DNA from: an uncultured Planctomycetia bacterium
GTDB lineage: Bacteria > Omnitrophota > Gorgyraeia > 2-02-FULL-51-18
NCBI GenBank assembly: GCA_964606485.1
Contig: CAZSGP010000004.1
Location: 230,376-294,375 of the forward strand
Reading direction: 5' to 3'
Length of the DNA stretch: 64,000 nucleotides
In this document: positions 1 to 64,000 of the stretch, one piece after another
How positions within the stretch are numbered: the first letter of the stretch is position 1
How the letters are laid out: each line of letters opens with the position of its first letter
Notes under the pieces: generated by a model
Seen by the model: only the letters and a program-made list of their open reading frames with translations
Database searches by the model: none
Told to the model about the DNA's origin: nothing
Position numbers and translations under genes: made by a program

Positions 1-37
1 TTCCAAGGTCAAAGATAAAGAGAAGCTCGTTGTTGAG

Positions 38-3000
38 ATGGGTAAACGTTTAGTGTTGAAAAAAGATATCGATCTCACCATCAACAAGCTCAATGAAATC
101 GGACGCGCCGCGGCTTCGGAATCAAGTCTTAAACGTTTCAGCGAAGGATTTGAAAAGCTCTCCCAGAAAAACAAACAAAAATTGGTTTTAGAAATTATTC
201 GTAAGATTCAGGAAAACAAGATGAGTGAGTACGTCGAGCTTAAGCTTGGAACCGATCTTGTTATGGGTATGGGCTTTGTGGTTAAGCAAGGCCGTGGTGA
301 AAGACTGAAGGTCTCCGATGCTCGCAAGGCCATTGCTAAAGATATTTTGAAAATGGAAGCCGCTTTGTACAAGGCCTTAACGATGCAGGACAAAACACTT
401 AATAAAGCGGTGGAACTGAATAAAGTCGCGCAAAGTATGCTGAAGAGTGTGGAGCAAATGGACATCTCTTCTATGGAGAAAGCTGCTAAAGAATTGTACA
501 AGATGCAAGATGGAATTAGCGAAAAGGATAAGAAAGAGTTGGATGAGCCAGATCCGACGGCGCCTGAGCAATGGTATAAAAAATATGAAAAAGCATTTTT
601 GGTTCAATACGTTCATCGAATTAAAGTTTTAAAAGAAAAAATCGATCAGGCTAAGGACTCCGATAAGACATCTCTTGAAGTGGAGCTGAGACAGCGCATT
701 CAAAAATTAAAAGTGACGCTACAGGAGTTTGAAGTCAAACAAAAATCCATTGAAGCGCTGGCTAAGTCGCCCAAATCGGCATGGATCAGTGCTTTGGGAA
801 CCGATAAGTTTAAAGCACTTGAAAAAGCGTATGCTGAGTTCCTCAAAGCAAAAGCGTCCGATAAAACTGAGAAGAGTCAAAAAATAAAAGAGACGAGAGC
901 GTGGGATGCGTTAGTTAAGGAGTTGTCCACACCTGATGCGAAGACCCAGAAATCTCTTACGGATTTTGCATCTGACATGGGTCTCATTGCAGATAAAGAC
1001 AAAGTAGACAGTGAGACCTTGGTCGAAATCTTTAAAATGATTGGTTCTATGCCTGACGAAGGCTTCCAGGAATTTTTAGCGCCAAATAAAAAATTAGCGC
1101 TCTACTACCAGAAAGAAGTAAACAAGCTTGAGACTGGCCTTAAGAAAGATTATGAGGCGAGTGAAGGCTTGGATATGCAGAAGCAATCTCCTGAACGTTT
1201 GAAAATTTTAGCGGAGAGAGTAAAGATCGCTTCAGAGAAAGGAAAAACCATGAGTTTTGCTGAAGCATGGGTTTACGCTAAAGAAATTTTTAAATACTCG
1301 ATTGTTGATCAAGACAAAGCCACTAAAGATTTCATTCATGGGCAGCATGATTACCGCGCCGAGCAAGAACTGATGATTCTAGGTCTTTTGGAAGGTCATA
1401 ACGTGGCCTTAGGAACCGGCGCAGGCAAAACCAATGTATTTTATATTTATCACATGATCCAGCGCTTTATACAGGGCGAGGCTTATCGCGGCAAACTCTT
1501 GGTGGAAAATGAGGACGCGATTCGAAATTATGCTGCCGAGGTCGTCGATGGAGTTACAACTGCCAATAACCGCGACACACAGATGACGATTTGGTATATG
1601 CAAAAAACTTCGGGCCTATATTTGTTCGATGGCCATAAATCCTTTTCCAACAAATCCGGCGACCGCTCAGACGTGATCGAGGCCCATAAAGATTCCAATA
1701 AACTCGTGATCATTAATTACATCAGCAACGTGCATTTGCTCAATGAAGCGGCCAAGGACGCTCAACGCGGAAAGCCGGAGCTGTGGAATGCTATGAAAGA
1801 GACGAATACGTATTCCCTCGACGAATTCCATAAATTCTTAAAGAGCAAAGAATCAGGAATGATCGCTGAAAATCTTCGCTCGGTGGATCTGCCACATGTG
1901 ATCAACGTGCTCAATGTGATCAATGCGATTGCGGATTTAAAAGCGGATGGCAGTTTTGGCGTGCGCAATGTTGTAAAAGAGTTCAAAGGGTCTAAAAAAT
2001 ACGAGGACTACGTCGCTGAGTCCAAGTCACGGCTCGGAAAAGATAAATCCGAAATTTTCTACAATCCGGAAACAACTGAGGTGTATTTGAGCGAGGCCAT
2101 GCGCCAAAACCTGGAAAAGAAGGGTTTTAGTTCCGGTATGGTGAGTTCAGTGGTTCGTGCCCTCATGGCCAAAGTAGGGTATCACTACTCCACGCATTTT
2201 GACGCCAAGACTAGCCAAGAGGTGATCGTGCCCGTTAGTCCTGAGGGGGGTAAGAGTGAAGAGTCTAGTTTCCAAGATACGAATTATCAAATTGCCTTAG
2301 CGCTGCGTGCATCCCGCGGGGATGTGATGTCGGCTCAGCGCATGGCACGTAAGAGCGATACGTCGATGTCGAGTGCCATTGCACAGAGTATTCGCATTAA
2401 TGCGCGTGCCAGCGTAGTGGGTGGTTCCGGCACACTGCAAGGGCTCGAAGGGTTGCAGAACTATCAAGTGGGTTCTCGTATTTTAAATATTTCCGGTTCT
2501 CGTCTGGATGAAGGCCGAGTAGCCAATGACCACATTTTTGAGGGAGCCGAAGGCGAGAAAAAGATTCTCGAAAAAATTAATAAATCTTTAACGGACGGTA
2601 TCAGTGTTTTGGTGGCAGTTAGCGCTAAAGAATTTAAAACCTTTGAAAAATATAAAAATGGAAAAAATGATTTATTTAACGGTTATGACGTAGTCACTCT
2701 CGACAAAGATACCACCGAAAAAGAACTCGATAATATTATTAAAGATCCGTGGGCTAAGGGTCCGGGAGGCGTTAGAAAGCCACGCGTGATTTTAATTTCC
2801 GAAAGAGGATGGACGGGACGCGATTACAAACAACTCGAAAAAGCGGCCGATAAACTAACCGACGAAGCTATTACGAAGCAATCTTTGCACCAGGTTGTGA
2901 TTGGCGCTCAAGATATAGCCGCGTCTGACTTTATCCAGCTGCTCGGTCGTGTGGGCCGTAACAATTCGGAGCTTACCGCAGAAAGATTTTTCCAGGTAAA

Positions 3001-6000
3001 CGGTGAGGCACTTTCCGACCGTCTCTCAAACTTAAAAAATGATCAGGTTCGCAACGATTTCCGAAATAAACTGATCATGCGCTATGCCGAAAGCCCGGGT
3101 GAAGTTGGCGAAGTGCTTAAACTTTTGAATGCATACGAAAAGGCTGAGGGAGATATCAGTAAATTAAGCCCTTCAGAAGCCCTTCGTTTAAATGCTCACT
3201 TTATCGAAATGGATGTGAACATATCCGAAGGTGCGCGTTATTCCATTCGCGACAATGCGCGTAACGAAATTGAAATTAAACCGATCCGAGATTCTTTATT
3301 CGAATTGGGCGAAGGGACGGTAGGTTACGAGCGCGCGTCCCTTGCCCAGCAGAAATTATTCGACAGCCACAGTGATTCGGCGGATCTTGAGATGAAACAG
3401 CGTGAGTTCGGAACCGGCGAAGAAATGGCTCTAGGCACGGTGCGTCAGTCGGTGAGAAATGCGCGCGTGCAATGGGAAGGCATCTTCTCTTTTAGAAAAA
3501 CCGGCGAAACAACCTGGCAGGCGATTCGTTCGGGAAGCATGTGGAATGGTGTTAAATTTGTATTGCGCTCGTTCTCTCCGCTTCGCCCACTCCACATTCG
3601 GAGCAACATGAAATTTTTATTCATTGCGGCGCGGACGGTCACTCAACTGCGGGCTAAGGAAGCAGAGCTGCTTCCCGGAAATAGCGAAACAATCGTCGCC
3701 AAACATAGGCTTGCGCGTTTTAACGGGACGTCCGCAGCTTCACTGCGAAAATTAAATTCCAATAGTGTTTCTGATATCGTTGATAATTTGGTTGAAAGTT
3801 CGCTCGCGTTGGCGGAGCGCGATATCATCAAATCGCACCAGAATTCCAATCCATTTAAAGGTGAAATCCGTAATGCCACCGTCCATATCCGCATGGAAGC
3901 CCGCGGCCGACAGGCGAAAGAAGAAGTAGTCAACGACCAGACCGTGAAAGCGGAAGTCGTTAGCCGCACCGGCGAAGGATTTTTCATGAAATTCGACAAG
4001 TTTAACAAAATTGAAAATCTCGGCGCTGGCTGGCAGCTCATGGTGATTCCACAAGCGAGTGGAGTGCCATTGATTCAGCTTTTTAACCCGAATGATACCG
4101 AAGCCACGCCAGTTTATATGACGTTCGGTGACGACGAAACGATGAAAGCGCTTTTTGCGGGATTAACGAGTATCAGTAAAGGCAGCGTCAATATCAGCAA
4201 CGAAATCACGACGATATCTTTTGCACCGGTCAATAACGAATTTCACAACAAAACGACACTTCACCAAATTTTCCGCCAAACGGGTTTTGGTTCAAATGCC
4301 CAAGCGGGAATTGGTATTGTCGGAGCGGCGCTGGGTTTAAAAAATTTGGATCACCGCAGTGAAAATATTTCCGTCGAACAATTGGCGGCTCAAATGAACA
4401 ACGCTAAAGACGGAACGCTCGTTGCCCCTAGCGACGTGATTTCCCGTGTGGTTGACGCGATCAGTCTCGCGCATAAGCTGACGCGCTCAGTTCAGGATGA
4501 CAGGTCTTTCATTACGCTTACTGAAAAAGAGAAAGCAATGTCGCTTAATCCTGTGGTTGCGCAAAATCTTGCGGTATTGGCAAGCCATAATTTTAATTTT
4601 GCGGGTCTTGGGAATTTAGGGGAGGTGGCACTGGCTCTCAAGTTTGTGGACCCTTCACTTCAGCCAGCGGATCAGATGACAACCCTACAAAATCTAAGAG
4701 CGGCAAGAATGATATCCGACAGCACCTATTCTTATTTGAATTTGGTTTATCAGAATAATCCCTTAGATGCTCGTTCCAAAATTGATGAGTCGATTCATCA
4801 AAGTGTCGAATTTGCCCGGGTGAACGCAGAAATTAATCAATTTAACCGCAAGGAACAAAAGACCGTTCAGGTTGCAACAACTGAAAACGACAAGGCATCC
4901 AAAGCATTAAAAGAAAAACAAAAATTACTTGGTTCGAGGAATGCCTATCGTGCGGCCGGCTTATTGGTAGGCCTTGTCGGCAAGGTAAACCAAGACCGCG
5001 CCATGGATTATCTGTCCGGAGACGTCGATGCAAGCGTGGTGCCGGACAACGCGCGTGGCCGCGAGGGTCAAGTTTTTGCCGTCAATCCATGGATGAGAGA
5101 CGACATAAAGAAGTATGAAGTGGCGCCTGTGAGTATCCCCACTCAAAACACATGGGCGCGCTCAATCAAAAATGGACTTATCCGAGCCGCCAAAGGTCTG
5201 TTTGCTGCGGCTATTCTCAACCGGTCTGGGCTTCTGAGCTTTATTGAGAAACTAAGGGCACCAGGCGAGTTTGTGGCGGATTGGCTAAATAGCTTTAATG
5301 ACCGCTGGACGGTTTCAGGAGTTTCAACTTCACAGCAGATCGCAAGACAAGGATTATACAAATCCGTCGATAAGGCATTTATGAAATCACATGGTGGCAG
5401 CCAAGTAGCAAACGTTCTTGCCAAAGCACTGGTCAAGGCGGACGAAAATAGTGAGCTTAAACAAGGAACATTGCGCTACTACTATGGAGAAGACGCAAAG
5501 TCCGGCTATGCCAATGGCGGAGCGGTGGGCGCGGTGCGAAAAATTCTGGATGAAGAAGATAAATCTCAGTTTAAACCGGACCTCATGGAGGCTAGAGACA
5601 CTGACTTGGCGTTGGTCTCGATGTCATACCCCGAAATCGGAACTAGAAAGAATCTAGATCGTTTGATCGCGAGCGCTAAAGCCCTAAACACTCAGATCAA
5701 AGACCTTGCGTTCATAGACAATAAAAATTTAAATGACAGCGCCGCCGCATTTGCGGTTGATAATGACTTAACGCTGTCTGAGCTCAGCAAGCTTCAGAAG
5801 CTTCTGTCTCAAAAAGACAAGATTAAAAATTTAGAAGATCTTCAACGGGCTTTGGCTCAAGCAGATTTACTGGGCGACCGCTTCTTAGGTCTTTCACTCA
5901 TGATGCTTGGCGCCTTTTCTAAGGAGGATCTAACAAATTTCCGTAAAACCGCCTTACCACACGAAAAAGATGGTATTGAAGGCCGACCGCTGGATGAGCT

Positions 6001-9000
6001 AGAAAAAGTTGGAAAGCGCATTCGCATGAAATTTAGTCTTCAAGCGGAAAACGACCAAAACCTAGCGCTGAATATGAATTTAAAACAAGCGGTGGAAGAG
6101 GCGGTCAAAGAACCTTTTGATGAAGTAAAAGCCAAGGTTGATGCTCTCGTTCTAAAAGCAAAATCATCCGCGCCGCAGGAGGCGATTACGATTCTTCAAA
6201 AAGCCCTTTCTGAAAGAGCGGGCGATAGGCTTCTAGCCAATAGTACGGATCTTAAGACGCTTCTCAGTCAGGCTTATCTGCAATTGGCTGCTACCCAAAC
6301 GGGAATTGAGAAAGCGCGTAGCTTGGAAAAAGCATTTCAGTACGACCAAAGCCAAACCCCACTTAAAAATCAAATTGCCGATCTTTACATCGATGCTGCC
6401 AAGGCTTTGTCGAGCGACCGTTCCCCACAAGCGTTGATTCGCTTGTATCACTACTTGCGCATTGCCAATGGTTATGACCGCAGAACAGGTGACGGTGCTA
6501 TGGCAAATGCAAAGAAAGATGCAATTACCGCTGAGAAAGCTCTCTTAGAGGATGTGGAAATCCTGAGGTCTCAAAATAAAATTGTAGAATCTCTCGCACA
6601 GCTTTTACCTCTTATCGTCGAGATCGATGGTCTTCAAAGCCAGAACCGCGAGCTAGTTGAAATTTTTGCCAAAATATTTGACGTTTATCATTCGCCTTCC
6701 ATCGAGGAAATCGTTAAAGAAGCGCAGTTGCCTAGCGACAAAGATGCAATGGATCGTTACAAAACAAGACTGCTAACGCTCTACTATAATCTTTACGGTC
6801 AGGGTCTTAGCGAAAACGAGCTAGATGCAGAAAATCTAAAAGCTAAAAATGGTTACAAACCCGATCCCAACAAACGACTGGAGCGTTATAAAGCGGTAGT
6901 GAGTGCGGCTCGCGACACCGACGAACAATTTTTTGAAGATGGGTCCTCCGAAATTGAAGCGATGATGAACCAAAAGACAAAGCCTTCGTTTACGGCCACA
7001 TCCTTGAGTTTATCTAAGGAAGATGCCCAAAGAATAAAATATGCCCGCACACTTGTTTCGAAGGCGGTTGATCAACTTTTGGCGGAAACAAATAAAGGGG
7101 TCCCGCCCAAACAGCAGATTCAAATGGATATCAAAGACCGCTCGCATATTATTGCAGCCGTGGCCCAAAATATTGCGCAAGGATCGGTGCGCTTAACGGA
7201 ATCGCAACCCGGCTTAGAATCTTTTAAAGAAATGCAGGACGTCTCGATTGTGAAGAGGACATTGAGCCAGGATTTTAAAGACTACATCCATATTCTTAAA
7301 TCTAAAGAAGGTGTCGAACCTGAGTCCGATAAATTAAAAGAAGCACGTTCCATTGAGAAAAAAGTGAAAGACAAATTCAAAGAATGGGCCGTTGCGGCAG
7401 GAATTGATCCGGCGACGCTACGGGATTTCAAAGTGCAGTTTGCCAAAAAGAGTGTTCTGAAAGGTACTACAAAACTTAAGAATTCGGATGGCGCTTATCT
7501 CGAAGGCGTGGGTGTTTTAGTTATCCCGACTGACGAAGACGGCCGCGTAGAGAATCTATCTGCGGGGCTCATTGCACATGAAGGATTGCATGCAACCGCG
7601 TTTGACTTCGCACAACACGATATGCGCGAAAGCATTGTCACCTACGTTGCGTCCGTTATTGCTGCAGAGTTGGGTGATTCTTACGGGTCGATCAAACAGA
7701 TGCGTTATTACGACCGTGCGCAAACCACACTTCAAAAATGGTTTGCGGCTTCCGGAATGTCCCGTGAAAAATATGCGGCTAAACTTTTCAAGGCCTCTGT
7801 CACCGGTAGCTTTGATGAGCTTGGAATTTATGGTATCCAGGAAATCTACGAGAGATTAAAAGCGCGCGGTGTTGAATTTGTCACTATTGAAGGAAAGCGT
7901 GTTCGTTTGTCTAGCGTGCAAAAAGCATTTAAGGGAGAAAATTTTGATAAACCAGACACTTTGCCGGTATTCGTACGGCTTGGCGAAAGGGATGGTGGCT
8001 ATGAGTTGTTGCCGACTCCTGGGGAGACAACCTTAAACGGACGTCTTAGAGAGCTCGCTTCAAAGGCAGACCGCGCAGTAGATGTTTTAGAAACGGAAAG
8101 AGCGCAAACGCGCATCTTTATTTCAAAAGTATTTCCACATTTTATTGAAAACTATCGTGAGGGGCGTGCCACTGCGCACGACGAACAAAAAGTACTTCAT
8201 CTAGCCTATAAGATTAGTGAAGAGCTAGGCCGGCGTATTGCCAGGCTCTTAGAGCTTAAGGATAGGGTCGGAACATCAGAAAATGAATCCAAGGTGACAG
8301 ACGTATTAATTTCACTGAACGATCAATACTTGGCACCACTGGGCCTTCATGCGAACGCCGAATTTGAAGGTAATACGGGCTTGTTCTTCTTTAACGGTTT
8401 TGAGATTTCGAAAGTCATTGAAGGTGAGCGAGAAAACGAAGCGGCTCCGACCTTTATCGTGACAGATTTAGATATCACCGAAAACCGTAGCCGCAACAAC
8501 GCCGTGAATCGCGAAGAAGAGCGCTCGGTGACGATCTACCGCAATAGCGTTGCTCGTTGGGTTGATAACGAGTTCTACGCAACCTCTAGCGGCGAAAAAG
8601 CTGAAGTGTTGGCGGTGCTGGGTGCGGATCTTGCGGCCTTTAAAGAAGGGCGTCCGGGGACAAAATTTGGCTTAACCGATACTGGTAGAATTCAAATTAA
8701 TGATTTATACCGCACAAGTGATGAGTTTCCGCACGTTGCTAAAATTATTCAAGAATTCAATCAGGACCTTTGGCAGAACCCGATTTACGCTGGCACACGG
8801 CGCGTAGAAAATCCGGAATCAATTATCACCGATCCTGAATTACGCAATAGCGTGGTTTCAAAATTGGGCGAGCTACTGGAAAAATCAATGCGCCAAAGCA
8901 GCGCAGAAAAGAAAATTTTCAGTCAAAGTCCAGCTACCGCCAAAGACAAGACCATCATCGACATTTTACGCTACGGGGCGGAGGTAGATTTACGCGTGCA

Positions 9001-10561
9001 CGAACTTCGTCATAAACTTGATTCACGGTATTTGGTTCAGGGTAAAGGCAAACGCAGCCAGGTCTATACCACTTTGGAAGAGCGTGAATATGTTGCTCAT
9101 TTAGAAGAGTTTGCCAATCCCGAAATGCGCGATGCTTTGGCATTTGCAATTATCAAGCTGTATGCATTGGTTGAGAAGGGTACGTCCGGCCTTGGGTACA
9201 CCAAGACAGGTGCTAAGATTTTCAAAGATTTAGTCGGGTCCAATTACCGTTTACTGATGCAAAACAATAAGGAAGAGCTTCTTTCGACGCTAGAGAAGAT
9301 CGGAAAAATTTCTCCGAAGGATTTACAACTTTTAGCGATGAAGTTGCAAATGAGTGACGACCGAAAGAAAGAAAATGAATCGCACGGCGATAAAGAAATC
9401 ACAAAGCTTGCCTCAGAGCGATACGAACGCGAATTGGTTGATCTTGAAAAGAAAGCGGCAGGCGGATCGGGTTCTGGTGGGCAAGACGAATCAGTGCCAG
9501 CGCCGTTTGTGGTGCGACAATTAAATAGCGGCGTTACCCCTGTCGGCAATTTACCGGTCGACGACAAGACAAAGACCGCCGCCCGCCTCGCTACCTCACC
9601 ACTACCTTCGCCAATGGGTGCAAGATTCGCCATTGCGCCAGAGTCATTAGATCTAAACCAAGACATCGATGTGATTTTCCCCGACATGCTCAAGGCCAAT
9701 GGCGTTGAAACAAACAACGATAACGGAAAACGTTTGGTGGCGGCACTTGTTGAAATTCGCGGATTGCTCAACGAAGAAATCGATCCGCTTGTTCCATCCA
9801 AATTTGACGAAGAATTAGCGGCCCAGAAAAAATTGGCTGATGAAGCCTTGAACCTCATGGCTCCGGCTATGGCCTCTGCGATCTCCGGTGCGCTGGAAGC
9901 TTATGTGAACGCCAAAGCCATCACACGCGTGATGGAAGCAAACGGGACCGTTCGCGCGGCGGCTAAAGTGTTGCCGGCCAAAGCATTCATAACTGACAAA
10001 GGTTTCGATGCCGTAGCTGCGCAAACCATTCATATGATTGCGGGACGCGAATCAACCGGCGGGAAAAATAATTTAGCAGATACGCTGGTTCTTTATGCGG
10101 ATAAAAATGCTCCCATTGAACCGATTAAACAAGCCCTAACCGAAGTGGGGTTAGGCTGGGTGAAACTCGAAGCCGTCGACATGAGTGGAAATGTGATGGA
10201 ACAGCTGAGCACGCGCATTCCACAGATTAAAGAAAGTGCGAACATTATATTTAACGAAAGCGACAGCGCTGGTTTCATGGATGCCATTACGAACAGCGCA
10301 GACGGGGTTAAGTTTGTGGCCACTCCTCAGTCTGTCAATGCGAAGCTGAATGCTGGCTCTCAGCTCGTGCTGGCCTTCCTTGCCAAAAAGAAACTGACCG
10401 GACTCCGTGTCCCGGGGCAGGCCTCGCTTTACCAGAACGCAGCTCTAGAGAAGCTCCTTGGCAATGCCTCGCTTGCCGAATGGTTCAACGTGCCTCTTGA
10501 AATCTTCAAACTCGTCGCCCAAGCCATGGCCTCCCGCCTGGCAACCGCCAAATCCGCCTAA
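38..10561 (+). CDS. Giant multidomain protein, at least 3507 aa and probably 5'-truncated at the window edge (frame is open from nt 2, no RBS or signal peptide at the first ATG). Contains an SF2 helicase/ATPase-like motif set and an HExxH motif.
   Basis: Uninterrupted 10.5-kb ORF in the provided track. I read Walker A-like GTGAGKT at 1412-1432, DEFH (motif II-like) at 1820-1831, ISERGWTGRD (motif V-like) at 2795-2824, QLLGRVGRN (motif VI-like) at 2936-2962 and HEGLH at 7577-7591. Stop TAA at 10559-10561 is followed by a hairpin. Confidence 0.8.
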   Translation: MGKRLVLKKDIDLTINKLNEIGRAAASESSLKRFSEGFEKLSQKNKQKLVLEIIRKIQENKMSEYVELKLGTDLVMGMGFVVKQGRGERLKVSDARKAIAKDILKMEAALYKALTMQDKTLNKAVELNKVAQSMLKSVEQMDISSMEKAAKELYKMQDGISEKDKKELDEPDPTAPEQWYKKYEKAFLVQYVHRIKVLKEKIDQAKDSDKTSLEVELRQRIQKLKVTLQEFEVKQKSIEALAKSPKSAWISALGTDKFKALEKAYAEFLKAKASDKTEKSQKIKETRAWDALVKELSTPDAKTQKSLTDFASDMGLIADKDKVDSETLVEIFKMIGSMPDEGFQEFLAPNKKLALYYQKEVNKLETGLKKDYEASEGLDMQKQSPERLKILAERVKIASEKGKTMSFAEAWVYAKEIFKYSIVDQDKATKDFIHGQHDYRAEQELMILGLLEGHNVALGTGAGKTNVFYIYHMIQRFIQGEAYRGKLLVENEDAIRNYAAEVVDGVTTANNRDTQMTIWYMQKTSGLYLFDGHKSFSNKSGDRSDVIEAHKDSNKLVIINYISNVHLLNEAAKDAQRGKPELWNAMKETNTYSLDEFHKFLKSKESGMIAENLRSVDLPHVINVLNVINAIADLKADGSFGVRNVVKEFKGSKKYEDYVAESKSRLGKDKSEIFYNPETTEVYLSEAMRQNLEKKGFSSGMVSSVVRALMAKVGYHYSTHFDAKTSQEVIVPVSPEGGKSEESSFQDTNYQIALALRASRGDVMSAQRMARKSDTSMSSAIAQSIRINARASVVGGSGTLQGLEGLQNYQVGSRILNISGSRLDEGRVANDHIFEGAEGEKKILEKINKSLTDGISVLVAVSAKEFKTFEKYKNGKNDLFNGYDVVTLDKDTTEKELDNIIKDPWAKGPGGVRKPRVILISERGWTGRDYKQLEKAADKLTDEAITKQSLHQVVIGAQDIAASDFIQLLGRVGRNNSELTAERFFQVNGEALSDRLSNLKNDQVRNDFRNKLIMRYAESPGEVGEVLKLLNAYEKAEGDISKLSPSEALRLNAHFIEMDVNISEGARYSIRDNARNEIEIKPIRDSLFELGEGTVGYERASLAQQKLFDSHSDSADLEMKQREFGTGEEMALGTVRQSVRNARVQWEGIFSFRKTGETTWQAIRSGSMWNGVKFVLRSFSPLRPLHIRSNMKFLFIAARTVTQLRAKEAELLPGNSETIVAKHRLARFNGTSAASLRKLNSNSVSDIVDNLVESSLALAERDIIKSHQNSNPFKGEIRNATVHIRMEARGRQAKEEVVNDQTVKAEVVSRTGEGFFMKFDKFNKIENLGAGWQLMVIPQASGVPLIQLFNPNDTEATPVYMTFGDDETMKALFAGLTSISKGSVNISNEITTISFAPVNNEFHNKTTLHQIFRQTGFGSNAQAGIGIVGAALGLKNLDHRSENISVEQLAAQMNNAKDGTLVAPSDVISRVVDAISLAHKLTRSVQDDRSFITLTEKEKAMSLNPVVAQNLAVLASHNFNFAGLGNLGEVALALKFVDPSLQPADQMTTLQNLRAARMISDSTYSYLNLVYQNNPLDARSKIDESIHQSVEFARVNAEINQFNRKEQKTVQVATTENDKASKALKEKQKLLGSRNAYRAAGLLVGLVGKVNQDRAMDYLSGDVDASVVPDNARGREGQVFAVNPWMRDDIKKYEVAPVSIPTQNTWARSIKNGLIRAAKGLFAAAILNRSGLLSFIEKLRAPGEFVADWLNSFNDRWTVSGVSTSQQIARQGLYKSVDKAFMKSHGGSQVANVLAKALVKADENSELKQGTLRYYYGEDAKSGYANGGAVGAVRKILDEEDKSQFKPDLMEARDTDLALVSMSYPEIGTRKNLDRLIASAKALNTQIKDLAFIDNKNLNDSAAAFAVDNDLTLSELSKLQKLLSQKDKIKNLEDLQRALAQADLLGDRFLGLSLMMLGAFSKEDLTNFRKTALPHEKDGIEGRPLDELEKVGKRIRMKFSLQAENDQNLALNMNLKQAVEEAVKEPFDEVKAKVDALVLKAKSSAPQEAITILQKALSERAGDRLLANSTDLKTLLSQAYLQLAATQTGIEKARSLEKAFQYDQSQTPLKNQIADLYIDAAKALSSDRSPQALIRLYHYLRIANGYDRRTGDGAMANAKKDAITAEKALLEDVEILRSQNKIVESLAQLLPLIVEIDGLQSQNRELVEIFAKIFDVYHSPSIEEIVKEAQLPSDKDAMDRYKTRLLTLYYNLYGQGLSENELDAENLKAKNGYKPDPNKRLERYKAVVSAARDTDEQFFEDGSSEIEAMMNQKTKPSFTATSLSLSKEDAQRIKYARTLVSKAVDQLLAETNKGVPPKQQIQMDIKDRSHIIAAVAQNIAQGSVRLTESQPGLESFKEMQDVSIVKRTLSQDFKDYIHILKSKEGVEPESDKLKEARSIEKKVKDKFKEWAVAAGIDPATLRDFKVQFAKKSVLKGTTKLKNSDGAYLEGVGVLVIPTDEDGRVENLSAGLIAHEGLHATAFDFAQHDMRESIVTYVASVIAAELGDSYGSIKQMRYYDRAQTTLQKWFAASGMSREKYAAKLFKASVTGSFDELGIYGIQEIYERLKARGVEFVTIEGKRVRLSSVQKAFKGENFDKPDTLPVFVRLGERDGGYELLPTPGETTLNGRLRELASKADRAVDVLETERAQTRIFISKVFPHFIENYREGRATAHDEQKVLHLAYKISEELGRRIARLLELKDRVGTSENESKVTDVLISLNDQYLAPLGLHANAEFEGNTGLFFFNGFEISKVIEGERENEAAPTFIVTDLDITENRSRNNAVNREEERSVTIYRNSVARWVDNEFYATSSGEKAEVLAVLGADLAAFKEGRPGTKFGLTDTGRIQINDLYRTSDEFPHVAKIIQEFNQDLWQNPIYAGTRRVENPESIITDPELRNSVVSKLGELLEKSMRQSSAEKKIFSQSPATAKDKTIIDILRYGAEVDLRVHELRHKLDSRYLVQGKGKRSQVYTTLEEREYVAHLEEFANPEMRDALAFAIIKLYALVEKGTSGLGYTKTGAKIFKDLVGSNYRLLMQNNKEELLSTLEKIGKISPKDLQLLAMKLQMSDDRKKENESHGDKEITKLASERYERELVDLEKKAAGGSGSGGQDESVPAPFVVRQLNSGVTPVGNLPVDDKTKTAARLATSPLPSPMGARFAIAPESLDLNQDIDVIFPDMLKANGVETNNDNGKRLVAALVEIRGLLNEEIDPLVPSKFDEELAAQKKLADEALNLMAPAMASAISGALEAYVNAKAITRVMEANGTVRAAAKVLPAKAFITDKGFDAVAAQTIHMIAGRESTGGKNNLADTLVLYADKNAPIEPIKQALTEVGLGWVKLEAVDMSGNVMEQLSTRIPQIKESANIIFNESDSAGFMDAITNSADGVKFVATPQSVNAKLNAGSQLVLAFLAKKKLTGLRVPGQASLYQNAALEKLLGNASLAEWFNVPLEIFKLVAQAMASRLATAKSA
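1412..2962 (+). other. SF2 (DEAD/DExH- or SecA-like) ATPase core motif set inside giant ORF1
   Basis: Order and wording of motifs I (ALGTGAGKT), II (DEFH), V (SERGWTGRD) and VI (QLLGRVGRN) match SF2 helicase conserved motifs. The ~330-aa spacing between motifs II and V implies a large insertion. Confidence 0.45.
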
Positions 10562-10607
10562 TCTAATAATTTAATCGATTAATTTATCAAAAGTTAATCG
10601 AACAAAT

Positions 10608-10652
10608 AACCTAGTATGCATCCCGGAAGCATACTAGGTTATCCGGTTTATT
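10608..10652 (+). terminator. Candidate intrinsic terminator after giant ORF1
   Basis: Perfect 12-bp inverted repeat aacctagtatgc / gcatactaggtt (10608-10619 and 10629-10640) with a 9-nt loop, followed by atccggTTTaTT. It lies 47 nt after the TAA stop. Confidence 0.45.
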
Positions 10653-10718
10653 AACTTAAGCCAAATTAAGCAAATTCTTACTTTTGATATGACTAAGTAA
10701 AAATATTTTAAATGACCC

Positions 10719-10747
10719 TTGTAAAGCCCATTTCCGTCGTGTATACT
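10719..10747 (+). promoter_or_regulatory. Candidate sigma70-like promoter for giant ORF2
   Basis: TTGTAA (10719-10724), 17-nt spacer, TATACT (10742-10747), in the AT-rich 269-bp spacer about 85 nt upstream of the TTG start. Confidence 0.35.
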
Positions 10748-10830
10748 CTTCCTGTATGCAAGGGAAGCGGGAAAATTCTCTCAATTAATAAATTCATTTA
10801 TTATTGGTTTACTAAACCGGGGAACAACTA

Positions 10831-13800
10831 TTGAACGATATTAAATCGCTAGACAATATCGTGGTTCAAGAAAAAAAATTCCGTTCCAATTTTGGAATCG
10901 GACTGCGGAGTATTTCCGCACTGCTCGTGCTCACCTTTGTGTTCCAAGAATTTTCTCACGCGCAAGGCGGAACACCCATGTGGTCTGCGGTGACCGATGC
11001 GCGCCAAGCACAAAAATTAGATCCGTCCAAACTTTCCCAGATCACCATTCCCGTTGACTCAGGCCTCACGCGTAAAGCGGTTGCAAAGTCCGGCCAAGAC
11101 GTCATCATCAACATTCAAGACGCTCACTCGAAACTGGGCGCTCAAGAAAGCATTTCGAACATACTTGATAATCTAGTTTCGAATTACAATTTAAATCTCA
11201 TTGCCTTAGAAGGTGCAACCGATCTTGTCGACACGTCGCTCGTTTCCAGTTTCCCGATTGAAGAAGTCCGCCAGAAGACAGGCCGCTACCTATTAAAGGA
11301 AGGCAAGATCTCGGCGGGTGAGTTTTACTCCATGATTAGCGCCAAAAACGTCAAGCTCTACGGCGTGGACGACGCAAGTCTCTACAAAGAAAATCTCGAT
11401 GTGTTCCGCGCTTTGGCTGATCAAAAGAAAGTAGTTCGCGAAGAATTAAAAAATCTTTCGCAAACGCTTAAAACCCTCGAGAGCAAAGTTTACCACTCAG
11501 AACTTTTAGAAATGACTCAGAAACGTCTTCTCCAGCGCAATGGGGACATCAAGTTCACGCAGTACTGGGAGCATTTTAGCGGTTTAGCCAAGTCGCACCA
11601 GGTGGATTACTCGAAGTATGTGAATCTTAAAAAATTGTCCGACACGGTTAGTTTGGAAAAGGAAATTGATTTCCGCGCGGCGGGCTTAGAACGCGACGCT
11701 CTCGTCAACGAGCTCGGCAAAAAATTAGGCAAGCAAGATTTAGAGAAGCTTGTTCTCGAAGCACTTCAGTTTAAACAAAATAAAATTACGCCCGGCGCGT
11801 TTCACGCAGACTTAGCCGCACTTGCGAAGTCCGCTAACATTGATCCATCCGAATACAAAAACGTTATTTTGTACGCCCAGTACGTGGTGCTCTACGAAAG
11901 CATTGACCTTATTGCCATTTTTGACGAAGTCGAAGCATTTGAAAATGAATTAAAGTCAGCGCTGTTTGTAAATGATGACGAAAGAGCGCTGTCGGATCTG
12001 TCACACTGCGTTCGGATTTTAAGCCAACTGCTCGATACGGTTTTATCTAGCAAAGATTATGAGTTTTATCAGGAACACCGCAATGCCTGCGAAATTTCGA
12101 AAATTGAAGCCACGCTCAGCGCGCTGAATCAAAAATACAACGTATCCGGATCGCGTGTGAATTTTTCAACGCTCAAAGCGTCGATTCCCGATGCTCAAAA
12201 GTTTTACGAACTCGCAAACCGCCGCAACAAGGCGCTGATGGAAAATACACTCAAGCGCATGAAAGAACAAAACGTTCACGTGGCCGCACTCGTCACCGGA
12301 GGTTTTCACTCTGAAGGCATTGCGGAGCTGCTGGACCAAGAAAAATTATCGTACTTGGTCGTCATGCCCAAGTTCGACGAAAAATCTCCCGACCGTCCTT
12401 ACATTGCAATTTTGACACAGAAACCCAGAGAGTACGAAGAAGCGTTTAAGGATTCGGATTTTTATTTGGCGGCCCAGCCGTTATTTGATATTGCACGGTT
12501 TTCTTCCGTAGGTGATCGCAGGGAGTTAGCACGTGTGCTGGGTGGCGTGATCGGTGTGTCGAAGAAAATTTTAGGTTTAGGACAACTCGATGCCGAAACT
12601 GTTCAAAAAGCCGTGGAAAATTATCAAACAAGAGTGTCGGCGCTTCCCGCGGGAATCACGCCTGTTGTTTCGGTGGACGATTGGAAAACTATTCTCACCA
12701 CCACCAAAGTGGCCAAGCAAGGCGACCGTTATGTGGTCAGTGTTGACGGCGCCGAATACGTTTATGGATTAAGCGACGACGCCAAAGAAATCACCGACAT
12801 TCAAAAAGTCACGTCCGGCTCGGCACGCACGACAATTAATTTAGAAATTGCAGAAAGCGCCAAAAAAACTTTTTCGGAATTAAACGCGACTGACGAAGCG
12901 AAAATTATTTCCCGCGTGGTGGAGGCTCTTGCAGTTCGCGCCCAATCCGAAACCATTACCGAAGAACAAATTAGAGCCAAGATTATTCCGATTAGCCGTG
13001 CGGCGAATGTGACGCTTGATCCCGCTGCGCAAGAAAACATTGTCAAAGCCGCTGCGGCGCTTTTGGCACAAATGTCACCGGTGGAAAAACCCATTTCAAG
13101 GCCGGCAATCAAATTAAAAGCGCCGGAAGCTCCGGTGACTGTATTAAAAACAGCACTAACGAGTCCGGTTGCAAAACCCGCGCCTTTTGAAACTCTTTCC
13201 GTAGAGCAGGGGTCAAGATTCGCTTCTCTGGGTAAATGGTTTCACGCAGCAGTTCTCATTGTCTCTGGATTTATTGCCGGATGCGTGGGCGGTTCGAGCA
13301 CGGTGAGTGTGACGCCATTTATTACTGATTTTGGAAGTGGTCAAGTACTCAATAAAAATAAAGATGCTTTTCTTGTCATAAAACTTCCGCACGATATTAA
13401 AAGACTTCAACAATTATCGGTCACGGGGGCGGATGGAAAGCAATATCTAAACTTTATGTTCCGGAACACAACCGGTTCCAACTCCATGATCAGCTCGGTT
13501 CTTTTAAGCGAGGTAGCGGACCTGAACCATCCTAGTTTTGCGGCGGGCATTGATCTTTCGAAAGGAAAGCCCACGGTGGATGACTTTGGAACGGCGCGGA
13601 TTCCGGGTAATTACACGGTTGCTTATGCCACCGGAACTCAAGAAATCATTTTTTCGGAAGTAGAAATTAATTCTTTTACTCAACCTCTGCCTTCGCTGCC
13701 AACACCTCCCGGATCTGTTTTTGTAAAAATCGAGGATAGTGATTTAGATGGCGTGATCAACACATTCCACGACAAGACACATTTTATTAGCCAAAATTTA

Positions 13801-16800
13801 GTCCAAAACGCTGACGCGGGTTTGCAAACCGAGTACATCAGCGTGAATGGAACGACGCGCGATAGTTATTCCTCGGTGGGCGACCTCGCTCTTAATGATT
13901 ATGTTTTAGAAACGAATTTGACTGCACTTGCGGTTCAACAGCCTCTTCCGCCTACAGGCGAACAAAACGAAGGCGTCTATTCGGTTCGGTTTAGAACATT
14001 GGACGGAGATTTGTTTTCGGAGTGGGTTTCAGTGCCGGCGACTTTTACCGTTGGCGCAGGTTTATTTAACGATACTCCGAAATTGCCGACTCCAAACGCT
14101 ACTATTCTTTCAGATCCTCGAAATGCCGATGGCAACGGAGAGGGCGACCTTCCTTTTAATAGTGCGGATCTAGCGGCGTATCAAAATACGGATGACGTAA
14201 ACATTATTTTTGTAAATTCAGATGCTCCTCAAAATTTAACAACACGCACGTTAAGAACCAAAGTTTCCGGGATTACATCTAACAACAATGTGATTTCAGC
14301 GGATTTGACACAGCTCAGTCCACGCGGCGGCACCGCTGAGGCCGGAACGTGGAAAATTTATCTTCAAATCAATAGCCAAGGCGCCAAAACCGGAATTTTG
14401 GAAACTGGGAAAACATTTGTTGTTTTGCCGGGAAAATTCAGCAATACCCCGCGCCTTACGGCACTTTCAAGCAGTTTTTCTACTTCGGCGGATGATTCTG
14501 ACCGCGACGCACTCGCTCTTTTAGGATTTCTGGTTTCCGAAGCCGCTAATTTTTCAGATACGGCTAATTTAGACATTCGTTGGACACATGTGAACGGCGC
14601 TCAGCGTCAAATGGTCGTGATCGGCGCGAAAAACGCAATCACCGTGAATCACGGATTTTTAGAATCCAATCTGACACTGCTTCCGCTTGTTTCCGGTTCT
14701 CCGGAAACGACGGGCACCTGGACTTTGTCTATGCGGTTAGTGGACCAGGGTCAAACGTCCCCATTTTTAGTGACCGGAAAAATAATCGATGTGGACGTGT
14801 TTACAGACAATCCAAAACTAACCGCCGCACCGGCCGATACCATCACCGAGCTTCGCGATGACGATTCGGACGCGCTTATTCAGACGGTTATTCGCACGAA
14901 TGCAATTGCGGCAAACTCGAGTCTTGAAATTTGGTGGGAAGAAGCCACTAGTCACTCCATAAGACAGCAAATTGTGTCGAGTGCCGCTATCACCGCGAAC
15001 AGTGGTTTTATTAATTCAGATTTAATTCAGATGCCGGTGATTTCGGGCCCCGTAGCAACAATTGGAGATTGGAGCCCCCGTCAGTTTAGAGTGATTTCAG
15101 CGGGTGCGACTTCTCAATTCACCACGTCTTCGGTTCCTACGGTGAATGTGAATAGTTTTAGCGCAAATCCCAAACTGTCTGATTTACCCAGCGGCTCGGT
15201 CGTGTCGATCGATAATCCCGACGAAGACATTGTGGGCGTCGTGAACTTTAATGCCACCACTCTTGTTTCCAATGGCGCGCAAGCGACGGATGATGTTGAA
15301 CTTCAGTTTAGAAGTGTTACTGGCAACGACATTATCAGCCAGTTTAATAAAGTTTCCGATATTCAACGCTTAACCGGCATTCAAGTTGATCTTTCGAGCG
15401 GCACAATTATTTCGGGGTCTGCCGGCATCGGACAGTACCGTCTGTTTATTCGCCGCGTGGGAAGAGGTTCTATTTCTGGATTCAGCGATACGGGTCTTAT
15501 CTTTACCGTGAATCATACGACGGATGTTGCACCTGCCGGTTCACGACTTGGAAGTTTTGCTTTCTGGAAAACCATTTTTTCAGCGCTGACCAGCCTTTCT
15601 ATTTTTTCAGGACTTTCCATCATTGGTTGTGCGTGCGGTTCTTCCGGCGGAGGTTCAAACGCGTCAGGGCCATCTGTTTTCACAGCAAAGAGCATAAAAC
15701 ACAAAGAAGAAGCGAGTATTCTGGCGGGCCAATCGGCTGTCGGACTTTCACCGGATCACGATGCGCTGATTCCGGTTCGCAAAGACGCTGCCGGCCAAAT
15801 GATTTACGAGAATCCTTTTACCGGAATTCTTTACCAAGATTCTGATTTGCAAAATCCTTCAGTGGCTTACGGACCAAGCCAATGGAATAAGGTCTACTCG
15901 AGTCTTCTTACGAATGGCATGGCCCATGAACAATCTTTACGCGGCAATACAAGCGTCATGCTGTATCTCGATCCGAATAATTTTGGCACGACGGCGAATG
16001 ACGACGCCGTATTTAATCAATTTAAACTCGACGTCGCTACACTCGACCAGCAGGAGAATATCAAAACGGCGGTGATGAACTGGGCAGGTCTCTATGCTCA
16101 GGAAAATGGACAATTTTTACTGAATAATCCCACTCAAGCCAACAAAGACATCCTCAAAGCGCGCGTGCGGAAATTTGCGCAAGTTTTAAAAGATGTGGCG
16201 CCGTCAGTTGCGTTCGTCGTGCTTGGCAATGAGAACGCCTATTATGTCGAAGGACCGAACGGCGAGCATGCTTATCAGAACCCGGCACTCTTTTTTGGAG
16301 GCAAGATAGATAACACCATTCGCATGACACCGGCTGACTACTATAAATTTATGGTGGAACTGGCGCAGGAGTTTAAGAGTGTGAATCCGGATGTTCGTCT
16401 CGGGTTTGGACACGGCGTCATCGAGGCCCAGCAGGTCGATCAAATGAGAGCGGCCGGCATTCCGAGCGTGTATGACTTTTTAGCGCTCAATCTTTATCCG
16501 GTGGACGTGATTAATCCCGATGGCAATGACGGTTCCATCAACGGTCTTTTCCAAGGCTATCGCGGGAGCATAGAGTTTGCGACACAACTCAAAATGCCTT
16601 ACATCCTAAAAGAATTCGGCAAATCAAACGCAGTGATCGGCCAAGCAGCACAAGGCAATTTTATTCGCGCGGCAATCTCGGCTTTGCTGGGCGGGTTTGC
16701 CTATCATGGAAAACTTTTTCCTCAGCAAAATGCCGGCAACACCCACGCGCTTTTGGGTGTTTATGTGGTTGAAGCTCTGCGTCAGCGCTGGAAAGATCAA

Positions 16801-19800
16801 GAAATCCGACAAGGCGAGTCGGGCCTAGGTCTCTACGCCAAAAATGTGAGCGGTACGGCTGTGACGTTTACGCCCACTCAAGGGGTAACCTTTTTGGATC
16901 AATCTTATAATGCGGCAATTGCCAACTTCAATGATCCCAAACGTTTACTGGCCGATGGCGCGGTGAGTCAGCCAGGTCTAAACGGTTCCTTTTATTCTTA
17001 CGCAGACGGACGTTTTGATTTGAAAGAAACACAAACCTTAGAAATAAAAGTACCGACGAACCAAGCTGGAAATCAATGTGTGGTTCGTATTTTGCCACCC
17101 AGCGCCAATCCAGAATCGCCCGTCGGCTTAGTAGGCCAAGGAACGGTTTTCACGGTGCCGTCCAATGGCATTATTTCCGTGACCTTGAACTCTTCTGAAC
17201 GAATCGATGCAATTCAGATCAGCGTTCATTCCGGTCAAGCTGCCTGGGGACAAACGTTCCGTGCTGGTAACGGAGCTGTGACGATTATCAATATTACGGG
17301 CGGCGCACGCCTTTCAGTTAATTTCAAGAGTCTTCTCTCGGCCGAAGATAAAACCGCTATTCAATCGGTACTCGATCAGCTCATCAACACACCGCTTAAA
17401 GAAATTTTTGGAGTCGATAAAGCTCTAGCGAAAGAGGCAACGCGCGGGCTTTTTAGTGTACGTGTCATGGATTTATCGATGAAGAGTTTGGAAGACGCCA
17501 TGACACAGAGCCCCGCTCAATTAGAAGCCGACTTACAAAAGTTACTGCCAGAAACGCTTCAAGGTCTCCAATCTCAAAACAATCCGCAAGTGGTTGTGAC
17601 GGGTGAGATGGCACGAGCCTACAGAAAAAAACTGGCGCTCATGCTGGTTTCCGATGCTCAGACCAAAGACATTGTTCGTCGGTTACGAATCTATGCTTAT
17701 TATGACCATCGTGAGGAGGTGCTCGATAGAGTAGAAAGTTATCTGATTAGGGTGGAAAACCTGATCGAAAAAGTTACGGACCTCTTAGATCCCAAACAAA
17801 TGGAAAACGTTTTAGATGTATTAAGAACTATTCAAAGACAATCTGGAGATTCCGGGGAATTTGCTGTGAGCTTAGAGGAGCTAAAGTGGGCGCACGAAAT
17901 TGATCCAGGCTTAAATGAATATGAAAATAATAAGCTTAGAAAATATGACGATTTGAGGAGACGGTATACAGAAGCATTTGTTAGAGCTAGCGACTATATT
18001 TTTTCTAAAATCGAGAGTTTGGAGAGCCTAACAAAGACTCCTCAAAAAGATGCCTCGGAGCTCGTGGGCATTATTAGCGCTAGTGCAGACCCTGTGCTTG
18101 AGGTCATTCAAAATTTAGAATCTCGGGGTCAAAAAGACGACGCGCAAAAATTAAAAGATGCCTTTATCCCATTATTCGAAAAGGCAGCTCGTTTTACCGG
18201 CGCGAGGCTCTCTAGCGATCAGGAAAAAAAGAAAAAATTAGAAGAAGCCGTCGCTAAGTTAAAAGCCGTGAATCACCCGACGGCCCCCGTTCAAAAAACG
18301 GCTTATCAAACGGCGCTGGATCTTGTGAATCAGAAATTTGATCAGTTGATTGTCGATGGAAAGTCGGAGCTAGAGCTTGCTGAAGAAATTATTGGCGGCA
18401 CTCCCGAGAAGCCAGTTTCTATAATGAGCGTCAGTAGCGGCGATTTAGAAAAAGTCGCCGATGCGCTTGGGCGCTCCATGCAACACTTTGGAGCTCTTAA
18501 ATCACTACCGCCTATACCCGCCAACCTTGTGTTAAATGCTGACGAAGCAGAGCGTTTAAAAAATGAAAGCCGTGCTTCAATTTCAGAAGACATGAAGCAA
18601 AATGTCCTAAGATACAAGAAGGCAAATGACGCCGTAAAACTGGAGCAAAAAATACGCGATTTAGTTACGCGTTTAAATCGCTTATCTTACGATTCCAATG
18701 AAGTCGTGAGCGGAGATGTAAAAAAACAAATTTCAATCGTGACCGACGGCGCAAGCCCCGCAGTTTTAAGTGATGCACGCGTTACCGAAGCCCTGGGCAA
18801 GGCGAATGACCGCCTGAGCCAACAAAAGAAATCAGAAACACCGGCAGCCATTGCTAAGAGACGCGTGGATGAAAAAGCTTCCCCGATTCTTACACAGGCT
18901 CTTGCGCATATCGATCGTTGGGAAAAGAGGCTGCAAAACGGAGAGATCACGAAGCTTACAGAAAAAGAGCTTGAGCAAGCTACTCAGGATCTCGAAAGTG
19001 CTCGGAAAATTTTAGAACAAGGCATTGAGATTGGCGATGAAATTGTAAAGGATTTAAGCGTCGATAAAGAGGTCCGTAAAACTTTATTAGAAAATGCTAT
19101 AAAAGAAGTTAGTTCTCAGATCGCAATCGAAAAAGCGAAAGTATATAGCCTGCTCGGTAAATTGAGGCTCAATAAAAAACCTGTTCTCGTCCGCGAGCTC
19201 TCTGACGTGATTGGTCCGGCTCTAGAAACACAATTAAAAGAGGCAAGCACGAATGCAGAACGCGTTCGCGGAAAAATCCAGGAATTAAGACAAAAATTGG
19301 ACGGCGCCAAAGCTGAGTTTCAAAAAATATTAGGCATTGAACAAGATATCGCAAACCAAACGAAACGTGTGAAAGAATTGAGCGATAAGTTAGATCAAAT
19401 TAAAGCCACTGTCGCAAAAACGGTTGGACTATTAACAAATCTTTACCAAAAAAAGCTGGAAGGCAAAAAGACTGCAGAAGGTCCGGATTTAGAGAAGATT
19501 CACGAAAAGGCGATCGAAGATCAAACTTCTACGGAAGCGACTTATGACGTTGCTAAAAAATCTTTAGAAAAATTAGTGGATGACAACCGGTCCCTCAGCA
19601 ATCGTAAAGCCGAACTCGATCTTGCTATCAAGCAGATTCCCACCGAAATTGAAAAATTAAATTTAGAACTTAAAAGATATGAAGATAAGGAAAAAAGTAT
19701 TCAAAAGGAAATTAATGATAAAAATGATATCAAAAAATTAAAAGACGAATTCGGAGCTGCGAAGGCCGAGCTAGCCAAAGCACTGGCCGCGGCGAAAGCG

Positions 19801-22800
19801 TCGGATGACGCCAAAAAAACGGCCGATCAACTCGCTGCTCAAGCCTTGGCTGATAAAACGCGCAGCGAAACACAAGCCAAAGAAATGATTGCTAGAGCCA
19901 AAGAGGATCAAGCCAAATCTAAAGAAGAGGCCGATTTCGCCAAGCAAGAAATGATTAAGGCTAATGACGCCTCGGTTAAGGCTAACCGGCAAGCCGCTGA
20001 AGCGCTAGAAGCTAAAGCGGAGAGCGAAAAATTAGCCAAAGAAATGAACGCAAGACTTGAAGCTGCTGTTGCTACTGCTAACAAAGAAGTAGCGGAAGCT
20101 AAGGCCGCGCAAGCTCAGGCACAAACCGAAGCCGCAAACGCGAGAAACGCGCAAGACCGTGCATTGGCGGCCGCCAAAGCATCCGATGATGCGCGTAAAA
20201 CAGCCGATGTAAAAGCACGCGCCGCCGAAGACGCCAAAAAAGTTTCCGACGAGAAAGCAGCTAAGGCCGTAGCCGCCGAAGAAAAGGCAAAGGCTGATGC
20301 CAAAGAACTCGTTCGTATAGCCAAGCTAGATGAAGCAAAAGCTAAAGAAGAAGCACAAGACGCAAAGAAGGCTAAAGACGCCGCAGAACTTGCCGCTAAA
20401 GCCGAAGGTGACAGCGCTTCTGCAGCACTCGCTGCTAAAAATAAATCTGAATTTGAAGCAGCGGCTGCCATCAAAAAAGCACAAGACGCCGAAGCGGTTG
20501 CTAAAAAAGAAGCTGCTGAAGCGAAAGTCGCACAAGTTAAAGCTGATGATGCGCGCAAAGCCTCGGACAAAAGCGCAAAAGATTCTTTTGATGCAAAACT
20601 CAAAGCGGAAAAGGAATTAGCTTCTGCAAAAGCGGATCAAGCAAAGGCTGATGCCGATAAGACGTCGGCTCTCGCCCAAAAAGAGGCCATTGAAAAACAT
20701 CTATTAGATGCACAGTCGGCTAAAGCCGCAGCTGATAAAACCTTAGCGGAGTATAAGTCCGCCGGCGGTGAACGCATTCGTAAAGCCATAGCTGCTGAAG
20801 CGGCTGCTAAAAAAGAAGCCCAAGATTATTTAGGAGCTAAAATTAAAGCAGAAGCTGAACGTGCCGCCGCAGAAAATGCAAAGACTGAGGCGCAAAAAGC
20901 GGCCGAAGCAGCTCTTGCCGCACAAAAAACAGCGGAAGAGTCAGCACGCGCCGCTCAAGCTGCCAAAAAAACGTCCGACGAGAAAGCCGCTGCTGCTAAA
21001 ACCGCCGAAGAAAAAGCAAAGGCTGATGCCAAAGAACAAATTCATTTAGCAAAACAGAATCAGGCTAAAGCTGAAAAAGAAGCACAAGACGCAAAGACAG
21101 CTAAAGACGCCGCAGAACTTGCTGCTAAAGATGCCGACCAAAAAGCCAAAGATGCTCTTAAAGCTAAGGGTGAAAGCGAAGAACTAGCCAAGAAAATGAA
21201 TGAAAGACTAAAGGCAGCCGAGGCTAACGCAAAGAAAGAAACCGAAGAAGCCGATCAAGCGCGTAAACTTGCGGAGGCAGCAGCGACCCAAGCCAAAGAA
21301 GCAGAGCAGAAAGCACTCGCCGCTGCGAAGGCCGCGGATGAGGCGCGTCAAAAAGCGGAAGCTTTAGCAAACGAGAGTGAAGTTAAGAGAAACCTAGAAG
21401 AGCTAAGAGCGAATGCTAAAGACAAAGCCTCGAAGGAAATTGCAGAGCGTGCCGCCAAAGCCGAAGCGAAACTGGGTGTTGCGGAGAGCAAAGTTTCTGA
21501 CATGGCCGGAAAGTTTTTAGCGCAAATGACCGCTGCCGGTGAAAAATTAGATCTTTTGATGAACTCCGGCGAGATAGACCCCATCGAACTTGCAAAAGCG
21601 GAGACAGAGTTTCAAAGCGCCTCCGCTCTTTACAATGAAATCATGTCTCTTGGAGCAAGACTCGCGGACGATGCAGACAAACTTAAAAAAATTCAGGATG
21701 CCGCGACTAAACTAAAACAAGAGCTCGAAGCGAAGATGAAGGCTGTTCAGGCGAAGAAAGCCGCACAAGACGCCGCAAAGGCCGCTGAAGCTGCAAAAAC
21801 TCCATTTGATAAAGCCATCGTCGCGGTTGGTGCGACTTCCATCGGGCAAGGACAAAGAGCGTATTTTGATCTTGAAAAGCACATCGAGATAGCCGGATAC
21901 CTGCTTTATTTCATTAACGAAAATGAAGCCGTAAAATTCACGGTAAAAGACGGAAAAGTTTTCGCGCAAAAAATGATTGTGGTCAAATCTCAACCCGAAG
22001 ACACCGACGGTGAGCTTGCTCCTGTCGGCGACCCGGTTTTCTTTGGAGAAGAGACGGCTGACCAGCAAGAAAATGAATCTCAAAAATTCTTAGCCGTGAA
22101 GTTTTGGGTCAAGAACGGAAAACTTTATTTTGAGCCGCAAGAAAAAGACGTGGAAGTCGCGGCTTTAGAAAAAACTCATTTCAAGGAATTTGACTTAATT
22201 CAAGCGGATCGCGATTTCAAGGTAGGTGATTTCGTTATCGAGTATCTGCCGGGGCTCAAACAAACCGAAAAAATTATGAGCGGCTCCGATACCAATGACA
22301 ATTTAGACAGCGTTCCAGATTTTGTGGAATGCATCAAGGGTGTTGTGATCGGTGTGACGCCTGAAGGCTTGGTTCACGTCATGAATATCACCCATAAAGA
22401 TTCCAATATGTTTAAGAGTGGTCTAAAAAATCCCAAAACCGATCTTTTCTGGAAATGGAATTCAAAATATCCGCTCACCCCTGATTCAATAGACGCACCC
22501 TTTGCTTCTCAGGCCAACATGGCCCGCACGAGCGAGCTTATGGAAAATATTTTAGGCGTCAGCATCAATGAAATCTTAAGCGGACCGGTGATTGATTTCT
22601 CGCCGCAAGCAAGCCAGGCAAGAATTGAGGCTAAAAAGGCCGCCGCCCAAAAAGCGAAGGAAGAAGCCGAAGCGCAAAAAGCATATCTGAATCGTCCGTT
22701 CACCATGGACGATCTCGACAATAAAAAACCTCCCTTTATAGAATCCGACGGAATCAACACGCTCGCTGAACGTCAAAATGATTATTTTGAATCGGAAACT

Positions 22801-25800
22801 TTTGTTTGGGCTCATCCCCAGAGCGTGGAAGCGGAGAATGCGTTAAAGGCCGCAAAATCCCCGAGCGTTGAAGTGAATGGGTTTGTGTTTTATCTCGCGA
22901 AGGTCAGTTCAAATATTGGAAACGGCGGCGCGGTGGTTAAATTCTTATTGCCCAATTTAAAGCTCACCGGACAGATCGCTTCTTACATTACCGCCCAAGA
23001 TGCACGTCTTTGGAAAGTGAATCCGGCTTATATTGCGGCTCGGCAAAAGAAAACCGACGAAGAGATAAACGCGAAGTTAAAAGCCGCTGGAGCCATAGTT
23101 CCGCTGAATGACAGTGGAGTCTTTGTTCAACCGCTGCCGTCCGCGGATGATTCCGGAGCGATCAATATTAAGTCGGAAGAGCCACAGAAGGTAGTGACAC
23201 CGGTCGACACGAAGCTCGCCGAGTTAAACGCAAAGATTCAAGAAATCCAATCCCGCATTTACGAATCGGACGAACAATTTGCGGCCGATAAAAAACTTGC
23301 GCTCGATAAAGCCGCCGAAGTTTATGCGGCGGGTTCTGAAAGCTACAAAGAAGTGGAAGCCAAGCTTGCCGCCAAGGAAATTCAAATGGGTGATGTCGCG
23401 GCGGCTAATCAGCGCCAGACCGACGCTCTTGTGCGCATGCAGTTGGCTGAAACAAATCTGAAAGCTCTAAAAGCAGAATCTGAGAAAGTCGCCGCCGGCA
23501 TTCCCGCCGATAAAGACCAGGTTGAGGCTGAAGCCATCCAGACACTGAAAGATCAGCTCATTCAAACTTTATTTTCCCAACGTTCAGAAATGTCCGAAAA
23601 ATTAAAAGCTGTTATTGAAAGCGCGCTCAGTTTTGAAATGAAAAAGGCCGTTTTAGTGCGTCTTTCTGAAGAGATGGGTCATCGTGTTACGACTCAAGCC
23701 AATCCCGCTTTGCGTGTGGAGCAGTTTTTAGAACGGGCAAAATTGATTGAGCAATACAAGATTTTAAACATCGATCCACAATATTTCGACTATCTTCTCG
23801 GTCAAGAGTCAGACGCTATTGAGCGGCAACTGGATTGGTTTAAAGATCCTGATGTGGGTAATGGTTTGGTTGCCGTCAAGAAGAGTACTTTCCGTCTTTC
23901 AAAAAGTGAGATTAAGAAAACAGCTGACGAGCGTAAAGAGAGAATCTTAGAAATTATTCCAGCACTGAGTGCGATGAATTCTAATTCGCAAAAAGAAGCT
24001 GAAACGGCCGTTCAAGGTTTAACGGATCAGGATGCTGGGCTAAGCAATGAAGCGGTTGCTAAAAAGATAATCGATGACAAACTTTTTAGTTTGGCGCCAA
24101 AGACTTATGGGTATAAGGAATCCTATATTACAAGCATCATGGCCAATGAGAATGTTCGCTACAATGTTGAAAGTGTAATGAAGTCTCTCAAGGCGGCACT
24201 GGATCTCATTCGTCCTCAAGGGGCCCAGCCGAGTGCAGCCTCTATAAAAGAAGCAGAAGACAGACTTGTGGCTCGTCTGATTGCCGCTGATGAACATTAT
24301 CAAAAAACTATCGCAGACAAAGATTTTGCTCACAAAGAACTCTTAGCCGCTCTCAAAGTCGCCGCTGCACGCAAAGAAGTGAAAGCAAAAGTTGTAAACG
24401 CACTCGAACAAATTCGCTATAAAAAAGCACAAGAAGAAGACGCCGCAAAAGCCGAAGCGCTCAAGAAGGCCGAAGAAGCCGAAGCGCTGAAGAAAGCTGA
24501 AGCGTTGAAGCAGGCCAAAGAAGCGAAAAATGTACCTTTGGAACAGCAAAAAACAGAAAGCGGTGGAGTTGCGGAAGTTCCCGGACCTTCGTTAACAGAT
24601 GCGCAAGGCGCAGCTTTGTTTGGTCCTCAAGCCAAGTTGGAGTCTAATACCGAAAAGTTTAAAGTTAGGGAAGAATCAATTTATGCGCAGCTGATAAAAA
24701 TTTTCGAAACAGATACTTCGTTCAATGAGGGAAAATTTAAAGAAGGAATCTGGACTGAATTTAAAACAGGTGTAGCTTTGAAAAAGACCAACAGTTCGAA
24801 AGCTAAAGCCTATGATGAGCTTGAATCTCTTATGAAGAGTAAAAAAATAAAATTGTTAGCGGATTTTGAAGAGTGGGTGGGGAAAAATTTTCCGAAAGAA
24901 GAACAAAAATCCAATCTAGAAAAAGACCAAGCTGAGCAGAAGGAACCCGAGCTGATTAACTTGCCGAAAAGCATTTCCGGTTCTTTCGCGATCGATAAAA
25001 TAGACAAGTCTGGAGTTGAAATTGCATTTCAAACAGACGGAAATACAATCCAACTCTCAAGTGTTGTCGGAGACGTCCCCGACAGGACCTTAACGTTAAA
25101 TTCAAAAAATGGATTTAAAATCACTATCGGTAAAAACCAAAACTCTGGTTCTCATTTTCAAACGGAAGATGTTTTTTATATTAACGCTGAGCAAGCAGCA
25201 ATTGAATTGGTAAAAGATGCGGACGGGTATAAATGGGTTTTGATCAATCTCAGCGATAAGGTAGCTATTTATATCAATGGCCTCACTTTGATTGCCGGAA
25301 AAGAGAGCGAGGGTATCTCCGATAGAATAGTGCTTGCCGACAAAATGAAACCAAAGGTAGTGACGATATCTAAAAAAGCCGAGAGCTTGCAAGCGCAACC
25401 ACAAGAAATCGAAGCCGAAGACACCGGGTACTCCAGTTCTTCAATCGAGGAAGAGGCTTACCCAGAAGGCCTTTTGAGCATAGAGTTGATAGATGCCATT
25501 GAAAGAGTGCTTCTTAAAGGGGTAATGGTTAAAGGGGTTTCCGACGATCAGGTGCTGGGGCTTTCTGACGAAGAAAAAGCAAAAAAATTAAAAGAAATTG
25601 TTAAAACGCAAAAAGGTGAGCTGGCGGAAATCAAAAAGAAAATGGCCGAGATCCGGTCCGCCATCGAAAAAGGCCAAACCGTTACTCTGACTCATTCAAT
25701 CAAGCCCTCTGCCTTGTCGGTCGAAAATTTTGAGTCCGCAATTCAAATATCTCAAATTGATGCAGCCGCAGAACTCGAAGAACAGCTTAAAGTCCAACAA

Positions 25801-28800
25801 ACGAAAGCCGCCAAAGAACAACAAGAAGCCCTCGACGCTCAAGCGGATCTTAAAAAACAAATCGAGGAACTCAACGCTGCTCTCGCCGAAGAAAAAGAAA
25901 AAAGAAAAGAAGCGGAACTTGCAGCCCAAGAGGCCATTGAGGCTCGCAAAAAAGCGGAAGATGAGCTCGCCCAATTTAAAAACGAGACCAATGCAAAATT
26001 TAAAGAATTAACGGCCGCAGTCGCTGCCGCGCAAAAAATGGCCGAAGAAGCCAAGGTCCAGGCCGACGCTGCACTCAAAGAATTAAAATCCGCTCAAGCG
26101 AATGTGAAAAAAGAAGAGGCTGACGTCGAAGTGGCGAAAGCAAAGGCGGCAAAAGAAGTCGCGGAAGCACAAGCTGCGAAGGCCCTAGAAGCACAGGTGC
26201 AAAAGGAAGTCGAAAAGGTTCAGGACAATAAGCCGACTCCTGAACACAAATTTCAAAGCTTAAAAGTATTTTACAATAAAAAATTTCAAAATGCCGAGGC
26301 TAGCCAGCGTTTAGCGGCTTGGGAAAATTTTGAGGAAGATTTCAATAAACACAACACCGACCAATGGCCCTTTAAGCTCTCACCCGCTGATTTGTTGGCT
26401 GAGCTGCTTGCTGGAATTGACCATATAAAAGATCCCCAGGAATTTCAAGAGTTATACCAAAAATATTTAAAATCCTCGACTTCGCCTGAGATTATGTTTA
26501 GTGAATCTGGGGATGACAGTGGAAGCTTCGCCGCATTTATGGGATCTGATTCTGACGAAATGGCGAAGCCTGATTTTAGCGCATCTGCTTCAGGCGGCAT
26601 TCCGATGGATGATTTGCTTGCGCCTCAATCGGCAGTTATTCCCGCGGCACCCGCAACCGGTCCGCCGGCAGATGACTTACCTGCCGATATGGATTCCGAT
26701 GATGATTTGATTGTCGCTCAAGATGTGCCGCAAGAGCCAGCGCCCGATGATGTGATTAACGCCGTGGATGCGGATGAAATTCCCACTTTTGGAATTGGAA
26801 CGGTTCGCACGCATGGTTATGCAGACCCCGCCAAGCGCCCAACCGAAGAATCCATCGAAGACGCCGTATGGGCCGATTCTAAGATCGGCGCATTTTTAGT
26901 CGCGGATGGCATGGGCGGCGGCGGAAATGGCGCGACTTACAGCCGCATTGCCAAAGAAAAAATTTCCGCGTATTTAAAAATGAATTCAGTTCCGGGACTT
27001 TCCAAAGAAGAAGTTCAAAAAATTCTTCATGATGCGGTCATGCTCGCTCAAGAAAAAGTCCGCGAGGCTATTGATGCCCTGGGCTTGCCGGCGGATGCCA
27101 CTAAAGATATGGGAACGACGATATCGGTCGGGGTGATCTGGAAAGACGAAACCACCGGAAAAAATTGGCTTCTATCTGCGAATGTAGGAGATAGCCGCAT
27201 TTATATTCGTAAAGCGGATGGCTCTTTAGTCAAAGTGACCATTGATGACACCAAACTTGTCGATATGGTCGACAAGGGGTTCATGACGCCTGAAGAGGCG
27301 GAAGCCGTGGGTCCTAAGGAAGCTATCAATAATGAAATTTATAAGTTTCTCGGGAAACCCGATTTAGCACTTGATGACCTGCGCAAAGTCGAGCCGGTAG
27401 AAATCAAAGCCGGAGAAATTGCGTTTGCGGTGTCGGACGGCATCGTTGATAATCTTCAAAATCCAAATATTGCCGAGCGTAAGCACTTGGCTCAAATTGC
27501 GGCCGAAACACACGACTCTACTCAAGATTTTCTCGAAGCCTTAGCAAACGAAGCAAAAACTTTCGCGCTTTCAGATCCAAACGGCCCGAACACCAAGCCT
27601 GATGATATTTCTGCGGCGGCGGTCGAGGTGCCAGTAACGGCTACTCCTGTGGTGGAAGAGGCAACCGAAGCGCCCGCGATGGTTTTAGACAAATGGCAAC
27701 GCGCGCGGGTTTACGCGGCTTCCGCATTCATCGTCTCAAGCATTATTTCGACAATCGCTTTAATTTTTGCGACACCGGCTTTCATCGCGTGGCTTGCGTT
27801 CCCGTTTGTCAGCGCGGGGCTTTTTGGAATTATCGGTTACAAATGGGCGAGTACGGTTGATCCACCTCACGCTCAAGTTATTCCGGTCAAAGCTCTTTCC
27901 AAAATTGCGGATGAGCTGGGCGCCGCTTCACCGGAAGGGGCCTATCGAAATACGCTTAAGAAAATGATTTTAGAAGGACAAAAGCGTCTTAGTGCTCTGG
28001 TCCTTACTTCCCAACAAATCGCCGAGCAAAAAACCGACAAAGAAAAAGATCTGAATGTGGCTAAGTGGAAATGGGCGATTGGAATAACGCTCTTAACCAC
28101 CGCTGGAGGGTTAGCGGTATTTGCGCTGACGAGCGGCCTCGGAGTTTTAGGAGCGATCGCCGCATTGGGTGCCGGATCGATTCTCACCATTTTATTTTTT
28201 AATTTTATCCTTAATAAATTCATCTTCGCTGAAGCCGTTTTCGCATGGAAAAAAGCCGTCGAACGTGAAGGCGGAGTCCGCAAAATTGTTTTCAAGGAAA
28301 GCTTCATCGAGTCCTTTAAAGGTTTTATCCATCTCACCGTCGGACTGCCTTATCATTTATTCCAAGGATTCATCTTGGGAGTTTTCGAAGCCAAAATTAA
28401 AGCATATTGGTTCCCACGTTTGGCGTATCTTGTTCAACGCGTTTATCCCGGTCAAGGACGCACGACGCAAACAGATTATTTGGAATATTTGGCCGAATAC
28501 TACGCGCCGTATTTAGGCAAAATCGAAACCTCCTCGATTGCAATATACGAAGCCGCGAATTATTCCGAAGAACGCACGAAGGCGATTGACCGGGAATTTT
28601 TATTAACGAATGCATGGGAAGTTTCTCTACTGGGTGGCGTCAAAGATGCGTTTACCAAGCGTTCCATTGTATTCATTGCTGGCGCTTTGGGTAGCCCAAT
28701 TCTTTCGTTTATCGGAATTGGAACGGTGGCTTTGGGTGGTGCGCCGGTTGGACTAGTAGTGACGTTTGCGATTGTTATCGTAAGTCGGACACTCACGACG

Positions 28801-31800
28801 CGCTCGGCTTTAAAGGAAATTAGCTGGAAAGCTCAGAACGACCCTGAATTTAGCCGCGGAAAAGCCATCGCCAAAAGAATTTTGACGGATGTTGTGATTG
28901 TTGCTGCTTTTGCGGGCCTATTTGCCTTGGGCGTTACCAATAGCGCCGAAAATATCGCAAGCCTTGGAGGCGATCCTTCCACCGTTGATTTTAATTTCCT
29001 AGACCGCGGTTGGAATGTGCCTTTACCCGCCATCGGTCCGATGCACGAGCAGTCGCTTCACTTCACATTCCGAGCCATCGGTGGAGCTATGGCCACGCTG
29101 TTTGTTCTGGGCTTAAAAGATATGTGGTCGAGTGTCAGAACATATATTTATTCGGATCTCAACGAACAAATGATTCGCTACGTGTTTAAAGACGAGCGTA
29201 ATGATTACAAAGCTACCTTAGACGCCTTAAATCAAGAAGTAAAACCATCCGAGCGCAAACCATTTGTGCTGAACTCATTCGACCTTGAAAATATCTCAAA
29301 AATCATGGAAAAACTGACAGTTTCTCAACAGGCGTCGATGATTGGTTTTGTGGAAACCATGTTGTCTTCACCGAAGGTTGCTAAAAAGCTAGGCGTCAGC
29401 GGTTATCAAAAAGAACTTATTTTAAAAGCCATGTCGAACATGAAAGAGGGTTTTGATGCCGATGTGCTGACAGCGTCCTCCGTGAATTACGAACAAGCCG
29501 TCGAGGACTTTTTAGCGGGAGCGGTGACATCAAATCTTTACGCCGGAGCGTTTTTTGAGCTTTTATTCAGCAGCACATTTTGGTGGAAGATCCTAGCCGG
29601 AGTCCCGGGAATGTGGTTTGTACAAACTGAAATCAATTTAATCGTGGGTCTTGCGAAGGCCACGCATTTCACGCCTTTAGTCAGCGTTGTGAAATTGATT
29701 GAAGGAGATGAAGACTATAAGCAAGAAATTAAGCAGAGAATTGACAGTCATCAAGCAGTGGGTGCGTGGGAACACTGGGTTGCCGACGGTTGGATGGGCA
29801 TTGCCCAGCACGTGGTAGCCGTTATCCCAAATCCATTTATCTCTAACGTCAAGCTTGGTCCGTCAGATTCTGACAAAGAAAACGCCAAGATTGCAGAAAC
29901 GCTTCGCATTGAAAATGAAGCAAACGAAAAAATGGCCAAAGAAGCCGCCGCCCGCAAAGCCGCCGAAGACGCCGCCCGCGCGAAAGCCGAGCGCGAAAGA
30001 GCGGCTGAACTCGAAGCCAAGCGCGTTGCTGCTGAAGCGGAAAAAGCGAAGGCTCAGGCGGAAGCGGATGAAGCCGCGCGGAAATTCCGCGATGCGCAAA
30101 ACGAAGCCGATCGTTTAAGAAAAGCAGGAATTGAAGCCGAGCGCGTCCGTCGTGAACAAATAGCCGCTCTTGAAGTTGCGAACCGTGAAGCGGAGCTCGC
30201 GCGCCGTGAGGCGGATCGAATCGCGCGTGCCAAAGCCATCAAAGAAGCCGATGCCAAAGCCAAGGCCAGCGCTGAAGCTCTGCGCAAGGCTCAGGAAAAA
30301 TTACAGCGGAACAAAGAAGACGTTCAAATGCTTCAAGCCAAGCGTCAAGAGAGCATGGAAGCCTCTCAGCGGTTTGAAAGAGAATTTGCCCGAAAAGAAT
30401 TTCGTTCGATTAAAGATTTTGACGATGTGGTTCAAAGTCTTCGCGTTGAAGCCATGAGACTCGACAAGAAGAATCCGGGAGCCTTGGCGCGCTTTGATCA
30501 AAAGGTTCAGGAAAAGAGAGCCCAGTTTAGCCCCGCATCCAAGGAAGCTGTCAAAGAGTCCGTGAAAGAACCCGTGAAAGAACCTGTCAAAGAGGCTCCG
30601 AAGGTTGAAGACAAAGCCGCTTTAGTTCTTGAACAAGTTGCGGTCTTGAAAAACGAGGCCAAAGCGCTGGAAGCTAAGAAGGATTTGAATAGTCTCCAAG
30701 CTACGCGCGATCCCTACAAGCAAGCGCTCGAACAGATCAATCAGGCGTTAGAAACTTATCCGGACGATCAACGCTTGAAAGATGCTCGGTCGGAGATCAA
30801 AGACTCTTCTTCGCGTGTGTTTGCCAAAGTTAGCGAAGTCTTGATTTCGCAGAACCCGAAGGATGACAACTTAAAAACGATCGCGCGCGAGACTTATCCC
30901 GAGCTGATTAAAAACGCTCAGGAGTCGGTTTTCACGCTGGCGCTTGAAAAAATACTCAACGATAGCCAGGCACCGCATGTCGCGTTTGAAGTCGCCAAGG
31001 CGCGTGTAGAATTTTTAGAAGCAAAAGCGAAAGACAGTGAGACTTCGCTTACGGACATTCCGGTTCTTGCTCAAGAATTAATCCATGTTTTAGATTGGAT
31101 CGATGCCAAAATTCCAGAAGCGGTGCGCGAAGATTACACTACAGTCCAAAAAGACAAATGGAAAAATAAAGAAGAAAAAACACCCGAGCCGAAAGCAGAG
31201 CCTCAGAAAGAAGAAGTTCCTGGCGCAACGGATTTGAAGGTGGGCTTGCGGCAAATTAAAGATGCCATCGCTCCCGCGAAAGATACTCAAGATGCGGAAG
31301 AGACATTTATTTGCCCGCGGTGTAATCATGACGTTTCAGATAAGGAAGATCATTGTCCTGCTTGCGGTTTAAAATTTGAGCCAGCACCCGCTGTCAAAGA
31401 GACGCCAAAAGCAGAAGTTCCGCCTCCCGCTAAAGCGGAAACGAAGCCCGTTATCGAGCCGGGTCCAACAGATTACTTTGATGTACGTATTTTTACGCCT
31501 TCGGCCACTAACCCGAATTACGTGGTTCAGCTCTTGCATTCGTATGAGCAGATTATTCAAGAGACAAAAAATTCCGACAACGTCCGGGTGATCGATCTAA
31601 AGAGTTTTGACGCGGCAACCAAGAAATTAAAAGTGAATGGCCAGGAAACCGAAGTCACTTTTCAACAAGTCAAATCCGACCCGAGCGTTTCGTTTGGAGG
31701 ACAAATAGTAACCCCGATCGAAGATCCGCAGTCACCAGATTTAACCCATGTCAAAATTGGAGATAAAACGTACAAAATTGTAAAAGGTGTCCGCGCGCTT

Positions 31801-34800
31801 CTAACGGATCCAAAGAATTCAAACGCCCCTCGTTTAATCAAAACGAATGGTGATGTTGCTGATTTGGCGAATGACGGCTATGTGTGGCAGATTCACTATC
31901 CCGGAAAAGTGGATCGTTGGGGAGTAAAAGAATGGACCGAGTTGGCATTTGATACGGTTGCCGATCGTTTTGAAAATATGAAGGAAGCGCCAAAAGCAGA
32001 AGTTCCGCCCGTCGCTAAAACGGAAACTCCAGCTGAAACCAAATCGGAGGCACCCAAAGTTGAGCCGAAGGTTACTCCCGAACCGGCACCCGCCGCTAAA
32101 GCGGAAGAACCCAAAGTCGAACCAGCACCCTCTGTCAAAGATGCGCCAAAAGCAGAAGTTCCGCCCGTCGCCAAGTCGGAAGCTGCCGCTCCGAAACCCG
32201 CGGCTAAAGAAGAGACCGGTTTTGTCAAAGAAAACTGGTCTAAACTTAAAAATTATCTATTGGATTACTGGCAGGACACCACGCGCCGTGTGGAAGAATC
32301 TCGCGTAGCTAAGACTGAAGAAGCACAGCTACTGGCTGAGCTCGACCTCGTTCCGGCCAAAGCGCAGTGGACTGAACCTAAGGTGCTCGATTTTGAAGCG
32401 CGTATTTTTAACTCAAACGCCAGCCGCGGATTTCTTGTAAATGTTCCTGATTACAATTTGCAGCTCGTCAAGCAAACCGAAATGGTGGCCGTTAAAGGCA
32501 ACGAGAGAGAAATCATTGACCTTGCGCAATTAGAAAAAATGCCCGTCAAGCCGGTATTCATTAAAAAATCATTCTGGTCGAAGGACGTAGAAGTCACGCT
32601 TAAGTCAGGCGCTAGCTTAGAAGAGATTCAGAAGACACTGGGAGACGCCAAAGTCACGCACGTGAAGATCGGCGACAAAGAGATGGAGCTTCATCTGAAA
32701 GCGCGGGCTATTCTGACCGACAAGAACGACCAAAACGCTGATCTGCGCTTAATCGAAGGCGAAAGCGATTTAAGGAAGCTCGAAGAGCAGGGCTACCGTT
32801 TTGACATTCACTATGCTGGAGATAAAACCGGTGAGAACAAAGTCGCAGACCGCTGGGAAAAAATTGATTTTAATCTTTTAGCAGCGAAGGTCGAGTTAAA
32901 AGGCGTTGATTTGGCGCGCATGGATTTTGCGACCTTCGTAAATCAGCACGTCGAACAAAATTTGGAAGTGATGATTGCCAAAATGGATCCGAAGCTTGCG
33001 GCGGTTGCTAAGAAAGCGCTCACCATATCGGCCCAGATGAATCCCAGAGCATCTGTTGTGGCAGGTGGCTCGGATATTTTTGGGCTAAAACTCAGCATCA
33101 ACTTTAACGAAAATATGCTCAACTACGAGGAAGCTTCTCTATTAAAAGAAGAGCGCACGAAACCGGCACTTGCGGCGTTTATTAAAAACGCCACCGACGA
33201 AGCGCAGAGCGCTTTTTTTGCTCTGCTCAAATCACAAACCCACTACGAAGAAGCTTACAAGAACGCTCAATTGTGGGACGCCAAGGTTCTAGAGGCGAGC
33301 CGAAATTTTGATTTAGACAAGCGTGAAATTCGCCAAGTGGATTTCCAAAATACGATTGCCGAGCAGCGCCGCGCTTTGGAAAATCTGTATCGCACGAAAG
33401 CCCAGTTTGAGGAGATTCAAAGAGAGCTTCATTTGAAATTGGGTCTTCAGGATCCTTATTTTAACGATTTGACCATTTTACCCATTGCACCAAAAAGCGG
33501 TTACCCTGACACCTTCCGTGCGCGTGTGTATGACCATGAAGTGGCCGCACTGGACGTAAACGTTGCCGCAAAGGCAGAAGAAGAAGTTCAAAATCCTCGC
33601 TGGTCGGTGGGAATTGACATTGTCTCGTCAGTGACGCAGGTTCTCTCCATTCGCGGCGAAGCCGACATCCGTTTGTTTGAATTTGGCACGAGTGGCGCGT
33701 ATGACCAGCTGAGCACCGATCTGACAGATTTGGCGATGGTGAATGAATTGCTGATGACCCTGCTGCGCGCAAAAAATATTGAAATCAATACGATTAACTC
33801 CGAAGGCGTCGAACAGCAAATCAAAAAGGTCGAAGCGGAGATTAAGGTGAGTGAAGACATTGTGTTTGCCGCCGAAAAGGGGCAGGGCATCTCTGTTTCG
33901 CCTGAAAAATTCCGTGTTGCCCAGCGCGAACTTTATGGGTTGCAGACAAAGTACACCGATCTTAAGCTTCAAAGAGATTATTTGAAAGTGAGCCGCGATC
34001 TTGCGGCTTTAAACCGCCAAGACGACGGAAAACCGACAGCCGAGTACAAAGATCTTACGCTTCAGAAGCTTCTTGAAATGATTGACGGACAACTGAACAA
34101 GGGCCGCATTTCCCGCGATGAGTTGACGGCGGCTTTGCAAAAATCGGCCGGCACCTCGAAGTTGTTCGACCAGGTTTTAAGTTTGTCTTATAACTGGTCC
34201 GATCAGTTGACTCTGGCCGAAGCAAATGTAGAAGCAAGCTCTGCTCTGACTCGCGCTCAAAAAGACAATCGTATCCAATTTTATGCGCGTCTGCGTGCGG
34301 ATTGGGGCATTATTCCATTTTTGGATGTGGCTCCTCTTTTAGCCCGTTGGAAAGTGGGCGACGGAGAACGCCAAAGATTGAGTGAAGTGGTGGCCGGCCT
34401 TTCTGAAAAGCAGATCCCGCTTGCGCGCCAAATCACACGCAATTTGATTCACAAGCAGTTATTGGGTCTCGCGACAGACTATGCTGAAATTAATTCGAAA
34501 GTGAAGGCCGCAGACCAAGCGATCGCGCTGCTCGAGAAAAATCTTGAAGCAATTCGAGCGGAAGTGGAGAACAAGCAGTCGGTTTCGCTCACAGAAAAAG
34601 AAGCCGAAGCCATTTTGTTGTCCGCTCAATCGGCGAGGGCCAATCTGGTTCAGGTCCGGGAACTTGCCACGCTTGAGATTAAAGATCTTACGGGCATTCA
34701 TTACGGCCAAACGATTCAATTAAAAGATCTGTCAGTTGCTGATTTTGAAAAAGCACTCGAAGAATTAAAAACGACGATTGTAAAAGATTATGACTCCGCA

Positions 34801-37800
34801 GCCGATGTCAAAATGGCTGAAATTTTAGTTGAAAAAGCTAAAGCGGAAAAAGGAATTTCCCAGTCTCCCGAGGGCGTCGCGCTGGGTCTGGGGCTGGGTC
34901 TTCCGAGCATTGTGGTGGTGGAGTTGAGTGACCCGGTCACGCGTCTTTTGGAACTTGGCTTAAATGTATTTGGCGGCGAGAGCGCTCGTCAAAAAGCCAA
35001 CGCCGCTTATGAAGTTCAAGCCGGCATCAATCTGCTTGGCCGTGAGTACGAATTGGCTCAGGCCAATCAAGATCGTGTGGCGCGCGTCGAGTCTCTTAAG
35101 ACACTCGATAGTCTCACTCGAAATAGCATTGAGGATCTGACAGCCGTTTTAAGCCGCATCCAAATGCGCATTCAACAATTCCAAAATGAAACAAGCGCAG
35201 GCTTTTCCAAAAAGCGCGAATCGTATGGCGACGAGCTTGCGGCGATTTTCATTCAGGGCCGCATCGATGCCTTGAAGCAAAAAAATGCGCAGATCAAAGC
35301 GTCACTTGATTTTGAAATGAAAACACCGCTTCCTCAAGCGCCACCTGCGAAGTCCATTCAGATTCAAAATTCAGCGGATGCAGTTTCACTCTTCTTATCC
35401 AATAGCCCCGGCGTTTCAAACCGGCTGAGTGTTTTAAGCCAAGTTCAAAAATTCCCCGACACCTTTTCTGTGATTAGCCCGAGTGGTCTTGCCGAAGTTT
35501 TTGGAGTCAGCGGCGGCCTTGATCCGGACGGAAAATACCAGCATGTATTTAAGAAAGATGAACAAGTGACCACTGCTCAGGGCATTGTTATGACCCGTAA
35601 GCATCTGGCGCTATGGACACCCACCTTGGCTGTTGGAGCCGCCGCTTCGTTTGATTTAACGATTGACGCTCAAAGACGGGATTCCAAAGCGGGCGTGCAA
35701 ACGAGCGCACTGGAAGCCAAAGCAGAATTGGTTTCGCAAATTGTAGATCTTCAGGCGAAAGTGGCCGAATACAAAGCGGCCGCGAAGCGCTATAAAGAGC
35801 TAACGGCGCGAATTGCCCAGCTTAAGACTGAGCTCACCATGAACTTCCTTCATGTTCTTTTTGCCGATAAGGAAGAAGTTCTCCAAAAAAATAATCTTTT
35901 AGCACGTTATTCCACCGAACAATCCGAAACCCAGGCGCGTATACAGGACTTAAAGCGCGCCATTGGTCGTCAGGTTACCGGTGCTGAAAATGCTAACGTT
36001 GGAATTTCAGACCTTCCCGAAAAATCACCTGAATTTAGCACGGAAGTTATTAGCGGCAAGCTAACGGCGCTGGGTCTCGCTGACGTCGCAGAAAATGTGG
36101 CGCTTTTAAACGAGCAGAGCAAGCTTCACATTCAAAAAGCCGGTCAAAGTGTGCGTGGAGGCAGCGGAGGATTTTCTATCAATATTCCCTTCACGGTGTT
36201 TGGAAATCCGCGCGACGTCGGTCCAAAAGATAATATTAGGGCAATCGAAATTGAAAAAAATTATGGCTACTACAACCGCTCGGTCGCCTTTAAGAGTCTT
36301 ACGGATTATCTGGGTTCTGAAATCCAGACCTGGAATATTCCGGTGCTTCGCGAATACGCGCAAGGCTCAGGCTTTACCCAGCTATACGGTTCTAGTTTTG
36401 ACGACATTAAGCCTCTTTTAGGCGCGCTCTATTTTGAAGTGCCTTTCTACCGCCGGGCTGATTCTTATGAATTGGAAGCGGCCAATATTCGCCAGTCTCA
36501 AGCCAATCTTGGTGCGCAAAAGGCCAGAGACGAAGCCACTTACAGAGTCCGGACGCGCATGGCGGATTACAACAATGCAAAACGCGAACTAGAAAGCGCG
36601 CGCAATGTTCGTCAGGATGCGATCGCTCAGCTTGCATTGGCTAATAAAAAATCCGAATCAGGCCGTTACACCGCCGCTCAAAAAGCGGACCTCGCTCAAA
36701 ACGTGACCAGAGCCAATGCGCAAGTGATAGAAAATTATAAAGCGCTCGTTCAAGCGGCAGCAACTTTAGACGCGACAATCAAGAGCTTTACGCCGGTGCG
36801 CATTCAAAACGCCGATGAGTTTGAACAAGTCCGCAAGATGTCTCCCGAGGATCGTCGCCTGAATAATATTTTGGCCGTGAGCCCCGAGTTTTACGAAGAA
36901 GACAAATCCACCGATGATCTTTGGAGAACCGCGCGTTTCTGGAAAATCGATTCGAGCACTTTACCGGGCATTGAACAGTTTGTGGACGCGTCAAAACCCG
37001 CCGTTCAAACACAAAAGGATCCTTACACGCTGATCGATATGGAAGCCAGAGCTCGCGAACAGCTGGAAGCCGCACAAAAAGAAGTTTCTGTGCTCACACC
37101 GTCCGCACGTGTAGAAGCGTTCGCTGATCCTAAGGCTTACGCGAAGGCTTTGGAGGATCAGGCAAAATCGCGCCGCTTGGCGGAGACATCGCGCGTGTTG
37201 GCGAGCACTGACAAAGGCGGAGAAGGCAAAGTCGCTGCCCGTGTTGATAAGGACAATAATATTTTAGACCTTTACGACAAGATTGATGAAGTTCCGGGAA
37301 CGGTTGTTGAGTTTCCCGCTCGCACGGCTGAAGTATTTTTGAGATTAAGAGCGATGCTTGGTTCCGAAGTTCTGCTTCAAGACAAAGACCAACTCAAAGC
37401 CTTGATCAGCGAGCTTCAGGAGTTAGGTTTACCCTTTGACCCGACACAGGATGTCGATTTTTATTGGAACAAGGCTGAGCTTGAGCAGACGAAGAAGGCT
37501 AAAGATTTATTGGGTATCATTGGCTTTAGTGATGAATTTAATGACTTCACTACCGACCCGAAGATTTTAGCAAAGACCGCGCGTGTTTATCAGGTGGCGC
37601 GTGATGCACAGCGCACCTTGTCGTTCAAAATGATGACTCCTGAGGATTATGCTAAGGCTGAGTCCGAGTACCGAATCTGGGCTCAAAAAGCGCGTGAAAA
37701 TTCAGCCGTGCTTTTTAACGAAGCCAATCCCTTCGACCGCGCTCCACATATTTTATACGGCAGTGCGGTGGCCGAACGTGTTATCGACGGCCTCGCCGGA

Positions 37801-40800
37801 AATCCTGATCTTCAGCCTGTTTTCAAAGAAAGAGCGCTGGCCAACGACAAAGCACTGGTCGAAGGATCCGCCATTGTTCACCGCGCAACCGATGCTCGTT
37901 ATGAAGCGCTAGATTTTGACCCGTCTGCATTTGGACAGGTTCAAAAAGAAATTCAGGAAAAGTTGTCGAGCCTTGCGGATCAGATTTCCAAGGAAACAGA
38001 CGCTAGACTGAAATTTTATTTGATCAAACAGTATGTCGATGTCAAAGAACACAATTTGTACCAGGCCGAAGACGGCAGTTTCCGCGGCGTGATTTATGGA
38101 ACGAAGCAGGCTGATGAGACTGTGGAGAAAGTCCAGACGGCGCTTGAAGTCAGGCTAGGCCTTATCTCGGGAGCATTGGACGGCATGCCGCCGGACCAGG
38201 TCAGCGCTCTTTTTGAGGAAATAACCGGAAGCGTTGTAACTCCTATTTTCGGGTTAAACGGCGAGTTTGAGAGAGATGATCATGGAAAACTATGGGTCAA
38301 GGTGAGCGATCCAAAGCATAACCGTTTTCCGAGAGTCGATGTGTATGATTTGAACGGCAATCTAGAGGCGTCCTACATAGGCGGATCATTAAAAGTTGAT
38401 GTTGATGGAAACCATGTTTTAAATGTAAGGGCCGAGCGGGTCATAAGGGTTATAAAAACAAACACTTCTACAGGCGAGCCGTCAGAAGCTCAAATTTTCA
38501 CTCAAGAGGCCTCGGGCAATGAAATCTTAACGGGAGTTATGATTTTCTCGAAAGATGATCAAGGGTATTCGGTTGTCTCGGAAAAAACATTTCTAAGAAA
38601 TCCTGATGGACAAATAGTAACTACTGATGCAAAGGTTTTAGACGCCACGAATTATTCAAATGCCCGGTTCGTAACCAATACAAAAACGTATGACCCATCG
38701 AACGGGCGTGTTTTGGAGACGCTCACTCAGGACCCGCAGGGGAACAGACGGATTGCAGTATCTTATTATGATAATCCATCTGACCCAGACCAAGAGACGT
38801 CATCGCTGTTATATGCCGTAGACGACAAAGACAACCGGATCATGATCGGTCGAACGGAATCCCAGGGTTATGACGCGGATGGAAACCATCGGGTCAAGGT
38901 TTATACCATTCAAAATGCTAATTCCGTAACGGAAAAAATCGAAGTATATGACGCGCTTGGCCGTCTATTAAGACAAGAAATTCCAAGCGACCAGTTTAAT
39001 AAAACATTAATAAAAATTAATTACAAAGATGGTCAGGTCATCGGAAGTGAGACCTATTCAGAAGATAAAAATGGTGTAAAAACACTCCGATCTAAATCTC
39101 GCTTTGAGGGATATGACTCTAATGGAAACCTAGTTTCAATAGTGAGTGTATTTTACAAGGACAACGAAAAACCTATTTATGAAAAAGAGGAAGTTTATAA
39201 TTCATTCGGAGAACTTTTAAGTGAAACAGTTTCTTCAAACGAAGGAAAAATTATTACCGAAATTGATCGGGCAAATGGGGCGACGGGTCTCGAAGTGGGG
39301 CGTAGCACATTTTTTGAGCATCGCGACGAATTATTGCTTCCAGTGCGGCTGTTAATTTCTAGCGGCAAGCTTGTTAGTTTTAGCGACGGTTTATTCGTAG
39401 TAGAAGTGGAAGATTTTGCATCACACTCACGTCATCAAGACCGATATGACTTATCCGGTCGTCTTATAGAGAGCTATCTGAGAGATGAGGATGGAAGAAT
39501 TTTTAGAAAAACTATTATTGAATATGATTCGGATGGCGAAGAGTTTAAACGACTAACATATATTGCGCCTGACGGAGTTGTAACCAATCCTAAGCCGCTT
39601 TCAACGAGCCAAGTTTTGGCAGTGGATGAGTTCGGCGTTAAAACAGTGCAGGTAATAGAAGATAAAGATACTTATATCGTCCGCTTTGATCATATAGGCC
39701 GCCTAATTGAAAAGCAATTTGGAGGGCTCACCATCAAATTTAACCTAGACGTTATTGGTGGGGTTAGCTCGGTTAGCACCTTTTACGCTGGGGAATTAAT
39801 TAAAGAAGGAAGAACCACCGGATATATTTCTGATAAAGGGTTCTTTGTCCCCATAAATGAGTATTCCAAATTTATTAATGGCGGGGGAGCAATTGTTGGT
39901 GTTCGCACAGAAATCGAAGACAAAATTAAGGCCAAACAATGGCTAGAAGATTATGATTTTCTAGGCAATCAAATCCGTTCCATTACACTTCGTGAAAATG
40001 GCAGAGAAGTTGAAGTTACCGAAACAAAATATGATTCCAATTCGCGTCTTCCGATAGGCGGTGAAACTAATCTGTTTGATTGGGACAAGGATGCCAACAA
40101 CTTCACCGGAGTTTCAAAAAAATCATTAGCAGTTTCAAACTTACGAGTTGATGCCGAAGGGCGACGCGTATCTGTTGTAAAGAATCTCGAGCTTGATCTG
40201 GTTTGGGAAGAAATTCAAGATGGTCTGGGAAGGCGTCTGGCTAAATTTGGTGGAACGTTCGATGATTCTACCGGCGTCCTTCGTCGTACTTATGTCGAGA
40301 TTTCAGACTTTGAAGGTCTTACCGGGTCTGCCGGAGTTGCAAAAGAATCTATCTCCTATGAGTACACTGAAGGTAAAGACCTTGAATGGCACAAAGCAAA
40401 TGCCCTTAAAATTTCACGCAGTATTTTGACAAAGTTTGATCAGACCAAAGGAATCTTTGAATCTACGATTGAGTATTATGGAAAAGGCGGTTTAATCGTA
40501 GATGTTCTGTATGAAGTGCGTAACGCCGACGGACTTTTGTTGTATGCCGTAACCGGAAAGATGGAAGAAGGGCGTTTTGCTCCGCTTCATTTAATGAAAT
40601 ATTTTTATGATCGTGAGGATTTAAAAGCAGTAGGCATGGCTTCCGGTTCGGCTATTTATCAATATGCTGATGGTCTTTCTTACGAGGATTATCAAAGCCG
40701 TGGAGATCTTTTAGGGGAAACCTCTAAAGTCGTCGGAAATCCTATAAAAGTTTCCGGAGAACAAGGCGTTCAAATCACGATTGAAATTACCCGCTATTAC

Positions 40801-43800
40801 AAAAATGCGCCGGTCGAAAAATCAACCCAAGTCAAGGATGCCTATGGACGGGTCATAAGAGAAATAAAAGACAACGTTTTACAGGTCCATTTGTACGTTG
40901 ATCCGAAATTTAAAGCTCATGGAATTGCATCGGAGTCTATTAGCTATGCCTGGGATCCAAAAACGCAAAGAGTTTTATTCGACTCTTCAACCGGGAAGCC
41001 GATGGAATTGAAAAAATCAAGAGTGCTATGGAGTTTTGAAGAATATTTAGAAAAAGGTGTCATCAAATACGAAACATTAGATTTGATCAGCAAAGATGTC
41101 GAATGGGAAACCAAATTCCGCAACGGTCTGCTGGATCGCAAGTGGGCCATAGACCGGACTTCTCATAAACCATTCAACATGACTTTATTCAGGTACACCA
41201 CCGGAGAAAAAGGAAACGCATATCTCGGGATTGCTGATGACGTATATACCTACCAAACGAATGAATTTGGCGAAGCACTTGATGATGCCGAAAAGGTTAT
41301 CTCCGAGGAACCCGGAAAAGCACCTCTAGATGCGAAAGGTGTTCCAATCGGTTATTTTGAATACACACGGGTAGTTGAAGTTAAAAACGTGGCGGAAGAT
41401 AAAATTAATCCGCTGCACGTTGTCTATCAGGTTGCCGTAAAAAATGACGGACTAAATCTATTCGAACAATTTAAGGAAGTTAAGAACTTTAAGGGTGAAC
41501 TTTTAGCTAGAACCGTGGGACATAAATCTAAGGGGGATGCTGAGTTTACTCCCGAAAAATCCACTTTCTTTTTAAGAAACCCTGAAAGATTTGGACAATA
41601 TACAATCGCGGACCAAGCGGCAACCTACCAACATGATCCGACTCAAACTGTAACTGATTCTGACAAGGGCGTTTCTAAGTTTTCTGCCTACCTTACGCGC
41701 TTGTACTCGGAAGGAAAGGAGCTCCCTGAAATTGTCAAAGAGGCAGACTTTAATGGAATTATGGAGGACCGCTCTAGATTAAAAATAATTGTTAGAAGCC
41801 AGGGGGATCTAGCATTTGAGGCGCTATCCGGAGAAGTAAGGGTTGTCGCTGAGATGCTGAAAAAAGATCTGTTAACGAATGATGGTTGCCTTGTTTATCA
41901 AAAGGAAGTTCTGAAATACTTGAATGGTAAAGCAAAGCCAGTATCTGATTACATCGATATTGTTCTTCAAGGACGCTGGAAAAAATCTGTCCACATCCAA
42001 AGCAACTCTTATTCGGAAGTCCAATATGATGCTAAGAAAAATGTGGTTAGCGGTCATCGTGAAGAGGGGTTAAAAGTTATAGATCTTCATAGAAAGCAAG
42101 GTGAAAAGGGTCACCAGAAAATTAATCCGTATATGCCTAATCCGAAGATAGAGGATTGGTTAGTTTTCGACGTGGACTATAAAGATCAAAATGGCCACCT
42201 GCTCTTTAAGGGAGAGAAGTGGGTCGACGTTTACGGAAAGACCGTAGTGGATATCCAGTTCAAAGGCGATTACGTAAAAATTAAAGGGTCTGACGGAACT
42301 GAAGTCTTGGACGAAGCCCAGTACAAACAAAAACAAGCCTTGGCCGTGTATCTTTCCGATCAAGATCCTGTTGATTATGATTTTTCTCTCAACGAGGCAA
42401 ATCCATCAGCCGAACTTAAAGTGGAGAAGGACTACTCGCACAGCGATTTTATCTTTGTTTATCTATCGGGATCCGATCTTTTAAAGTCGTCTCCTGACAA
42501 AAATCCCGTTGTTAAGTTTGAAGTTAAAAGCGGCGAGGGTTCCAATCAAAAGACCGTGACGGTTGGCTCATCGGGGCAGCCATTTTGGATTCCGATCAGC
42601 GAAAACACACTGGACTATCAAAGCCGCTCGGTTCAGATGGTTGCGGAATCAAACGATCTCAACAAGCAGTTTATCTACGCTGTACCCGTCCAGCTTTTGG
42701 CTCGTCAGGGCGTGGACATTACGGATGTGCGTGGAATTACGGTTCGTTTATCGGCACCACTTGAGCCGTCACAGAACATTCGCCTTAGCCGTCTTTATAC
42801 GGCTGGTCAGAATGAAGACAAGTCCCGGCTAGTGACTTATACGCCTAGCGGTTCTAAGGACTCCTTCTTGGCAGTTGGGGAACTGACGGGTCAAAAGGCA
42901 TTTTTTGATAAAAAGACCGAAAATGACTACGGGCGCCGTATTAATATTTTTGGAGCAGACAACCGTCTGGTTGCTTCCATCGTAGACTATAAACATAAAG
43001 ATGAAGACAGCAATCTTTATACAGAGCTTCGCTCACTGACATTGTATGATCCTAGCGGAACTCACCCCATTGGCGGTGTCCTTCTAGATCCCCAAGGGTT
43101 GCCCATTGCCGGAACATTCCGGAAAATTGCAGTGGAATATAAGGGCAAAGAAAACGAATACCTACTGGTTCATGAATTAAACCCCGCGTCTGGCGAAGCA
43201 GAAACAACGGCTTACCAAGTCAATTCTTTAAATGCTCAGAAACCGCTGTGGCGCAAAGTGGGCGGCTACGTGTTTCTCCCGCGGATGGATGCGTCGGATC
43301 CAACATCCAAAAAAGCAAATTTACACTACAACACTTTGTTCCAAGTAGCCCATCGTGAGATCTTAGACCGATTCGGAGTCTCTTGGCTTTCTTATGAGTG
43401 GAAGGCTGGCGAGGGAAACATCGTCAGCTTAGATCCAAGAGATATTAGCGCGGAAAAGGCTATCGCCAACTCCAAGACGACCGAAGCGGACTTGAAGGCC
43501 GCTTTGGAAAGAGTCGATTTGGATTTAGTGCGTGAAGTCAGCGGGGAATATATGGCAAAGAGAATCGATAAACATGATGCCTTATCTTGGCCCGGATGGA
43601 TAAGCATTATCGCCGCAACTGTGATTTTATCGTGGCCGTACTGGATTCTCCGTTATAGCCGTAGAAAAGCAGCGGAATGGAAGCAGGAGATTGAAAAGAG
43701 AAAAGAAAAGGCCAAAAACGCGGATTATTTGTTTGATGTGAATAGCCCAGAATATATTCAAGCGCTTAAGCGTATGAACGAGAACGTCTTTAAAGTCTCC

Positions 43801-46800
43801 GTACGGGCTGATGGAAAATTGATTACAAGCGATGGAGACATCGAGGGCGCATTTCTCCAGCATCTCTTTTTCTTGTACGTCATGGTTTATTCTTGGCATC
43901 AAAAAGCGGGCTATCAGAGCGTTGACTTGGAAACAAAGCTTAAAGAGCTTGATGAATTAGCGAGGGCCATTTCTAAATTTTTGGCCGAGCAGGCGGCGGC
44001 GTCTAAGCATCCGGAGGATGCGGCTAAGAAAGAGAAGCATAAGAAAAAGTTAGAAACAACTCAGAAATACCAGGTGGATCAAAAATTTGACCCTCAGCTT
44101 TGGGGCTTCTTGAGTATATATCTTTCGGAGTTTAATTTAGAACTGCGCGAAATTTGGGATAACGAACGCAAAGACCCAAATTCAAAACCGGGCGATGAAA
44201 GCTTGTTTGCAGCTAAATGGAAAGAAGTCGTCAGTGAGCTTCTATCCGATTCGAACGGTAGCCGCTTAGCCGATCGAAAGTTTAATCAAGATAAATTCAA
44301 TAAATTTATAAAAGATAAAAACTTCGCGTCGGTCCCTAATTTTTACATTCAATATGGTCGCTACTTCATTCAAACAATCCCCCAGATTTTGGCGGCTATT
44401 CTTCTCTTAGGAGGAAAAATTGCTTTGGGGAGTGGAGCGGCCTCAACGGGCGGACTATTTACGGTGCTCGGATTCGCAGCAGTTGGGGTGGTTGTTGGAC
44501 TCGTGGCACTTGTTGTGAACGCTAGGAGTGAATATCAAGCGATTTTAAGTGCTCGTAAAGTTGATTCCGAACACTCTAGAGGTCGTTACTTGCCAGTTTT
44601 GGCGGCCACAATATTTACTGGAACAGCGGCAACACTGCCCTTTTTGATGGGCATGACCATTTCTATGGCCGCAACCGGACTTTTAGTGACTGCGGCGTCA
44701 ATTTTTACGATGGAAACCTTGGGGCTAACGCTCGGAAACCGGTCTTTCGTGGGCGTTGCTTATACTTATCTTCTTCGTCCACCCGCCCGCGTGGGAAGAG
44801 ATCGTGCAGTCGAATTATTCACTAAAGGCTATTGGCTTTATACAAGCATGTTTTTTGTCACCATGCTTTTAGTTTGGTCATGGTTTTCTATGAACTTTGC
44901 CAATGCCAATGCGGGACATGTGATTATTGCGGGGCTTTACGTCATTTCCGGCATGCCGCTTCTACGCTTTGGTAGCAACCAAGTGATGAGAGCTTACTAC
45001 ACTCTCTTCAAGCCCGACCGTGGGCCAAAAGAGGTAAAGGACACGACTCCACCAGCTAAAAATAATACTCAACCTGATAATTTACCAAAAGGTAAAACAG
45101 CCGTTGTTTATGTCGGAGGAAATACACTGGCTTCAGATGTGAGATCGCTTGATGATAGCTCGGATGACAAAAAGATTATGGCTGCTCATGAGAAAACTTA
45201 TGAAAAAGCCATTTCTCAGCTTTTAAATCACACCGAAGGAAAAAATACCTTGCTGCTCTTTTTGGAAGACGCAAAAACGAGACTTAAAGACATGAAGGTT
45301 GATACGAATGATCGCAAACAGATTTTAGCAATTTTTTCGGATTGGCTCATGGTGCTTCGTAAAGCCGAGCTTCACGGGAATGCATTAAAGAAACGCGTCA
45401 GTCTGTGGAATTTGCGCCAAATGGATGATCCCAATATTCCGGAGGCACTAAGAGTCGGTTTTGATTTGAACCCCGAGGATAAACTAAAAGTTAAATTTGG
45501 TTGGGAGCTTCAACGTTACTTAATCGATCAATTAGGTGTTGGTGGTTCGAGCTTGAACACGGGTATCAACATGGCAGCTCAAGCAGAAGCATTCAATAAG
45601 GCCGGTATGTCGGATTCGGTGGTGTTTCATTTGGTGATGAATAAATACGAAGACCATAATGATAACCAGACTCCAAATAAGCTCGATCTCAATTCTAATT
45701 CAAAAGAAAGCCGTGAGCTAAACCAGCGCGTCCTGCTAGCGTCATTGATTGACTATCTGATGAGTGCCGGAACCGGTAAGCCGATGGGTTCCTCAGCATA
45801 CGTCATGTATGATCATACTGTGTTTGGTATGAAGTCCGCGGCCATGAATGCTATTTTTATGAAGCCTGAAGATATTCCTCAGCTTCGCTCCATGGTGGTG
45901 ATTGACCGCAATGCCACGGTTTCGGATCTTGATAAATATGTGGAAGACGTTAGACGGATGTCCACAAACCCACACATGGCCATTATTACAACATTTCGCA
46001 ACACGACTTATACATTAGACGTGACGGGAAATGCCAATGAAGGAATTGAAGCGGGTCACGGGCAAAATTTGATCTCTTTGCCGAGTGGCTTAGGAACGGG
46101 TTGGGGTAATATTATCCGCGTTCCGTTTACAGAGCTCATGCAGCAATTTGCCGATCCGGATTCTCCATTCGTGTCTTTCGCCGGTGATTCAAAAAATATA
46201 AAAGATATGAATCAATTATTTGGAATGATCGGATTTGCTCCAAATGCTATTGGAATTAGCGAAGATAACTGGGCGGCGGTTCAACAAAATCACAATCTCA
46301 TCGGCATGGGTTATGAGCCAGAGTACGGTGTTTCTGAGGCTACATGGACGAAAGTCAGAGAAAAACAAAGCCTTGCGGAGTTAGAAGCGGCACCCAAACG
46401 TTGGTCGAGCGGTCTTGTCCAAACGATTAATGATTTGATGAACCAACAAGCATTGGAATTTGGTCCCGATTCCTTCTTTGAAAAAGAGTCTCGACACAGC
46501 AACTCGGACCTCTATCACTTGTCGACGATCGCATTGTTCCAAGTGGGTCTGACGGCCATATCCGCGGTCTTCGGATTTTCTCCGTTTATTGGTCTAGCGG
46601 CTATTATCTGGATGATCGGGCTCTTCTTCAATCAGATCATGATATTTAACTACTGGGCCTATCATATGAAGGTCATGGGCTTTCAAGTGGGGATGGGAAT
46701 GTTCTTTTCGCGTCGTTTGAGTGATGCACTGTTTTTTGCTAATTATAACGTGCGTATGGCGCTTTCCTATGTAATGGGAACCATCGGAGTTTCGTTAGAG

Positions 46801-49800
46801 TTTGTAATGTCCGGCGCCAAAAACGAGGACTTGCCCTTAGAAAGCATCTTATTTGGAAAGAGCATTAAAAATATTTACACGGACGCTCAAAAGGCCGATC
46901 CAAACCTCGATTTGAAGAAACGATTTGCGAAGTTGAATCTTGTAAAAAACCAAGCATTAACCCAGCTTAACATGAAGGATAATCTCGCGAGTTTTCTTTA
47001 TACATTCATTATTGGCGCCTTATTATTTGCGGCGAATGTTGGAACAATTATTTTTGCTAACGTCGATTGGAACGCAATGAACATTGTCACCATGTTTTTC
47101 TCAGTGCTTTTTTCAGTAGGCGCTATGTTTGGACCATTTTTTACCGCAGCAAAAGTTGGTCGTTCTTTCTGGAATGGCTGGGGAGATGTGTTCTCAAAAG
47201 TAATGGGTTTTGGGGTAGGCTTTACCATGTTATTCGGGGCATCATACCTTTTAGCGGCCCATGCTTTTGGTGGTTTCAGCATTCTTTGGGCATTTGTATG
47301 GACCGCGTCATTCGTAGTCCTTTCCTTGGGATTAAAAGTACTGTCAAATCCATCAGAGTGGATTAAAAAATTGCGGGCGGTAGACCTGATACCGGGGACT
47401 GATCTCGATAATAAGATTATAAAATGGACTCTAGAGCTTACATGGGTTAAAGGTTTTCTCACCTTTGTTCGTAAGCCTCAATTAATACGTTGGGCTTCTG
47501 AGATGCAAAAATCACTTTGGTTGACCGTTCTCTTAATGGGACCATTCTTATTCGTTCCCGCTCAGGCAACTCCTAAGATCCCACTTATTTCCAAACCGTT
47601 GATTGAGCTTTTTGGATTGCCGGCGCTAACGCTCTCTGGTTCATGGTTAATTTTTGCTGGGTTTTCGTTCGTGGCAATATTCTTGGCATGGATTGTATAC
47701 GCGAAGATCAAATTAGAATACGAGCAGAAGAAATTAGATAAGATTCATAACCAAATTTCTAATTTATTGGTGCAGATATCTGAAAGACTTCCGAGCTTTT
47801 CCGAGTCCGAAAGGGAGGCAGCACTGAAAGCCATGGCCGAAGTTTACGAGATTCGTTCTTATATTCGAACACTTCGTCAACAATCTGCATTGGTTCTAGA
47901 GGCAGAAGCTCTGGATAAAGCGAAGGCTATTCTCTCGCCATTCAAGATAGTTAATAGTCGTGGCGCGCGACTTGCCGAACAAGGGCTGTGGGGTCGGATG
48001 GTTGATCGTTATTACTGGTTAAAAGCGGATCTATATATGATGCTCTATGGTCAGAGGCTTAAAGATGCTCTCCGAGGAGTGGTGGCCAAACCTGATGAGA
48101 GACAGCGTTTGAACGAAAAAACCCATCTATTGGCGAGAGAGTTGGTCGCGAGTAGCAGTGTTTTATCCTCCAGAGTCGCCATCCAGCATGATTTGCCCGA
48201 CAACTTGATTCATCGGTTCGAGGATGACGCAAAATATTTACAGCGTATTTTGGATATTTTAATTGTAGATACGCGTAACGGTTATGATTCAACAAAAATA
48301 GTGAAAGAACATTTGTTCGTCAGAATGCTCGACTTAATGACCGACAAAGAAATTGACGGAACATTAAAGTTAGCGGAAGCTGCTGTCAGCAACGATATTG
48401 AGGTTTATCATCTCACGAAGGCGCTCGTAGAAGCTCGCCGACGGTTTGAAGATCGTGAAATTTATAAAAAATACATGGGTGTTATTGCATCCTTGTCCAA
48501 AAAAGGAACTGTAGAGATGCTCCATACAGCGGAGCTACTTTATCCGCTTTATCCTGGCGTCTCGGATGAAAAGCAGAACCCTCAGACTTTTGCATTTCAG
48601 AGAAAACTATACGAGAGATATGTATTGTCTATTATGGAGGAGCTTTCCAAGCATTTTACAAATATAAGCCAGAATATTGATGAGTTGCGTCCTTTGATTC
48701 GCGAAGTTTCAGACCGGGATGAGGCTATTGTGTATCTCGAGTTAGCGCTATCGATGGCCACTAAGGGCATGGAGTTCGGGATGACTTTCCGACATATTTT
48801 TAGCATACGAAAAGCGTTTCCAGGAAGTCCAATCTCAAAAGAAGTCGCAAGCGTTATTGAATCTTCAAAACGGTTAGTTGGGCAGGGAGTTAACCCAAGA
48901 GTTTATACAGGACAAGCGGTTAAGCAAATATTAATGCTTGGGAGCCAAGAAGATGAGAAAACAGCTGGAAGTCGTTTAGCTGCCGCGGAGGGCTACTTAT
49001 TGCGCATCGAGAGACTCGCGCTGGATCTTAAAGCCCTTGGGTTCGAAGGGAATTCAGAGATACCATTTATTATTCAAGAGGGTTTAAAGACGGTAACTGA
49101 TTTAAGCTCTGTTGACAAAAGACTTGAAACTCTTAAGGCCGTGGTTGTCCGTTTGAAGGCGGAAGGAATTCCGATGAACACAAGCCCGGGTCTTGAAAAT
49201 CTGGTGTCTAAGGCACTTGTTCTGGGGGGCAATGTTGATCAGTTGAGGTTTACGTATATCCCTGAAACGTCTCAAATGGTTTGGAGGCCTGGGCGTAGAA
49301 TGAATAATCCTCCCATTAGCGAGCCAGATTATCAGGAATTAGAAGTCAACCCAGCTAGGATTGAGGTTTCATTGAAGGAGAAGCGTGTGGGCGGCGCTCG
49401 CTTAGCTTCCACCAAAAACATCATCGCCGTCGTCACCCCGACAGCTGGTTTTGACGATGCCGTTTCAAATTTAGAAGAAGCTTTAGGGCCTGCCGTTTCT
49501 AAAGACACGAACATTGTTGTCGTTCGTAGCGGCGCTCGCTTCGCGAAGGCCCGTGCAGGCAATCCCGCCGTGGTCGCGATTTTGGATTTGCCGAAAAACG
49601 AAGCTGAGCAAAACATCGCCGTTTCAACGATTACGAAAGTCTTTGAAGCACGCCGTAGAGCACAGAACGCAGTGGCGGGTTTATTGGTAAAGGGCATCAA
49701 AGATTCTCAGATTCAAGACCTCATCGCTCGCGGTAAAGCGGATGAGCTGAGCATTACCAATCTTTCTGAGGCATTAAATGAAATTGAGGCCAATCTTTCA

Positions 49801-50634: not shown

Positions 50635-50656
50635 AACTTTACCCTTCCCGGTTCAA

Positions 50657-50690
50657 CCTGCCTGCCGGCAGGGAGCGCGGGGTTTTTTTT
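50657..50690 (+). terminator. Candidate intrinsic terminator of giant ORF2
   Basis: cctgcc(tgcc)ggcagg inverted repeat at 50657-50672, GC-rich gagcgcgggg, then T8 at 50683-50690. It lies 23 nt after the TAA stop. Confidence 0.55.
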
Positions 50691-50698
50691 GTTATAAT
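50690..50698 (+). promoter_or_regulatory. Extended -10 element (TGtTATAAT) for the TPR/VWA/GT4 operon
   Basis: tgttataat at 50690-50698 lies immediately after the terminator T-run and about 7 nt upstream of the GTG start at 50705, so the transcript may be leaderless or have a very short leader. I saw no clear -35. Confidence 0.3.
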
Positions 50699-50704
50699 AG
50701 ACGG

Positions 50705-52771
50705 GTGAAGCGCTCTCTTTTTTTAACCCTAACCGTTTTCTGTCTCATCACTCCCATTTCATGGGCCGCCGACTCCGATCTTGATTTTGCTAATGGGTTG
50801 TACGTCCGCAAAATGTACGAACCGGCGGTTGCAGAGTACGAAAAGTTTATTCAACAAAATCCAACGTCGACTGAAATCCCATCCGCCCGGTTTCGTGCGG
50901 CGGACTGTTACTTTTTCCTGAAGGATTACCGGAAAGCGTCATTTTACTTTGATGCATTTCTAAAAGAGTTTCCGTCGGACTCTCGCAGCGATTTAGCCCA
51001 GTTTCGTTTAGGAAGCGCCTATTTTTTGCTCGGCAAGTCCGGTGACGCGACACACACGCTGACCAAGCTTCTGATTACTTCTAAAGATGAAGCCATTCGC
51101 GGGGGCGCGGTGTTTTATTTGGCGAAGACTCAAAACGCCGCTAGCCGGTCGAGGCGCGGGCAGGCGTTGCTCGCGAAGCTTCTTAAAAATTATCCTCAAA
51201 GTGAATACGCGTCCTACGCGGGAGTGGTGATGGGGGATAGTTTCCTAAAGGAAGGGCGTTTCGATGACGCGCTTAACGCTTACCAAATTGCCGCGAGCAA
51301 TAAAGAGCCTGCTGATTTAGTGAGCGAAGCAAGCCTCAAAATCGCTGAAACGTACTTTCAAATAAAGGATTACAAAAAAGCGCGGGACGCGTATGAAATC
51401 GTCCAGAAACTTCCAAATAGCGAAGCGTGGCTCGAAGACGTGACAACGGGTTTATTTTATTGTGAAATTTATTTAAAAAATCCGTCTTCTGCCAAAAAAA
51501 TATGGGAAGAAAACGAATCGCTTTTACTCAAGTCCCACGATGGCGCTTCCATGGCGCAGGGTGCGGCTCTGATTTATTTTGCGGACAAAAATTATCCAAA
51601 GGCGCTCGAACTTTTTAATCAATGCCGCCCAACGGACACGGTGCTTTATAAGAAAGCCGCGTGTCTTGCGGCACTCGGCCAAAAAAATGAAACGCAGGCG
51701 GTGCTTGAGCGTTTGGCGCGGGAGTACCCTAAAAGTGAATTTACGCCGCGTGCGCTACTGGAGCTTTCTCAAATTTACATGGACGTGAAAGACTATGAAC
51801 GCGCCGCCGAGTTTTCAAAAGAGCTTGTGGAGCGTTTTCCTAAAAATGAATGGGTGGATCTCGCGCATTACAAGCAAGGCGTTGCGCTCACGGCTCTCGG
51901 CCGTCCAAAGGAGGCCTTGCTTAGTTTCGAAGAGATTCTTTTAGGTAATCCATTTTCTAAACTTTACGCCGAGTCGCTCTACGGTGCCGCGGTTTGTGCG
52001 AAGCAATTAAAAGACACTCCAAAAGAACAGACGTATCTTGAGCAATTTTTAAAAGCAACGCCCACGCACGCGTTAGCGGTTTCAGTAAAATCAAGGCTTG
52101 CGGTGCTTTACTTTGACGCTCAAACGTTTGATAGTGCTGCAGAAATTGTCAAAGAAGCTCTGCTCCAAAATTCAAAAATCGAGATCACCTCCAATCAGGC
52201 GCTGTGGCTATGCCAATATTTATTGGATCACAGCGATTACGACGTGCTGACCAAAGCACTCGCGGAAATCCCAAAACGTTTCCCTAGTGAAAATCTTCAA
52301 CATGAAATCGATTTTTTAACGGCTGAAAATTGGATGGGTTTAAAAAAACCAAAAACTGCCCTCGAGTTTTACGACAAAAGTATTGGTGACAACGCTTCCG
52401 GAAAATTTGTGGCGCATGCGTATTTGGGGCTCGGCGTCGCCAATGCCGCCGAAGGGCGCTTCTCCAACGCGGAAGTTTTTTTCAACAAGGCACTCGGGTT
52501 TCAAAAAGAAACGGCCGTATCCGCGCGGGCGCGTTTTGAACTGGCTTCTTTGCGCCTTCGCGAGGGGCAAACCGAAGAAGCCGCCAAAGCCTTTATGCTT
52601 GTAGCCGTGCTCTACGATGATGCAAAATACTCGAGCATCGCGCTCTACAAGGCAGGGGAGTGTTTCACAGCTTCGGGGCAAATAGAAAACGCTGAGCATG
52701 CATTTGAAGAATTAAAGAACCGGTATCCTAAAAGTGAATGGGCCAAAAAAGCGGAAGGTTTTAACGGATGA
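50705..52771 (+). CDS. Secreted TPR-repeat protein (689 aa); GTG start chosen instead of the track's upstream extension at 50540
   Basis: VKRSLFLTLTVFCLITPISWA followed by ADSD is a classic Sec signal peptide. Many TPR-like helical hairpins follow (YFLLGKSGDA, AETYFQIKDYKKARDAYE, ...). The track's 50540 start would run through the upstream terminator. Confidence 0.7.
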   Translation: MKRSLFLTLTVFCLITPISWAADSDLDFANGLYVRKMYEPAVAEYEKFIQQNPTSTEIPSARFRAADCYFFLKDYRKASFYFDAFLKEFPSDSRSDLAQFRLGSAYFLLGKSGDATHTLTKLLITSKDEAIRGGAVFYLAKTQNAASRSRRGQALLAKLLKNYPQSEYASYAGVVMGDSFLKEGRFDDALNAYQIAASNKEPADLVSEASLKIAETYFQIKDYKKARDAYEIVQKLPNSEAWLEDVTTGLFYCEIYLKNPSSAKKIWEENESLLLKSHDGASMAQGAALIYFADKNYPKALELFNQCRPTDTVLYKKAACLAALGQKNETQAVLERLAREYPKSEFTPRALLELSQIYMDVKDYERAAEFSKELVERFPKNEWVDLAHYKQGVALTALGRPKEALLSFEEILLGNPFSKLYAESLYGAAVCAKQLKDTPKEQTYLEQFLKATPTHALAVSVKSRLAVLYFDAQTFDSAAEIVKEALLQNSKIEITSNQALWLCQYLLDHSDYDVLTKALAEIPKRFPSENLQHEIDFLTAENWMGLKKPKTALEFYDKSIGDNASGKFVAHAYLGLGVANAAEGRFSNAEVFFNKALGFQKETAVSARARFELASLRLREGQTEEAAKAFMLVAVLYDDAKYSSIALYKAGECFTASGQIENAEHAFEELKNRYPKSEWAKKAEGFNG

Positions 52772-54486
52772 AAATAAATCGAAAAAGTGAATATTTTTGG
52801 CCGATTTTGCTAGCCCTACTCGCGCACGCGGCTATGATTCTGGCGTTTGTGTTTATCCACATCCCCTATGCAGATTTTTTGAAAAATTCGATGCCAACGT
52901 TTGATTTGGATGCGACTTCCATAGAGGGGGATTCCTCAGGAAATTCTATCGGAGAAGGGGCAGGCGATCTAGCAAATGCGATTTTAGCCGCCGCCGGAAA
53001 CTCGACGGACCCGACGGTGAACGACGTCCCTCTAGGGTCTCTACTGGAAGATCAGAAAGATGAACGCGCGCTTCTTGAGCCGCTAGAAGCGCGAAAGCCG
53101 CAACTAGCCGCGCTTTCAAAGTCGCCGCAGCAGCGCCAAACCGAATTATTTGAAATTCAAAACCGCCTCGTGAAAGAAAAAATTGAAGTGGGTCAAAAAA
53201 CGGTGGAAGAGTACAACAGTTTTAAGACCGCGGACCTGGATCGCGCGGGAAGCGGATCCAGCGACGTGGTCAGCGCCTTAAACGAAGCCTCGCGTTCGGC
53301 TGATCAAGAAATCTTAAATTCTTTAGGCATGGATCCCGAAGAGGGGATGCCCGGGTTTACGCCGGGGACGTCTTCGCGGTACGGCACGACGTCCGGTTCA
53401 GCGCTCGGTCAGGGTTTGGGAGAAAAGGCTGGGGGTCTTGGACGCTTTGAAAGGCTTGATCAATTTTTAGACATCGAAGTGCTGACGTTTGAAGAGTCTG
53501 GAGACGACCAAAAATACTTCGTCATCAAAATTTTCGCAAAGCCCGGCGCTCAGGCGCTCAAAGTTCAACCCAAAGAAATGCTTTTTACAATTGATGCTTC
53601 TTTAAGTATTTCGGTGGATCGCCTCGAAGAATTTAAACGCGGTATCCGTTACTGTTTGGAAAATTTAAATAAAGGCGACACGTTTAACATTATCGCCTTC
53701 AAAGATCGCGTGAGTTTTTTTATGCCGCATTCAGTTGCCGCAACACCGGATACGATTAAGCGCGCTGAAAAATTTGTCAGCGAACTCACGGCGAGCGAGC
53801 GCACCGATGTGTACGCAGTGTTCGATAAAATCGTCAAACTACCGCTCGACCGCAAACCCTCGAACGTCATGCTGATTACGGACGGACGACCGACGGCGGG
53901 AGTTGTGGATTCCCGAGAGCTGATCAATTCGGTGACGCGCATCAACGGCAAGGCTCGACCCATTTTTGCGTTTAGCGGTGGCGCCAAAGTAAACCGGTAC
54001 CTTTTAGATTTTGCAGCGTACCAAAACCGCGCCTGGTCAGAATTTGTGAAGAAAACGCCGGACATCGACAAGGGCCTTGCGCGTTTTTATGACAAATTAA
54101 AAGATCCGCTGTTTCTTAATTTACGGTACCGCCTGAATGCCGTTTCCGAAGAAAATGTTTTCCCCAAAGCCTTGCCCGATTTTTACAAGGGAGCCGAGTT
54201 TACCTTGTATGGCACGTATCAGAACGAAAACGAGTTTTCAATGCAGCTTTTGGGAGATTCGGACGGCGCCACCAAAGAACTTATTTTTAAACGCGCGCTC
54301 AAAAACGCCAAAAAGGGAGGAGCTGAAATCCGACAGGCCTGGGCCTTTAATAAAATTTACGCGCTGATTAGCCAACTCACGGAGCAAGGTTCGAGCCCAG
54401 CCCTTTTATCTGAAATCCGGGATTTGAGCAAGAGGTACGGCATCGCGACGCCGTATTCGCCCGAGATCGAGGCGATGGATTCTTGA
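52768..54486 (+). CDS. Membrane-anchored von Willebrand factor A (VWA) domain protein (BatA/BatB-like)
   Basis: ATGA start/stop overlap with the TPR gene. N-terminal TM YFWPILLALLAHAAMILAFVFIHI. MIDAS-like DASLSIS plus TDVYAVFD plus MLITDGRPTAG, which is the VWA D-x-S-x-S / T / D series. Confidence 0.75.
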   Translation: MKINRKSEYFWPILLALLAHAAMILAFVFIHIPYADFLKNSMPTFDLDATSIEGDSSGNSIGEGAGDLANAILAAAGNSTDPTVNDVPLGSLLEDQKDERALLEPLEARKPQLAALSKSPQQRQTELFEIQNRLVKEKIEVGQKTVEEYNSFKTADLDRAGSGSSDVVSALNEASRSADQEILNSLGMDPEEGMPGFTPGTSSRYGTTSGSALGQGLGEKAGGLGRFERLDQFLDIEVLTFEESGDDQKYFVIKIFAKPGAQALKVQPKEMLFTIDASLSISVDRLEEFKRGIRYCLENLNKGDTFNIIAFKDRVSFFMPHSVAATPDTIKRAEKFVSELTASERTDVYAVFDKIVKLPLDRKPSNVMLITDGRPTAGVVDSRELINSVTRINGKARPIFAFSGGAKVNRYLLDFAAYQNRAWSEFVKKTPDIDKGLARFYDKLKDPLFLNLRYRLNAVSEENVFPKALPDFYKGAEFTLYGTYQNENEFSMQLLGDSDGATKELIFKRALKNAKKGGAEIRQAWAFNKIYALISQLTEQGSSPALLSEIRDLSKRYGIATPYSPEIEAMDS

Positions 54487-55589
54487 AAATTCTTCATCTC
54501 ACCACCCATTTAAATGCCGGCGGGATTACGAAGTATTGTCTCCTTGTTGGAAAGCGTCAAGTCGAAGAAGGACATGACGTGACTATTCTTTCAGCGGGGG
54601 GAGAGCTAGAGGAGCGATTTCGGGAAGCGGGAATTCGAACGATTAATTTCCCAATCCGCGCCAAAAGTTTCTTAAGCCCGAAGTTATGGATGAATTTTTC
54701 TCGGATATTAGGTTTTATCAAAGAAGAGTCTTTCCAAGTGTTGCACGCGCATACCCGAGTGACTCAAGTGCTTGCGGGGGCTCTTTCACGCATCAGCGGC
54801 ATTCCAGTCGTCACAACGGCGCACGGTTTTTTTAAGCGAAATTTTGGCCGTAAAATTATTCCCGCATGGGGCAAGCGGGTTGTTGCCATTAGCTCTGTTG
54901 TTTCGGAAGAACTCGAAAAAACCCACAAAGTTCAAAAAGATAAAATCCGCATTATTTTTAATGCGATCGATTTTGCGGCGCATCGCAAACAGTTGGCCGA
55001 GCAAAATCCATCCGAACTGCGCCGTGCTCTGGGAGTCAAAGACAACACCGTGATCATCGGTTGTATTGCGCGTTTTGTGGAAGATAAGGGCCATGCGTAT
55101 TTGATTGAAGCCGCCGCCCTTCTCAAGAAAAAAAATCCCAATTTTCATGTTATTTTAATCGGCGATGGGCGCGAGAAAAAAAATTTGGAGCGCCTAGTGG
55201 CTCGCCGCGGCCTTAAAAAAGATGTGACATTTGTCGCAGCGCAGGGCGATATAATCCCGTATTATGCTGTGATAGATATTTTTGTGCATCCGGCGACCTT
55301 CCGGGAGGGATTTGGCCTCGCCATTCTCGAGGCCATGGCCTCAAAGATTCCTGTAGTGGCGACTGACATTTGGGCGGTAAACTCTATCATTCGAAATCGA
55401 GTGAACGGATTTTTGGTTCCGCCTAAAAGTGCGGATGCGATTCAAAAGGCGATTGTGGAAATTATTCAGAACCCTGAATTCGCGGGGTCAGTGGCGGAGA
55501 ATGCGTACCAAAATGCATTGCAAAATTATTCGATGGACCGGTTTAGCCGGGAGCTAGAGACAGTTTATGAAGAAGTTATTAAAAAATAG
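54483..55589 (+). CDS. Glycosyltransferase family 4 (GT-B fold)
   Basis: TTGA overlap with the VWA gene. N-terminus MKILHLTTHLNAGGITKY (GT4 N-domain-like). C-domain EGFGLAILEAMASKIPVVATD matches the GT4 E-x7-E region. Confidence 0.8.
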   Translation: MKILHLTTHLNAGGITKYCLLVGKRQVEEGHDVTILSAGGELEERFREAGIRTINFPIRAKSFLSPKLWMNFSRILGFIKEESFQVLHAHTRVTQVLAGALSRISGIPVVTTAHGFFKRNFGRKIIPAWGKRVVAISSVVSEELEKTHKVQKDKIRIIFNAIDFAAHRKQLAEQNPSELRRALGVKDNTVIIGCIARFVEDKGHAYLIEAAALLKKKNPNFHVILIGDGREKKNLERLVARRGLKKDVTFVAAQGDIIPYYAVIDIFVHPATFREGFGLAILEAMASKIPVVATDIWAVNSIIRNRVNGFLVPPKSADAIQKAIVEIIQNPEFAGSVAENAYQNALQNYSMDRFSRELETVYEEVIKK

Positions 55590-55601
55590 CGTCGGGTCCT
55601 G

Positions 55602-55680
55602 CCGGCGGTTGTCCGTTCGAAAGCCACCTTCGGTGTTTTCGAGACGGACGCCTACCGCCGTCACCCAACGCTATTTTTTT
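55602..55680 (+). promoter_or_regulatory. Compound stem-loop plus T7 run between GT4 and the hem cluster (terminator and/or 5'-UTR structure)
   Basis: gtccgtTCGAAAgccaccttcggtgTTTTCGAgacggac (55611-55649) is a nested hairpin, flanked by ccggcggt / accgccg (55602-55609 and 55654-55660), then ctaTTTTTTT at 55671-55680, 11 nt before the hemD-like start. Confidence 0.3.
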
Positions 55681-55691
55681 GGAATATATTT

Positions 55692-56543
55692 ATGAAGCCG
55701 CTCGACGGATTAACGATTGTTTCATTCGAGAGCCGCCACGCAAAGACGATGGCGGATCTGATTCGTCTGCAGGGCGGGACCCCTTTTGAAGCGCCGTCTA
55801 TGAAAGAGGTGACCCTCGAAGGAAACCAACATGTGTTTGAATTTGCCGAAAAATTATTGGCCGGCAAAGTCGATGTGCTCATTCTGCTAACCGGCGTCGG
55901 CACAAAAGCACTCGTCAATGTCCTCGAGGCCCGCTATTCGAAAGACACAATTTTAGAAGCATTTCGCAAGACGACAATTGTGCCTCGTGGTCCAAAGCCG
56001 ATACGCGTATTAAAGGAATGGGGCATTCCCTACGCGCTCACGGTGCCGGAACCCAACACGTGGCGGGAATTGTTGGAGACGATGGATAAGGGTGTAGGGG
56101 CGCAATTAATTGCGCCCATGAACGGTAAAAAGGTATACGTCCAAGAATACGGCGTCACAAACGCCGAGCTCACCGAAGGTCTTGAAAAGCGCGGCGCTCA
56201 AGTGGTCGTGGTGCCCGTTTACAAATGGGCTTTGCCAGATAATCTAGAACCTTTAAAGGAAGCAGTCCGGATGATTACTAGTCGCAAAGTGCAAGGTGCC
56301 TTTTTTACGACGTCCGTTCAAATTAAACATGTTTTGCAGGTTGCAGAAAAAATGGGTGTTGCGGCGGAGTCTTTGCGTGACGCATTCAAAAAAATAGTGG
56401 TCGCGTCGATCGGACCGGACTGCTCGGAAACCATGCGGGCCTGTGGCGTGCCGCCGGATCTTGAGCCTGAACAAACAAAGATGGCCAATTTGGTGCAAGA
56501 GATGGCGATAAAAGCAAAATCAGTATTGGAGACTAAAAAATGA
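55692..56543 (+). CDS. hemD: Uroporphyrinogen-III synthase-like protein (HemD family), tentative
   Basis: 283 aa with two half-domains: LTIVSFESR...VDVLILLTGVGTKAL and GAFFTTSVQIKHV...ASIGPDCSETMRACGV. This fits the HemD duplicated Rossmann-like layout. ATGA overlap with hemE. Product call is from context and weak motif similarity. Confidence 0.55.
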   Translation: MKPLDGLTIVSFESRHAKTMADLIRLQGGTPFEAPSMKEVTLEGNQHVFEFAEKLLAGKVDVLILLTGVGTKALVNVLEARYSKDTILEAFRKTTIVPRGPKPIRVLKEWGIPYALTVPEPNTWRELLETMDKGVGAQLIAPMNGKKVYVQEYGVTNAELTEGLEKRGAQVVVVPVYKWALPDNLEPLKEAVRMITSRKVQGAFFTTSVQIKHVLQVAEKMGVAAESLRDAFKKIVVASIGPDCSETMRACGVPPDLEPEQTKMANLVQEMAIKAKSVLETKK

Positions 56544-57553
56544 TTTTTGTAAAAGCGTGCCGGGGAGAAGCGACACCTCGTGTTCCGGTGTGGCTCATGC
56601 GCCAAGCCGGTCGTTACATGCGCGAATACCGTGACGTGCGTGAGAAATACACTTTTTTGGAGCTCTGCAAAAATAAGGACTTGGTCACCGAAGTCACGGT
56701 GTACGCTCAAGAAAGAATTAAAGCGGACGCTGCGATTATTTTTTCGGATATTTTACTGATCACCGAAGCGTTCGGTATGCCGCTGGATTATAAAAAAGGC
56801 GACGGCCCGTCGATTGGAAATACGATTCAAAGCGAGAGCGACGTCAAAAATTTAAAAGATTTTCACATCGAAGAATCATTGGGCTACGTGCTCGAGGCCA
56901 TTCGGCAAACGAAGAAGGCGCTGAAGCCCGAGATTGCGCTGATCGGATTTGCGGGTGCGCCGTTTACGCTCGCGTCCTACATGATTGAAGGAAGCGGCAC
57001 TAAAGATTTTATTAAAACAAAAAATTTCATGCACCATCACCCCAAAGCATGGCAACATTTGCTTGAAAAAATTGCGGATAAAACCGCCGCGTACTTAAAA
57101 CTTCAGGCGAAGGCGGGCGCAGACGTGGTTCAGCTCTTTGATAGCTGGATTGGAAATTTAACCGAAAGCGAATATGAAAAATACGCGCTTCCGTATTCTA
57201 AGCGACTGCTCGACGCGTTAAAAGGCGAGGTGTTGACGATTCATTTTGGAACGGGGACCGCACCCTTTTTAGAAAAGTTTGCGGAGGCGGGCGGTGACGT
57301 GATCAGCGTCGACCATCATATCCGCTTGGATGAAGCGTGGCGCCGCATTGGCCCCGGGAAGGCTCTGCAGGGGAATCTAGACCCGCGTATTTTACTCAGA
57401 GACTTAAAGACCATCGAAAAACACACACGGGAAGTGTTGGGCCAAGTCAAAGGCCGGCCTGGGTACATTTTTAATTTAGGGCATGGGGTTTTGCCGGAAA
57501 CCCCGGTAGAAAATGTGATTGCTCTTGTGGAGATGGTTCATGGGAATCAATAA
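56540..57553 (+). CDS. hemE: Uroporphyrinogen decarboxylase
   Basis: PVWLMRQAGRYMREYR N-terminal signature, about 337 aa, full-length TIM-barrel UroD architecture. Confidence 0.9.
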   Translation: MIFVKACRGEATPRVPVWLMRQAGRYMREYRDVREKYTFLELCKNKDLVTEVTVYAQERIKADAAIIFSDILLITEAFGMPLDYKKGDGPSIGNTIQSESDVKNLKDFHIEESLGYVLEAIRQTKKALKPEIALIGFAGAPFTLASYMIEGSGTKDFIKTKNFMHHHPKAWQHLLEKIADKTAAYLKLQAKAGADVVQLFDSWIGNLTESEYEKYALPYSKRLLDALKGEVLTIHFGTGTAPFLEKFAEAGGDVISVDHHIRLDEAWRRIGPGKALQGNLDPRILLRDLKTIEKHTREVLGQVKGRPGYIFNLGHGVLPETPVENVIALVEMVHGNQ

Positions 57554-57558
57554 TCGAA

Positions 57559-58452
57559 ATGAATAAAAAGACAGCGGTTCTTCTCATTGGCTTCGGCGGT
57601 CCAAAAAAGATGGAAGAGGTTCGCCCTTTCCTTGAAAACGTCCTTAAGGGAATTCGCATTCCTCAGGAGCGTTTTGATGAGGTTCTGCATCACTATGAAC
57701 TCATCGGTGGCGTGTCGCCTTACATTGAATACACGCACAAACAGGCGGTGGCGCTTCAAAATTGGCTGCTCGTTGCCGGCCAAAAGCTTCCGGTGGCTGT
57801 CGGGTTTCGTCATTCGTTTCCGTTTTACAAAGATATTTTTGAGGAATTTAAGAAAAAAGGCATCCAGCGTGTGATCGGCATCGTTCTCGCCGGTTTCCGG
57901 TCGTATTCCAGTTTCGAAAAATATATTGAGCGTGTTGAAGAGGGTCAGAAGGAGGCTGGTGCAGGCGATATTCAGATTGAATACACAGATGAATTTTATT
58001 TGGACCCTCTTTTTATTGAAGCTCAAGCCGAGCTCATCCATAAATCACCGCGGACATTTTATATTTTTTCCGCACACTCCATTCCTGTTGAGATGTCGAA
58101 CAAGAGTAACTACGCCGGACAGTTTTTAAAAACGGCTCAGGCGATTGCCGAAATGTCGGGGCTCGACCATTGGACGATTGCCTACCAAAGCCGCAGTGGC
58201 TCTCCGCGCGATCCGTGGCTCGAACCGAGCATCGAATCCATCATTGAAAAAATCGACACCAATGGATTTCAAGAAGTGTGCTTATTGCCGATTGGATTTT
58301 TATGCGAGAACGTTGAAATTTTGTACGACTTGGATATCGAAACTAAAAAATTCTGTGAAGACCGGGGACTTAAGTACCGCCGGTCGAAGGCTGTGAATGA
58401 TCATGCGCTGTTTATTGAAATGATGGGTGAACTCGTTCTCTCGAAAATCTAA
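57559..58452 (+). CDS. hemH: Ferrochelatase
   Basis: TAVLLIGFGGP N-terminus. FSAHSIP (catalytic His region). WLEPSI...LLPIGFLCENVEILYDLDIE aligns with ferrochelatase PWL...GF..DHLE.LYD.D.E with the acidic Glu conserved. Confidence 0.9.
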   Translation: MNKKTAVLLIGFGGPKKMEEVRPFLENVLKGIRIPQERFDEVLHHYELIGGVSPYIEYTHKQAVALQNWLLVAGQKLPVAVGFRHSFPFYKDIFEEFKKKGIQRVIGIVLAGFRSYSSFEKYIERVEEGQKEAGAGDIQIEYTDEFYLDPLFIEAQAELIHKSPRTFYIFSAHSIPVEMSNKSNYAGQFLKTAQAIAEMSGLDHWTIAYQSRSGSPRDPWLEPSIESIIEKIDTNGFQEVCLLPIGFLCENVEILYDLDIETKKFCEDRGLKYRRSKAVNDHALFIEMMGELVLSKI

Positions 58453-58501
58453 CTTTTTTGTAACCTATCACCACCTCCGGGGTGGTAATGGTAAGGCGGA
58501 C

Positions 58502-59956
58502 ATGAAAAAAATTGCGGTCATCGGCGGCGGAATTTCAGGGCTCGCTGCGTCCCACCAACTTCTTAAGCTTAAAAATTCCAAAAAAAACGATTTTGATTTT
58601 ACGTTGTTTGAAAGAGGCTCGCGGTTGGGGCATGCCATTCAAAGCGAATGTGTGGACGGCTTTGTTCTGGAAAAAGGACCCGACGCCTTTGTTTCGGAGA
58701 AGCCCTGGGCGCTTGATCTTGTCAAAGAATTGGGCCTCGAAAGCCGCCTCATCAGCACGAGTGCCCAAAACCGGAAAAGTTTTATTCTTCAAAAAAAGCG
58801 CCTGGTTCCGCTCCCGGCCGGATTTTATTTGATCGCGCCGACTGATCTCAAAACATTTTTTAAAACGCCACTTTTTTCGCTCTCCGGAAAATTGCGCATG
58901 ATATTCGAGTTGTTTGTTCCAAAGCGTGACGACCGGTCCGACGAAAGCGTGGGTTCGTTTATTCGCAGAAGATTCGGTGTCGAGGCGCTAGACCGCGTGG
59001 GACAGGCGATGATTGCCGGCGTTTACACCGGCGACCCTGAAAAATTAAGCCTTTCAGCGACGATGCCAAAATTTCAGACGCTCGAACGCGAGCATGGCAG
59101 TGTGATCCGCGGGCTATTAAAAAAGAAAGTGTCTCAATCAAAAACCGCGAGCGGTCCGCGCTATAGCCTCTTTCTTTCATTTAAAAACGGCATGCAGGAA
59201 CTCACCGATGCGTTAGCAAAGTCCATTCCTTCCGAAAAAATGAAGTGCAATTCCAAAATAATTTCAGCGAGTTTCAGCGAAGAAACCAAAAATTGGTTGA
59301 TCGAATTTGAAAACGGAACCACAGAAAATTTTGACGCGGTTATTTTCACAACGCCCGCGTTTAAAACGTCGGACATCTTGCGTAGGGGCGCAATTCATTG
59401 CGCCCAAGATCAGGGCGTGATAAATCACGCCCCTACAATCGATTTATGTAATCTATTAAATCAAATCTCTTACGAATCTGTCGCAACCTTGAATTTCATT
59501 TATAAAAAATCCCAAATCACGCATCCGCTCGATGGGTTTGGATTCGTCGTGCCGCGCATCGAAAATTCCAATTTAGTAGCCTGCAGTTTTTCGAGTCAAA
59601 AATTTCCGGGCCGCGCTCCGGAGGGAAGTGTGCTTCTTCGCGCATTTGTCGGGGGTGTTTTTGGACACGCGGTCTATGCAAAGCCCGATGCCGATTTGCG
59701 GCGCTCGGTCGAGGAGGAGCTCGCTCAAATTTTGGGAATTTCTGGAAAGCCCTTAAAAAGTGACCTTAATCGCTACCCCGGCGCAATGGTGCAGTACGCT
59801 CTAGGTCATTTGGAGCGGGTGTCTCAAATAGAACAAGCTACTGGGCAGCTAAAGGGTTTGTATCTCACCGGCTCCTCCTACCGGGGGGTGGGCATTCCGG
59901 ACTGCATTCATGATGCTCAATTAATGGCAGAGCAAGCTTGCAATTTTAAGCCTTAG
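58502..59956 (+). CDS. hemY: Protoporphyrinogen/coproporphyrinogen oxidase (HemY-type FAD amine-oxidase fold)
   Basis: Start moved to the internal ATG at 58502 (MKKIAVIGGGISGLAAS, a GxGxxG FAD motif) with AAGG 9 nt upstream. The track's 58427 start would overlap hemH. About 484 aa, typical for HemY. Confidence 0.8.
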   Translation: MKKIAVIGGGISGLAASHQLLKLKNSKKNDFDFTLFERGSRLGHAIQSECVDGFVLEKGPDAFVSEKPWALDLVKELGLESRLISTSAQNRKSFILQKKRLVPLPAGFYLIAPTDLKTFFKTPLFSLSGKLRMIFELFVPKRDDRSDESVGSFIRRRFGVEALDRVGQAMIAGVYTGDPEKLSLSATMPKFQTLEREHGSVIRGLLKKKVSQSKTASGPRYSLFLSFKNGMQELTDALAKSIPSEKMKCNSKIISASFSEETKNWLIEFENGTTENFDAVIFTTPAFKTSDILRRGAIHCAQDQGVINHAPTIDLCNLLNQISYESVATLNFIYKKSQITHPLDGFGFVVPRIENSNLVACSFSSQKFPGRAPEGSVLLRAFVGGVFGHAVYAKPDADLRRSVEEELAQILGISGKPLKSDLNRYPGAMVQYALGHLERVSQIEQATGQLKGLYLTGSSYRGVGIPDCIHDAQLMAEQACNFKP

Positions 59957-59965
59957 TGATATAAT
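59938..59965 (+). promoter_or_regulatory. Candidate promoter for the acyl-CoA dehydrogenase gene (TTGCAA-N16-TGaTATAAT)
   Basis: TTGCAA at 59938-59943 and extended -10 tgaTATAAT at 59957-59965, straddling the hemY stop codon. Confidence 0.35.
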
Positions 59966-60009
59966 TTAATTAATATTAATCAATAATAAGCACTAAAGAT
60001 GGTGCCAGA

Positions 60010-60031
60010 GGGGCCGGACCCCTCCGGCCCC
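60010..60031 (+). promoter_or_regulatory. 9-bp GC hairpin in the 5' leader of the acyl-CoA dehydrogenase gene
   Basis: ggggccgga cccc tccggcccc. No U-tract follows. GGAGGAG SD at 60037-60043 and ATG at 60050. Confidence 0.3.
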
Positions 60032-60049
60032 GTAGCGGAGGAGTAAATT

Positions 60050-61885
60050 ATGGAACTGCTCAAGGGTAAAGAGAACGCCGAGAAAGCCAAATCGCTGGAT
60101 GTTGCCGAGTCGGCACGCGAAGTCAACTGGACTTATCCTAGTTTCGTGGGAGATCTTTTTACCGGCCGTGTGCGCTGGGATCTCATTTTTCCGTTTCCTG
60201 CCCAATCCGCTGAAGACAAAAAAATTGGCGATGAATTTTTGGTGCGCCTTGAAAATTTTTTAAAAGAAAACGTCGATGCCAATGCCATCGATCGTGAAGG
60301 ACTGATTCCTGATAGCGTCATGAAGGGCCTTGCCGAACTCGGCTGTTTCGGTTTAAAAATCCCCAAAGAGTACGGCGGGCTTGGACTCTCGCAGGTCAAT
60401 TACAACCGTGCGGTTGCGATGGTGGCCAGTCACTGCGGTTCGACGGCTGTGCTTTTGTCCGCGCATCAAAGCATCGGCGTGCCGCAGCCGCTTAAAATGT
60501 TAGGTACCCCCGAACAAAAGAAAAAGTATTTGCCGCTATTTGCCAAAGGAGCTATTTCCGCATTTGCACTCACTGAGCCGGAAGCCGGGTCTGACCCCGC
60601 GAAAATGGTGACGACGGCTACCCCGATTGAAAACGGCGATTTCTATCTCATTAACGGCGAAAAACTCTGGTGCACCAACGGTAATATTGCCGACGTGCTC
60701 GTTGTGATGGCCAAAACCCCTCCGATCATCGTGAAGGGAAAAGAAAAACAGCAAATCACAGCGTTTATTGTCGAAAAAAATATGCCCGGATTTGAAGTGG
60801 CGCACCGCTGCCATTTTATGGGCTTAAAAGGAATTCAAAATGGACTTCTGCGATTTAAAAATGTGAAAGTGCCGAAAGAAAATATTATTGTCGGACCGGG
60901 ACAAGGGTTGAAACTAGCGCTCGCAACACTCAACACGGGCCGTCTCACCGTGCCGGCGGCGTGTTCGGCGATGGCTAAAAAATCACTCGAAGTCGTGCGC
61001 AACTGGGGCAACAAGCGCGTGCAGTGGGGCCAGCCGGTGGGGTACCACGAATCGGTGACGTCGAAAATTTCTCTCATGACCGCGAACACGTTTGCCATGG
61101 AAGCGGTGACGTGGTTGTCGTCGGGACTAGTCGACCAAGCAAAAGTGGATATTCGTTTGGAAGCGGCTATGGCTAAACTTTTCTGCACCGAAATGTCCTG
61201 GCAGGTCGCCGACGACTGCATGCAAGTGCGCGGTGGTCGTGGGTATGAAACCGCAGATTCCTTGAAGGGACGCGGAGAAGAACCAATTCCGGCTGAGCGC
61301 TACATGCGCGACTGCCGCATCAATCGAATCATTGAAGGAACAAGCGAAATCATGCGGCTTTTTATTGCGCGCGAAGCGATGGATCCGCATTTACGCAGAA
61401 TTTTTGGACTGATGAAGGGAAAAGGAATATTCAAAACAGTGTTTCACTATGCCGGATGGCTGCCGCGGCAAATGGTTTACATTGAGCACTGGAGAGGCTA
61501 CGCTAAAAATTGCGGCTCGCTTGCTCGTCATCTTTCATTCATTGAGTCCACGAGCCACAAGTTGGCGCGCGATTTATTCTTCGCGATGGCCGTTCACCAA
61601 CAGCGTTTAGAAAAACGTCAGAATATTTTAAACCGCTACGTCAACATCGGAACCGATTTGTTTGCCATGGCGGCCGCGTGCTCGTACGCGTCGAATTTGC
61701 TCGCTCAAAATCCTGCCGACAAAACGCCGCAGGAATTAGCGGACTTATTTTGCCGTGAAGCCCGCTTGCGAATTAAACACGAGTTCAAAGCGCAGTGTGA
61801 AAATGATGATGCCATGATTTATAAAATCGGGCGCAATATGTTGGACGGAAAATACACGTGGCTCGAAAATGGAATCGTTAAATAA
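60050..61885 (+). CDS. Acyl-CoA dehydrogenase family protein with C-terminal extension (611 aa)
   Basis: ACAD motifs TEPEAGSDPAKM, WCTNG, QVRGGRGYE, IIEGTSEIMRL. About 200 extra C-terminal residues, as in long ACADs. Confidence 0.85.
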   Translation: MELLKGKENAEKAKSLDVAESAREVNWTYPSFVGDLFTGRVRWDLIFPFPAQSAEDKKIGDEFLVRLENFLKENVDANAIDREGLIPDSVMKGLAELGCFGLKIPKEYGGLGLSQVNYNRAVAMVASHCGSTAVLLSAHQSIGVPQPLKMLGTPEQKKKYLPLFAKGAISAFALTEPEAGSDPAKMVTTATPIENGDFYLINGEKLWCTNGNIADVLVVMAKTPPIIVKGKEKQQITAFIVEKNMPGFEVAHRCHFMGLKGIQNGLLRFKNVKVPKENIIVGPGQGLKLALATLNTGRLTVPAACSAMAKKSLEVVRNWGNKRVQWGQPVGYHESVTSKISLMTANTFAMEAVTWLSSGLVDQAKVDIRLEAAMAKLFCTEMSWQVADDCMQVRGGRGYETADSLKGRGEEPIPAERYMRDCRINRIIEGTSEIMRLFIAREAMDPHLRRIFGLMKGKGIFKTVFHYAGWLPRQMVYIEHWRGYAKNCGSLARHLSFIESTSHKLARDLFFAMAVHQQRLEKRQNILNRYVNIGTDLFAMAAACSYASNLLAQNPADKTPQELADLFCREARLRIKHEFKAQCENDDAMIYKIGRNMLDGKYTWLENGIVK

Positions 61886-62609
61886 AAAAATTCTCATCAT
61901 CGACGATAATCCGGAATACGTTGAACTTCTCCGGTCCATTCTTTCTTCGCGCGGATACGAAGTAAAAGACGCGCACGACGGTTTGGACGGCCTCGAGAAA
62001 CTCAAAAAATACACACCGGATCTCATCATCCTCGACATCAACATGCCGCGCATGGATGGAATGGAGTTTTACAAAAGAATCCGCACGCGTTTCGGTAGAA
62101 CCAAGTACCCGGTGCTTGTGTCGACGGCACGTCAGGAACTCGGCGAAATGTTTAAAGAAATTTCAGCCGACGGATTTTTACCCAAGCCTTTTAAAATCGA
62201 AGAGCTGCTCAATGAAGTAGGCTTGATCATTCGCGGCGACCGGAATCCGCTCGTGTGTCTACTCGCCATGCCGTCTCATCCAAAAGTGCAGGAGCTTCAA
62301 AAAATGTTTCTGCAGGAGCGCTACCGCGTGTCAATCATCGAAGATACCAGTCTCTTAAAAGAAAAATTAAAAAATCACATTCCTCAAATCATTGTCATGG
62401 AGTTTGTTCAAAAATCCATGGATGCGGTCGAAATGATTCAAGAGTTGCGAAAAGGTCCGCCACTGTCGCTGGTGCCTATTGTGGTCTACTCCCATTCGGG
62501 GTTTCCAGGACTCCGAGAAAAAGCGCTCACCGCGGGCGCCGACACTTTTGTCGAAAACCCATCTAACTTTGGAGAATTTTTTCACGCGATTAATCTTATC
62601 GCCAAGTAA
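61869..62609 (+). CDS. CheY-like response regulator with receiver plus degenerate pseudo-receiver domain, no recognisable output domain
   Basis: REC1: ILIIDDNPE...DLIILDINMPRMDG...VLVSTAR...LPKPF. REC2 has Glu in place of the acceptor Asp (QIIVMEF) and lacks the DD pair. 17-nt overlap with the upstream ACAD gene. Confidence 0.8.
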   Translation: MESLNKKILIIDDNPEYVELLRSILSSRGYEVKDAHDGLDGLEKLKKYTPDLIILDINMPRMDGMEFYKRIRTRFGRTKYPVLVSTARQELGEMFKEISADGFLPKPFKIEELLNEVGLIIRGDRNPLVCLLAMPSHPKVQELQKMFLQERYRVSIIEDTSLLKEKLKNHIPQIIVMEFVQKSMDAVEMIQELRKGPPLSLVPIVVYSHSGFPGLREKALTAGADTFVENPSNFGEFFHAINLIAK

Positions 62610-62620
62610 AGCGATAGTCT

Positions 62621-62657
62621 GTCATTGCGAGGAGGCCGCAGCCGACGAAGCAATCTC
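62621..62657. repeat. Left inverted repeat flanking the GIY-YIG gene
   Basis: gtcattgcgag-(15 nt)-gaagcaatctc. Its 11-nt ends equal the ends of the reverse complement of 62976-63003. Confidence 0.5.
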
Positions 62658-62676
62658 GGTTTTATGGGCAGGATAA

Positions 62677-62964
62677 ATGAGTAAAAATTATTACGTTTAC
62701 ATGATAACCAATAAATCTAATACGGTTATCTATGCAGGGGTCTCTAGCGATCTAAAGAAGCGAGTGTACGAGCATAAGTCGAAGCTCGTGAAAGGATTTA
62801 CGAGTAAGTATCATGTGGAAAAATTAGTCTGGTATGAAACGTGTGACGACTCCTACCAAGCCATCACTCGGGAAAGGCAGATTAAGGCGGGGTCAAGGCA
62901 GAAGAAGATCGCCTTGATCGAATCCTTTAATCCGACCTGGGAAGATTTGTATGAGAAGATCTAA
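62677..62964 (+). CDS. Small GIY-YIG nuclease-domain protein (UPF0213/COG2827-like, 95 aa)
   Basis: YYVYMITNKSNTVIYAGVSSDLKKRVYEHKS carries the GIY...YIG catalytic-core signature. Conserved R and E follow (RERQIK). Confidence 0.8.
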   Translation: MSKNYYVYMITNKSNTVIYAGVSSDLKKRVYEHKSKLVKGFTSKYHVEKLVWYETCDDSYQAITRERQIKAGSRQKKIALIESFNPTWEDLYEKI

Positions 62965-62975
62965 CACTTTAGAAC

Positions 62976-63003
62976 GAGATTGCTTCGCTTCGCTCGCAAT
63001 GAC
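62976..63003. repeat. Right inverted repeat flanking the GIY-YIG gene
   Basis: gagattgcttc-gcttcg-ctcgcaatgac. Its reverse complement gtcattgcgag...gaagcaatctc matches both ends of the left repeat, 22 of 22 terminal nt. Confidence 0.5.
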
Positions 63004-63011
63004 GGGTATGT

Positions 63012-64000
63012 ATGAACCCTAAAAAACAGCTCGCATTTTTGGCATTTGTTGTTTTGTGCGGCGTGAGCCTTTCGTTCTGGCTTTTTTTCTCAATCACTCA
63101 AAAAGAAAAAAAAATTATTTCATCTGATTTTCAAACGGACGCGCAATCGCAAAGCGCGGCGTTGCGCTTGGCTGCAGAACATGAGTTAAACGACGATGTT
63201 TTAAAAAAAGGAAATTTCGCGCCCTGGGTTCAGAGCGCGCTGATTGATTTCCCGGACTCGGAACTTGATTTTTATTTCTATGACCAAATCCGCTCCGAGG
63301 GCGAGTCGCTTTTGTTGGTGCATCACGGCGCGGGGCAGGGACCGGGCCAAGGGACTCTGACACCCGAGGAAATTGGGAAAAGATCGATGATGAACACGCA
63401 TTCCACGCTCCCGTTTGGAAAGCGGCAGATTTCCGTAACGCTTTACCCATCATCTGATTTTTTTAAAAGTCGTCAACCGAGACTTGGCTGGATGGCACTC
63501 GGAACAGGAATTTTCCTCACCCTTTTAATGGCCTTGTATTTATTTGGAATGATCCGCACGCTCGAGCAAACCGTGAAAGCGCATCAAGCGCTCAAGGAAG
63601 CGCAGAGCAAGTTGATCCTCGCAGATCGTCTTGCGACACTCGGTCAAATTTCCGCCGGTGTTGCGCATGAGATGAATAGCCCCCTGGGATTTGTGGGTAA
63701 CAATTTGGAGACGCTGGAAAAATATGTGAACGATTTAGTCGTAGGGGCGAATAAAGAAAAAATCCTCTCCGACATGAAACCACTAATCTCCGAATCCCGC
63801 GATGGTCTTGATCGTGTCAAAAAAATTGTGGCCAATCTCCGCACATTTGCGCGCGCCGACGCCAAGGAATCCGTCGAGACCGTTGACTTGCACCGGGTGC
63901 TCGAAGGCGCGCTCTCCATTGCCTGGAATGAAATTAAATTTAAAGCCGAAGTGGTGCGGGAGTTTCATTTGCAATCCCACGTGCGCGTGCACACTCAGCA
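63012..64000 (+). CDS. Sensor histidine kinase, 3'-partial (runs off the window); not in the provided ORF track because no stop is reached
   Basis: ATG at 63012. TM helix LAFLAFVVLCGVSLSFWLFF. Second TM WMALGTGIFLTLLMALYLFGMI. HisKA H-box LADRLATLGQISAGVAHEMNSPLGFVGNNLE. The frame is open to nt 64000. Confidence 0.75.
   Translation, partial: MNPKKQLAFLAFVVLCGVSLSFWLFFSITQKEKKIISSDFQTDAQSQSAALRLAAEHELNDDVLKKGNFAPWVQSALIDFPDSELDFYFYDQIRSEGESLLLVHHGAGQGPGQGTLTPEEIGKRSMMNTHSTLPFGKRQISVTLYPSSDFFKSRQPRLGWMALGTGIFLTLLMALYLFGMIRTLEQTVKAHQALKEAQSKLILADRLATLGQISAGVAHEMNSPLGFVGNNLETLEKYVNDLVVGANKEKILSDMKPLISESRDGLDRVKKIVANLRTFARADAKESVETVDLHRVLEGALSIAWNEIKFKAEVVREFHLQSHVRVHTQ

Follow-up and report, generated by a model that had tools for sequence, protein, structure and literature searches.

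Two very large open reading frames, ORF1 (p1) and ORF2 (p2), lie one behind the other on the forward strand of the window, by which we mean the whole 64-kb stretch of DNA that was analysed, and ORF2 stands directly upstream of a TPR gene and a VWA gene on the same strand, its end at 50634 facing a TPR start at ~50705. ORF1 comprises 3,507 aa when counted from its first ATG; its frame is stop-free back to window base 2, so that the 5' end of the gene may lie outside the window. ORF2 begins at a TTG in a frame that opens at 10816, and an alternative in-frame GTG occurs about 11 codons past the TTG. The original prediction of two same-strand giant ORFs was borne out with exact coordinates, including the 13,267 aa of ORF2 from the TTG. 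The genes and the features between them are:

38..10561, + strand: ORF1 (p1), at least 3507 aa, C-terminus ...ATAKSA
10606..10642, + strand: hairpin in the p1-p2 gap, 14-bp stem plus 2 further pairs, then UAUCCGGUUUAUU
10719..10747, + strand: sigma-70-like promoter match upstream of ORF2, TTGTAA-17-TATACT (consensus match only)
10831..50634, + strand: ORF2 (p2), 13267 aa, TTG start, Cys 0.098%
50705..52771, + strand: TPR protein carrying a signal peptide, start probably GTG at 50705, orthologous to the TPR gene in the module discussed below (24-39% identity)
52768..54486, + strand: inner-membrane-tethered VWA protein, 572 aa, with TonB-like N-terminal helix WPILLALLAH, low-complexity linker and VWA_3

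Both ORFs are genuine coding sequence. With a codon model trained on 9 downstream genes, the annotated frame was preferred in 33/33 tiles of 1.5 kb, and in 26/26 tiles of ORF2; moreover, an open frame of 13 kcodons at 46% GC cannot have originated by chance. ORF2 is thus a single ORF of at least 10,000 codons with coding signal, and the visible part of ORF1 (3,507 aa) stays below 10 kaa. Tandem DNA repeats were negligible, no similarity between ORF1 and ORF2 was detectable, Rfam gave no match anywhere in the window and a viral scan gave none either. The gap between the two genes measures 269 nt and folds over its full length with z = -5.6, and its hairpin, judged from the sequence, looks like a terminator.

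Cysteine is nearly missing from both proteins (0 of 3,507 residues in ORF1 and 13 of 13,267 in ORF2, compared with about 1% in neighbouring genes), and strong depletion was also seen in every related giant piece examined. Cysteine avoidance is without mention in the two reports on Omnitrophota giants (10.1101/2023.11.21.568195 and 10.64898/2026.06.07.730766), and avoidance this extreme may bear on export or folding of such chains.

Modules of the two proteins

Domain searches with Pfam and NCBIfam were run on 1,000-aa tiles at E<0.5. Approximately 97% of the combined 16.8 kaa had no Pfam, NCBIfam or PDB match. This holds for all of ORF1, in whose visible part hydropathy also indicated no TM helix and no signal peptide, and in which neither internal repeats nor any of the family islands common to other giants were found. 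ORF1 would be a TM-free, Cys-free and probably helical partner or paralogue. In ORF2 the following segments could be distinguished, from N- to C-terminus:

10888..10962, + strand: Sec-type signal peptide or anchor at the N-terminus, KKFRSNFGIGLRSISALLVLTFVFQEFSHA|QG, which aligns with the starts of P0157 and L016 giant B
10987..12474, + strand: conserved N-terminal domain, aa ~53-548, motifs IINIQDAH..AQ, LEG and VTGGFHS
13240..13284, + strand: hydrophobic stretch with lipobox-like IAGC, then G/S linker, aa 804-818
14083..15516, + strand: four tandem ~120-aa repeats, aa 1085-1562, acidic and G/S/T-rich
15562..15630, + strand: second hydrophobic stretch with lipobox-like IIGC, then GSSGGGS, aa 1578-1600; candidate TM helix
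19378..21630, + strand: A/E/K-rich helical stalk (coiled-coil or single-helix type), ~750 aa, aa ~2850-3600, with long internal repeats
26848..27630, + strand: PP2C Ser/Thr phosphatase domain, aa 5340-5600, with ED, DGMGG, GDSR, SDG and DD intact
27598..29850, + strand: conserved module of 6 TM helices immediately behind PP2C, aa ~5590-6340, with motifs GLPYHLF, YWFP, GMWFVQxEI and IEGDE
31303..31380, + strand: Zn ribbon, CPRC-x10-CPAC, holding 4 of the 13 ORF2 cysteines
36421..36774, + strand: helical segment of borderline TolC/OEP type, PF02321 at 22.3 bits (cut-off 22)
38338..40050, + strand: divergent YD/RHS-type repeat region, aa ~9170-9740, ~570 aa, with no RHS core motif (PxxxxDPxGL)
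44374..47703, + strand: second membrane module, about 10 predicted TM helices by hydropathy, aa 11182-12291
49252..50631, + strand: C-terminal ~460 aa, ending ...AVGTAA, weakly like the ~420-aa domain of syntenic giants

The N-terminal domain was recovered in the truncated giant P0157 (32% identity, 1e-91) and in giant B, which is the second giant at locus L016 (28% identity, 7e-44); all three proteins start with a signal peptide followed by a ~500-aa domain bearing the IINIQDAH and VTGGFHS motifs. Pfam and PDB searches with this domain returned no match, and AlphaFold modelling with 2 sequences was of low confidence, at a pLDDT of 47.6. A Tiki/TraB/ChaN-like identity, considered from a resemblance of the motifs, was not supported by Pfam or by PDB profile search.

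An initial BLASTP self-comparison had indicated no internal repeats in ORF2, a result overturned by a Smith-Waterman window scan. That scan uncovered four repeats of 120 aa, the long repeats in the A/E/K-rich stalk and a further repeated pair at aa ~6900/7200. Pairs of the ~120-aa repeats scored z = 7.8-17, with the exception of A-C at z = 3.8, a value reached by 1/300 shuffles. The repeats that had been called Ig-like are thus present as tandem units. A PDB profile search with them was empty, and to assign them a beta-sandwich or Ig-like fold would be guesswork.

The PP2C module was confirmed by Pfam (PF13672, 30.1 bits against a cut-off of 24), by NCBIfam (Stp1, 85 bits), by PDB matches to tPphA (about 1e-14 to 2e-14) and PstP (1txo/2cm1, about 4e-9) and by intact metal-binding motifs, and on these motifs the domain is apparently active. 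Six TM helices follow at aa 5629-6035. Among 1.84 billion cluster representatives searched, homologues of this 6-TM module occurred only within fragments of further large or giant proteins (P0121 and P0122, ~30% identity; P0156, 24%); PDB profile search with it was empty and AlphaFold modelling with 4 sequences was again of low confidence, at a pLDDT of 43.1. The TolC/OEP-like segment farther along the chain could be a plain coiled coil.

All 6 YDxxG[RN] motifs of ORF2 fall within aa 9172-9708 (~0.3 expected), with many degenerate copies beside them. The YD repeats originally read here are therefore present as a motif cluster, but the cut-offs of Pfam and TIGRFAM were not reached (RHS_repeat 17-19 bits against 22; TIGR01643 15.3 against 15.8; YD_repeat_2x likewise sub-threshold). 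A regular-expression search for the RHS core PxxxxDPxGL came back empty; the one DPQGL, at aa 10753, has no upstream Pro. Composition and codon-model score change from nt ~38,000 on, where the YD region begins.

Hydropathy agreed with the two polytopic membrane modules proposed earlier (6 and about 10 helices). No homologue of the second was found with a 1,300-aa C-terminal TM query, a negative that carries little weight because an alignment of the C-terminal domain went unmatched by the same kind of search despite its own members being in the collection, making negatives for long or divergent queries weak evidence. Taken together, an N-terminal signal-type segment and about 17 TM helices, all by hydropathy, uphold the proposed membrane-anchored, multi-pass mega-protein for ORF2. 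The claim that it joins cytoplasmic-type and surface-type parts survives for PP2C, the Zn ribbon, the YD region and the tandem beta-type repeats and fails for two other modules: no helicase or SecA_DEAD match and no DExx motif was found in ORF1 or ORF2 for the supposed SF2 ATPase, a single isolated Walker-A-like string notwithstanding, and Pfam and NCBIfam had no match at E<0.5 for the supposed GH-like module.

Neighbouring genes and relatives

Downstream of ORF2 the gene order is TPR-VWA-GT4-hemD-hemE-hemH-hemY-ACAD, with identities to relatives of 24-74%. The VWA neighbour matched VWA_3 at 1e-12 and has the TPR gene immediately upstream; its helix motif P-x3-[S/A]-x3-H recurs in 83/120 homologues, and the WPILLALLAH helix with its conserved His resembles that of TonB. 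Named homologues of this protein come nearly all from Candidatus Omnitrophota/Omnitrophica, with one Eisenbacteria exception, and the order TPR-VWA-GT4-hem-ACAD is kept in Omnitrophota MAGs, including the Omnitrophica MAG GCA_022072175.1. These neighbour homologues and the synteny place the locus in Omnitrophota, in agreement with the taxon suggested at the outset.

In 7/9 distinct related contigs the genes exbB-exbD-TPR-VWA-GT4-hem are directly preceded, on the same strand, by a giant gene (5,242-11,114 aa). Where the DNA was at hand (six of the seven giant-bearing contigs), the distance from giant to exbB was 100-420 nt in four, and in the two others, L015 and L016, 1-2 small genes intervene, namely AAA_14 genes and an HTH gene. 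In relative L011 the module stands by itself with no giant gene, and L013 carries S8 peptidases in place of a giant. A metagenome scan yielded the related contigs above and one short relative. The motor genes exbB and exbD are present in 9/9 related contigs, but tblastn and profile searches did not find them in the 64-kb window, and the same searches ruled out an ExbB/ExbD fusion within ORF2.

The giants at this position differ in content (AprA/methyltransferase in L005, multi-enzyme in L016, others without match), yet six of them have in common, at 31-49% identity, a ~420-aa C-terminal domain that ends in ...P[IL]D[FY]...[GA]xAA; outside this domain the proteins are unalignable. ORF2 ends in VGTAA. 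Its last 460 aa scored 9.6 bits against the profile of this domain, above 500/500 shuffles and 27/27 control pieces, and its GARLA segment matched with an iE of 5e-4; the full-sequence E-value was not significant, nor was the hhalign comparison (P = 0.16), and an HMM of the 70-aa tail gave no match. ORF1 was negative against the same domain. ORF1 had been considered as an orthologue of the syntenic giants on visual likeness of its C-terminus (GN...PLEIF...AKSA), and the statistics lent this no support. ORF2 therefore resembles other giants only in islands, namely the N-terminal domain and PP2C plus 6-TM, both shared with other truncated giants on Omnitrophota-type MAG contigs, and weakly the C-terminal domain. 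Within otherwise unalignable giants, such islands show where selection acts.

Interpretation of the locus

The reading to which we give slightly better than an even chance is that the locus holds two genuine, separately transcribed giants of a class known from Omnitrophota, and that ORF2 is a mosaic envelope protein tied to the TPR/vWA module. ORF2 would be an inner-membrane-anchored, multi-pass protein of the SP+TM class, with a predicted order of signal peptide, N-terminal domain, four beta-type repeats, ~750-aa stalk, PP2C with 6 TM helices, Zn ribbon, YD region, ~10-TM module and a divergent C-terminal domain of the kind that marks giants at this position. That the two ORFs act as one system, as proposed at the outset, would be conjecture: a gap with a strong hairpin and a promoter-like site separates them, no similarity between them was detectable, and visible ORF1 has neither TM helix nor signal peptide. 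In ORF2, the ~120-aa repeats and the YD region may face the periplasm or cell surface, where they would bind the cell to a partner or a matrix or bring it into contact with one; the phosphatase and the Zn ribbon may face the cytoplasm and act in signalling. Topology was derived from hydropathy alone, and since the signal peptide, if cleaved, is followed by no TM helix until aa 5629, a simple reading would put PP2C in the periplasm. The protein would be functionally tied to the adjacent module of TPR and TonB-like vWA proteins, which in relatives is probably driven by an ExbB/ExbD motor whose genes stand between giant and TPR gene. Because the window has no exbB or exbD, this motor link is least direct in this very genome.

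The adjacency of giant and vWA module could instead be inherited synteny without functional coupling. In its fuller form, which we regard as the less probable account yet one that deserves serious weight, fast-evolving envelope giants gather independently at a permissive site beside TPR-vWA-hem and are not coupled to a transducer. The completely different domain content of the giants in L005, L016 and the other relatives is as expected from such gathering, as are the module without a giant in L011, the S8 peptidases of L013, the giants without exbBD in our window and the AAA_14/HTH gene insertions between giant and exbB in L015 and L016. Against it, the C-terminal domain is kept in the giants of exactly this site although nothing else in them can be aligned, which argues for a position-linked constraint, and the giants share the strand of exbB, with only short gaps between.

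It is unlikely that ORF2 is a polyprotein, that is, one chain from which a number of smaller envelope proteins or lipoproteins are released, with the giant as precursor. Both internal hydrophobic stretches (aa 804-818 and 1578-1600) carry a lipobox-like [IL][AI]GC followed by G/S linkers, and 3 of the 13 cysteines (C818, C1600, C1602) lie in or beside these motifs. The modules also behave as independent units that are placed elsewhere in other giants (PP2C at aa ~2000 in P0157, 6-TM N-terminal in P0156), and it has been proposed that Omnitrophota giants are processed by peptidases which they themselves contain (10.1101/2023.11.21.568195). However, no C39, S8 or signal peptidase II domain was found in ORF1 or ORF2, the lipobox-like motifs are missing from the homologues examined, and if the N-terminal signal peptide is cleaved, the first of the internal motifs is wrongly oriented for Lgt/Lsp; listed on this side, too, is the chance probability of two lipobox matches in 13 cysteines, only about 0.03 with context left aside.

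Still less credence is due to an Rhs/Tc-like toxin system, in which the YD region would form a shell that delivers a C-terminal toxin to neighbouring cells. The clustering of YD-type repeats within about 570 aa, the RHS_repeat and YD_repeat_2x matches below threshold, the RHS-like antiparallel beta-helices reported in Omnitrophota giants and the shift in composition and codon-model score at the start of the region all point that way. But the region lacks an RHS core or aspartyl-protease motif (PxxxxDPxGL), no toxin or immunity domain could be recognised downstream, and ~3,500 residues with ten TM helices come after the repeats when Rhs toxins follow the core immediately. Known complete Rhs/Tc shells are also longer than the YD repeat region of ORF2.

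That the long ORFs are an artefact of mis-assembly or of stop-free non-coding or repeat sequence is scarcely credible, for although these genes have no match in the public collections searched and the only exact match to the neighbourhood is a 4.4-kb Logan contig, the frame preference across all tiles, the negligible tandem repeats, the homologues of three separate ORF2 regions in independent assemblies (24-34% protein identity) and a synteny that predicts a giant gene at this spot all speak against it.

Returning to envelope giants tied to the TPR/vWA module, a bolder extension, in our estimate improbable, is that in a lineage of Omnitrophota a motor powered by the proton-motive force has the giants as its load. 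Their C-terminal domain would dock to TPR and vWA, and ExbB/ExbD rotation would pull, extend or move a surface structure of >10 kaa, as a motor-coupled apparatus for adhesion or predation comparable to the Agl-Glt focal-adhesion machinery. The window would then be a variant with its motor genes moved elsewhere and two giants in tandem, and Cys avoidance might be a class-wide adaptation for export or unfolding.

Comparison with known systems

Compared with repetitive giant adhesins (T1SS RTX/Bap/LapA), ORF2 has only four divergent repeats, no GGxGxD and negligible tandem DNA repeats. With Rhs/YD-repeat proteins (Tc toxin, teneurin-type) it shares clustered xYDxxGRLxxx motifs over about 570 aa, but its matches are below cut-off, RHS core and adjacent toxin/immunity pair are lacking, and thousands more residues, including the 10-TM module, follow the repeats. 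Like membrane-anchored PP2C phosphatases of the PstP/Stp1 type, it has a catalytic domain with intact metal motifs followed at once by TM helices; in contrast to them, the domain sits at residue ~5340 of 13 kaa, is fused to a conserved 6-TM module and has no partner kinase visible in the window.

The closest likeness is to the giants of Omnitrophota (10.1101/2023.11.21.568195; 10.64898/2026.06.07.730766), which belong to the same phylum, exceed 10 kaa and have few domains amid matchless stretches. In 18 samples, 3,650 proteins of at least 10 kaa were reported, the longest of 147,155 aa (10.64898/2026.06.07.730766). ORF2 is therefore not exceptional in size and in fact modest for its class, and the notion that it would rank among the largest bacterial proteins has to be given up. 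The published proteins of at least 10 kaa have a median of 16 TM helices, and 15% of them have no InterPro match (10.64898/2026.06.07.730766); ORF2 is likewise of the SP+TM type, with about 17 TM helices in 13 kaa, near the published density. Their reported contents include Ser/Thr phosphatase and beta structures of RHS type, corresponding to the PP2C and YD region here, and 80% of the published clusters are sequence-unique, as are these genes.

Differences from those giants lie in content and in context. At E<0.5 on 1,000-aa tiles, Pfam and NCBIfam detected in ORF1 and ORF2 no archaeovorin-type SecA_DEAD or SecA preprotein-binding domain, and none of the glycosyltransferase, methyltransferase, glycosyl hydrolase, peptidase (C39/S8 included) or NUDIX domains; dockerin and TSP3 repeats had no Pfam match and no TSP3 motif apart from a single chance DxDxDG string. 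T2SS/T4P genes upstream and pilZ and glycoside hydrolase genes downstream characterise the published context; here TPR-vWA and hem genes take their place, with TPR, VWA, GT4, hem and ACAD seen downstream of ORF2 instead of archaeovorin-type pilZ genes, and the DNA that precedes ORF1 lies beyond the window. Term searches of both reports found no mention of ExbB, ExbD or VWA.

A vWA force-transducer module was described in 2025 for PVC bacteria, with the transducer genes downstream of a TPR gene plus tolQ/tolR-like genes (PMC12204202). The VWA neighbour of ORF2 agrees with the described proteins in its TonB-like helix with His, its low-complexity linker, its vWA C-terminal domain and its position directly downstream of a TPR gene, and the window departs from the description in having no motor genes and a 13-kaa gene that abuts the TPR gene (PMC12204202). 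The giant class itself is already known in Omnitrophota, and the locus adds two sequence-unique members; what is new is that giants adjoin this recently described motor-coupled module. The conserved association of giants with TonB-like vWA-TPR-ExbBD gives each of the two orphan systems a testable partner.

Extent and coding signal of the two giant reading frames

The tandem pair of giant ORFs that had been predicted for this locus (at least 3,507 aa, followed by 13,267 aa from a TTG start) was found exactly as claimed, and the two frames and the gap between them are as follows:

38-10561, + strand: ORF1, 3,507 aa counted from the first ATG
10562-10830: ORF1-ORF2 gap, 269 nt, folding z = -5.6 for the whole gap
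10606-10642: strong hairpin in the gap, 14-bp stem plus 2 further pairs
10831-50634, + strand: ORF2, 13,267 aa counted from TTG

The frame of ORF1 is free of stop codons from window base 2 to the ATG; thus, "at least 3,507 aa" is the right description, and translation may in fact begin 5' of the window. The reading frame of ORF2 opens at 10816, and its start is likely a TTG or GTG within the first ~12 codons, because initiation at the first ATG (M50) would lose a signal peptide that is kept by homologues. A codon model, trained solely on the nine downstream genes and applied to 1.5 kb tiles, preferred the annotated frame in 33 of 33 tiles across ORF1 and ORF2 with scores within the range of the downstream genes, and tandem DNA repeats across the two ORFs were negligible. 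ORF1 and ORF2 are real coding sequence, and an artefact in which faulty assembly created the giant ORFs is essentially excluded. They are probably separate transcription units, given the hairpin and the promoter-like site in the structured gap; two perfect-stem hairpins (10575-10601 and 10606-10642) lie 5' of that site.

Over window positions ~38000-50634, the last third of ORF2, the codon-model score falls and GC drops from ~0.49 to 0.42-0.45. The shift at ~38000 coincides with the start of the YD-repeat region of ORF2, and the low-GC block may be a later-acquired segment.

Modules and repeats

Sequence searches against Pfam, NCBIfam and PDB, carried out with the whole proteins and with 1,000-aa tiles, left ~97% of the 16.8 kaa of ORF1 and ORF2 without any match. 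ORF1 had none at all in these searches, and it lacks a TM helix, signal peptide, internal repeat or cysteine. The following features were recognised in ORF2:

aa 20-44: Sec-type signal segment (hydropathy)
aa 5340-5600: PP2C phosphatase domain, metal-binding motifs intact
aa 5629-6035: cluster of six TM helices directly after PP2C (hydropathy)
aa 6828-6845: zinc ribbon, CxxC-x10-CxxC
aa 8531-8648: TolC/OEP-like helical segment, borderline (22.3 bits vs cut-off 22)
aa 11182-12291: second TM cluster, ~10 helices (hydropathy)

Several modules named in the original prediction are borne out by these results. The PP2C domain was recovered by Pfam (PF13672, above cut-off), NCBIfam (Stp1, 85 bits) and PDB (tPphA/PstP, 1e-14 to 5e-9), and the two hydropathy clusters correspond to the two polytopic membrane modules. 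The YD repeats also hold up, in a divergent form: six strict YDxxG[RNQK] motifs, all within aa 9172-9708, were observed against ~0.3 expected for the entire ORF2 protein, degenerate copies are numerous (e.g., VYDALGRLL, RYDLSGRLIESY and RFDHIGRLIE), and YD/RHS family models scored slightly under their cut-offs. For the proposed Ig-like repeats, four tandem repeats of ~120 aa were indeed present at aa 1085-1562 in a Smith-Waterman scan, while an Ig-like fold is only plausible. Repeat pairs scored z = 7.8-17 with 0 of 300 shuffles as good, except for pair A-C (z = 3.8; 1 of 300 shuffles equalled the score). An SF2 ATPase found no support, as there was no SF2/SecA-type match or DExx motif and only a single isolated Walker-A-like string, nor did the GH-like module, since nothing resembling a glycoside hydrolase appeared in tile searches of ORF1 and ORF2.

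The Smith-Waterman scan also revealed a ~750-aa A/E/K-rich helical stretch with long repeats (aa ~2850-3600) and a further repeat pair at aa ~6900/7200; BLASTP self-comparison of ORF2 returned no repeats. Confidence in both structure predictions, for the N-terminal domain and the 6-TM module, was too low to compare folds. Two internal hydrophobic stretches, 13240-13284 (aa 804-818) and 15562-15630 (aa 1578-1600), terminate in lipobox-like IAGC and IIGC, respectively, with a Gly/Ser linker after each, and resemble lipoprotein signal peptides embedded within giant ORF2.

Gene neighbourhood, shared domains and cysteine avoidance

The genes 3' of ORF2 within the window are as follows:

50705 (likely GTG start): TPR protein with signal peptide, directly 3' of ORF2
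50705-54486: TPR gene together with, 3' of it, the gene for a membrane-tethered VWA protein
3' of the VWA gene: GT4 glycosyltransferase, hemD, hemE, hemH, hemY and acyl-CoA dehydrogenase (ACAD)
56540-57553: HemE
61869-62609: response regulator
62677-62964: small GIY-YIG protein (PF01541, 2e-16)
~63000-64000: membrane sensor histidine kinase, 3' of the GIY-YIG gene and running past the right edge

An assignment to Omnitrophota, at first a guess, is backed both by the VWA homologues with source names, almost all of which are "Candidatus Omnitrophota/Omnitrophica", and by a gene order kept in relatives (giant-exbB-exbD-TPR-VWA-GT4-hemD/E-hemH(-hemY)-...-ACAD), in which identity to the window genes was 53-65% for HemE, 74% for ACAD, 43-63% for VWA and 24-39% for TPR. 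The exbB-exbD pair lies 5' of the TPR gene in all nine distinct related contigs, and in seven of the nine a giant gene (5,242-11,114 aa, in some cases truncated at a contig end) stands 5' of exbB at a spacing of 100-420 nt or with one or two small genes inserted between. One contig (L011) carries the module without a giant gene, and a more distant one (L013) has S8-peptidase genes where the giant would be. Neither tblastn nor a profile search found exbB or exbD in the 64-kb window, so that ORF2 abuts the TPR gene. The exact HemE protein occurs on a 4.4-kb Logan contig (L001, run SRR12487046), and a 3.5-kb ENA contig encodes a VWA protein (P0001) with 98% identity to that of the window; other sampling has thus already caught this organism or a close strain, though only as fragments.

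An exhaustive HMMER search of 1.84 billion cluster representatives with ORF2 aa 5201-6400 returned thousands of generic PP2C matches, and only two proteins, P0121 and P0122, fell below 1e-30; a third, P0156 (3,298 aa, cut by a contig end), matched more weakly. All three match the 6-TM module of ORF2 at 24-34% identity. Another piece, P0157 (2,239 aa, cut by a contig end), shares the N-terminal domain of ORF2 (aa 53-544, 32%, 1e-91) and has PP2C at its residue ~2,030. The second giant of locus L016 (giant B), located 3' of the VWA gene, starts with a homologue of this N-terminal domain (28% identity to ORF2, 7e-44), and giant pairs flanking or preceding the module thus recur. Giant B (L016:11975-21719) is at least 3,720 aa by gene call, with 3,248 codons in the fetched locus, and contains HEAT repeats.

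The syntenic giants 5' of exbB cannot be aligned with one another outside a ~420-aa C-terminal domain, which is 31-49% identical in six of them. Against a profile of this domain, the last 460 aa of ORF2 scored 9.6 bits; none of 500 composition-matched shuffles scored above 4.8, and the best of the 27 remaining 460-aa pieces of the two ORFs reached 3.9. Moreover, the GARLA segment of the domain has a match in ORF2 that is spaced from the C-terminus as expected, and the terminus VGTAA resembles IGTAA, IGAAA and VGSAA of the relatives. However, hhalign of the ORF2 C-terminus against the domain was not significant (P = 0.16) and a 70-aa tail profile had no match in ORF2; on these sequence comparisons, homology is therefore likely but not established. 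ORF1 gave no signal for the domain in the profile comparison. ORF2 is thus mosaic in structure: a small number of conserved islands alternate with lineage-specific stretches.

Giants at the same chromosomal position in relatives are completely unlike in domain content: the 6,460-aa giant of the Omnitrophica MAG GCA_022072175.1 (L005:1-6274) has Pfam AprA_N, WHD_AprA and Methyltransf_36, and that of L016 has PIG-L, Glyco_transf_5, DHQ synthase and 2-Hacid_dh. All giants at the locus (the window ORFs and those of L002, L004, L005, L009, L012, L015 and L016) end in -AA or -SA, with the termini IGTAA, VAQAA, IGAAA, TGRAA, VGSAA, TRESA, VGTAA (ORF2, 50617-50631) and TAKSA (ORF1, 10546-10558). The ending also occurs in ORF1, L015 and ORF2, which have no significant C-terminal-domain profile match (weak only in ORF2), and could be a terminal recognition signal.

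Cysteine is strongly depleted: 0 of 3,507 residues in ORF1 and 13 of 13,267 in ORF2, against 38 of 3,911 (0.97%) in nine neighbouring genes (binomial P about 1e-15 and 3e-39, respectively). We compared C-terminal parts of syntenic giants from L002, L004, L005, L012, L015 and L016, five of ~2,000 aa and one of 1,185 aa, and all six had none; the related pieces had 0 (P0121 and P0122), 1/3,298 (P0156), 3/2,239 (P0157) and 3/3,248 (L016 giant B). Avoidance was thus near-total in every related giant piece compared.

Possible function and comparison with known systems

The window VWA protein has the N-terminal helix YFWPILLALLAHAAMILAFV, a low-complexity linker and a VWA_3 domain, with the TPR gene directly 5'. 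The corresponding helix of TonB is FPWPTLLSVCIHGAVVAGLL. The pattern P-x3-[S/A]-x3-H was found in the N-terminal helix of 83 of 120 VWA homologues. The vWA passage of PMC12204202 (2025) describes inner-membrane-tethered vWA proteins of TonB/TolA-like topology, in which a TM helix bearing an SHLS/His motor-contact motif is joined through a disordered linker to a C-terminal vWA domain; in PVC bacteria, tolQ/tolR-like motor genes and a TPR gene lie 5' of the vWA genes. The authors of that study propose that these proteins form a new class of force transducers driven by the PMF, with no known function. Judged by its domain layout, the window VWA protein fits this description.

The hydropathy map of ORF2 allows a topology that agrees with its domain types. 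The N-terminal domain and four beta-type repeats (aa 45-1581) would lie outside, followed by a predicted TM helix (aa 1582-1600); the helical stalk and PP2C (aa 1601-5628) would be inside, followed by six TM helices, as would aa 6036-8014, whose Zn ribbon accounts for 4 of the 13 ORF2 cysteines. A weak predicted TM helix (aa 8015-8033) would lead to an outside region (aa 8034-11181) with the OEP-like segment and YD repeats, then ~10 TM helices and the C-terminal domain. Under a simpler topology, PP2C would be periplasmic. With PP2C inside, ORF2 would be an envelope-spanning scaffold, with adhesion-type modules outside and a PstP-like phosphatase inside, that would work with the TPR/vWA module (plus ExbBD in relatives). 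This partnership is proposed from the C-terminal domain and from the gene position shared with relatives; the absence of exbBD from the window makes the motor link weaker in this particular genome. That the locus is a hotspot, where giants and module merely share synteny without functional coupling, we consider somewhat unlikely. Cleavage of the ORF2 chain into smaller products, as in a polyprotein, seems more doubtful still: lipobox-like motifs follow hydrophobic stretches (FIAGC/VGGSS, aa 814-823; SIIGC/ACGSSGGGS, aa 1596-1609), but they are missing from homologues. An Rhs-like toxin fails as a reading, since a motif search found no RHS core motif in ORF2 and a toxin is missing as well.

Eighteen samples yielded 3,650 Omnitrophota proteins of at least 10 kaa, 94% of them membrane-targeted and the longest 147,155 aa; of the clusters formed by proteins of at least 10 kaa, 80% were singletons, and 15% of such proteins, of which the study has 5,761, lacked an InterPro match (Nielsen & Lui 2026, 10.64898/2026.06.07.730766). 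With thousands of such proteins on record, ORF2 is not among the largest bacterial proteins, contrary to what had been supposed, and its general design is typical. The defining domains of Archaeovorin-type and Dockerin-type giants were looked for in ORF1 and ORF2, and the Archaeovorin gene context in the window, and none was found; ORF2 therefore belongs to neither type. Its mosaic pattern is that published for the Omnitrophota giant class. ORF2 is best filed as a sequence-unique addition to this known class. Published contexts of giant genes comprise T2SS/T4P, pilZ, solute-binding proteins and glycoside hydrolases, and neither West-Roberts et al. 2023 (10.1101/2023.11.21.568195) nor Nielsen & Lui 2026 mentions ExbB, ExbD, VWA or cysteine avoidance; the vWA passage of PMC12204202 does not mention giant genes. 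Compared with the force transducers of that passage, the window has a similar TPR and VWA pair without the exbB/exbD motor genes. New, then, are the cysteine avoidance, the set of conserved islands within giants and the association between the vWA force-transducer module and a lineage of giants.

Follow-up and report, generated by a model that had tools for sequence, protein, structure and literature searches.

Bacteria move proteins across their membrane with SecA, a motor powered by ATP whose scaffold, wing and two-helix finger couple it to SecY. How bacteria produce and fold proteins of at least 10,000 residues and position them in the envelope is not yet understood; to our knowledge, the single clue to date is that the giant genes of Omnitrophota often carry SecA-like domains. 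In most Omnitrophota giant genes, divergent SecA DEAD and preprotein-binding domains are encoded without scaffold and wing (bioRxiv 10.1101/2023.11.21.568195), and a role in exporting the very giant that contains them has been put forward (West-Roberts et al., 2023, bioRxiv 10.1101/2023.11.21.568195). In a set published in 2026, an architecture cluster is defined by PF07517 (bioRxiv 10.64898/2026.06.07.730766).

Here we analyzed a 64-kb stretch of DNA (hereafter the window) in which two giant genes, ORF1 and ORF2, lie side by side, and we conclude that ORF1 aa ~427–1122 are very probably a highly diverged SecA-type ATPase motor. Judged by their descriptions, the published Omnitrophota/PVC giant-protein domains share with this region a divergent SecA DEAD domain joined to a preprotein-binding-like module in very long proteins, the absence of a recognizable scaffold or wing, and a proposed role in the export of giant proteins. 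In contrast to the published domains, which are named Pfam SecA_DEAD (PF07517), the ORF1 family is missed by PF07517, and the motor lies in ORF1, next to but distinct from the gene of the largest giant, ORF2. The finding leaves the kind of system unchanged, since the motor-in-giant arrangement was already described for Omnitrophota giant genes. It would extend the giant-protein SecA-like motors to a family entirely missed by standard HMM annotation; because this family is invisible to PF07517, surveys based on PF07517 would undercount such motors.

Motor motifs and domain layout of ORF1

The original prediction placed an SF2 helicase/SecA-like ATPase motif set in a protein of more than 3500 aa. 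This length agrees with the part of ORF1 that lies in the window but has to be read as a lower bound, as the 12 codons from the window edge to ATG38 contain no stop and in the nearest relative 2450 or more residues precede the equivalent point. The relative P0001 (5937 aa) is colinear with ORF1 aa 221–3110 at 33% identity. No strongly hydrophobic segment was found in the window part of ORF1 by a crude hydrophobicity scan. The features of ORF1 are as follows.

38–10561, + strand: ORF1, the motor-bearing giant, at least 3507 aa; the N-terminus may lie past the window edge (frame still open)
1316–3403, + strand: SecA-like motor module (aa 427–1122), the part of ORF1 within the family HMM envelope and conserved throughout the family
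1337–1852, + strand: N-terminal part of the NBD1-like RecA domain (aa 434–605), with Q443, Walker A, Walker B and then a SecA-type SKESGMIAEN stretch
1412–1432, + strand: Walker A GTGAGKT (aa 459–465, ORF1 frame)
1820–1831, + strand: Walker B/motif II DEFH (aa 595–598, ORF1 frame)
1853–2350, + strand: inserted domain of ~170 aa (aa 606–771), occupying the site of the preprotein cross-linking domain (PPXD) in SecA
2351–2470, + strand: return into NBD1, with TSMSS at nt 2360–2374 (ITFQN in SecA) and motif III
2420–2434, + strand: motif III equivalent GGSGT (aa 795–799), aligned to SecA GMTGT
2471–3019, + strand: NBD2-like second RecA domain (aa 812–994), with motifs V and VI and AERFFQ
2798–2824, + strand: motif V SERGWTGRD (aa 921–929)
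2936–2962, + strand: motif VI QLLGRVGRN (aa 967–975)
2978–2995, + strand: AERFFQ, aligned to SecA SRFYLS
3020–3403, + strand: all-helical conserved region after NBD2 (aa 995–1122), with ARYSIRD at nt 3233–3253; helices in both AF2 models
6569–9367, + strand: second conserved ORF1 block (aa 2178–3110), common to other motor-bearing giants
7577–7591, + strand: HEGLH in the second conserved block
8999–9013, + strand: HELRH core of VHELRH in the second conserved block
10055–10534, + strand: ORF1 C-terminal domain (aa ~3340–3499), common to the extreme C-termini of other motor-bearing giants

The SF2 motifs I, II, III, V and VI are all present in canonical order. The four that had been predicted (Walker A, II, V and VI) were confirmed in position, order and reading frame.

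Relatives of the motor were collected by an exhaustive HMMER search of 1.84 billion (1.84e9) cluster representatives. This search returned 26 relatives, nearly all of them in host proteins of 1200–7200 aa, and those located in genomes belong to Omnitrophota MAGs and one MAG labeled Planctomycetia (Omnitrophota/PVC). The family surfaced only in this way, as a word-indexed protein search with ORF1 aa 400–1150 and with the family alignment gave zero matches. Related genomic loci were searched for with a 3-sequence alignment as the query. Conservation was assessed in an alignment of ORF1 and 18 of the 26 relatives (19 sequences, 22–42% identity), where the invariant columns corresponded almost exactly to the catalytic positions: Q443, G463 and K464 in Walker A (T465 nearly so), D595/E596 in Walker B, T799 in motif III, G927 in motif V and Q967/R971/R974 in motif VI. 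L582 and P732 are the only invariant columns beyond these motifs. The residue aligned to E. coli SecA R509 in motif V, which we take to be the arginine finger of SecA, is a threonine in ORF1, and no conserved motif V arginine was found across the 19-sequence alignment. The lack of this arginine, together with the extreme sequence divergence, is what a decayed pseudo-ATPase retained merely as a structural scaffold might look like; the invariance of the residues for ATP binding and hydrolysis, namely GK(T), DE, the motif III T and Q..R..R, is the opposite of decay and makes this explanation very improbable.

Comparison with SecA and with helicases

Pfam and NCBIfam searches of the whole ORF1 returned nothing useful, with no domain above threshold. 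At permissive thresholds, the region was recovered by the helicase HMMs ResIII (E=0.0076, 16.6 bits against a cut-off of 22.5), DEAD (E=0.024, 14.8 bits against 26) and Helicase_C (E=0.031, 15.0 bits against 23.5). The SecA side of the original prediction failed at this level: PF07517 and PF01043 did not match ORF1, its sub-regions or any of the 19 family members, and a SecA HMM built in this analysis recovered 0 family members even when run with --max. Searches of PDB sequences with the protein and with the family profile yielded only helicase fragments at E>0.1, including weak RecQ, NS3 and Mfd matches. DEAD, Helicase_C and ResIII are the only sequence-HMM matches; with the weak RecQ, NS3 and Mfd matches they speak for a rival reading, an SF2 helicase or translocase (DEAD-box, Snf2 or XPD/DinG-like) that depends on nucleic acid, carries an accessory insert and acts on RNA or DNA.

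The family profile was then compared by hhalign with a SecA/SecA2 alignment of 10 sequences assembled from plasmid records. One colinear match of 446 columns was obtained (E=1e-9, probability 96%), spanning E. coli SecA 71–596, against E=0.44 and 0.74 in the reversed-profile controls; identity of the family to SecA is ~13–18%. When E. coli SecA alone served as the target, the match fell in the correct register but was weak (E=0.017). Taken separately, the family NBD1 matched SecA NBD1 at E=5.6e-4 and NBD2 matched SecA NBD2 at E=1.1e-5. DEAD-box RNA helicases (PF00270, PF00271) belong to the same superfamily, and their profile matched both RecA-like halves as well (6.1e-5 for NBD1 and 3.8e-4 for the other half), its two scores (47.5 + 41.4) together matching the SecA score of 89.2, so that SecA and helicases are not discriminated by sequence profile. 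Because of this parity on both RecA-like halves, the nucleic-acid-directed activity that was also put forward in the original prediction keeps some standing, disfavored as it is by the evidence below.

The two profiles differ at the insert. DEAD-box proteins lack a large insert between motifs II and III, and their profile fails to bridge it, whereas the SecA alignment runs colinearly through. In SecA, too, NBD1 is interrupted between motifs II and III by a domain of similar size. The spacing of motifs II and V, predicted to be unusually long, is so in relation to ordinary helicases but normal in relation to SecA (326 aa in ORF1 vs 296 aa in E. coli SecA); the large inserted domain by which this spacing had been explained does exist. 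Compared on its own with the SecA PPXD, the insert gave E=0.047, on par with off-diagonal comparisons. SecA-specific signatures flank motifs II, III and VI: the family consensus DEVH..TSR.SAIIG is aligned to SecA DEVDSILIDEARTPLIISG, the family TSMQT is aligned to SecA ITFQN 14–20 residues upstream of motif III, and RFF in the family, like RFY in SecA, lies exactly 14 residues past motif VI. Motif II of the ORF1 family reads DEFH/DEVH, and no helicase-specific accessory domain was found in it.

The fold was predicted by AF2. The model of aa 420–1100 (pLDDT 71.3, pTM 0.59) shows a tandem RecA-like fold, in which the insert is mixed alpha/beta (pLDDT 65–90). In a Foldseek search of this model against the PDB, the top 20 matches were all SecA or SecA2 (E=7.4e-11 to 1e-6, ~700 aligned columns), the SecA2 structure 4uaq being among the top matches. 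Among the matches listed (n=50), all were SF2 ATPases. The first non-SecA SF2 match had an E-value of 1.5e-6 compared with 7.4e-11 for the best SecA, a difference of 4–5 orders of magnitude, and DEAD-box proteins ranked far lower than SecA. XPD and DinG, which also have insertions in domain 1, appeared in the list at ~1e-5, in keeping with a helicase. Against a helicase stand the all-SecA top 20, the DEAD-box profile that stops at the insert and the SecA-specific signatures; in addition, Pfam and NCBIfam found no nucleic-acid-binding domain in ORF1, PADLOC matched no defence system, and the surroundings consist of envelope and giant-protein genes. We consider the helicase reading quite improbable. 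A second model covering aa 420–1500 (pLDDT 59.8) had no significant PDB match, and SecA was absent from its matches; at such low confidence we regard this model as uninformative and not as an argument against SecA.

The SF2 helicase/SecA-like assignment is thus supported by the predicted fold with SecA as its best structural match. Since the SecA HMMs fail, we base the narrower assignment to SecA (PF07517 SecA_DEAD, PF01043 SecA_PP_bind, PF07516 SecA_SW) on the fold, the position of the insert and the colinear profile-profile alignment; the order and spacings of the motifs agree as well. Unlike SecA, which is a free protein of ~900 aa, the ORF1 motor is embedded in a giant, its motif V arginine is not conserved, its family escapes the SecA HMMs, and no scaffold, wing or two-helix finger could be demonstrated. 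These three elements were not recovered downstream of NBD2, either by profile or in the longer, low-confidence model. The region after NBD2 aligned in register with SecA NFDIRK, which was not significant (E=0.26), and its helical part (aa 995–1122) may be the start of the SecA helical scaffold. If the region works in the manner of SecA, ATP would bind between the two RecA-like domains (K464, D595/E596, R971/R974), and their hydrolysis-driven opening and closing would shift a bound polypeptide segment.

An embedded SecA-type motor also occurs outside Omnitrophota, in a hypothetical protein of ~2947 aa encoded on a Legionella geestiana plasmid (NZ_CP041715). Unlike the ORF1 motor, it is detected by the SecA HMM at E=1e-52, and the ORF1 family HMM does not detect it. 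The Legionella motor represents a separate, much less diverged acquisition.

Linkage of the motor to ORF2-type genes and its candidate role

The neighbor of ORF1 has the following features.

10831–50634, + strand: ORF2, a giant membrane protein of 13,267 aa without a motor domain, the presumed partner or substrate
10903–12477, + strand: ORF2 N-terminal module (aa 25–549), in the same polypeptide as the motor in three relatives

The family HMM found no motor in ORF2. In ORF2, the hydrophobicity scan showed an N-terminus resembling a signal peptide and hydrophobic segments clustered at aa ~5629–6035 and ~11182–12291. Three relatives that carry the motor, P0005, P0006 and P0007, also match the ORF2 N-terminal module (E=2e-76, 1e-99 and 5e-81, respectively). 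In another MAG (locus L002), a motor gene is followed by an ORF2-like gene, and the N-terminus encoded downstream is 61% identical to that of ORF2. The motor is tied to ORF2-type genes through gene fusion and conserved gene order. The motor and the signal-bearing N-terminal module, one polypeptide elsewhere and the products of neighboring genes here, make a natural split-versus-fused pair, which ties the motor to one particular candidate substrate. The compact motor fragment (~700 aa) is suited to expression and to testing with a defined N-terminal peptide.

Fusion and synteny favor the suggestion in the original prediction that the motor is dedicated to the mega-protein, while the function itself stays putative. 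Whether the motor is dedicated to export is, in our judgment, evenly balanced when considered on its own; the combined reading, a SecA-type motor with a dedicated role in export, we hold with moderate confidence. Most likely, the motor would act in exporting giant envelope proteins or inserting them into the membrane, be it the polypeptide to which it belongs or the neighboring ORF2.

The same evidence for SecA ancestry, from structure and from profiles, fits equally a motor that descends from SecA but has been repurposed for some cytoplasmic task apart from SecYEG translocation; for example, it might unfold, hold or thread very long polypeptides while they assemble, or remodel a complex of giant proteins on the inner side of the membrane. 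The SecY-coupling scaffold, wing and two-helix finger were not detected and have been reported as missing from the SecA-like domains of giant proteins, the neighborhood has no Sec channel genes (no secY, secE or secG within the 64 kb), and the window part of ORF1 is devoid of hydrophobic segments. However, fusion and synteny with a module that starts in a signal-peptide-like sequence point to export, and the C-terminal SecA domains may be present but missed owing to divergence and a poor model. We regard a cytoplasmic job as unlikely.

The fused relatives raise another explanation. P0005–P0007 have signal-peptide-like N-termini and, in the crude scan, no strongly hydrophobic segment ahead of the motor; taken literally, these observations would place the motor outside the cell. 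Omnitrophota have been proposed to be predatory or host-dependent, and the motor could accordingly be part of a secreted giant effector that acts away from the cell producing it, such as inside prey or a host. However, Sec is unlikely to carry a folded ATPase of ~700 aa within a polypeptide several thousand residues long, the crudeness of the hydrophobicity scan weakens the observation, and the long hydrophobic, glycine-rich stretch upstream of the motor in the P0001-type relative fits a membrane-anchored cytoplasmic domain. This explanation is highly unlikely.

Returning to the export of giant proteins, we tentatively raise a more specific form of it as a possibility that we would not yet favor: a self-contained 'auto-translocase' for mega-proteins, a SecA-derived motor that has lost the canonical SecY-coupling domains. 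Built into its cargo or encoded beside it, the motor would recognize the conserved ORF2-type N-terminal signal module and thread polypeptides of at least 10,000 residues into or across the membrane, in cis in the fused relatives and in trans in this window. If true, this would be a mode of export distinct from housekeeping SecA and from SecA2.

The accessory Sec system of Gram-positives, in which SecA2 exports very large serine-rich-repeat glycoproteins, likewise has a dedicated SecA paralogue beside a very large surface cargo, and a GT4 glycosyltransferase gene lies downstream of ORF2 as GtfA adjoins secA2. Unlike the ORF1 motor, SecA2 is a free protein of ~790 aa that is readily found by SecA HMMs, and no SecY2 or Asp (Asp1–3) genes are present within the window. 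The likeness is to be taken as a functional analogy only.

Gene context and minor observations

Downstream of ORF2, the window encodes TPR, VWA and GT4 proteins, haem biosynthesis, an acyl-CoA dehydrogenase and a response regulator. An exact search of public assemblies gave no record of ORF1; only the haem gene was recovered, on a Logan contig of 4.4 kb. Paralogy of ORF1 and ORF2 was not detectable, and the ORF1 C-terminal domain is absent from ORF2. This domain matched P0007 at E=4e-8 and P0005, P0003 and P0006 weakly, all of them aligned up to the last residue.

A simple gene fission, by which a cytoplasmic motor was split from an exported partner, was rejected because it does not fit the gene order. 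The N-terminus of ORF1 may also fall beyond the window, which bears on this idea. Rfam gave nothing in the window and a terminator scan gave nothing in the spacer between ORF1 and ORF2, in which a perfect hairpin of 12 bp is visible.

The ATPase motifs of ORF1 and their conservation

The four ATPase motifs of the original prediction were found in the ORF1 frame exactly where it had placed them, and GGSGT, the equivalent of motif III, lies between the others.

Motor features of ORF1 (window positions, strand, feature)
38-10561, plus strand: ORF1, 3507 aa
1412-1432, plus strand: GTGAGKT, aa 459-465
1820-1831, plus strand: DEFH, aa 595-598
aa 795-799, plus strand: GGSGT, motif III equivalent
2798-2824, plus strand: SERGWTGRD, aa 921-929
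2936-2962, plus strand: QLLGRVGRN, aa 967-975

The length of 3507 aa is a lower bound. As the frame is open to the window edge (window 1-37, 12 stop-free codons before ATG38), ORF1 may represent only the last ~3500 aa encoded by a longer gene. These 12 codons alone prove little; more weight is carried by the closest relative, in which at least 2450 extra residues lie N-terminal of the position matching ORF1 aa 221, a long hydrophobic, glycine-rich region among them.

The whole of ORF1 has no usable match in Pfam or NCBIfam, and a PDB sequence search returned nothing but an eIF4A fragment (E=1.7). A word-indexed search of 5.8 billion proteins with the motor region or the family alignment found no relatives. 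When 1.84 billion cluster representatives were scanned exhaustively with HMMER, we detected 26 relatives, 21 of them with E<=1e-10; in nearly all cases the motor domain sits deep within proteins of 1200-7200 aa. Three relatives were placed on genomes: two Omnitrophota MAGs and one Planctomycetia-labelled MAG. In an alignment of 19 sequences with 22-42% identity to ORF1, the invariant columns (Q443, G463/K464, D595/E596, T799, G927, Q967/R971/R974, L582 and P732, with T465 nearly invariant) coincide almost exactly with the catalytic columns, L582 and P732 being additional. The pattern favours purifying selection on an active ATPase over chance motifs or domain decay; a pseudo-ATPase would be most surprising. 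The motor module is a real, conserved domain, rare and very diverged.

Relationship of the module to SecA

ORF1 had been read as an SF2 helicase/SecA-like ATPase. A template-free AlphaFold2 model of aa 420-1100, computed with the 19-sequence alignment as input (mean pLDDT 71.3, pTM 0.59), upheld this reading in that it predicted a tandem RecA-like fold whose 20 best Foldseek matches in the PDB were all SecA or SecA2, each with ~700 aligned columns (5eul_A at E=7.4e-11, then 1tf2, 3jv2, 4uaq and others, to 1e-6). The non-SecA matches, namely ISWI/Snf2, RIG-I, XPD, Hel308 and DinG, came next in the ranking, from 1.5e-6 downward. A longer model of aa 420-1500 (11 sequences), with a pLDDT of only 59.8, gave no significant PDB match and is regarded as uninformative.

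The motor family was compared by hhalign with a SecA/SecA2 profile of 10 sequences (E. coli K-12 and nine plasmid-borne genes). It returned a single alignment, colinear over 446 columns (E=1e-9, probability 96.4%; reversed-profile controls, E=0.44 and 0.74), that extends across positions 10-564 of the family and residues 71-596 of E. coli SecA, with the following motifs in register.

Motifs in register (motor family; E. coli SecA)
GTGAGKT; TGEGKT
DEFHKFLKSKESGMIAEN (consensus DEVH..TSR.SAIIG); DEVDSILIDEARTPLIISG
TSMSS; ITFQN
GGSGT; GMTGT
ISERGWTGRDY; ATNMAGRGTDI
QLLGRVGRN; QLRGRSGRQ
AERFFQ; SRFYLS

The spacings likewise are SecA-like: 180 aa in ORF1 versus 166 in SecA from motif II to the ITFQN-type strand, 20 versus 14 from this strand to motif III, and 14 in both from motif VI to the RF(F/Y) motif. 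As register and spacings match SecA, the large inserted domain expected between motifs II and V corresponds to a ~170-aa insert (ORF1 aa ~606-771) at the position of the SecA preprotein cross-linking domain (PPXD).

Sequence profiles prove that the module belongs to the DEAD-like motor superfamily and do not separate SecA from helicases. HMM searches with ORF1 sub-regions recovered the helicase part of the reading as sub-threshold matches (ResIII E=0.0076, DEAD 0.024, Helicase_C 0.031), whereas no SecA model matched. An HMM from the 10-sequence SecA alignment, with all filters off, detected neither ORF1 nor any relative; the same HMM detects the Legionella giant protein described below at E=1e-52. 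A DEAD-box profile of five E. coli helicases matched the RecA-like halves separately (6.1e-5 and 3.8e-4), and the sum of the half scores, 47.5 and 41.4, is close to the SecA score of 89.2. In domain-wise hhalign comparisons of the family with SecA, the first and second nucleotide-binding domains aligned with their counterparts at E=5.6e-4 and 1.1e-5, respectively, and the insert aligned with the PPXD at E=0.047, at best equal to off-diagonal comparisons. Only one motif of the SecA helical scaffold was in register (ARYSIRD versus NFDIRK, E=0.26). E. coli SecA R509, which we take to be the SecA arginine finger, aligns to a threonine in ORF1 motif V, and motif V contains no conserved arginine across the family alignment. 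The SecA-specific assignment therefore rests on the ranking of the structural matches, on how large the insert is and where it lies, on colinearity through the insert, which was obtained with SecA only, and on short flanking signatures. The predicted structure and the architecture make the module SecA-like rather than a generic helicase, and sequence profiles do not decide; a nucleic-acid helicase, with which the DEAD-box half matches would agree, is improbable given the Foldseek ranking.

ORF2, shared blocks and neighboring genes

ORF2 and its N-terminal module (window positions, feature)
10831-50634: ORF2, 13,267 aa, after ORF1 with a 269-nt spacer
10903-12477: N-terminal module, ORF2 aa 25-549, signal-peptide-like start FRSNFGIGLRSISALLVLTFVFQEFSHAQG

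The signal-peptide-like N-terminus of ORF2 is followed by hydrophobic segments that cluster at aa ~5629-6035 and ~11182-12291. A PP2C-like stretch (PF13672, E=2.8e-6; window 26857-27255, aa ~5343-5475) immediately ahead of the first hydrophobic cluster is the only Pfam match in ORF2 to exceed the gathering score; Med9, OEP and DUF6384 were sub-threshold. ORF2 contains no copy of the motor, and aa 25-549 have no Pfam match.

Three motor-bearing relatives of 4878-7195 aa (P0005, P0006 and P0007) carry the ORF2-type module N-terminally (E=2e-76, 1e-99 and 5e-81 against ORF2 aa 25-549) and the ORF1-type motor mid-polypeptide. In the Planctomycetia-labelled MAG (locus L002), a 6868-aa motor-bearing gene, one small gene and an ORF2-like gene with 61% N-terminal identity to ORF2 aa 13-193 follow one another, so that motor gene and ORF2-type gene are in the same order as in the window. 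Fusion and synteny thus tie the motor to ORF2-type proteins in two independent ways, and point to a candidate recognition module. The small gene in L002 (20674-21165) is secreted and TPM-like, and is missing from the window spacer.

Right after the ORF1 stop, the spacer contains a perfect 12-bp inverted repeat (AACCTAGTATGC, 9-nt loop, GCATACTAGGTT; window 10608-10640), which a terminator scan of the spacer did not call, and a sigma-70-like promoter site lies ahead of ORF2 (window 10719-10747). ORF1 and ORF2 may therefore be transcribed separately.

A block at ORF1 aa 2178-3110 is common to other motor-bearing giants. Of two HExxH-type motifs, VHELRHKLD (aa 2986-2994, window 8993-9019), followed by a conserved E..AH and RG.SG.GY motif, is conserved throughout the six motor-bearing giants that were aligned, and HEGLH (aa 2514-2518, window 7577-7591) in the closest three only. 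This region, which has no HMM match, may be a metallopeptidase-like domain. The last ~160 residues of ORF1 (aa ~3340-3499, window 10055-10534) align to the very C-terminal ends of other giants that carry the motor (E=4e-8 for P0007, weaker for the others) and are absent from ORF2.

Genes for TPR (743 aa), VWA (572 aa) and GT4 glycosyltransferase proteins, which overlap or abut directly 3′ of ORF2 (window 50540-55589), may belong to the same envelope system as ORF2. Haem biosynthesis, acyl-CoA dehydrogenase and response regulator genes also lie 3′ of ORF2. Defence-system models had no match in the window. A 95-aa ORF (MSKNYYVYMITNKSNTVIYAGVSSDLKKRVYEHK...; window 62677-62964) 3′ of the response regulator is GIY-YIG nuclease-like by eye; beyond it, ~1 kb has no convincing ORF and no Rfam match.

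A possible export motor and known giant proteins

The motif set for ATP binding and hydrolysis is intact and conserved on the predicted tandem RecA-like fold. ATP binding and hydrolysis between the two RecA-like domains would power domain movements, which could grip an unfolded polypeptide and advance it in the manner of SecA. The motor would act on a giant protein of the envelope, which could be ORF2 or the very polypeptide that contains the motor. This function as an export engine is an unproven proposal. No Sec channel genes were found downstream of ORF2 in the window; a SecA-derived motor acting in the cytoplasm without SecYEG is rather unlikely, and the ties to ORF2-type proteins with signal-peptide-like starts are in line with export. 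The fused relatives P0005-P0007 have a signal-peptide-like N-terminus and, in a crude scan, no strongly hydrophobic segment ahead of the motor. Taken literally, the motor itself would be exported, which is a difficulty for the proposed mechanism. A secreted effector motor, which these proteins would suggest, is nonetheless very doubtful; the P0001-type relative has its hydrophobic, glycine-rich region upstream of the motor.

Giant genes are commonest in Omnitrophota, and divergent SecA DEAD and SecA preprotein-binding domains are found in most full-length ones (West-Roberts et al., bioRxiv 10.1101/2023.11.21.568195). Scaffold and wing are missing from these SecA domains, which group in a long-branched clade distinct from housekeeping SecA and may export the giant protein itself (bioRxiv 10.1101/2023.11.21.568195). 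A 20-protein PF07517 architecture cluster was described in long Omnitrophota proteins (2026 preprint, bioRxiv 10.64898/2026.06.07.730766). As the ORF1 module would work like the published Omnitrophota domains and fits their description, its kind is already known. The ORF1 family differs from the published sets in that the SecA HMMs by which these are defined are not sensitive enough to detect it, and in that the motor-bearing protein is a separate gene adjoining a larger giant without a motor. The ORF1 motor is not a new system type, but a tractable test object for the open problem of mega-protein export. The accessory SecA2 system, which serves very large serine-rich glycoproteins, offers no more than a functional analogy, because SecY2 and Asp genes are absent from the window.

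The 13.8-kb Legionella geestiana plasmid NZ_CP041715 (record 453-9296) encodes a ~2947-aa hypothetical protein containing a SecA-like domain with 25% identity to E. coli SecA. Here too a SecA motor is built into a very long protein, and it is unrelated to the ORF1 family. Three other plasmid matches (H24, H25 and H27, from Methylosinus, Pontibrevibacter and Pseudosulfitobacter) are SecA-like over ~70% of SecA, have no C-terminal domains, and fall on features labelled 'prepilin peptidase' or 'DEAD/DEAH box helicase'.

Follow-up and report, generated by a model that had tools for sequence, protein, structure and literature searches.

What is a PP2C-type Ser/Thr phosphatase domain doing in front of a polytopic membrane module, deep inside a giant protein? 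The first-pass annotation of this locus saw the two as a functional transmembrane signaling unit, which raises three questions: whether the phosphatase is genuine and active, on which side of the membrane it would lie, and whether it belongs to the module at all. The window, that is, the whole 64,000-nucleotide stretch of DNA that was analyzed, contains a single open frame with a TTG start that encodes 13,267 aa, so the domain does sit mid-way in a 13-kaa protein. The host is a giant, mostly uncharacterized membrane protein of a probable Omnitrophota bacterium. No internal repeats were found in it, and whole-protein Pfam scans returned nothing beyond PP2C, a weak OEP match, RHS_repeat, and sub-threshold zinc ribbons. 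Its main features are as follows:

10831..50634, +: giant ORF, 13,267 aa (open-frame reading)
10873..10962, +: signal-peptide-like N-terminus, aa 15-44, KKFRSNFGIGLR-SISALLVLTFVF-QEFSHA|QGG (read from sequence)
10963..13107, +: conserved N-domain, aa 45-759, motifs IQDxHS, EGA, TGG[FY]H[ST]E (comparison with relatives)
13108..27600, +: lineage-specific spacer, aa ~760-5590 (70-300 aa instead in relatives)
26503..26796, +: acidic, Pro-rich low-complexity linker, aa 5225-5322, N-terminal to PP2C (sequence)
26803..27630, +: PPM/PP2C phosphatase domain, aa 5325-5600 (Pfam, phmmer, alignment, AF2, Foldseek)
27631..27708, +: juxtamembrane linker, 26 aa, ending ...DKWQRAR ahead of TM1 (sequence)
27709..29835, +: conserved membrane module, aa 5627-6335 (hydropathy and five-sequence alignment)
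29878..30420, +: charged, A/E/K/R-rich helical, coiled-coil-like tract, aa 6350-6530, C-terminal to the module (sequence)
31312..31365, +: CxxC...CxxC zinc ribbon, aa 6828-6845 (sub-threshold zinc-ribbon Pfam matches, 14-17.6 bits)
38338..39960, +: divergent YD/RHS repeat region, aa ~9170-9710 (motif count and Pfam)
43579..47703, +: further hydrophobic clusters, aa 10917-10940, 11182-11354, and 11897-12291 (sequence)

By sequence comparison and structure prediction, the segment at aa 5325-5600 is a genuine bacterial-type PPM (PP2C) Ser/Thr phosphatase domain, as had been proposed. Scanned as a 300-aa segment, it passes the gathering thresholds of both suggested Pfam models, PF13672 (34.7 bits, E=1.7e-8, cutoff 24) and PF00481 (25.4 bits, cutoff 20.3); scanned within a 5,000-aa piece, it scores 27.1 bits. 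The nearest database homologs are 32-35% identical, and phmmer matches in the PDB include tPphA (E~1e-15) and PstP (9e-11). The AF2 model (pLDDT 76.8, pTM 0.79, core pLDDT above 90) superposes on solved PPMs in the beta-sandwich with flanking helices, and Foldseek places tPphA first (E~1e-13, target-normalized TM 0.82-0.83), followed by PstP, MspP, PppA, and Stp1.

The PPM motif set had been described as complete. This holds for the metal ligands: in a 28-sequence PPM alignment, none of the five metal-binding Asp residues (D5344, D5359, D5454, D5536, and D5591) is replaced; all fall in invariant columns and align with D18, D34, D119, D193, and D231 of tPphA. The DGMGG glycines, DMGTT, and GDSR are likewise preserved. 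It does not hold for four positions at which at least 90% of homologs agree but the giant protein differs (NED to IED, DGMGGH to DGMGGG, DHS to DDT, and DN to DD). G5360 adjoins the metal ligand D5359, and G5364 occupies the position of the DGMGGH histidine, itself present in at least 90% of homologs and the general acid in human PP2Calpha. K5335-R5336 is out of register by 1-3 residues with the consensus phosphate-binding Arg, and a 12-aa insertion precedes the last PP2C motif. In PPMs, the five Asp bind three essential metals; in bacterial PPMs neither the His nor the phosphate-binding Arg is strictly defining, the Arg not being universal, and in tPphA a water bound to M3 is the presumed proton donor (PMC3375153). 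The missing His might therefore be tolerable in the giant protein, because a metal-3 water could donate the proton as proposed for tPphA. On the one hand, the retained motifs suggest that the domain probably binds Mn2+/Mg2+ and is catalytically active. On the other hand, given the His-to-Gly change, the three other near-invariant changes, and the low PPM Pfam score, its activity is possibly reduced or lost.

The membrane module does follow the phosphatase directly, with about 25 residues to the first helix, and the estimate of about 8-10 TM helices proved sound: hydropathy and the five-sequence alignment give 10, arranged in five helical hairpins. The hydrophobic part covers aa 5627-6290 (27709-29700), and conservation reaches aa ~6335 (29835). 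The elements of the module, from hydropathy and alignment, are as follows:

27709-27840, +: hairpin TM1-2
28072-28212, +: hairpin TM3-4
28333-28398, +: conserved amphipathic "PYHLF" helix, GLPYHLFxGF
28663-28785, +: hairpin TM6-7
28879-28935 and 29074-29127, +: hairpin of TM8 with TM9
29557-29700, +: hairpin TM10-11

Further motifs are LHFTxR..ATLFVLGLKD, GxPGMWFVQxEI, and IEGD; AF2 gave no usable model of this region (pLDDT 41.8). An exhaustive phmmer search among 1.84 billion representative proteins returned only 6 matches, those with names being Omnitrophota MAG proteins, and neither PP2C nor any other Pfam domain was found in the six. Judged by these comparisons, the module represents a rare domain not described before. 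The named relatives of HemE are mostly from Omnitrophota.

Relatives of the giant protein bear directly on whether phosphatase and module belong together. In L005, L006/P0151, and L007, a signal peptide and an N-domain of ~600-750 aa are followed by 70-300 aa and then the module, with PP2C absent; P0149, whose partial record covers 219 aa upstream of the module, likewise lacks it and has a similar coiled-coil-like tract C-terminal to the module. The signal-peptide-like N-terminus, the N-domain motifs IQDxHS/EGA/TGGFHSE, and the module motifs GLPYHLFxGF, LHFTxR..LFVLGLKD, and GMWFVQxEI are common to the giant, L005, L007, and P0151. Identity over the N-domain, for which no Pfam or PDB relative was found, is 54-62% with L005 and L007 and about 24% with P0151. 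What sets the giant apart is a ~4,800-aa spacer between N-domain and module, made up of coiled-coil-like tracts, two lipobox-like segments, the acidic linker, and, at its end, PP2C. Among the relatives examined no ortholog bears PP2C, and there is therefore no sign of purifying selection on the domain, which looks like a lineage-specific add-on rather than a conserved signaling device. The family scaffold would have run from signal peptide through N-domain and short linker to membrane module; in the giant's lineage the linker would have expanded to about 4,800 aa, with PP2C as the last element added. If so, PP2C would be an accreted accessory and no integral part of the module. Thus, the view of phosphatase and module as one transmembrane signaling unit is not upheld, since other Omnitrophota proteins retain the module by itself, the relatives examined lack PP2C, and the spacer is specific to this protein.

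Downstream of the module, the protein had been described as RHS/YD-containing, and this is borne out weakly. About 3,600 aa downstream of PP2C, the YD..G motif is enriched (8 observed in the protein against 1.3 expected, 7 of them within aa 9172-9708), and aa 9100-9850 scanned alone pass PF05593 RHS_repeat with 24.8 bits (cutoff 22, E=2.9e-5), whereas a first Pfam pass over 5,000-aa pieces detected no such repeats. No RHS-core or toxin Pfam families were found in the protein at E<0.01. The hydrophobic clusters farther downstream have no sequence kinship with the ten-helix module.

As to the side of the membrane, the topology signals clash: the charge bias points to the cytoplasm, and the conserved signal peptide without a certain TM helix before PP2C points outside. 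In all five aligned homologs, the short hairpin loops of the module carry 0-2 K/R, whereas the N-flank of TM1 and the other loops are K/R-rich. For the giant, the totals are about 62 versus 2, or about 35 versus 2 when counted by hand over short loops and 15-aa flanks only. The first hydrophobic run has 44 uncharged residues and resembles the remaining hairpins in its build. By the positive-inside rule, we infer that PP2C lies on the K/R-rich cytoplasmic face; the zinc ribbon C-terminal to the module, which accounts for 4 of the 13 Cys of the whole protein, was counted in favor of this. The closest PP2C homologs, P0001-P0008, have a TM helix and then RRAQRHR ahead of the domain, which indicates a cytoplasmic location in those proteins. 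Between the giant's signal peptide and PP2C there are only two hydrophobic segments, both borderline (aa 804-826 and 1582-1602) and even in number, and P0151 and L007 pass from N-domain to TM1 without any. With an exported N-domain in relatives and nothing hydrophobic up to TM1, the N-flank of TM1, and hence PP2C, could be extracytoplasmic.

Taken together, these data lead us to a reading that we give an even chance of being right as a whole: a PPM domain about 25 residues before a conserved ten-helix module, accreted as an accessory, and a probably active, membrane-localized phosphatase that would lie on the cytoplasmic face. It would act on phospho-Ser/Thr of the giant's own cytoplasmic segments or of partners, in the manner of PstP/Stp-type membrane-anchored PPMs.

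Several alternatives have to be weighed against this reading. That the fusion is an artefact, from a chimeric contig or read-through across separate genes, is scarcely credible. The giant protein has no self-match in the searched protein database, and the corresponding region of the related locus L005 is split over several frames, but a stop-free run of 13,267 codons is impossible by chance, GC content and skew are uniform along the ORF, and PP2C passes through the linker into TM1 without a break within about 80 nt. Moreover, a syntenic relative likewise has a giant gene (at least 6,124 aa) in the corresponding place, and an independent Logan assembly has identical flanking genes. The domain might also be a degenerating or non-catalytic PPM fold, a pseudophosphatase caught in spacer growth and with a structural or binding role at most. 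Such an origin would fit its lack of conservation in relatives, the loss of His together with N, H/S, and N from four near-invariant motifs, the low Pfam score, the insertion ahead of the last motif, and the lack of a partner kinase (the window yielded neither a cognate kinase nor an FHA domain). However, full retention of the metal ligands, DGMGG glycines, DMGTT, and GDSR is unexpected from neutral decay, the model core is confident, and domains of Omnitrophota giant proteins are, according to West-Roberts et al. 2023, generally highly divergent yet kept; we therefore consider a pseudophosphatase unlikely.

Somewhat more weight, though still short of persuasion, goes to the possibility that PP2C is exported, with the signal peptide taking the ~5,600-aa N-terminal part over the inner membrane, so that the phosphatase acts outside (on a cell that serves an episymbiotic/predatory Omnitrophota as host or prey, for instance) or has no substrate there. 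The giant and three relatives (L005, L007, and P0151) all keep the signal peptide, a disulfide-compatible Cys pair in the N-domain is kept in three of four relatives, and in P0151 and L007, as noted, nothing hydrophobic precedes TM1. Furthermore, secreted PPM-fold effectors exist, SidD being among the structural matches, and West-Roberts et al. 2023 report that the domains of Omnitrophota giants are mostly predicted to be extracellular. The same study, however, calls such predictions for cytoplasmic-type enzymes unreliable-looking. Export is also at odds with the very strong charge bias of the module, with a 31-aa loop bearing 8 K/R that would have to be periplasmic, with the resemblance of the TM1-TM2 run to the other hairpins, and with the fact that PPMs normally counter ATP-dependent kinases inside cells. 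A variant in which PP2C is exported and active, the K/R-flanked hairpins entering a membrane from outside (e.g., that of a host or prey) and the phosphatase being presented or delivered to another cell, strikes us as distinctly improbable. If true, it would place an extracytoplasmic PPM effector within an Omnitrophota attachment or predation protein and would explain why cytoplasmic-type enzymes are predicted outside in Omnitrophota giants.

How exceptional is this context? The sections of the literature available to us mention no PP2C in any giant bacterial protein, in agreement with the first-pass annotation, and if the domain is active, it would be the first noted PPM phosphatase within one, with Ser/Thr dephosphorylation joining the signaling domains known from Omnitrophota giants. 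The wider claim of an exceptional context stands only in part, because West-Roberts et al. 2023 and Nielsen & Lui 2026 document Omnitrophota giants that routinely bear embedded enzyme and signaling domains as well as many TM helices. We rate the comparison with relatives as more useful: it suggests a route by which giants may grow, in which a core of signal peptide, N-domain, and ten-helix module is kept while a spacer of <300 residues reaches about 4,800 and acquires ordinary enzyme domains. Since the clash between signal peptide and positive-inside rule is common to this whole small family, it offers a compact test case for the sidedness of enzyme domains in giants.

Compared with tPphA, PstP, MspP, Stp1, and PppA, the giant's domain has the common catalytic fold and the five metal Asp, with tPphA the best match in both sequence and structure, and it partly keeps the flap region (N.IY..LG). 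It differs from these bacterial PPMs in being only about 22% identical in structural alignment, in the His-to-Gly, IED, and DDT replacements, the shifted Arg, and the 12-aa insertion, and in sitting 5,300 aa deep in its protein. PstP of M. tuberculosis is likewise a PPM placed N-terminal to a membrane segment after a short juxtamembrane linker, and a similar membrane-localized role is inferred for the giant's domain. However, PstP is a protein of about 500 aa with one TM helix and a small extracellular domain, encoded next to the kinases PknA/PknB, whereas in the giant the PPM adjoins an unrelated conserved module with ten helices, is flanked by thousands of residues in both directions, and has no kinase in its neighborhood. 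SpoIIE of Bacillus also combines a PPM with about 10 TM helices in one polypeptide, but its TM block is N-terminal and its phosphatase C-terminal; this order is reversed in the giant, the TM blocks lack sequence similarity, and the best matches are of the Stp/tPphA type. The SpoIIE model PF07228 comes near its threshold (24 bits, cutoff 25), and with the reversed domain order a SpoIIE-type membrane phosphatase was ruled out. The closest PP2C sequences belong to Ktedonobacteria-like membrane proteins of about 800 aa (P0001-P0008), which are membrane-anchored, some with zinc ribbons, and run from ectodomain through single TM helix and linker to a C-terminal PP2C; outside PP2C they have nothing in common with the giant. 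The last comparison is with Omnitrophota giants, likely of the same phylum (West-Roberts et al. 2023; Nielsen & Lui 2026). The accessible parts of these papers do not mention PP2C among the domains named. Unlike the giants described there, ours has no internal repeats, and because a whole-protein Pfam scan found no SecA_DEAD, C39 peptidase, or dockerin/TSP3 domains, it is not of the "Archaeovorin" or dockerin type. In other respects the likeness is close: these proteins too exceed 10 kaa, carry a signal peptide and many TM helices, are for the most part dark sequence dotted with highly divergent enzyme domains, and have cytoplasmic-type enzymes predicted to lie outside.

The window is a segment of a bacterial chromosome. 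GC content (0.42-0.51) and a positive GC skew are both even across its giant ORF, and self-BLAST revealed neither internal repeats in the giant protein nor mutual similarity among its three hydrophobic clusters. The genes are arranged as follows (window coordinates):

38-10561, upstream ORF of 3,507 aa
between the 3,507-aa ORF and the giant ORF, spacer of 269 nt
10831-50634 (+), giant ORF of 13,267 aa
downstream of the giant ORF, in order: TPR protein, VWA protein, GT4 glycosyltransferase, hemD/E/H/Y, acyl-CoA dehydrogenase, response regulator

By score, metal ligands, and fold, aa 5325-5600 of the giant (window 26803-27630) is a member of the PPM phosphatase family. Two Pfam families match this PP2C domain above their cutoffs, PP2C_2 with 34.7 bits (cutoff 24) and PP2C with 25.4 bits (cutoff 20.3), in agreement with the first-pass annotation, and the SpoIIE model falls just short of its cutoff. 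Among PDB sequences, phmmer matched the bacterial phosphatases tPphA (~1e-15) and PstP (9e-11), and an AF2 model built from a 28-sequence alignment (pTM 0.79, core pLDDT >90) superimposed best on tPphA (target-normalised TM 0.82-0.83), followed by PstP, MspP, PppA, and Stp1. A word-indexed database search using PP2C and the following membrane module as one query returned only generic PP2C matches, covering 19-23% of it, and no self-hit. A second PP2C candidate at aa ~8758-8875 (BLAST E=0.022) was rejected, having no Pfam support.

The PPM motif set had initially been described as complete. On the one hand, all five metal-ligand Asp are kept: D5344, D5359, D5454, D5536, and D5591 lie in invariant alignment columns and correspond to D18, D34, D119, D193, and D231 of tPphA, with none replaced. 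On the other hand, the giant deviates at four sites where at least 90% of homologues agree (N to I5342; H to G5364, turning DGMGGH into DGMGGG; DHS to DDT; and N to D5592). The phosphate-binding Arg should come from a K-R pair, which is shifted out of register by 1-3 residues. In PPMs, the five Asp hold three essential metals, the presumed proton donor of tPphA is M3-bound water, and the phosphate-binding Arg is not universal (Su & Forchhammer, PMC3375153); on these grounds we infer that the domain is probably active, if perhaps slow.

The polytopic membrane module, placed directly behind PP2C at first pass, indeed begins there, as hydrophobic runs start ~25 residues after the phosphatase domain. 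The estimate of 8-10 TM helices also fits, since all five aligned sequences have five hydrophobic pairs with 0-4-residue turns and one 34-59-residue loop containing 0-2 K/R, the other loops and both flanks being K/R-rich in each of the five. When aa 5604-6340 were compared exhaustively by phmmer with 1.84 billion representative proteins, only six matches came back.

Database proteins matching the membrane module (phmmer)
P0148, E=3e-65
P0149, E=2e-49
P0150, E=1e-12
P0151, E=2e-9
Two further matches, short or marginal

None of the four main matches contains a Pfam domain. With only six matches in a database of this size, the module is a genuine but rare conserved domain. Its sharply conserved motifs in the alignment are GLPYHLFxGF...KIxAYWFP, SLLGG..F.KKR, LHFTxR...ATLFVLGLKD, GxPGMWFVQxEI, and IEGD. 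A module profile found no match in the word-indexed database, where the candidate list was probably filled with hydrophobic matches, and the AF2 model from the 5-sequence alignment (pLDDT 41.8) was too poor for fold search or topology. Three further clusters near the C-terminus of the giant (window 43579-47703, aa 10917-12291) contain ~12-14 hydrophobic helices with no sequence relation to the module at aa 5627-6335 and no Pfam match.

Related loci point to a shared architecture from which PP2C is missing. Locus L005 has two ORFs that are 62% and 57% identical to aa 1-221 and 224-636 of the giant, followed by P0148, whose residues 130-752 match giant aa 5590-6332. The two ORFs are split by a frameshift within the conserved N-terminal domain (N-domain, giant aa 45-759), and the module frame of L005 is open upstream of the called start as well (L005 ~2036-2042 and ~3300-3355). 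The locus shows either a giant gene in decay or assembly errors. In P0151 (3,246 aa, locus L006), the N-domain occupies aa 36-508 and the module starts at aa ~590. The metagenomic locus L007 encodes a giant ORF of at least 5,295 aa with a signal peptide and an N-domain 54% identical to giant aa 15-759, then a ~300-aa K/R-rich linker and the module; no DGMGG-type motif occurs anywhere in this ORF. Nor is there PP2C in the partial record P0149, which has 219 aa upstream of the module. Given this arrangement in L005/P0148, P0151, L007, and partial P0149, the conserved scaffold consists of a signal peptide, the N-domain, a short linker, and the module, with a variable tail behind it. In the window giant, the linker is ~4,800 aa long (aa ~760-5590) and ends with PP2C, in front of which lies an acidic Pro-rich linker. 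In the relatives compared, the PP2C-module fusion is thus not conserved.

The N-domain is an undescribed conserved domain behind the signal peptide (window 10963-13107; L005 1362-3355; L007 ~5960-8170; P0151 aa 36-508). The motifs IQDxHS...G.Q, EGA, and TGG[FY]H[ST]E are invariant in all four proteins, and three of them retain the Cys pair C393/C420. No relatives were found in Pfam or PDB, and neither the N-domain nor the module matched PDB sequences. Its His/Glu motifs suggest a putative metal-dependent enzyme.

On which side of the membrane PP2C resides is a paradox. The giant starts with a conserved Sec-type signal peptide (positive n-region, 12-13-residue h-region, SHA|QGG), nothing hydrophobic lies between signal peptide and TM1 in P0151 and L007, and the giant has only two borderline hydrophobic segments, an even number, between its signal peptide and PP2C; all of this favors an exported phosphatase. 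However, ~62 K/R across the module lie on the face with the TM1 N-flank versus 2 on the short-loop face (~35 versus 2 in a hand count limited to short loops and 15-aa flanks), and on that face there is also a 31-aa loop with 8 K/R. The module's first uncharged run, 44 residues long, resembles the other hairpins, a CxxC...CxxC zinc ribbon ~500 aa behind the module counts toward the cytoplasmic side, and in the nearest PP2C homologues, which are membrane proteins, the domain is cytoplasmic. On balance, we lean slightly toward a cytoplasmic PP2C. P0150 was dropped as evidence for a module-first protein with its N-terminus inside, the record being flagged partial. West-Roberts et al. describe the same membrane-side difficulty in other giants.

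Several other segments of the giant, which has only 13 Cys in total, deserve mention. Two internal segments resemble lipoprotein signals: GSRFASLGKWFHAAVLIVSGFIAG-C818-VGGSS (window 13219-13314, aa 797-828) and GSRLGSFAFWKTIFSALTSLSIFSGLSIIG-C1600-AC-GSSGGGS (window 15541-15657, aa 1571-1609). Each combines a positive n-region and an h-region with a lipobox-like xxGC and a Gly/Ser linker; they are absent from L007, and no nearby start codon or RBS looked convincing. They may be TM helices or processing sites, or else what is left of lipoprotein genes that became fused. The zinc ribbon behind the module (CPRC...CPAC; window 31312-31365, aa 6828-6845) is isolated and has only sub-threshold matches to several zinc-ribbon Pfam families. 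Divergent YD/RHS repeats (VYDALGRLL, RYDLSGRLIE, RFDHIGRLIE, and others) occur at window 38338-39960 (aa ~9170-9710), where PF05593 is passed only when a short segment is scanned and neither an RHS core nor a toxin domain was found. The YD repeats reported at first pass are therefore present, if weakly confirmed, but they lie ~3,600 aa away from PP2C.

The 3,507-aa upstream ORF lacks Cys, hydrophobic segments, and Pfam domains, and it resembles neither the giant nor the genes upstream of the L007 giant. The 269-nt spacer contains an imperfect inverted repeat (window 10579-10669; 45-nt arms, 78% complementary, 14-bp perfect core) and a sigma-70-like TTGTAA-17-TATACT (window 10719-10747); the giant gene might be transcribed from a promoter of its own. 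The TPR, VWA, and GT4 glycosyltransferase block before hemDEHY is conserved downstream of the giant gene (window 50540-55589; L002 1399-9182), with ExbB/ExbD between the giant and TPR genes in L002, and may point to an envelope-associated system to which the giant gene is linked.

HemE of the window matches exactly on a 366-kb NCBI contig and in one Logan assembly; its next relatives are only 64% identical, and named ones (~54-60%) are mostly 'Candidatus Omnitrophica/Omnitrophota'. Both named module homologues are Omnitrophota MAG proteins. L002 (HemE 64%; Logan SRR33452767) shares the gene order of the window; its giant gene (at least 6,124 aa) is truncated where the contig ends, and the C-terminus of the product has no similarity to the window giant. 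GTDB representative genomes scanned with the PP2C-module segment and then with HemE yielded no relatives. Taken together, these data indicate a poorly sampled lineage, probably Omnitrophota.

We found no precedent for PP2C inside a bacterial giant protein in the text searched, which included text of two giant-protein papers (West-Roberts et al. 2023; Nielsen & Lui 2026), in line with the initial claim. However, ordinary enzymes embedded in Omnitrophota giants are already known, and the more reusable results are the undescribed scaffold of N-domain and module and the topology paradox. The enzyme and signalling domains embedded in those giants are reported to be highly divergent, and most of the giants to be sequence singletons; a ~4,800-aa linker ending in PP2C fits these traits. 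Archaeovorin and dockerin-type giants are characterized by SecA_DEAD, C39, and dockerin; Pfam scans found none of these in the window giant, which is thus of neither type. It is not SpoIIE-type either, because its domain order is reversed relative to SpoIIE and the score is below cutoff. In its working, PP2C most closely resembles the membrane-tethered phosphatases of the PstP/Stp type.

Follow-up and report, generated by a model that had tools for sequence, protein, structure and literature searches.

A strongly diverged YD-repeat array in a giant bacterial protein, probably an uncleaved structural beta-spiral rather than an Rhs toxin container

YD (Rhs-type) repeats are known in two roles, as self-cleaving, sealed toxin containers in bacteria and as uncleaved adhesion shells in the teneurins of animals. 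In the closed beta-cocoon of Rhs proteins about 76 or more strands spiral into a sealed shell, and the teneurin type surrounds its shell with an FN-plug, an NHL propeller, EGF repeats and ABD/Tox-GHH domains and is held by a type II anchor. The window analysed here, a stretch of 64,000 nucleotides in its entirety, raises the question of what such repeats do within the giant protein ORF2, where they are followed by a large polytopic membrane module. Our best explanation, which we consider probable though well short of certain, is that the diverged YD array is an uncleaved, extracytoplasmic structural beta-spiral and not an Rhs toxin container. The features on which the argument draws are collected in Table 1.

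Table 1. Features of ORF2 in and around the YD-type array (positions counted from the first nucleotide of the window)
Feature	Position	Strand	Description
Giant ORF2, host of the YD feature	10831..50634	+	single uninterrupted ORF, 13,267 aa
N-terminal lead-in of the repeat array	38194..38340	+	aa 9122-9170, GEFERDDHGKLWVKVSDPKHNRFPRVDVYD; conserved; aligns with GDYIRDDTGRIWLLVTDKTHNKPDKVEVYN of P0007
YD-rich array, type A	38341..40185	+	aa 9171-9785; 9 [YFW][DN]xxG hairpin motifs
Five degenerate ~100-aa super-repeats, type B	40186..41676	+	aa 9786-10282
Terminal ectodomain part	41677..43101	+	aa 10283-10757; beta-rich, conserved; collinear with P0001, P0002, P0004, P0005 and P0011
Last conserved YD hairpin, LYDPSGTHPIGGV	43042..43080	+	aa 10738-10750; Y199, D200, P206 and V210 are invariant columns of a six-sequence alignment
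DPQGL	43087..43101	+	aa 10753-10757
Juxtamembrane segment	43102..43578	+	aa 10758-10916; the same conserved polypeptide continues, with no alignment break
Transmembrane helix ALSWPGWISIIAATVILSWPYWIL, then RYSRRKAAEWKQEIEKRKEKAK	43579..43653	+	aa ~10917-10941; hydropathy scan
Polytopic membrane module, conserved	44386..47703	+	aa ~11186-12291; about 14 hydrophobic helices (hydropathy)
Loop domain inside the polytopic module	45028-46530	+	~500 aa; invariant or near-invariant GISED, EGGH, GTGWxN

A hydropathy scan of ORF2 gives about 25 hydrophobic helices over its whole length. When the protein was searched against Pfam in pieces of at most 1000 aa, PP2C_2/PP2C and, marginally, OEP and RHS_repeat scored above their curated cut-offs, and nothing else did; upstream of the YD array lies a long helical region with a weak likeness to TolC/OEP. 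Neither a PAAR domain, nor a VgrG-binding clade domain, nor a TcB partner gave a Pfam match anywhere in ORF1 or ORF2, and SecA_DEAD was not found in the Pfam scans of these two proteins. The genes 3' of ORF2 encode TPR, VWA and GT4 proteins, none of them immunity-like, which agrees with the first-pass annotation. The TPR gene found 3' of the homologue P0004 is not an ortholog of this one, which leaves no basis for claiming conserved synteny. The window also carries hemE, whose sole exact match is a 4.4-kb Logan contig (SRR12487046).

The first-pass annotation had described an Rhs/teneurin-like shell region at 38340-43101, coordinates that are correct and correspond to aa 9170-10757 of ORF2. 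The whole protein contains 8 copies of the motif YDxxG, where shuffled sequences have 1.2 +/- 1.1, and aa 9172-9708 hold seven of these where 0.18 would be expected, a number reached in none of 2000 shuffles. The broader pattern [YFW][DN]xxG has 10 of its 13 occurrences within aa 9172-10739, which makes the earlier count of at least ten YD-type repeats a fair one, the clear repeats being those of aa 9172-9708; a looser hairpin pattern reaches 10.1 per 1000 aa within the region and 0.86 outside it, a difference of about 12-fold. In the type A part the motifs are frequently paired 26-28 aa apart, with pairs recurring every ~80-110 aa. The type B units extend the YD pattern to aa ~10282, each beginning with a YD-like turn (EEIQDGLGRRL, EVRNADGLLL, QVKDAYGRVI, ETKFRNGLLD and EVKNFKGELL) and ending in G[IV]AxxSxxYxY; the five copies were aligned from hand-picked seeds, and hhalign matches unit 1 to unit 2 between alignments A3 and A2 with an E-value of 2.3e-5. 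This stretch is also the part best conserved in the homologues P0002, P0004, P0005 and P0011. A self-BLAST of the region returned no internal repeats, the super-repeats being visible at the profile level only. The final 475 aa are beta-rich, contain a single clear YD hairpin, and have no match in Pfam, NCBIfam or the PDB. Residues ~9120-10757 are best described as about ten super-repeats of ~100 aa, with roughly four hairpins each, of a strongly diverged YD (Rhs-type) kind.

Family models place the array among YD repeats by a narrow margin. Pfam RHS_repeat (PF05593), with a cut-off of 22 bits, reaches 23.8 bits on aa 9100-9920 (E 6e-5), and TIGR01643, with a cut-off of 15.8 bits, reaches 18.4, both marginal passes obtained with pieces of about 1000 aa or less and lost with a piece of 4,767 aa. 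The family check proposed in the earlier annotation thus came out positive, if marginally, for PF05593 on aa 9100-9920 and negative for TIGR03696, which gave no match at E<=10. A profile that included short proteins matched solved Rhs proteins with an E-value of 5e-18, while a control profile of giant-protein sequences alone, without the short proteins P0012-P0014 and P0016, matched E. coli RhsA only at E = 14; because the match is lost without these four proteins, it counts as transitive evidence only. A profile of aa 9880-10870 found no solved structure in the PDB and gave E. coli RhsA a probability of 0.1% (hhalign). Within the region itself, sequence support for YD identity must accordingly be called marginal. 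Structure prediction adds to it. The AlphaFold model of aa 9100-9920 (pTM 0.57) consists entirely of beta-hairpins over ~530 residues (aa ~9299-9829) with pLDDT 75-88, and Foldseek places only Rhs, Tse5, teneurin, Tc BC and SGS1 proteins in its top 23 ranks (E 7e-17 to 5e-9, probability 1.0), a likeness that is local and not global, as the TM-scores of 0.12-0.16 to Rhs cocoons indicate. The model of aa 9880-10870 is mostly strands at low confidence (mean pLDDT 48.9). Both models count teneurins among their best fold matches and show short helices recurring between groups of hairpins, and together the region of about 1,600 aa (1,588) has ~110 predicted strands. Taken as a whole, the evidence supports a genuine array of YD/Rhs-type repeats, very diverged and about as large as a shell.

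When 1.84 billion representatives were searched exhaustively with HMMER, the region was linked to 16 proteins only, comprising other giant proteins or fragments of them and small YD-motif-dense proteins such as P0013 and P0016. Neither the region nor alignments A2 and A4 returned a match in word-index protein searches; the exhaustive search did find homologues, and we take these empty results as a limit of the tool and not as evidence of absence; scans of reference genomes and metagenomes for related loci found no relative. Four of the homologous giant proteins are collinear with ORF2 without interruption at the proposed junction: P0002 (a complete gene of 5,109 aa), P0004 and P0005 between aa ~9900 and ~12300, and P0011 as far as ~11800, where its sequence ends; the homologue alignment continues unbroken past DPQGL. 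The transmembrane helix starts 160 residues downstream of DPQGL and is followed by a K/R-rich stretch, an arrangement also present in P0001, P0002, P0004, P0005, P0006 and P0011. By the positive-inside rule, which is established knowledge, a helix followed by such a stretch would place the YD array on the outer side of the cytoplasmic membrane, a topology based on the hydropathy scan and this rule only.

Beyond the helix, the downstream module is 25-29% identical to P0002, P0004 and P0005 over ~2,400-2,600 aa, and the loop domain shares 28-42% identity with its homologues. Single-sequence phmmer searches of the PDB with the C-terminal module were empty, and the loop domain has no relative in the PDB (six-sequence profile) or in Pfam. 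A guess from its GISEDNWA sequence that it might be related to beta-glucan/callose synthases was dropped, there being no PDB relative and no member that matches a Pfam enzyme family. The observation that the place of the cargo is taken by a polytopic membrane module of ~2,500 aa and not by a small toxin holds up, the module being conserved and collinear in P0002, P0004, P0005 and P0011. In polymorphic toxins with YD repeats (T6SS Rhs, TcC, WapA) the C-terminal toxin is small and hypervariable, with an immunity gene after it. The suggestion of a polymorphic-toxin-like module does not hold up, since the downstream part is conserved and collinear rather than a variable toxin and no immunity gene accompanies it. 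The alternative offered with it, a non-canonical use of YD repeats, pointed in the right direction, because a real diverged YD array is followed by a large polytopic module and not by a small toxin.

The proposed cleavage junction fares differently. DPQGL does lie at the position given for it and is the sole DP.GL in the 13,267 aa, where 0.13 would be expected, and 15 residues before it the LYDxxGxxP hairpin is invariant across the alignment. The sequence departs from the complete Rhs motif PxxxxDPxGL in that its proline stands 6 residues upstream instead of 4 (PIGGVLLDPQGL). In all five aligned homologues DPQGL is replaced (by WSDDGRL, LSRTAAR, LSDENEI, WPDKNDL and LYPDGRR), and DPxG[LW] is missing here from every one of the 16 homologues, its one occurrence among them being elsewhere, at residue 600 of P0001. 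The first-pass annotation had taken the motif for a shell-closing, autoproteolytic junction and had itself tied that reading to conservation in homologues; since none of the five keeps it, DPQGL is not a conserved cleavage junction. A search for the autoproteolysis site likewise yielded neither an Rhs core nor an aspartyl-protease domain: TIGR03696 (Rhs core) and PF05593 had no match in aa 10371-10890 even at E<=10, and the RhsA comparison and PDB profile search described above point the same way. The cleavage motif resembles a YD turn, so a lone DPxGL beside YD repeats does not count as evidence for an Rhs junction, and we read DPQGL as a probable lineage-specific, degenerate YD-type turn. 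The array appears to have lost, or never had, the core protease, and is probably uncleaved, no cleavage being predicted from its sequence.

These results bear unequally on the possible explanations. It is very unlikely that the region is unrelated to YD repeats, that is, a generic beta-hairpin-rich region of beta-propellers or beta-solenoid in which YDxxG arose by convergence: single-sequence PDB searches of the YD region are indeed empty, the profile of giant proteins alone has no match reaching RhsA, and the Foldseek list also contains beta-propeller proteins (DDB1, for example) at E ~1e-8, but the YD models of Pfam and NCBIfam exceed their curated cut-offs, the motif enrichment is extreme, the exhaustive search reaches small YD-motif-dense proteins, and the top 23 fold matches are exclusively YD-shell proteins, the best of them 8 orders of magnitude in E-value ahead of the first propeller. 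At the other end stands a canonical-style Rhs/Tc cocoon whose aspartyl autoprotease cuts after DPQGL and frees the C-terminal 2,500 aa. The array is about the size of an Rhs shell, its local structure is Rhs-like, and the improbable DP.GL lies 3 residues past the last conserved YD hairpin; the motif is nevertheless missing in the homologues and wrongly spaced, no Rhs core is matched, and what follows is conserved instead of hypervariable. An Rhs cocoon takes 15-30 kDa (PMC8765631), in which 2,500 aa with at least 14 transmembrane helices cannot fit, and we regard this explanation as highly improbable.

A closed, uncleaved and empty YD shell of the teneurin type, with the conserved lead-in and the C-terminal beta-rich part as plugs, serving as a platform for adhesion or recognition, deserves more serious attention, though we hold it to be unlikely. 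Its length and strand number would be more than enough for a cocoon, both of its ends are conserved, uncleaved membrane-tethered shells exist in teneurins (PMC8765631), and teneurins rank high among the fold matches; yet the cocoon TM-scores stay low despite some 530 confidently modelled residues, no FN-plug, NHL, EGF or Tox-GHH was found, the tether lies C-terminal to the array, opposite to that of teneurins, and a regular ~100-aa super-repeat suits an elongated helix equally well. In the structural beta-spiral that we prefer, a single chain would run from the YD array through the transmembrane helix into the conserved membrane and cytoplasmic module of ~2,400 aa; the array would form a rigid, spirally wound beta-sheet wall, which may serve as a hollow stalk or scaffold that the downstream module anchors to the membrane. 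Its use would be like that of the uncleaved teneurin YD shell and its context like that of the Rhs-like tubule of Omnitrophota. The scaffold role, and an open rather than a closed geometry, are what we infer. A variant that we find quite unlikely makes the array a membrane-tethered hollow conduit coupled to the polytopic module that always follows it, the two jointly forming an undescribed machine that spans the envelope and lets a product, or a part of the chain itself, pass through the Rhs-like tube; this proposal appeals to the enzyme-like invariant motifs of the loop domain.

For the preferred spiral, the nearest precedent is on our best reading the predicted tubule of Omnitrophota giant proteins (West-Roberts et al. 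2023, bioRxiv 10.1101/2023.11.21.568195), a ~1,500-aa antiparallel beta-helix that its authors call Rhs-like and that is described as hollow and single-stranded, with alpha-helices at regular intervals on its exterior. The likeness, which is one of description, lies in a continuous beta-hairpin region of ~1.5 kaa without annotation that sits in a protein exceeding 10,000 aa and rich in transmembrane helices. Conserved pilZ genes are reported downstream of the Omnitrophota giant genes, and a PilZ gene is immediately downstream at the homologue locus L005 too; most of the giant proteins in that study carry SecA_DEAD, whereas none was found in ORF2. With the teneurin YD shell (PDB 6fb3, 6ske) ORF2 shares, as judged from its sequence, YD repeats that would form an uncleaved extracellular module of a membrane-anchored protein with no active aspartyl protease, but its anchor and huge polytopic module are C-terminal to the array, and NHL, EGF and Tox-GHH gave no Pfam match. 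The bacterial Rhs/Tc cocoons (T6SS Rhs such as P. protegens RhsA 7q97, Tse5 8cp6, TcB-TcC 4igl/6h6e) also carry YD-type hairpin repeats and give the closest local structural matches; ORF2 differs from them in having no PxxxxDPxG[LWF] core, aspartyl protease, encapsulated hypervariable toxin or immunity gene, and no PAAR, VgrG or TcA-binding domain.

Were the conduit proposal true, it would represent a third use of the YD fold, neither toxin nor adhesion. If the structural beta-spiral is correct, it would define a rare family, with 16 representatives among the 1.84 billion searched and a conserved partner module without known relatives; it would give a sequence-level identity to one 'dark' structural region of bacterial giant proteins, and it would tie Rhs-like tubules, so far known from structure prediction only, to the YD family by homology.

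Two adjacent giant genes, ORF1 and ORF2, fill ~79% of the window, and Pfam recognises next to nothing in either. When pieces of at most 1000 aa were searched, ORF1 gave no match at any level, and the only domains above the curated cut-offs in the giant proteins were a PP2C-type phosphatase, a marginal OEP/TolC-like stretch, and RHS_repeat (PF05593), the last in the aa 9100-9920 piece only (residue numbers are those of ORF2). The PP2C/SpoIIE-type domain lies directly upstream of a strongly hydrophobic helix cluster (aa 5629-6035), and the OEP/TolC-like stretch falls within a long helical region immediately upstream of the YD array. Several zinc-ribbon models match weakly at 31300-31380 (aa ~6824-6851; best E 0.0028, below cut-offs), weak coiled-coil-type Pfam matches occur near aa ~2800, and the coding strand carries a strong excess of A over T at 18001-26000 (AT skew 0.42 at 20001-22000, and 0.27 at both 18001-20000 and 24001-26000), which points to long stretches of low complexity or of charged coiled coil at aa ~2400-5000.

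Coordinates of the giant genes and of the features located in ORF2
Feature	Window position	ORF2 residues	Strand	Remarks
ORF1, giant gene	38..10561		+	3,507 aa
ORF2, giant gene	10831..50634		+	13,267 aa; single ORF
PP2C/SpoIIE-type phosphatase domain	26857-27630	~5343-5600	+	PP2C_2, E 1.8e-7, 31.4 bits vs cut-off 24
OEP/TolC (outer-membrane efflux protein) match	36421-36774	8531-8648	+	marginal, 22.3 bits vs cut-off 22
YD region	38340-43101	9170-10757	+	inside ORF2
Hydrophobic helix clusters		~11186-11385 and ~11913-12291	+	
Conserved ~500-aa loop domain	45028-46530	11400-11900	+	between the two helix clusters

The genes 3' of ORF2 encode a TPR protein, a VWA protein, a GT4 glycosyltransferase, a hemD-hemE-hemH-hemY-like cluster, an acyl-CoA dehydrogenase, and a response regulator. 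As listed, the 743-aa ORF of the TPR protein shares 95 nt with the 3' end of ORF2, and the VWA and GT4 genes come next, overlapping by 4 nt (TPR-VWA-GT4 region 50540-55589), which gives the appearance of a single operon including the giant gene; this TPR gene and the one found 3' of the homologue P0004 are not orthologues. At 55692-59956, hemD-hemE-hemH and a HemY-like amine oxidase are tightly arrayed, hemE-hemH-hemY being an order familiar from genomes that use the coproporphyrin-dependent haem pathway, and hemE has an exact copy on a short contig of run SRR12487046.

The first-pass annotation had placed YD-type repeats at 38340-43101, and the motif statistics bear this out. YDxxG occurs eight times in ORF2 against 1.2 in shuffles, and seven of the eight lie within aa 9172-9708, where 0.18 were expected and where at least seven were seen in 0 of 2,000 shuffles; the looser [YFW][DN]xxG has 10 of its 13 ORF2 occurrences inside the YD region. 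The curated YD models agree only just, and solely on short pieces: PF05593 scored 23.8 bits on aa 9100-9920 (cut-off 22, E 6e-5), 20.0 and 17.1 bits on two differently cut pieces of the region, and reported nothing when a 4,767-aa piece was scanned whole, with TIGR01643 reaching 18.4 bits (cut-off 15.8). The second, degenerate part of the array (type B) comprises five ~100-aa units that reach aa 10282, the unit at aa 9793-9857 being related to that at aa 9894-9957 by profile comparison, so that recognisable repeats span about 1,100 aa; the 475 aa after them are conserved and beta-rich.

When aa 9170-10369 was searched exhaustively with HMMER against 1.84 billion representatives, 16 homologues were recovered (best E 3.6e-32), which form three groups. 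The fragments or proteins with a YD-rich part (P0001, P0003, P0006, P0007, P0010, and P0014) display the pattern even more clearly than ORF2, the ~95-aa unit of P0007, 'IEVYDPVGNLIRQEIP...GRE..R...F......LS.G.F..FD..GNAVVDI', amounting to about four hairpins. Giant proteins of 5,100-6,500 aa (P0002, a complete gene of 5,109 aa; P0004; P0005; P0011; and P0008, from assembly GCA_043809745.1) are collinear with ORF2 from aa ~9900 to ~12300, across the membrane module, sharing 25-29% identity over 2,100-2,600 aa. The third group consists of short proteins (P0009, P0012, P0013, and P0016), of which P0013 and P0016 are YD-motif-dense, with matches no better than E 1e-4 to 1e-3. Immediately 3' of the 6,410-aa gene of P0004 is a PilZ-domain gene (29247-29717 of the P0004 locus, L005), and conserved pilZ genes have been reported downstream of Omnitrophota giant genes (10.1101/2023.11.21.568195), which together give a hint to the taxon of the family.

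At the level of fold, an AlphaFold2 model of aa 9100-9920 (12-sequence alignment; pTM 0.57; pLDDT 75-88 over model residues ~200-730) is built entirely of beta-hairpins, and in a Foldseek search of the PDB its 23 best matches are without exception YD-shell proteins (E 7e-17 to 5e-9, probability 1.0), among them T6SS Rhs cores, Tse5, Tse15, RhsP, teneurin-2 and -4, TcB-TcC, and SGS1, with DDB1-type propellers ranked after them at about 1e-8. Global TM-scores are only 0.12-0.16 (rmsd 21-34 Å), so that the model resembles YD proteins locally without reproducing the shape of a cocoon. For aa 9880-10870 the model (six sequences) is unreliable, at pLDDT 48.9, and its best matches, teneurins and TcB-TcC at E ~1e-6 and TM below 0.1, may be taken as only a hint. 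The family profile that includes the short proteins (A3) matched the solved Rhs proteins 7q97 (E 5e-18) and 7pq5 (E 3.7e-9); rebuilt as a control with P0012-P0014 and P0016 removed, it failed to reach E. coli RhsA (E = 14 at PDB-sized Z). This loss, together with an hhalign probability of 19% for A3 against RhsA (E 1.2e-3), makes the sequence-level link to Rhs transitive and marginal, and the strong A3 match counts as transitive evidence only; the ORF2 sequence alone gave E = 87 against RhsA. The YD identity thus rests on a combination of motif statistics, both curated models, the YD-motif-dense proteins reached by the exhaustive search, and the fold matches.

The first-pass annotation had further noted a resemblance to the DPxGL motif that closes Rhs shells before the autoproteolytic junction, and offered, as one of two readings, a module whose processing would release the C-terminal part. 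DPQGL is indeed found at 43087-43101, as the sole DP.GL of ORF2. In Rhs proteins the core terminates in PxxxxDPxG[L/W/F] and holds an aspartyl protease, which seals the cocoon (PMC8765631), whereas ORF2 reads PIGGVLLDPQGL, with a different spacing. In a six-sequence alignment the adjoining hairpin LYDxxGxxP[ILV]xxV (aa 10738-10750) keeps its Y, D, P, and V in every sequence, while the seven residues after it are replaced in all aligned homologues (WSDDGRL, LSRTAAR, LSDENEI, WPDKNDL, LYPDGRR), and DPxG[LW] occurs at the site in 0 of 16. Neither the Rhs core model TIGR03696 nor PF05593 matched aa 10371-10890 even at E<=10, and a profile of aa 9880-10870 found no match in the PDB and none to RhsA. 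On spacing, conservation, and the missing core match, we reject DPQGL as an Rhs junction; the simplest reading of the sequence is that LDPQGL would itself be a degenerate YD-type turn, comparable to VYDPVGNL in P0007, which would account for its resemblance to the Rhs motif.

The alignment with homologues runs unbroken past DPQGL through to a hydrophobic helix (aa ~10917-10941) followed by RYSRRKAAEWKQEIEKRKEKAK, and the same helix and K/R-rich stretch recur in P0001, P0002, P0004, P0005, P0006, and P0011. With no convincing transmembrane helix from aa ~8034 to 10917, the YD array is predicted by the positive-inside rule to be extracytoplasmic, a location that the OEP/TolC-like match would fit. 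Beyond the helix come a ~240-aa charged segment, two clusters totalling about 14 hydrophobic helices, and finally ~980 aa of helical tail. The loop domain between the clusters shares 28-42% identity with that of five other giant proteins and has no relative in Pfam or the PDB; the motifs that it keeps invariant or nearly so (GISED, EGGH, GTGWxN, DxN) look enzyme-like. The earlier description of the cargo position as a large membrane module in place of a small toxin therefore holds, and its reading as a polymorphic-toxin-like processing module is not supported, since the module is conserved and collinear in homologues; no immunity-like gene is present among the genes following ORF2, as the first-pass annotation had remarked. 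Judged from sequence, the module is a conserved partner and not a polymorphic toxin tip.

With a coreless array, a conserved module, and no immunity gene, a processed Rhs toxin shell is not supported, and the proposed non-canonical use of YD repeats gains support from an array that runs as one chain into a conserved polytopic module. As to its shape, we lean, from the models and by analogy, towards an open tube over a closed teneurin-like shell, because the ~100-aa super-repeat is regular, global TM-scores are low although half of the region is confidently modelled, no plug or core domain is recognisable, and there is a precedent in Omnitrophota giant proteins, whose ~1,500-aa hollow antiparallel beta-helix 'tubules' were likened to Rhs by their authors (10.1101/2023.11.21.568195). 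In either form the array is most probably an uncleaved, extracytoplasmic YD-type beta-spiral, which the downstream module would hold at the membrane. ORF2 thus joins a YD array that lacks the Rhs core to a conserved polytopic module, in a family of giant proteins that is, by its sequence matches, rare.

Follow-up and report, generated by a model that had tools for sequence, protein, structure and literature searches.

The window (the whole 64-kb stretch of DNA that was analysed) contains, close to its right end, an open reading frame for a 95-aa GIY-YIG protein (ssn; positions 62677–62964, + strand), which is bracketed by two inverted copies of one repeat (62621–62658 and 62975–63003). The repeats and the gene form a cassette of 383 bp (62621–63003), which occupies nearly all of the 402-nt gap between a response regulator gene and a histidine kinase gene, both recognised by domain searches. 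The response regulator (61869–62609, + strand) comprises 246 aa with two receiver domains, and its first 17 nt are shared with the upstream acyl-CoA dehydrogenase gene. The HisKA-type histidine kinase (63012–64000, + strand) begins with an ATG at position 63012 and runs off the end of the window; in an identical contig (L087) its full length is 435 aa and a second response regulator gene then overlaps it by 4 nt. Two spacers are left over within the gap, i.e. 11 nt between the response regulator stop codon and the left repeat (62610–62620) and 8 nt between the right repeat and the kinase ATG (63004–63011). A preliminary description of this DNA had proposed that a 95-aa GIY-YIG ORF flanked by inverted repeats forms a cassette of roughly 383 bp between a response regulator gene and a histidine kinase gene, and both points were confirmed, the former by the sequence and a repeat finder.

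The ssn gene is preceded by an AGGA ribosome-binding site located 5–8 nt 5′ of its ATG. Its GC content is slightly lower than that of the surroundings (0.42–0.44 vs 0.46–0.50), a difference that is not decisive. No promoter-like or terminator-like sites (including T-tract terminators) were found in the cassette, and therefore ssn is probably co-transcribed with the operon, with the kinase gene being reached by read-through. An Rfam scan of positions 62000–63600 (E-values up to 10) returned chance snoRNA-type matches alone.

The repeat finder detected two perfect inverted-repeat blocks. The first of these (62621–62631 / 62993–63003) has 11 nt and the sequence GTCATTGCGAG, and the second (62646–62658 / 62975–62987) has 13 nt and the sequence CGAAGCAATCTCG; the core between the two blocks is variable (14 nt in the left repeat vs 5 nt in the right one). 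Two exact 11-nt ends had been described previously, which holds for the outer block, whereas the inner block is two bases longer. The left repeat (62621–62658, recognised orientation on the + strand) is composed of a GTC tag, a 5-bp stem (ATTGC/GCAAT), a GA/GAA internal loop, the variable core GGAGGCCGCAGCCGAC and a C located 3′ of the stem. The right repeat (62975–63003) has its recognised orientation on the − strand, on which it reads GTCATTGCGAG CGAAGC GAAGCAATCTCG. Both repeats were defined by the sequence, the repeat finder and an anchor search, and on the grounds presented below they are described as hairpin repeats of the SRM type. No further copies beyond the two flanking units were found in the 64-kb window, of which approximately 50 kb is taken up by two giant ORFs. 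A copy of GAAGCAATCTC at position 1180 falls within a coding region and was rejected as a chance match. A literature search with the repeat sequence retrieved unrelated primers alone.

The encoded protein and the Ssn family

Residues 4–77 of the 95-aa protein match the Pfam GIY-YIG domain (PF01541, E-value 2e-16), and no second domain is present. The AlphaFold model (pLDDT 92.7) comprises one compact domain with the GIY-YIG fold, and the closest solved folds are those of the UPF0213 protein BH0048, Slx1 and the N-terminal domain of UvrC. A sequence search of the PDB gave no match at E ≤0.01, and no Ssn structure was among the entries searched. NCBIfam contains no model specific to the family of this protein. 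The protein has hundreds of close homologues that are 55–72% identical to it; some plasmid records label such genes as ‘excinuclease ABC subunit C’. All 16 columns that are invariant among 36 of the homologues are present in the protein encoded in the window.

Chenal et al. (Nat Commun 2025; PMC11893778) described the Ssn family (CDD cd10448), which comprises GIY-YIG proteins of about 94 aa with a single domain, encoded by genes that have hairpin repeats on their flanks. The repeats are known as NTS in Neisseria (CGTCATTCCCGCGMAVGCGGGAATCYRG) and, more generally, as ‘Ssn-related motifs’ (SRM) (PMC11893778). SsnA binds its repeat solely in the single-stranded form of the DNA and cleaves a few nucleotides 5′ of it; it is inactive on double-stranded DNA, RNA and the reverse strand, and does not bind RNA in vitro (PMC11893778). 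The Ssn enzymes of Neisseria and Wolbachia act in this way on tagged hairpin repeats (NTS/SRM). Cutting is governed by the three bases 5′ of the palindrome and binding by the C located 3′ of it, while each of the substitutions Y6A, Y17A and E64A abolishes cleavage (PMC11893778). In N. meningitidis, SsnA lowers transformation by NTS-containing DNA (PMC11893778). At least one SRM is found near 71% of the homologous genes, and 42% have SRMs on both sides (PMC11893778).

The comparison with this family was performed with the 94-aa SsnA orthologue of N. gonorrhoeae (and not with the assayed meningococcal protein), to which the protein encoded in the window is 45% identical over 89 gapless residues (BLASTP, E-value 5e-29). 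The gonococcal sequence was taken from two N. gonorrhoeae chromosomes filed in a plasmid collection, with one match in each, and a tblastn search with the window protein identified a single place in the chromosome NZ_CP119140.1 (E-value 1e-19). The gonococcal ORF carries Y6, Y17 and E64 and sits amid canonical NTS repeats. Residues Y8, Y19 and E66 of the window protein align to these three catalytic residues, and among the 36 homologues Y19 and E66 are invariant and Y8 is nearly so. A further homologue, encoded in the genome of a member of the Burkholderiaceae and 51% identical to the window protein, has near-canonical NTS units on the flanks of its gene, and these fit the published SRM search string.

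Another group of stand-alone GIY-YIG domains of about 95 aa are the UPF0213/YhbQ-type proteins, which include the nearest solved fold (BH0048 of B. halodurans, PDB 1ZG2; Foldseek E-value 8e-5, 26% identity), but these constitute a separate subfamily. We know of no reported association of UPF0213/YhbQ-type proteins with flanking hairpin repeats. The shared fold, together with a weak match to the NCBIfam model of group I intron endonucleases (TIGR01453; 22.5 bits, below the cut-off of 56), could also be taken to point to a classical free-standing homing endonuclease of the I-TevI kind, which would recognise a double-stranded target and spread by recombinational repair, with the repeats being incidental. 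Such an enzyme is, in our opinion, extremely improbable at this locus: the 95-aa protein has neither a linker nor a DNA-binding domain, SsnA is inactive on double-stranded DNA (PMC11893778), hardly any members of the family occur in phage genomes (2 weak matches in 50,697 records) and the association of the repeats with the gene is conserved, as described in the next section.

Recurrence and hairpin structure of the repeats

Of the first 600 pattern matches in a scan for homologues (one genome per species), at least 593 were relatives, and the best 80 loci were analysed. These originate from WOR-3, Cyanobacteria, Saccharibacteria, Chloroflexota, Atribacterota and Omnitrophota, as well as from Bacillota, Nitrospirota, Planctomycetota, Bacteroidota and several proteobacterial classes. 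Almost everywhere, the homologue is flanked by GTCATTGCGAG...GAAGCAATCTC upstream and by the reverse complement downstream. When each repeat arm was sought separately (up to 3 mismatches, within 200 nt and in the expected orientation), units were found upstream in 46 of 79 loci, downstream in 51 of 79 and on both sides in 42 of 80, while control stretches located 1.2–1.4 kb away yielded 6 matches in approximately 276 tests. Across the searches, a left-type unit was present upstream of the homologues in 45–46 of the 80 loci and a reverse-oriented unit downstream in 51–61 of them. A tagged hairpin (GTC, 5-bp stem, C) lies within 150 nt in 69 of the 80 loci, compared with a background of about 0.06 per 150-nt strand, and thus the paired arrangement is not a product of chance, even if single 11-mers are not rare in themselves (1.4–1.7 occurrences are expected in a window when one mismatch is allowed). 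The preliminary description had named, as observations that would speak against it, relatives carrying the same gene with no inverted repeats and a repeat confined to this place; since the repeats flank GIY-YIG genes elsewhere, with the same design in 69 of the 80 homologous loci, the opposite was found. Solo copies and copies in opposite orientation also occur in intergenic arrays, whatever the direction of transcription.

The spacing between gene and repeats shows tight conservation. On the upstream side, the median distance between the unit and the ATG is 20.5 nt across the loci (21 nt in the window), and on the downstream side the stop codon and the unit are a median of 13 nt apart (13 nt in the window); at 15 loci, the downstream unit abuts the stop codon or overlaps it.

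A generic search for ‘GTC + 5-bp stem + C’ was rejected, as it gave approximately 25 chance matches in the window, and tests based on anchors were used instead. In the covariation test only the non-stem anchors were fixed (GTCA..GA and GA(A)..TC), and the nearest 3′ arm was taken regardless of its complementarity. All four free stem positions were paired in 94 of the 107 units adjoining homologues, with at least 10 different stem sequences (TTGC/GCAA in 61, TTCT/AGAA in 15, TCCT/AGGA in 6 and TCCC/GGGA in 4 units, besides others). Stem position 7 is occupied by G-C pairs in 65 and by C-G pairs in 33 units, and position 8 by C-G pairs in 72 and by T-A pairs in 27. In the whole window the same anchors gave 11 matches, of which the two gene-flanking units alone were fully paired. 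The conserved, covarying structure is a local hairpin within each repeat. The inner cores, which were left unconstrained by the search, fold better than shuffled sequences (mean z −1.7, Wilcoxon p 3e-8). The two units of the window form thermodynamically weak hairpins as single-stranded DNA (z of about 0), which counts against the Ssn-SRM interpretation presented below; the conserved structure is thus more likely to be read by a protein than to be driven by thermodynamics. In other classes of the repeat, which differ by a 1-nt register, the internal loop is GA/GA, and tandem G·A pairs are possible.

Outside the units, the only conserved flank position is a pyrimidine at −1, which fits the published HGTC tag and a cleavage in the non-conserved flank. 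No target-site duplication was found, and the direct-repeat matches at the boundaries of 43 cassettes were at the chance level.

A pairing between the two repeats, rather than within each of them, would be expected if they acted mainly in the transcript by stabilising, terminating or insulating the ssn message, with the target of the nuclease being unrelated to them. A long-range stem, as suggested in the preliminary description, did appear in the RNA fold of positions 62600–63030, in which the left and right repeats pair and the structure is more stable than that of shuffled sequences (z −3.3), but it is a trivial outcome of any inverted repeat. The covariation of the stem could be explained by an RNA structure as well, and probable co-transcription with the operon (in the light of the lack of a promoter or terminator in the cassette) is in line with such a role. 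On the other hand, the conserved features are strand-specific: the 5′ YGTC tag and the C after the stem lie on opposite strands at the two ends, so that the downstream copy would enter the mRNA as a complement devoid of the tag. Moreover, there is neither an Rfam match nor a T-tract terminator, the solo and opposite-orientation copies in intergenic regions occur irrespective of the direction of transcription, and SsnA did not bind RNA in vitro (PMC11893778). Taken together, a role mainly in the transcript is considered very unlikely.

Relation to the published system and proposed activity

The published SRM search string, HGTCWYN(0-2)YYVSBRHN(0-5)WNVSBRGN(0-2)RNCYNB, was built from 29 genomes (PMC11893778). 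Neither unit of the window fits this expression and only 2 of the 80 related loci match it, while the same expression recovers 9 NTS units in the 3.3 kb around the gonococcal ssnA. As the string is a search aid and not a definition, the mismatch was read as denoting a variant of the repeat and not as an exclusion, and the ATTGC/GCAAT repeat reads as a variant within the Ssn/SRM system. The features shared with this system are a single-domain GIY-YIG protein of about 94 aa that keeps the catalytic Tyr, Tyr and Glu, and oriented hairpins whose palindrome is followed by a C and which have a 5′ (Y)GTC tag and an outer stem rich in A-T (GTCATT...AATC). The differences are the ATTGC/GCAAT inner stem, the GA/GAA internal loop and the longer variable core of the repeat described here. 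Furthermore, one unit per side in strictly inverted orientation is present here, in contrast to the mixed arrays at the gonococcal locus, and there are no dispersed copies in the 64 kb, whereas the role in Neisseria relies on hundreds of copies per genome. The hosts differ too, with an uncultured bacterium carrying giant genes in the one case and a naturally competent pathogen in the other. In a 2026 preprint, SsnA-associated repeats already constitute a benchmark class. Judged by these sequence features, the locus is a further example of the published Ssn/SRM system and not a new kind of element.

The region is thus interpreted, with good confidence, as an Ssn-SRM module, in which the 95-aa protein is an Ssn nuclease and the flanking repeats are its own recognition hairpins. 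The activity on single-stranded DNA hairpins is expected from the homology with SsnA. The protein would bind to the + strand at the left unit and to the − strand at the right one when the locus becomes single-stranded, as may happen during replication, DNA uptake or repair. The positions of the predicted cuts were derived from the biochemistry of SsnA (a few nucleotides 5′ of the YGTC tag; PMC11893778), and these cuts would lie immediately beyond the two ends of the cassette, one on each strand, i.e. on the + strand within the 11-nt spacer (62610–62620) and on the − strand within the 8-nt spacer (63004–63011). The cellular effect may consist in processing or restriction of motif-bearing single-stranded DNA and, in consequence, in an influence on recombination, as in the transformation of N. 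meningitidis. The restriction of motif-bearing single-stranded DNA in transformation is the sole role demonstrated for the Ssn family (PMC11893778).

Mobility, insertion history and implications

According to the preliminary description, the cassette looks like a small selfish or mobile one, or a structured insertion element, that has split a two-component operon. Its view of a discrete, recurrent unit was upheld. A mobile cassette having split an operon is regarded as plausible, but neither an empty site nor a target-site duplication was found, relatives mostly have one copy per replicon and the window has no additional repeat copies. The Ssn-SRM module, as a compact unit, most probably came whole, by horizontal transfer, into the operon composed of the response regulator, the histidine kinase and the second regulator; acquisition of the repeat-ssn-repeat unit in one piece is likely, and self-mobilisation by the nuclease is less likely than this.

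The IS-like NTS-ssnA-NTS architecture, the analogy with REP/RAYT and domestication were raised by Chenal et al. as a hypothesis alone (PMC11893778). REPtrons (RAYT with REP/REPIN) also consist of a single-copy nuclease gene located between inverted, short, tagged hairpins that are recognised as single-stranded DNA, their repeats can form BIME-like alternating arrays (as on a Planktothrix plasmid in the present case) and they are devoid of target-site duplications. RAYT is, in contrast, a Y1/HUH protein and its repeats carry a GTAG or CGTC tag, while the protein described here is of the GIY-YIG type and the tag is GTC. Since the fold is GIY-YIG instead of HUH/Y1, a covalent tyrosyl-DNA intermediate is not expected. 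A REPtron was rejected, as the encoded protein is GIY-YIG and not Y1_Tnp; a Y1_Tnp gene located 1.5 kb past the end of the window is not adjoined by any of these repeats. Elements of the IS200/IS605 family share subterminal hairpins recognised as single-stranded DNA, an offset cleavage and the lack of classical terminal inverted repeats or duplications, but in these elements one strand carries both hairpins and the transposase is of the Y1/HUH type, whereas the hairpins here are on opposite strands and the protein is GIY-YIG. A classical IS or MITE was rejected in view of the lack of target-site duplications (43 cassettes) and of the number of copies in the plasmid collection (37 over 33 records).

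The resemblance to IS elements and REPtrons, with inverted terminal hairpins around one nuclease gene and predicted cuts beyond both ends, is one of the observations that would suit an autonomous mobile element, in which the nuclease would be its own transposase or homing enzyme and would have made a recent jump into the operon. Such an element would be cut at its two ends in single-stranded DNA and would transfer itself, as well as solo repeats, to other sites. The unit is compact with conserved spacing, and it fits almost exactly into the gap within an otherwise overlapping string of genes. An almost identical architecture is seen in unrelated contexts in different phyla, and homologues that are 55–70% identical occur next to unrelated neighbours in WOR-3, Cyanobacteria, Saccharibacteria, Chloroflexota, Atribacterota, Omnitrophota, Bacillota and Proteobacteria. 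Assemblies often break at such loci: a Logan contig ends at position 63002 of the window, and most of the contigs with homologues are approximately 1 kb long. Two Planktothrix plasmids differ in the presence of ssn inside a shared repeat array located between an MmeI-type gene and drmA, but this difference is equally well explained by a deletion between direct repeats.

Several other results argue against autonomous mobility. Target-site duplications are absent, the family is nearly missing from phages, and the 33 records of the plasmid collection hold just 37 copies, so that one copy is the rule, as for a domesticated RAYT. The cassette is present, with 100% identity, in both independent assemblies of this organism. 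An empty site was found neither for this locus nor for the Rhizobium plasmid copies, and thus the comparison with orthologous loci lacking the insert, proposed in the preliminary description as a way to define such a site, yielded no orthologous response regulator–histidine kinase locus without it. The best non-self homologues of the response regulator are at most 49% identical and lie in different contexts, and an exact-pattern scan of metagenome contigs for a cassette-free junction of the regulator stop and the kinase start returned nothing. The locus of Rhizobium CIAT894 offers no usable empty site, owing to the disruption by an IS4 element and to altered synteny, while the R. tumorigenes and R. 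rhododendri relatives all carry ssn and hence provide no empty site either. To our knowledge, GIY-YIG enzymes are hydrolytic nucleases without strand-transfer chemistry, and therefore moving would need host repair. Weighing these points, we consider it unlikely that the unit is an autonomous mobile element.

The more specific proposal that the 383-bp unit is a self-mobilising element of a new mechanistic class, freshly inserted into the two-component operon, is rated lower still. According to it, the GIY-YIG single-stranded DNA nuclease would set the ends of the element by nicking opposite strands under the guidance of the hairpins, with the move being completed by replication or repair in the host. 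If true, the ends of an element would be defined by a hydrolytic GIY-YIG nuclease, and not by an HUH or DDE enzyme.

For the Ssn-SRM module favoured here, the new elements are an SRM class missed by the published string, quantitative data on covariation and spacing, and an example located in a two-component operon. In a large clade that extends across candidate phyla, Cyanobacteria, Chloroflexota and others, the ATTGC/GCAAT and related classes predominate, and as the published string misses them, genome-wide SRM counts and association statistics based on this string are likely to be underestimates. Loci of this kind should be annotated as an Ssn nuclease with SRM repeats, and neither as a ‘GIY-YIG nuclease family protein’ nor as an ‘excinuclease ABC subunit C’. 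Each new pair of enzyme and repeat is a candidate reagent with a different specificity for single-stranded DNA. Finally, the compact, conserved geometry and the placement within an operon make this locus a concrete case bearing on whether Ssn modules move as units.

Stem classes and internal loops of the repeat units

Alignment of the repeat units (A2) revealed that the internal loop of the ATTGC/GCAAT stem class, to which the units of the cassette under study belong, is 2x3 (GA/GAA), whereas in all other classes it is GA/GA. A single cassette may also carry different stem classes upstream and downstream of the ssn gene (loci L018, L028 and L073-L075), for example an upstream ATTCT/AGAAT unit and a downstream ATCCT/AGGAT unit. 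In these mixed-class cassettes every unit is internally compensated.

Plasmid-borne homologues and their repeats

Alternation of stem classes was also found around the ssn homologue of a Planktothrix agardhii plasmid (NZ_LR882964.1; locus L085, 2190-3060), which is neighboured on one side by an MmeI-type restriction-modification gene and on the other by the DISARM gene drmA. The surrounding array is built of alternating repeats (ATTCT forward, ATCCT reverse) and additional truncated tandem copies, and in this respect recalls BIMEs. At the homologous site of NIES-204 plasmid3 (L086) the array is present, but ssn is absent and two small ORFs are found instead. On a Rhizobium tumorigenes plasmid (L089), the ssn homologue is separated from htpG by a stretch of approximately 950 nt (2915-3860), further copies of which (~90% identity) are located on other replicons of this species; it probably represents a further element of repeated or mobile nature.

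Some Sphingobium plasmids (AP027312.1 and related records) carry Ssn homologues under the annotation "excinuclease ABC subunit C". Two entries of the plasmid collection, NZ_CP119140.1 and NZ_CP119142.1, are 2.17-Mb chromosomes of N. gonorrhoeae misfiled as plasmids.

Genomic surroundings of the cassette

Approximately 50 of the 64 kb of the window are jointly occupied by two giant ORFs on the forward strand, at positions 38-10561 (3,507 aa) and 10831-50634 (13,267 aa, TTG start). ORFs of these sizes are unusual, and they may be a hint to the host lineage. Beyond the window end, the sequence could be followed on an ENA contig (L087), which is 100% identical to window positions 62514-64000 and carries the remainder of the histidine kinase gene, a second response regulator gene and, ~1.5 kb past the window end, an IS200-like Y1_Tnp gene on the reverse strand (2456-3127 of this contig; 222 aa, Pfam E-value 6e-8), in whose flanks no SRM-type repeats were found.

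Repeats and assembly breaks

A Logan contig (L001) corresponding to window positions 60002-63002, from a separate assembly of this organism, ends at the right repeat of the cassette, and most contigs bearing ssn homologues in the protein database are only ~1 kb in size. This suggests that assemblies are often broken up by the Ssn-associated repeats.
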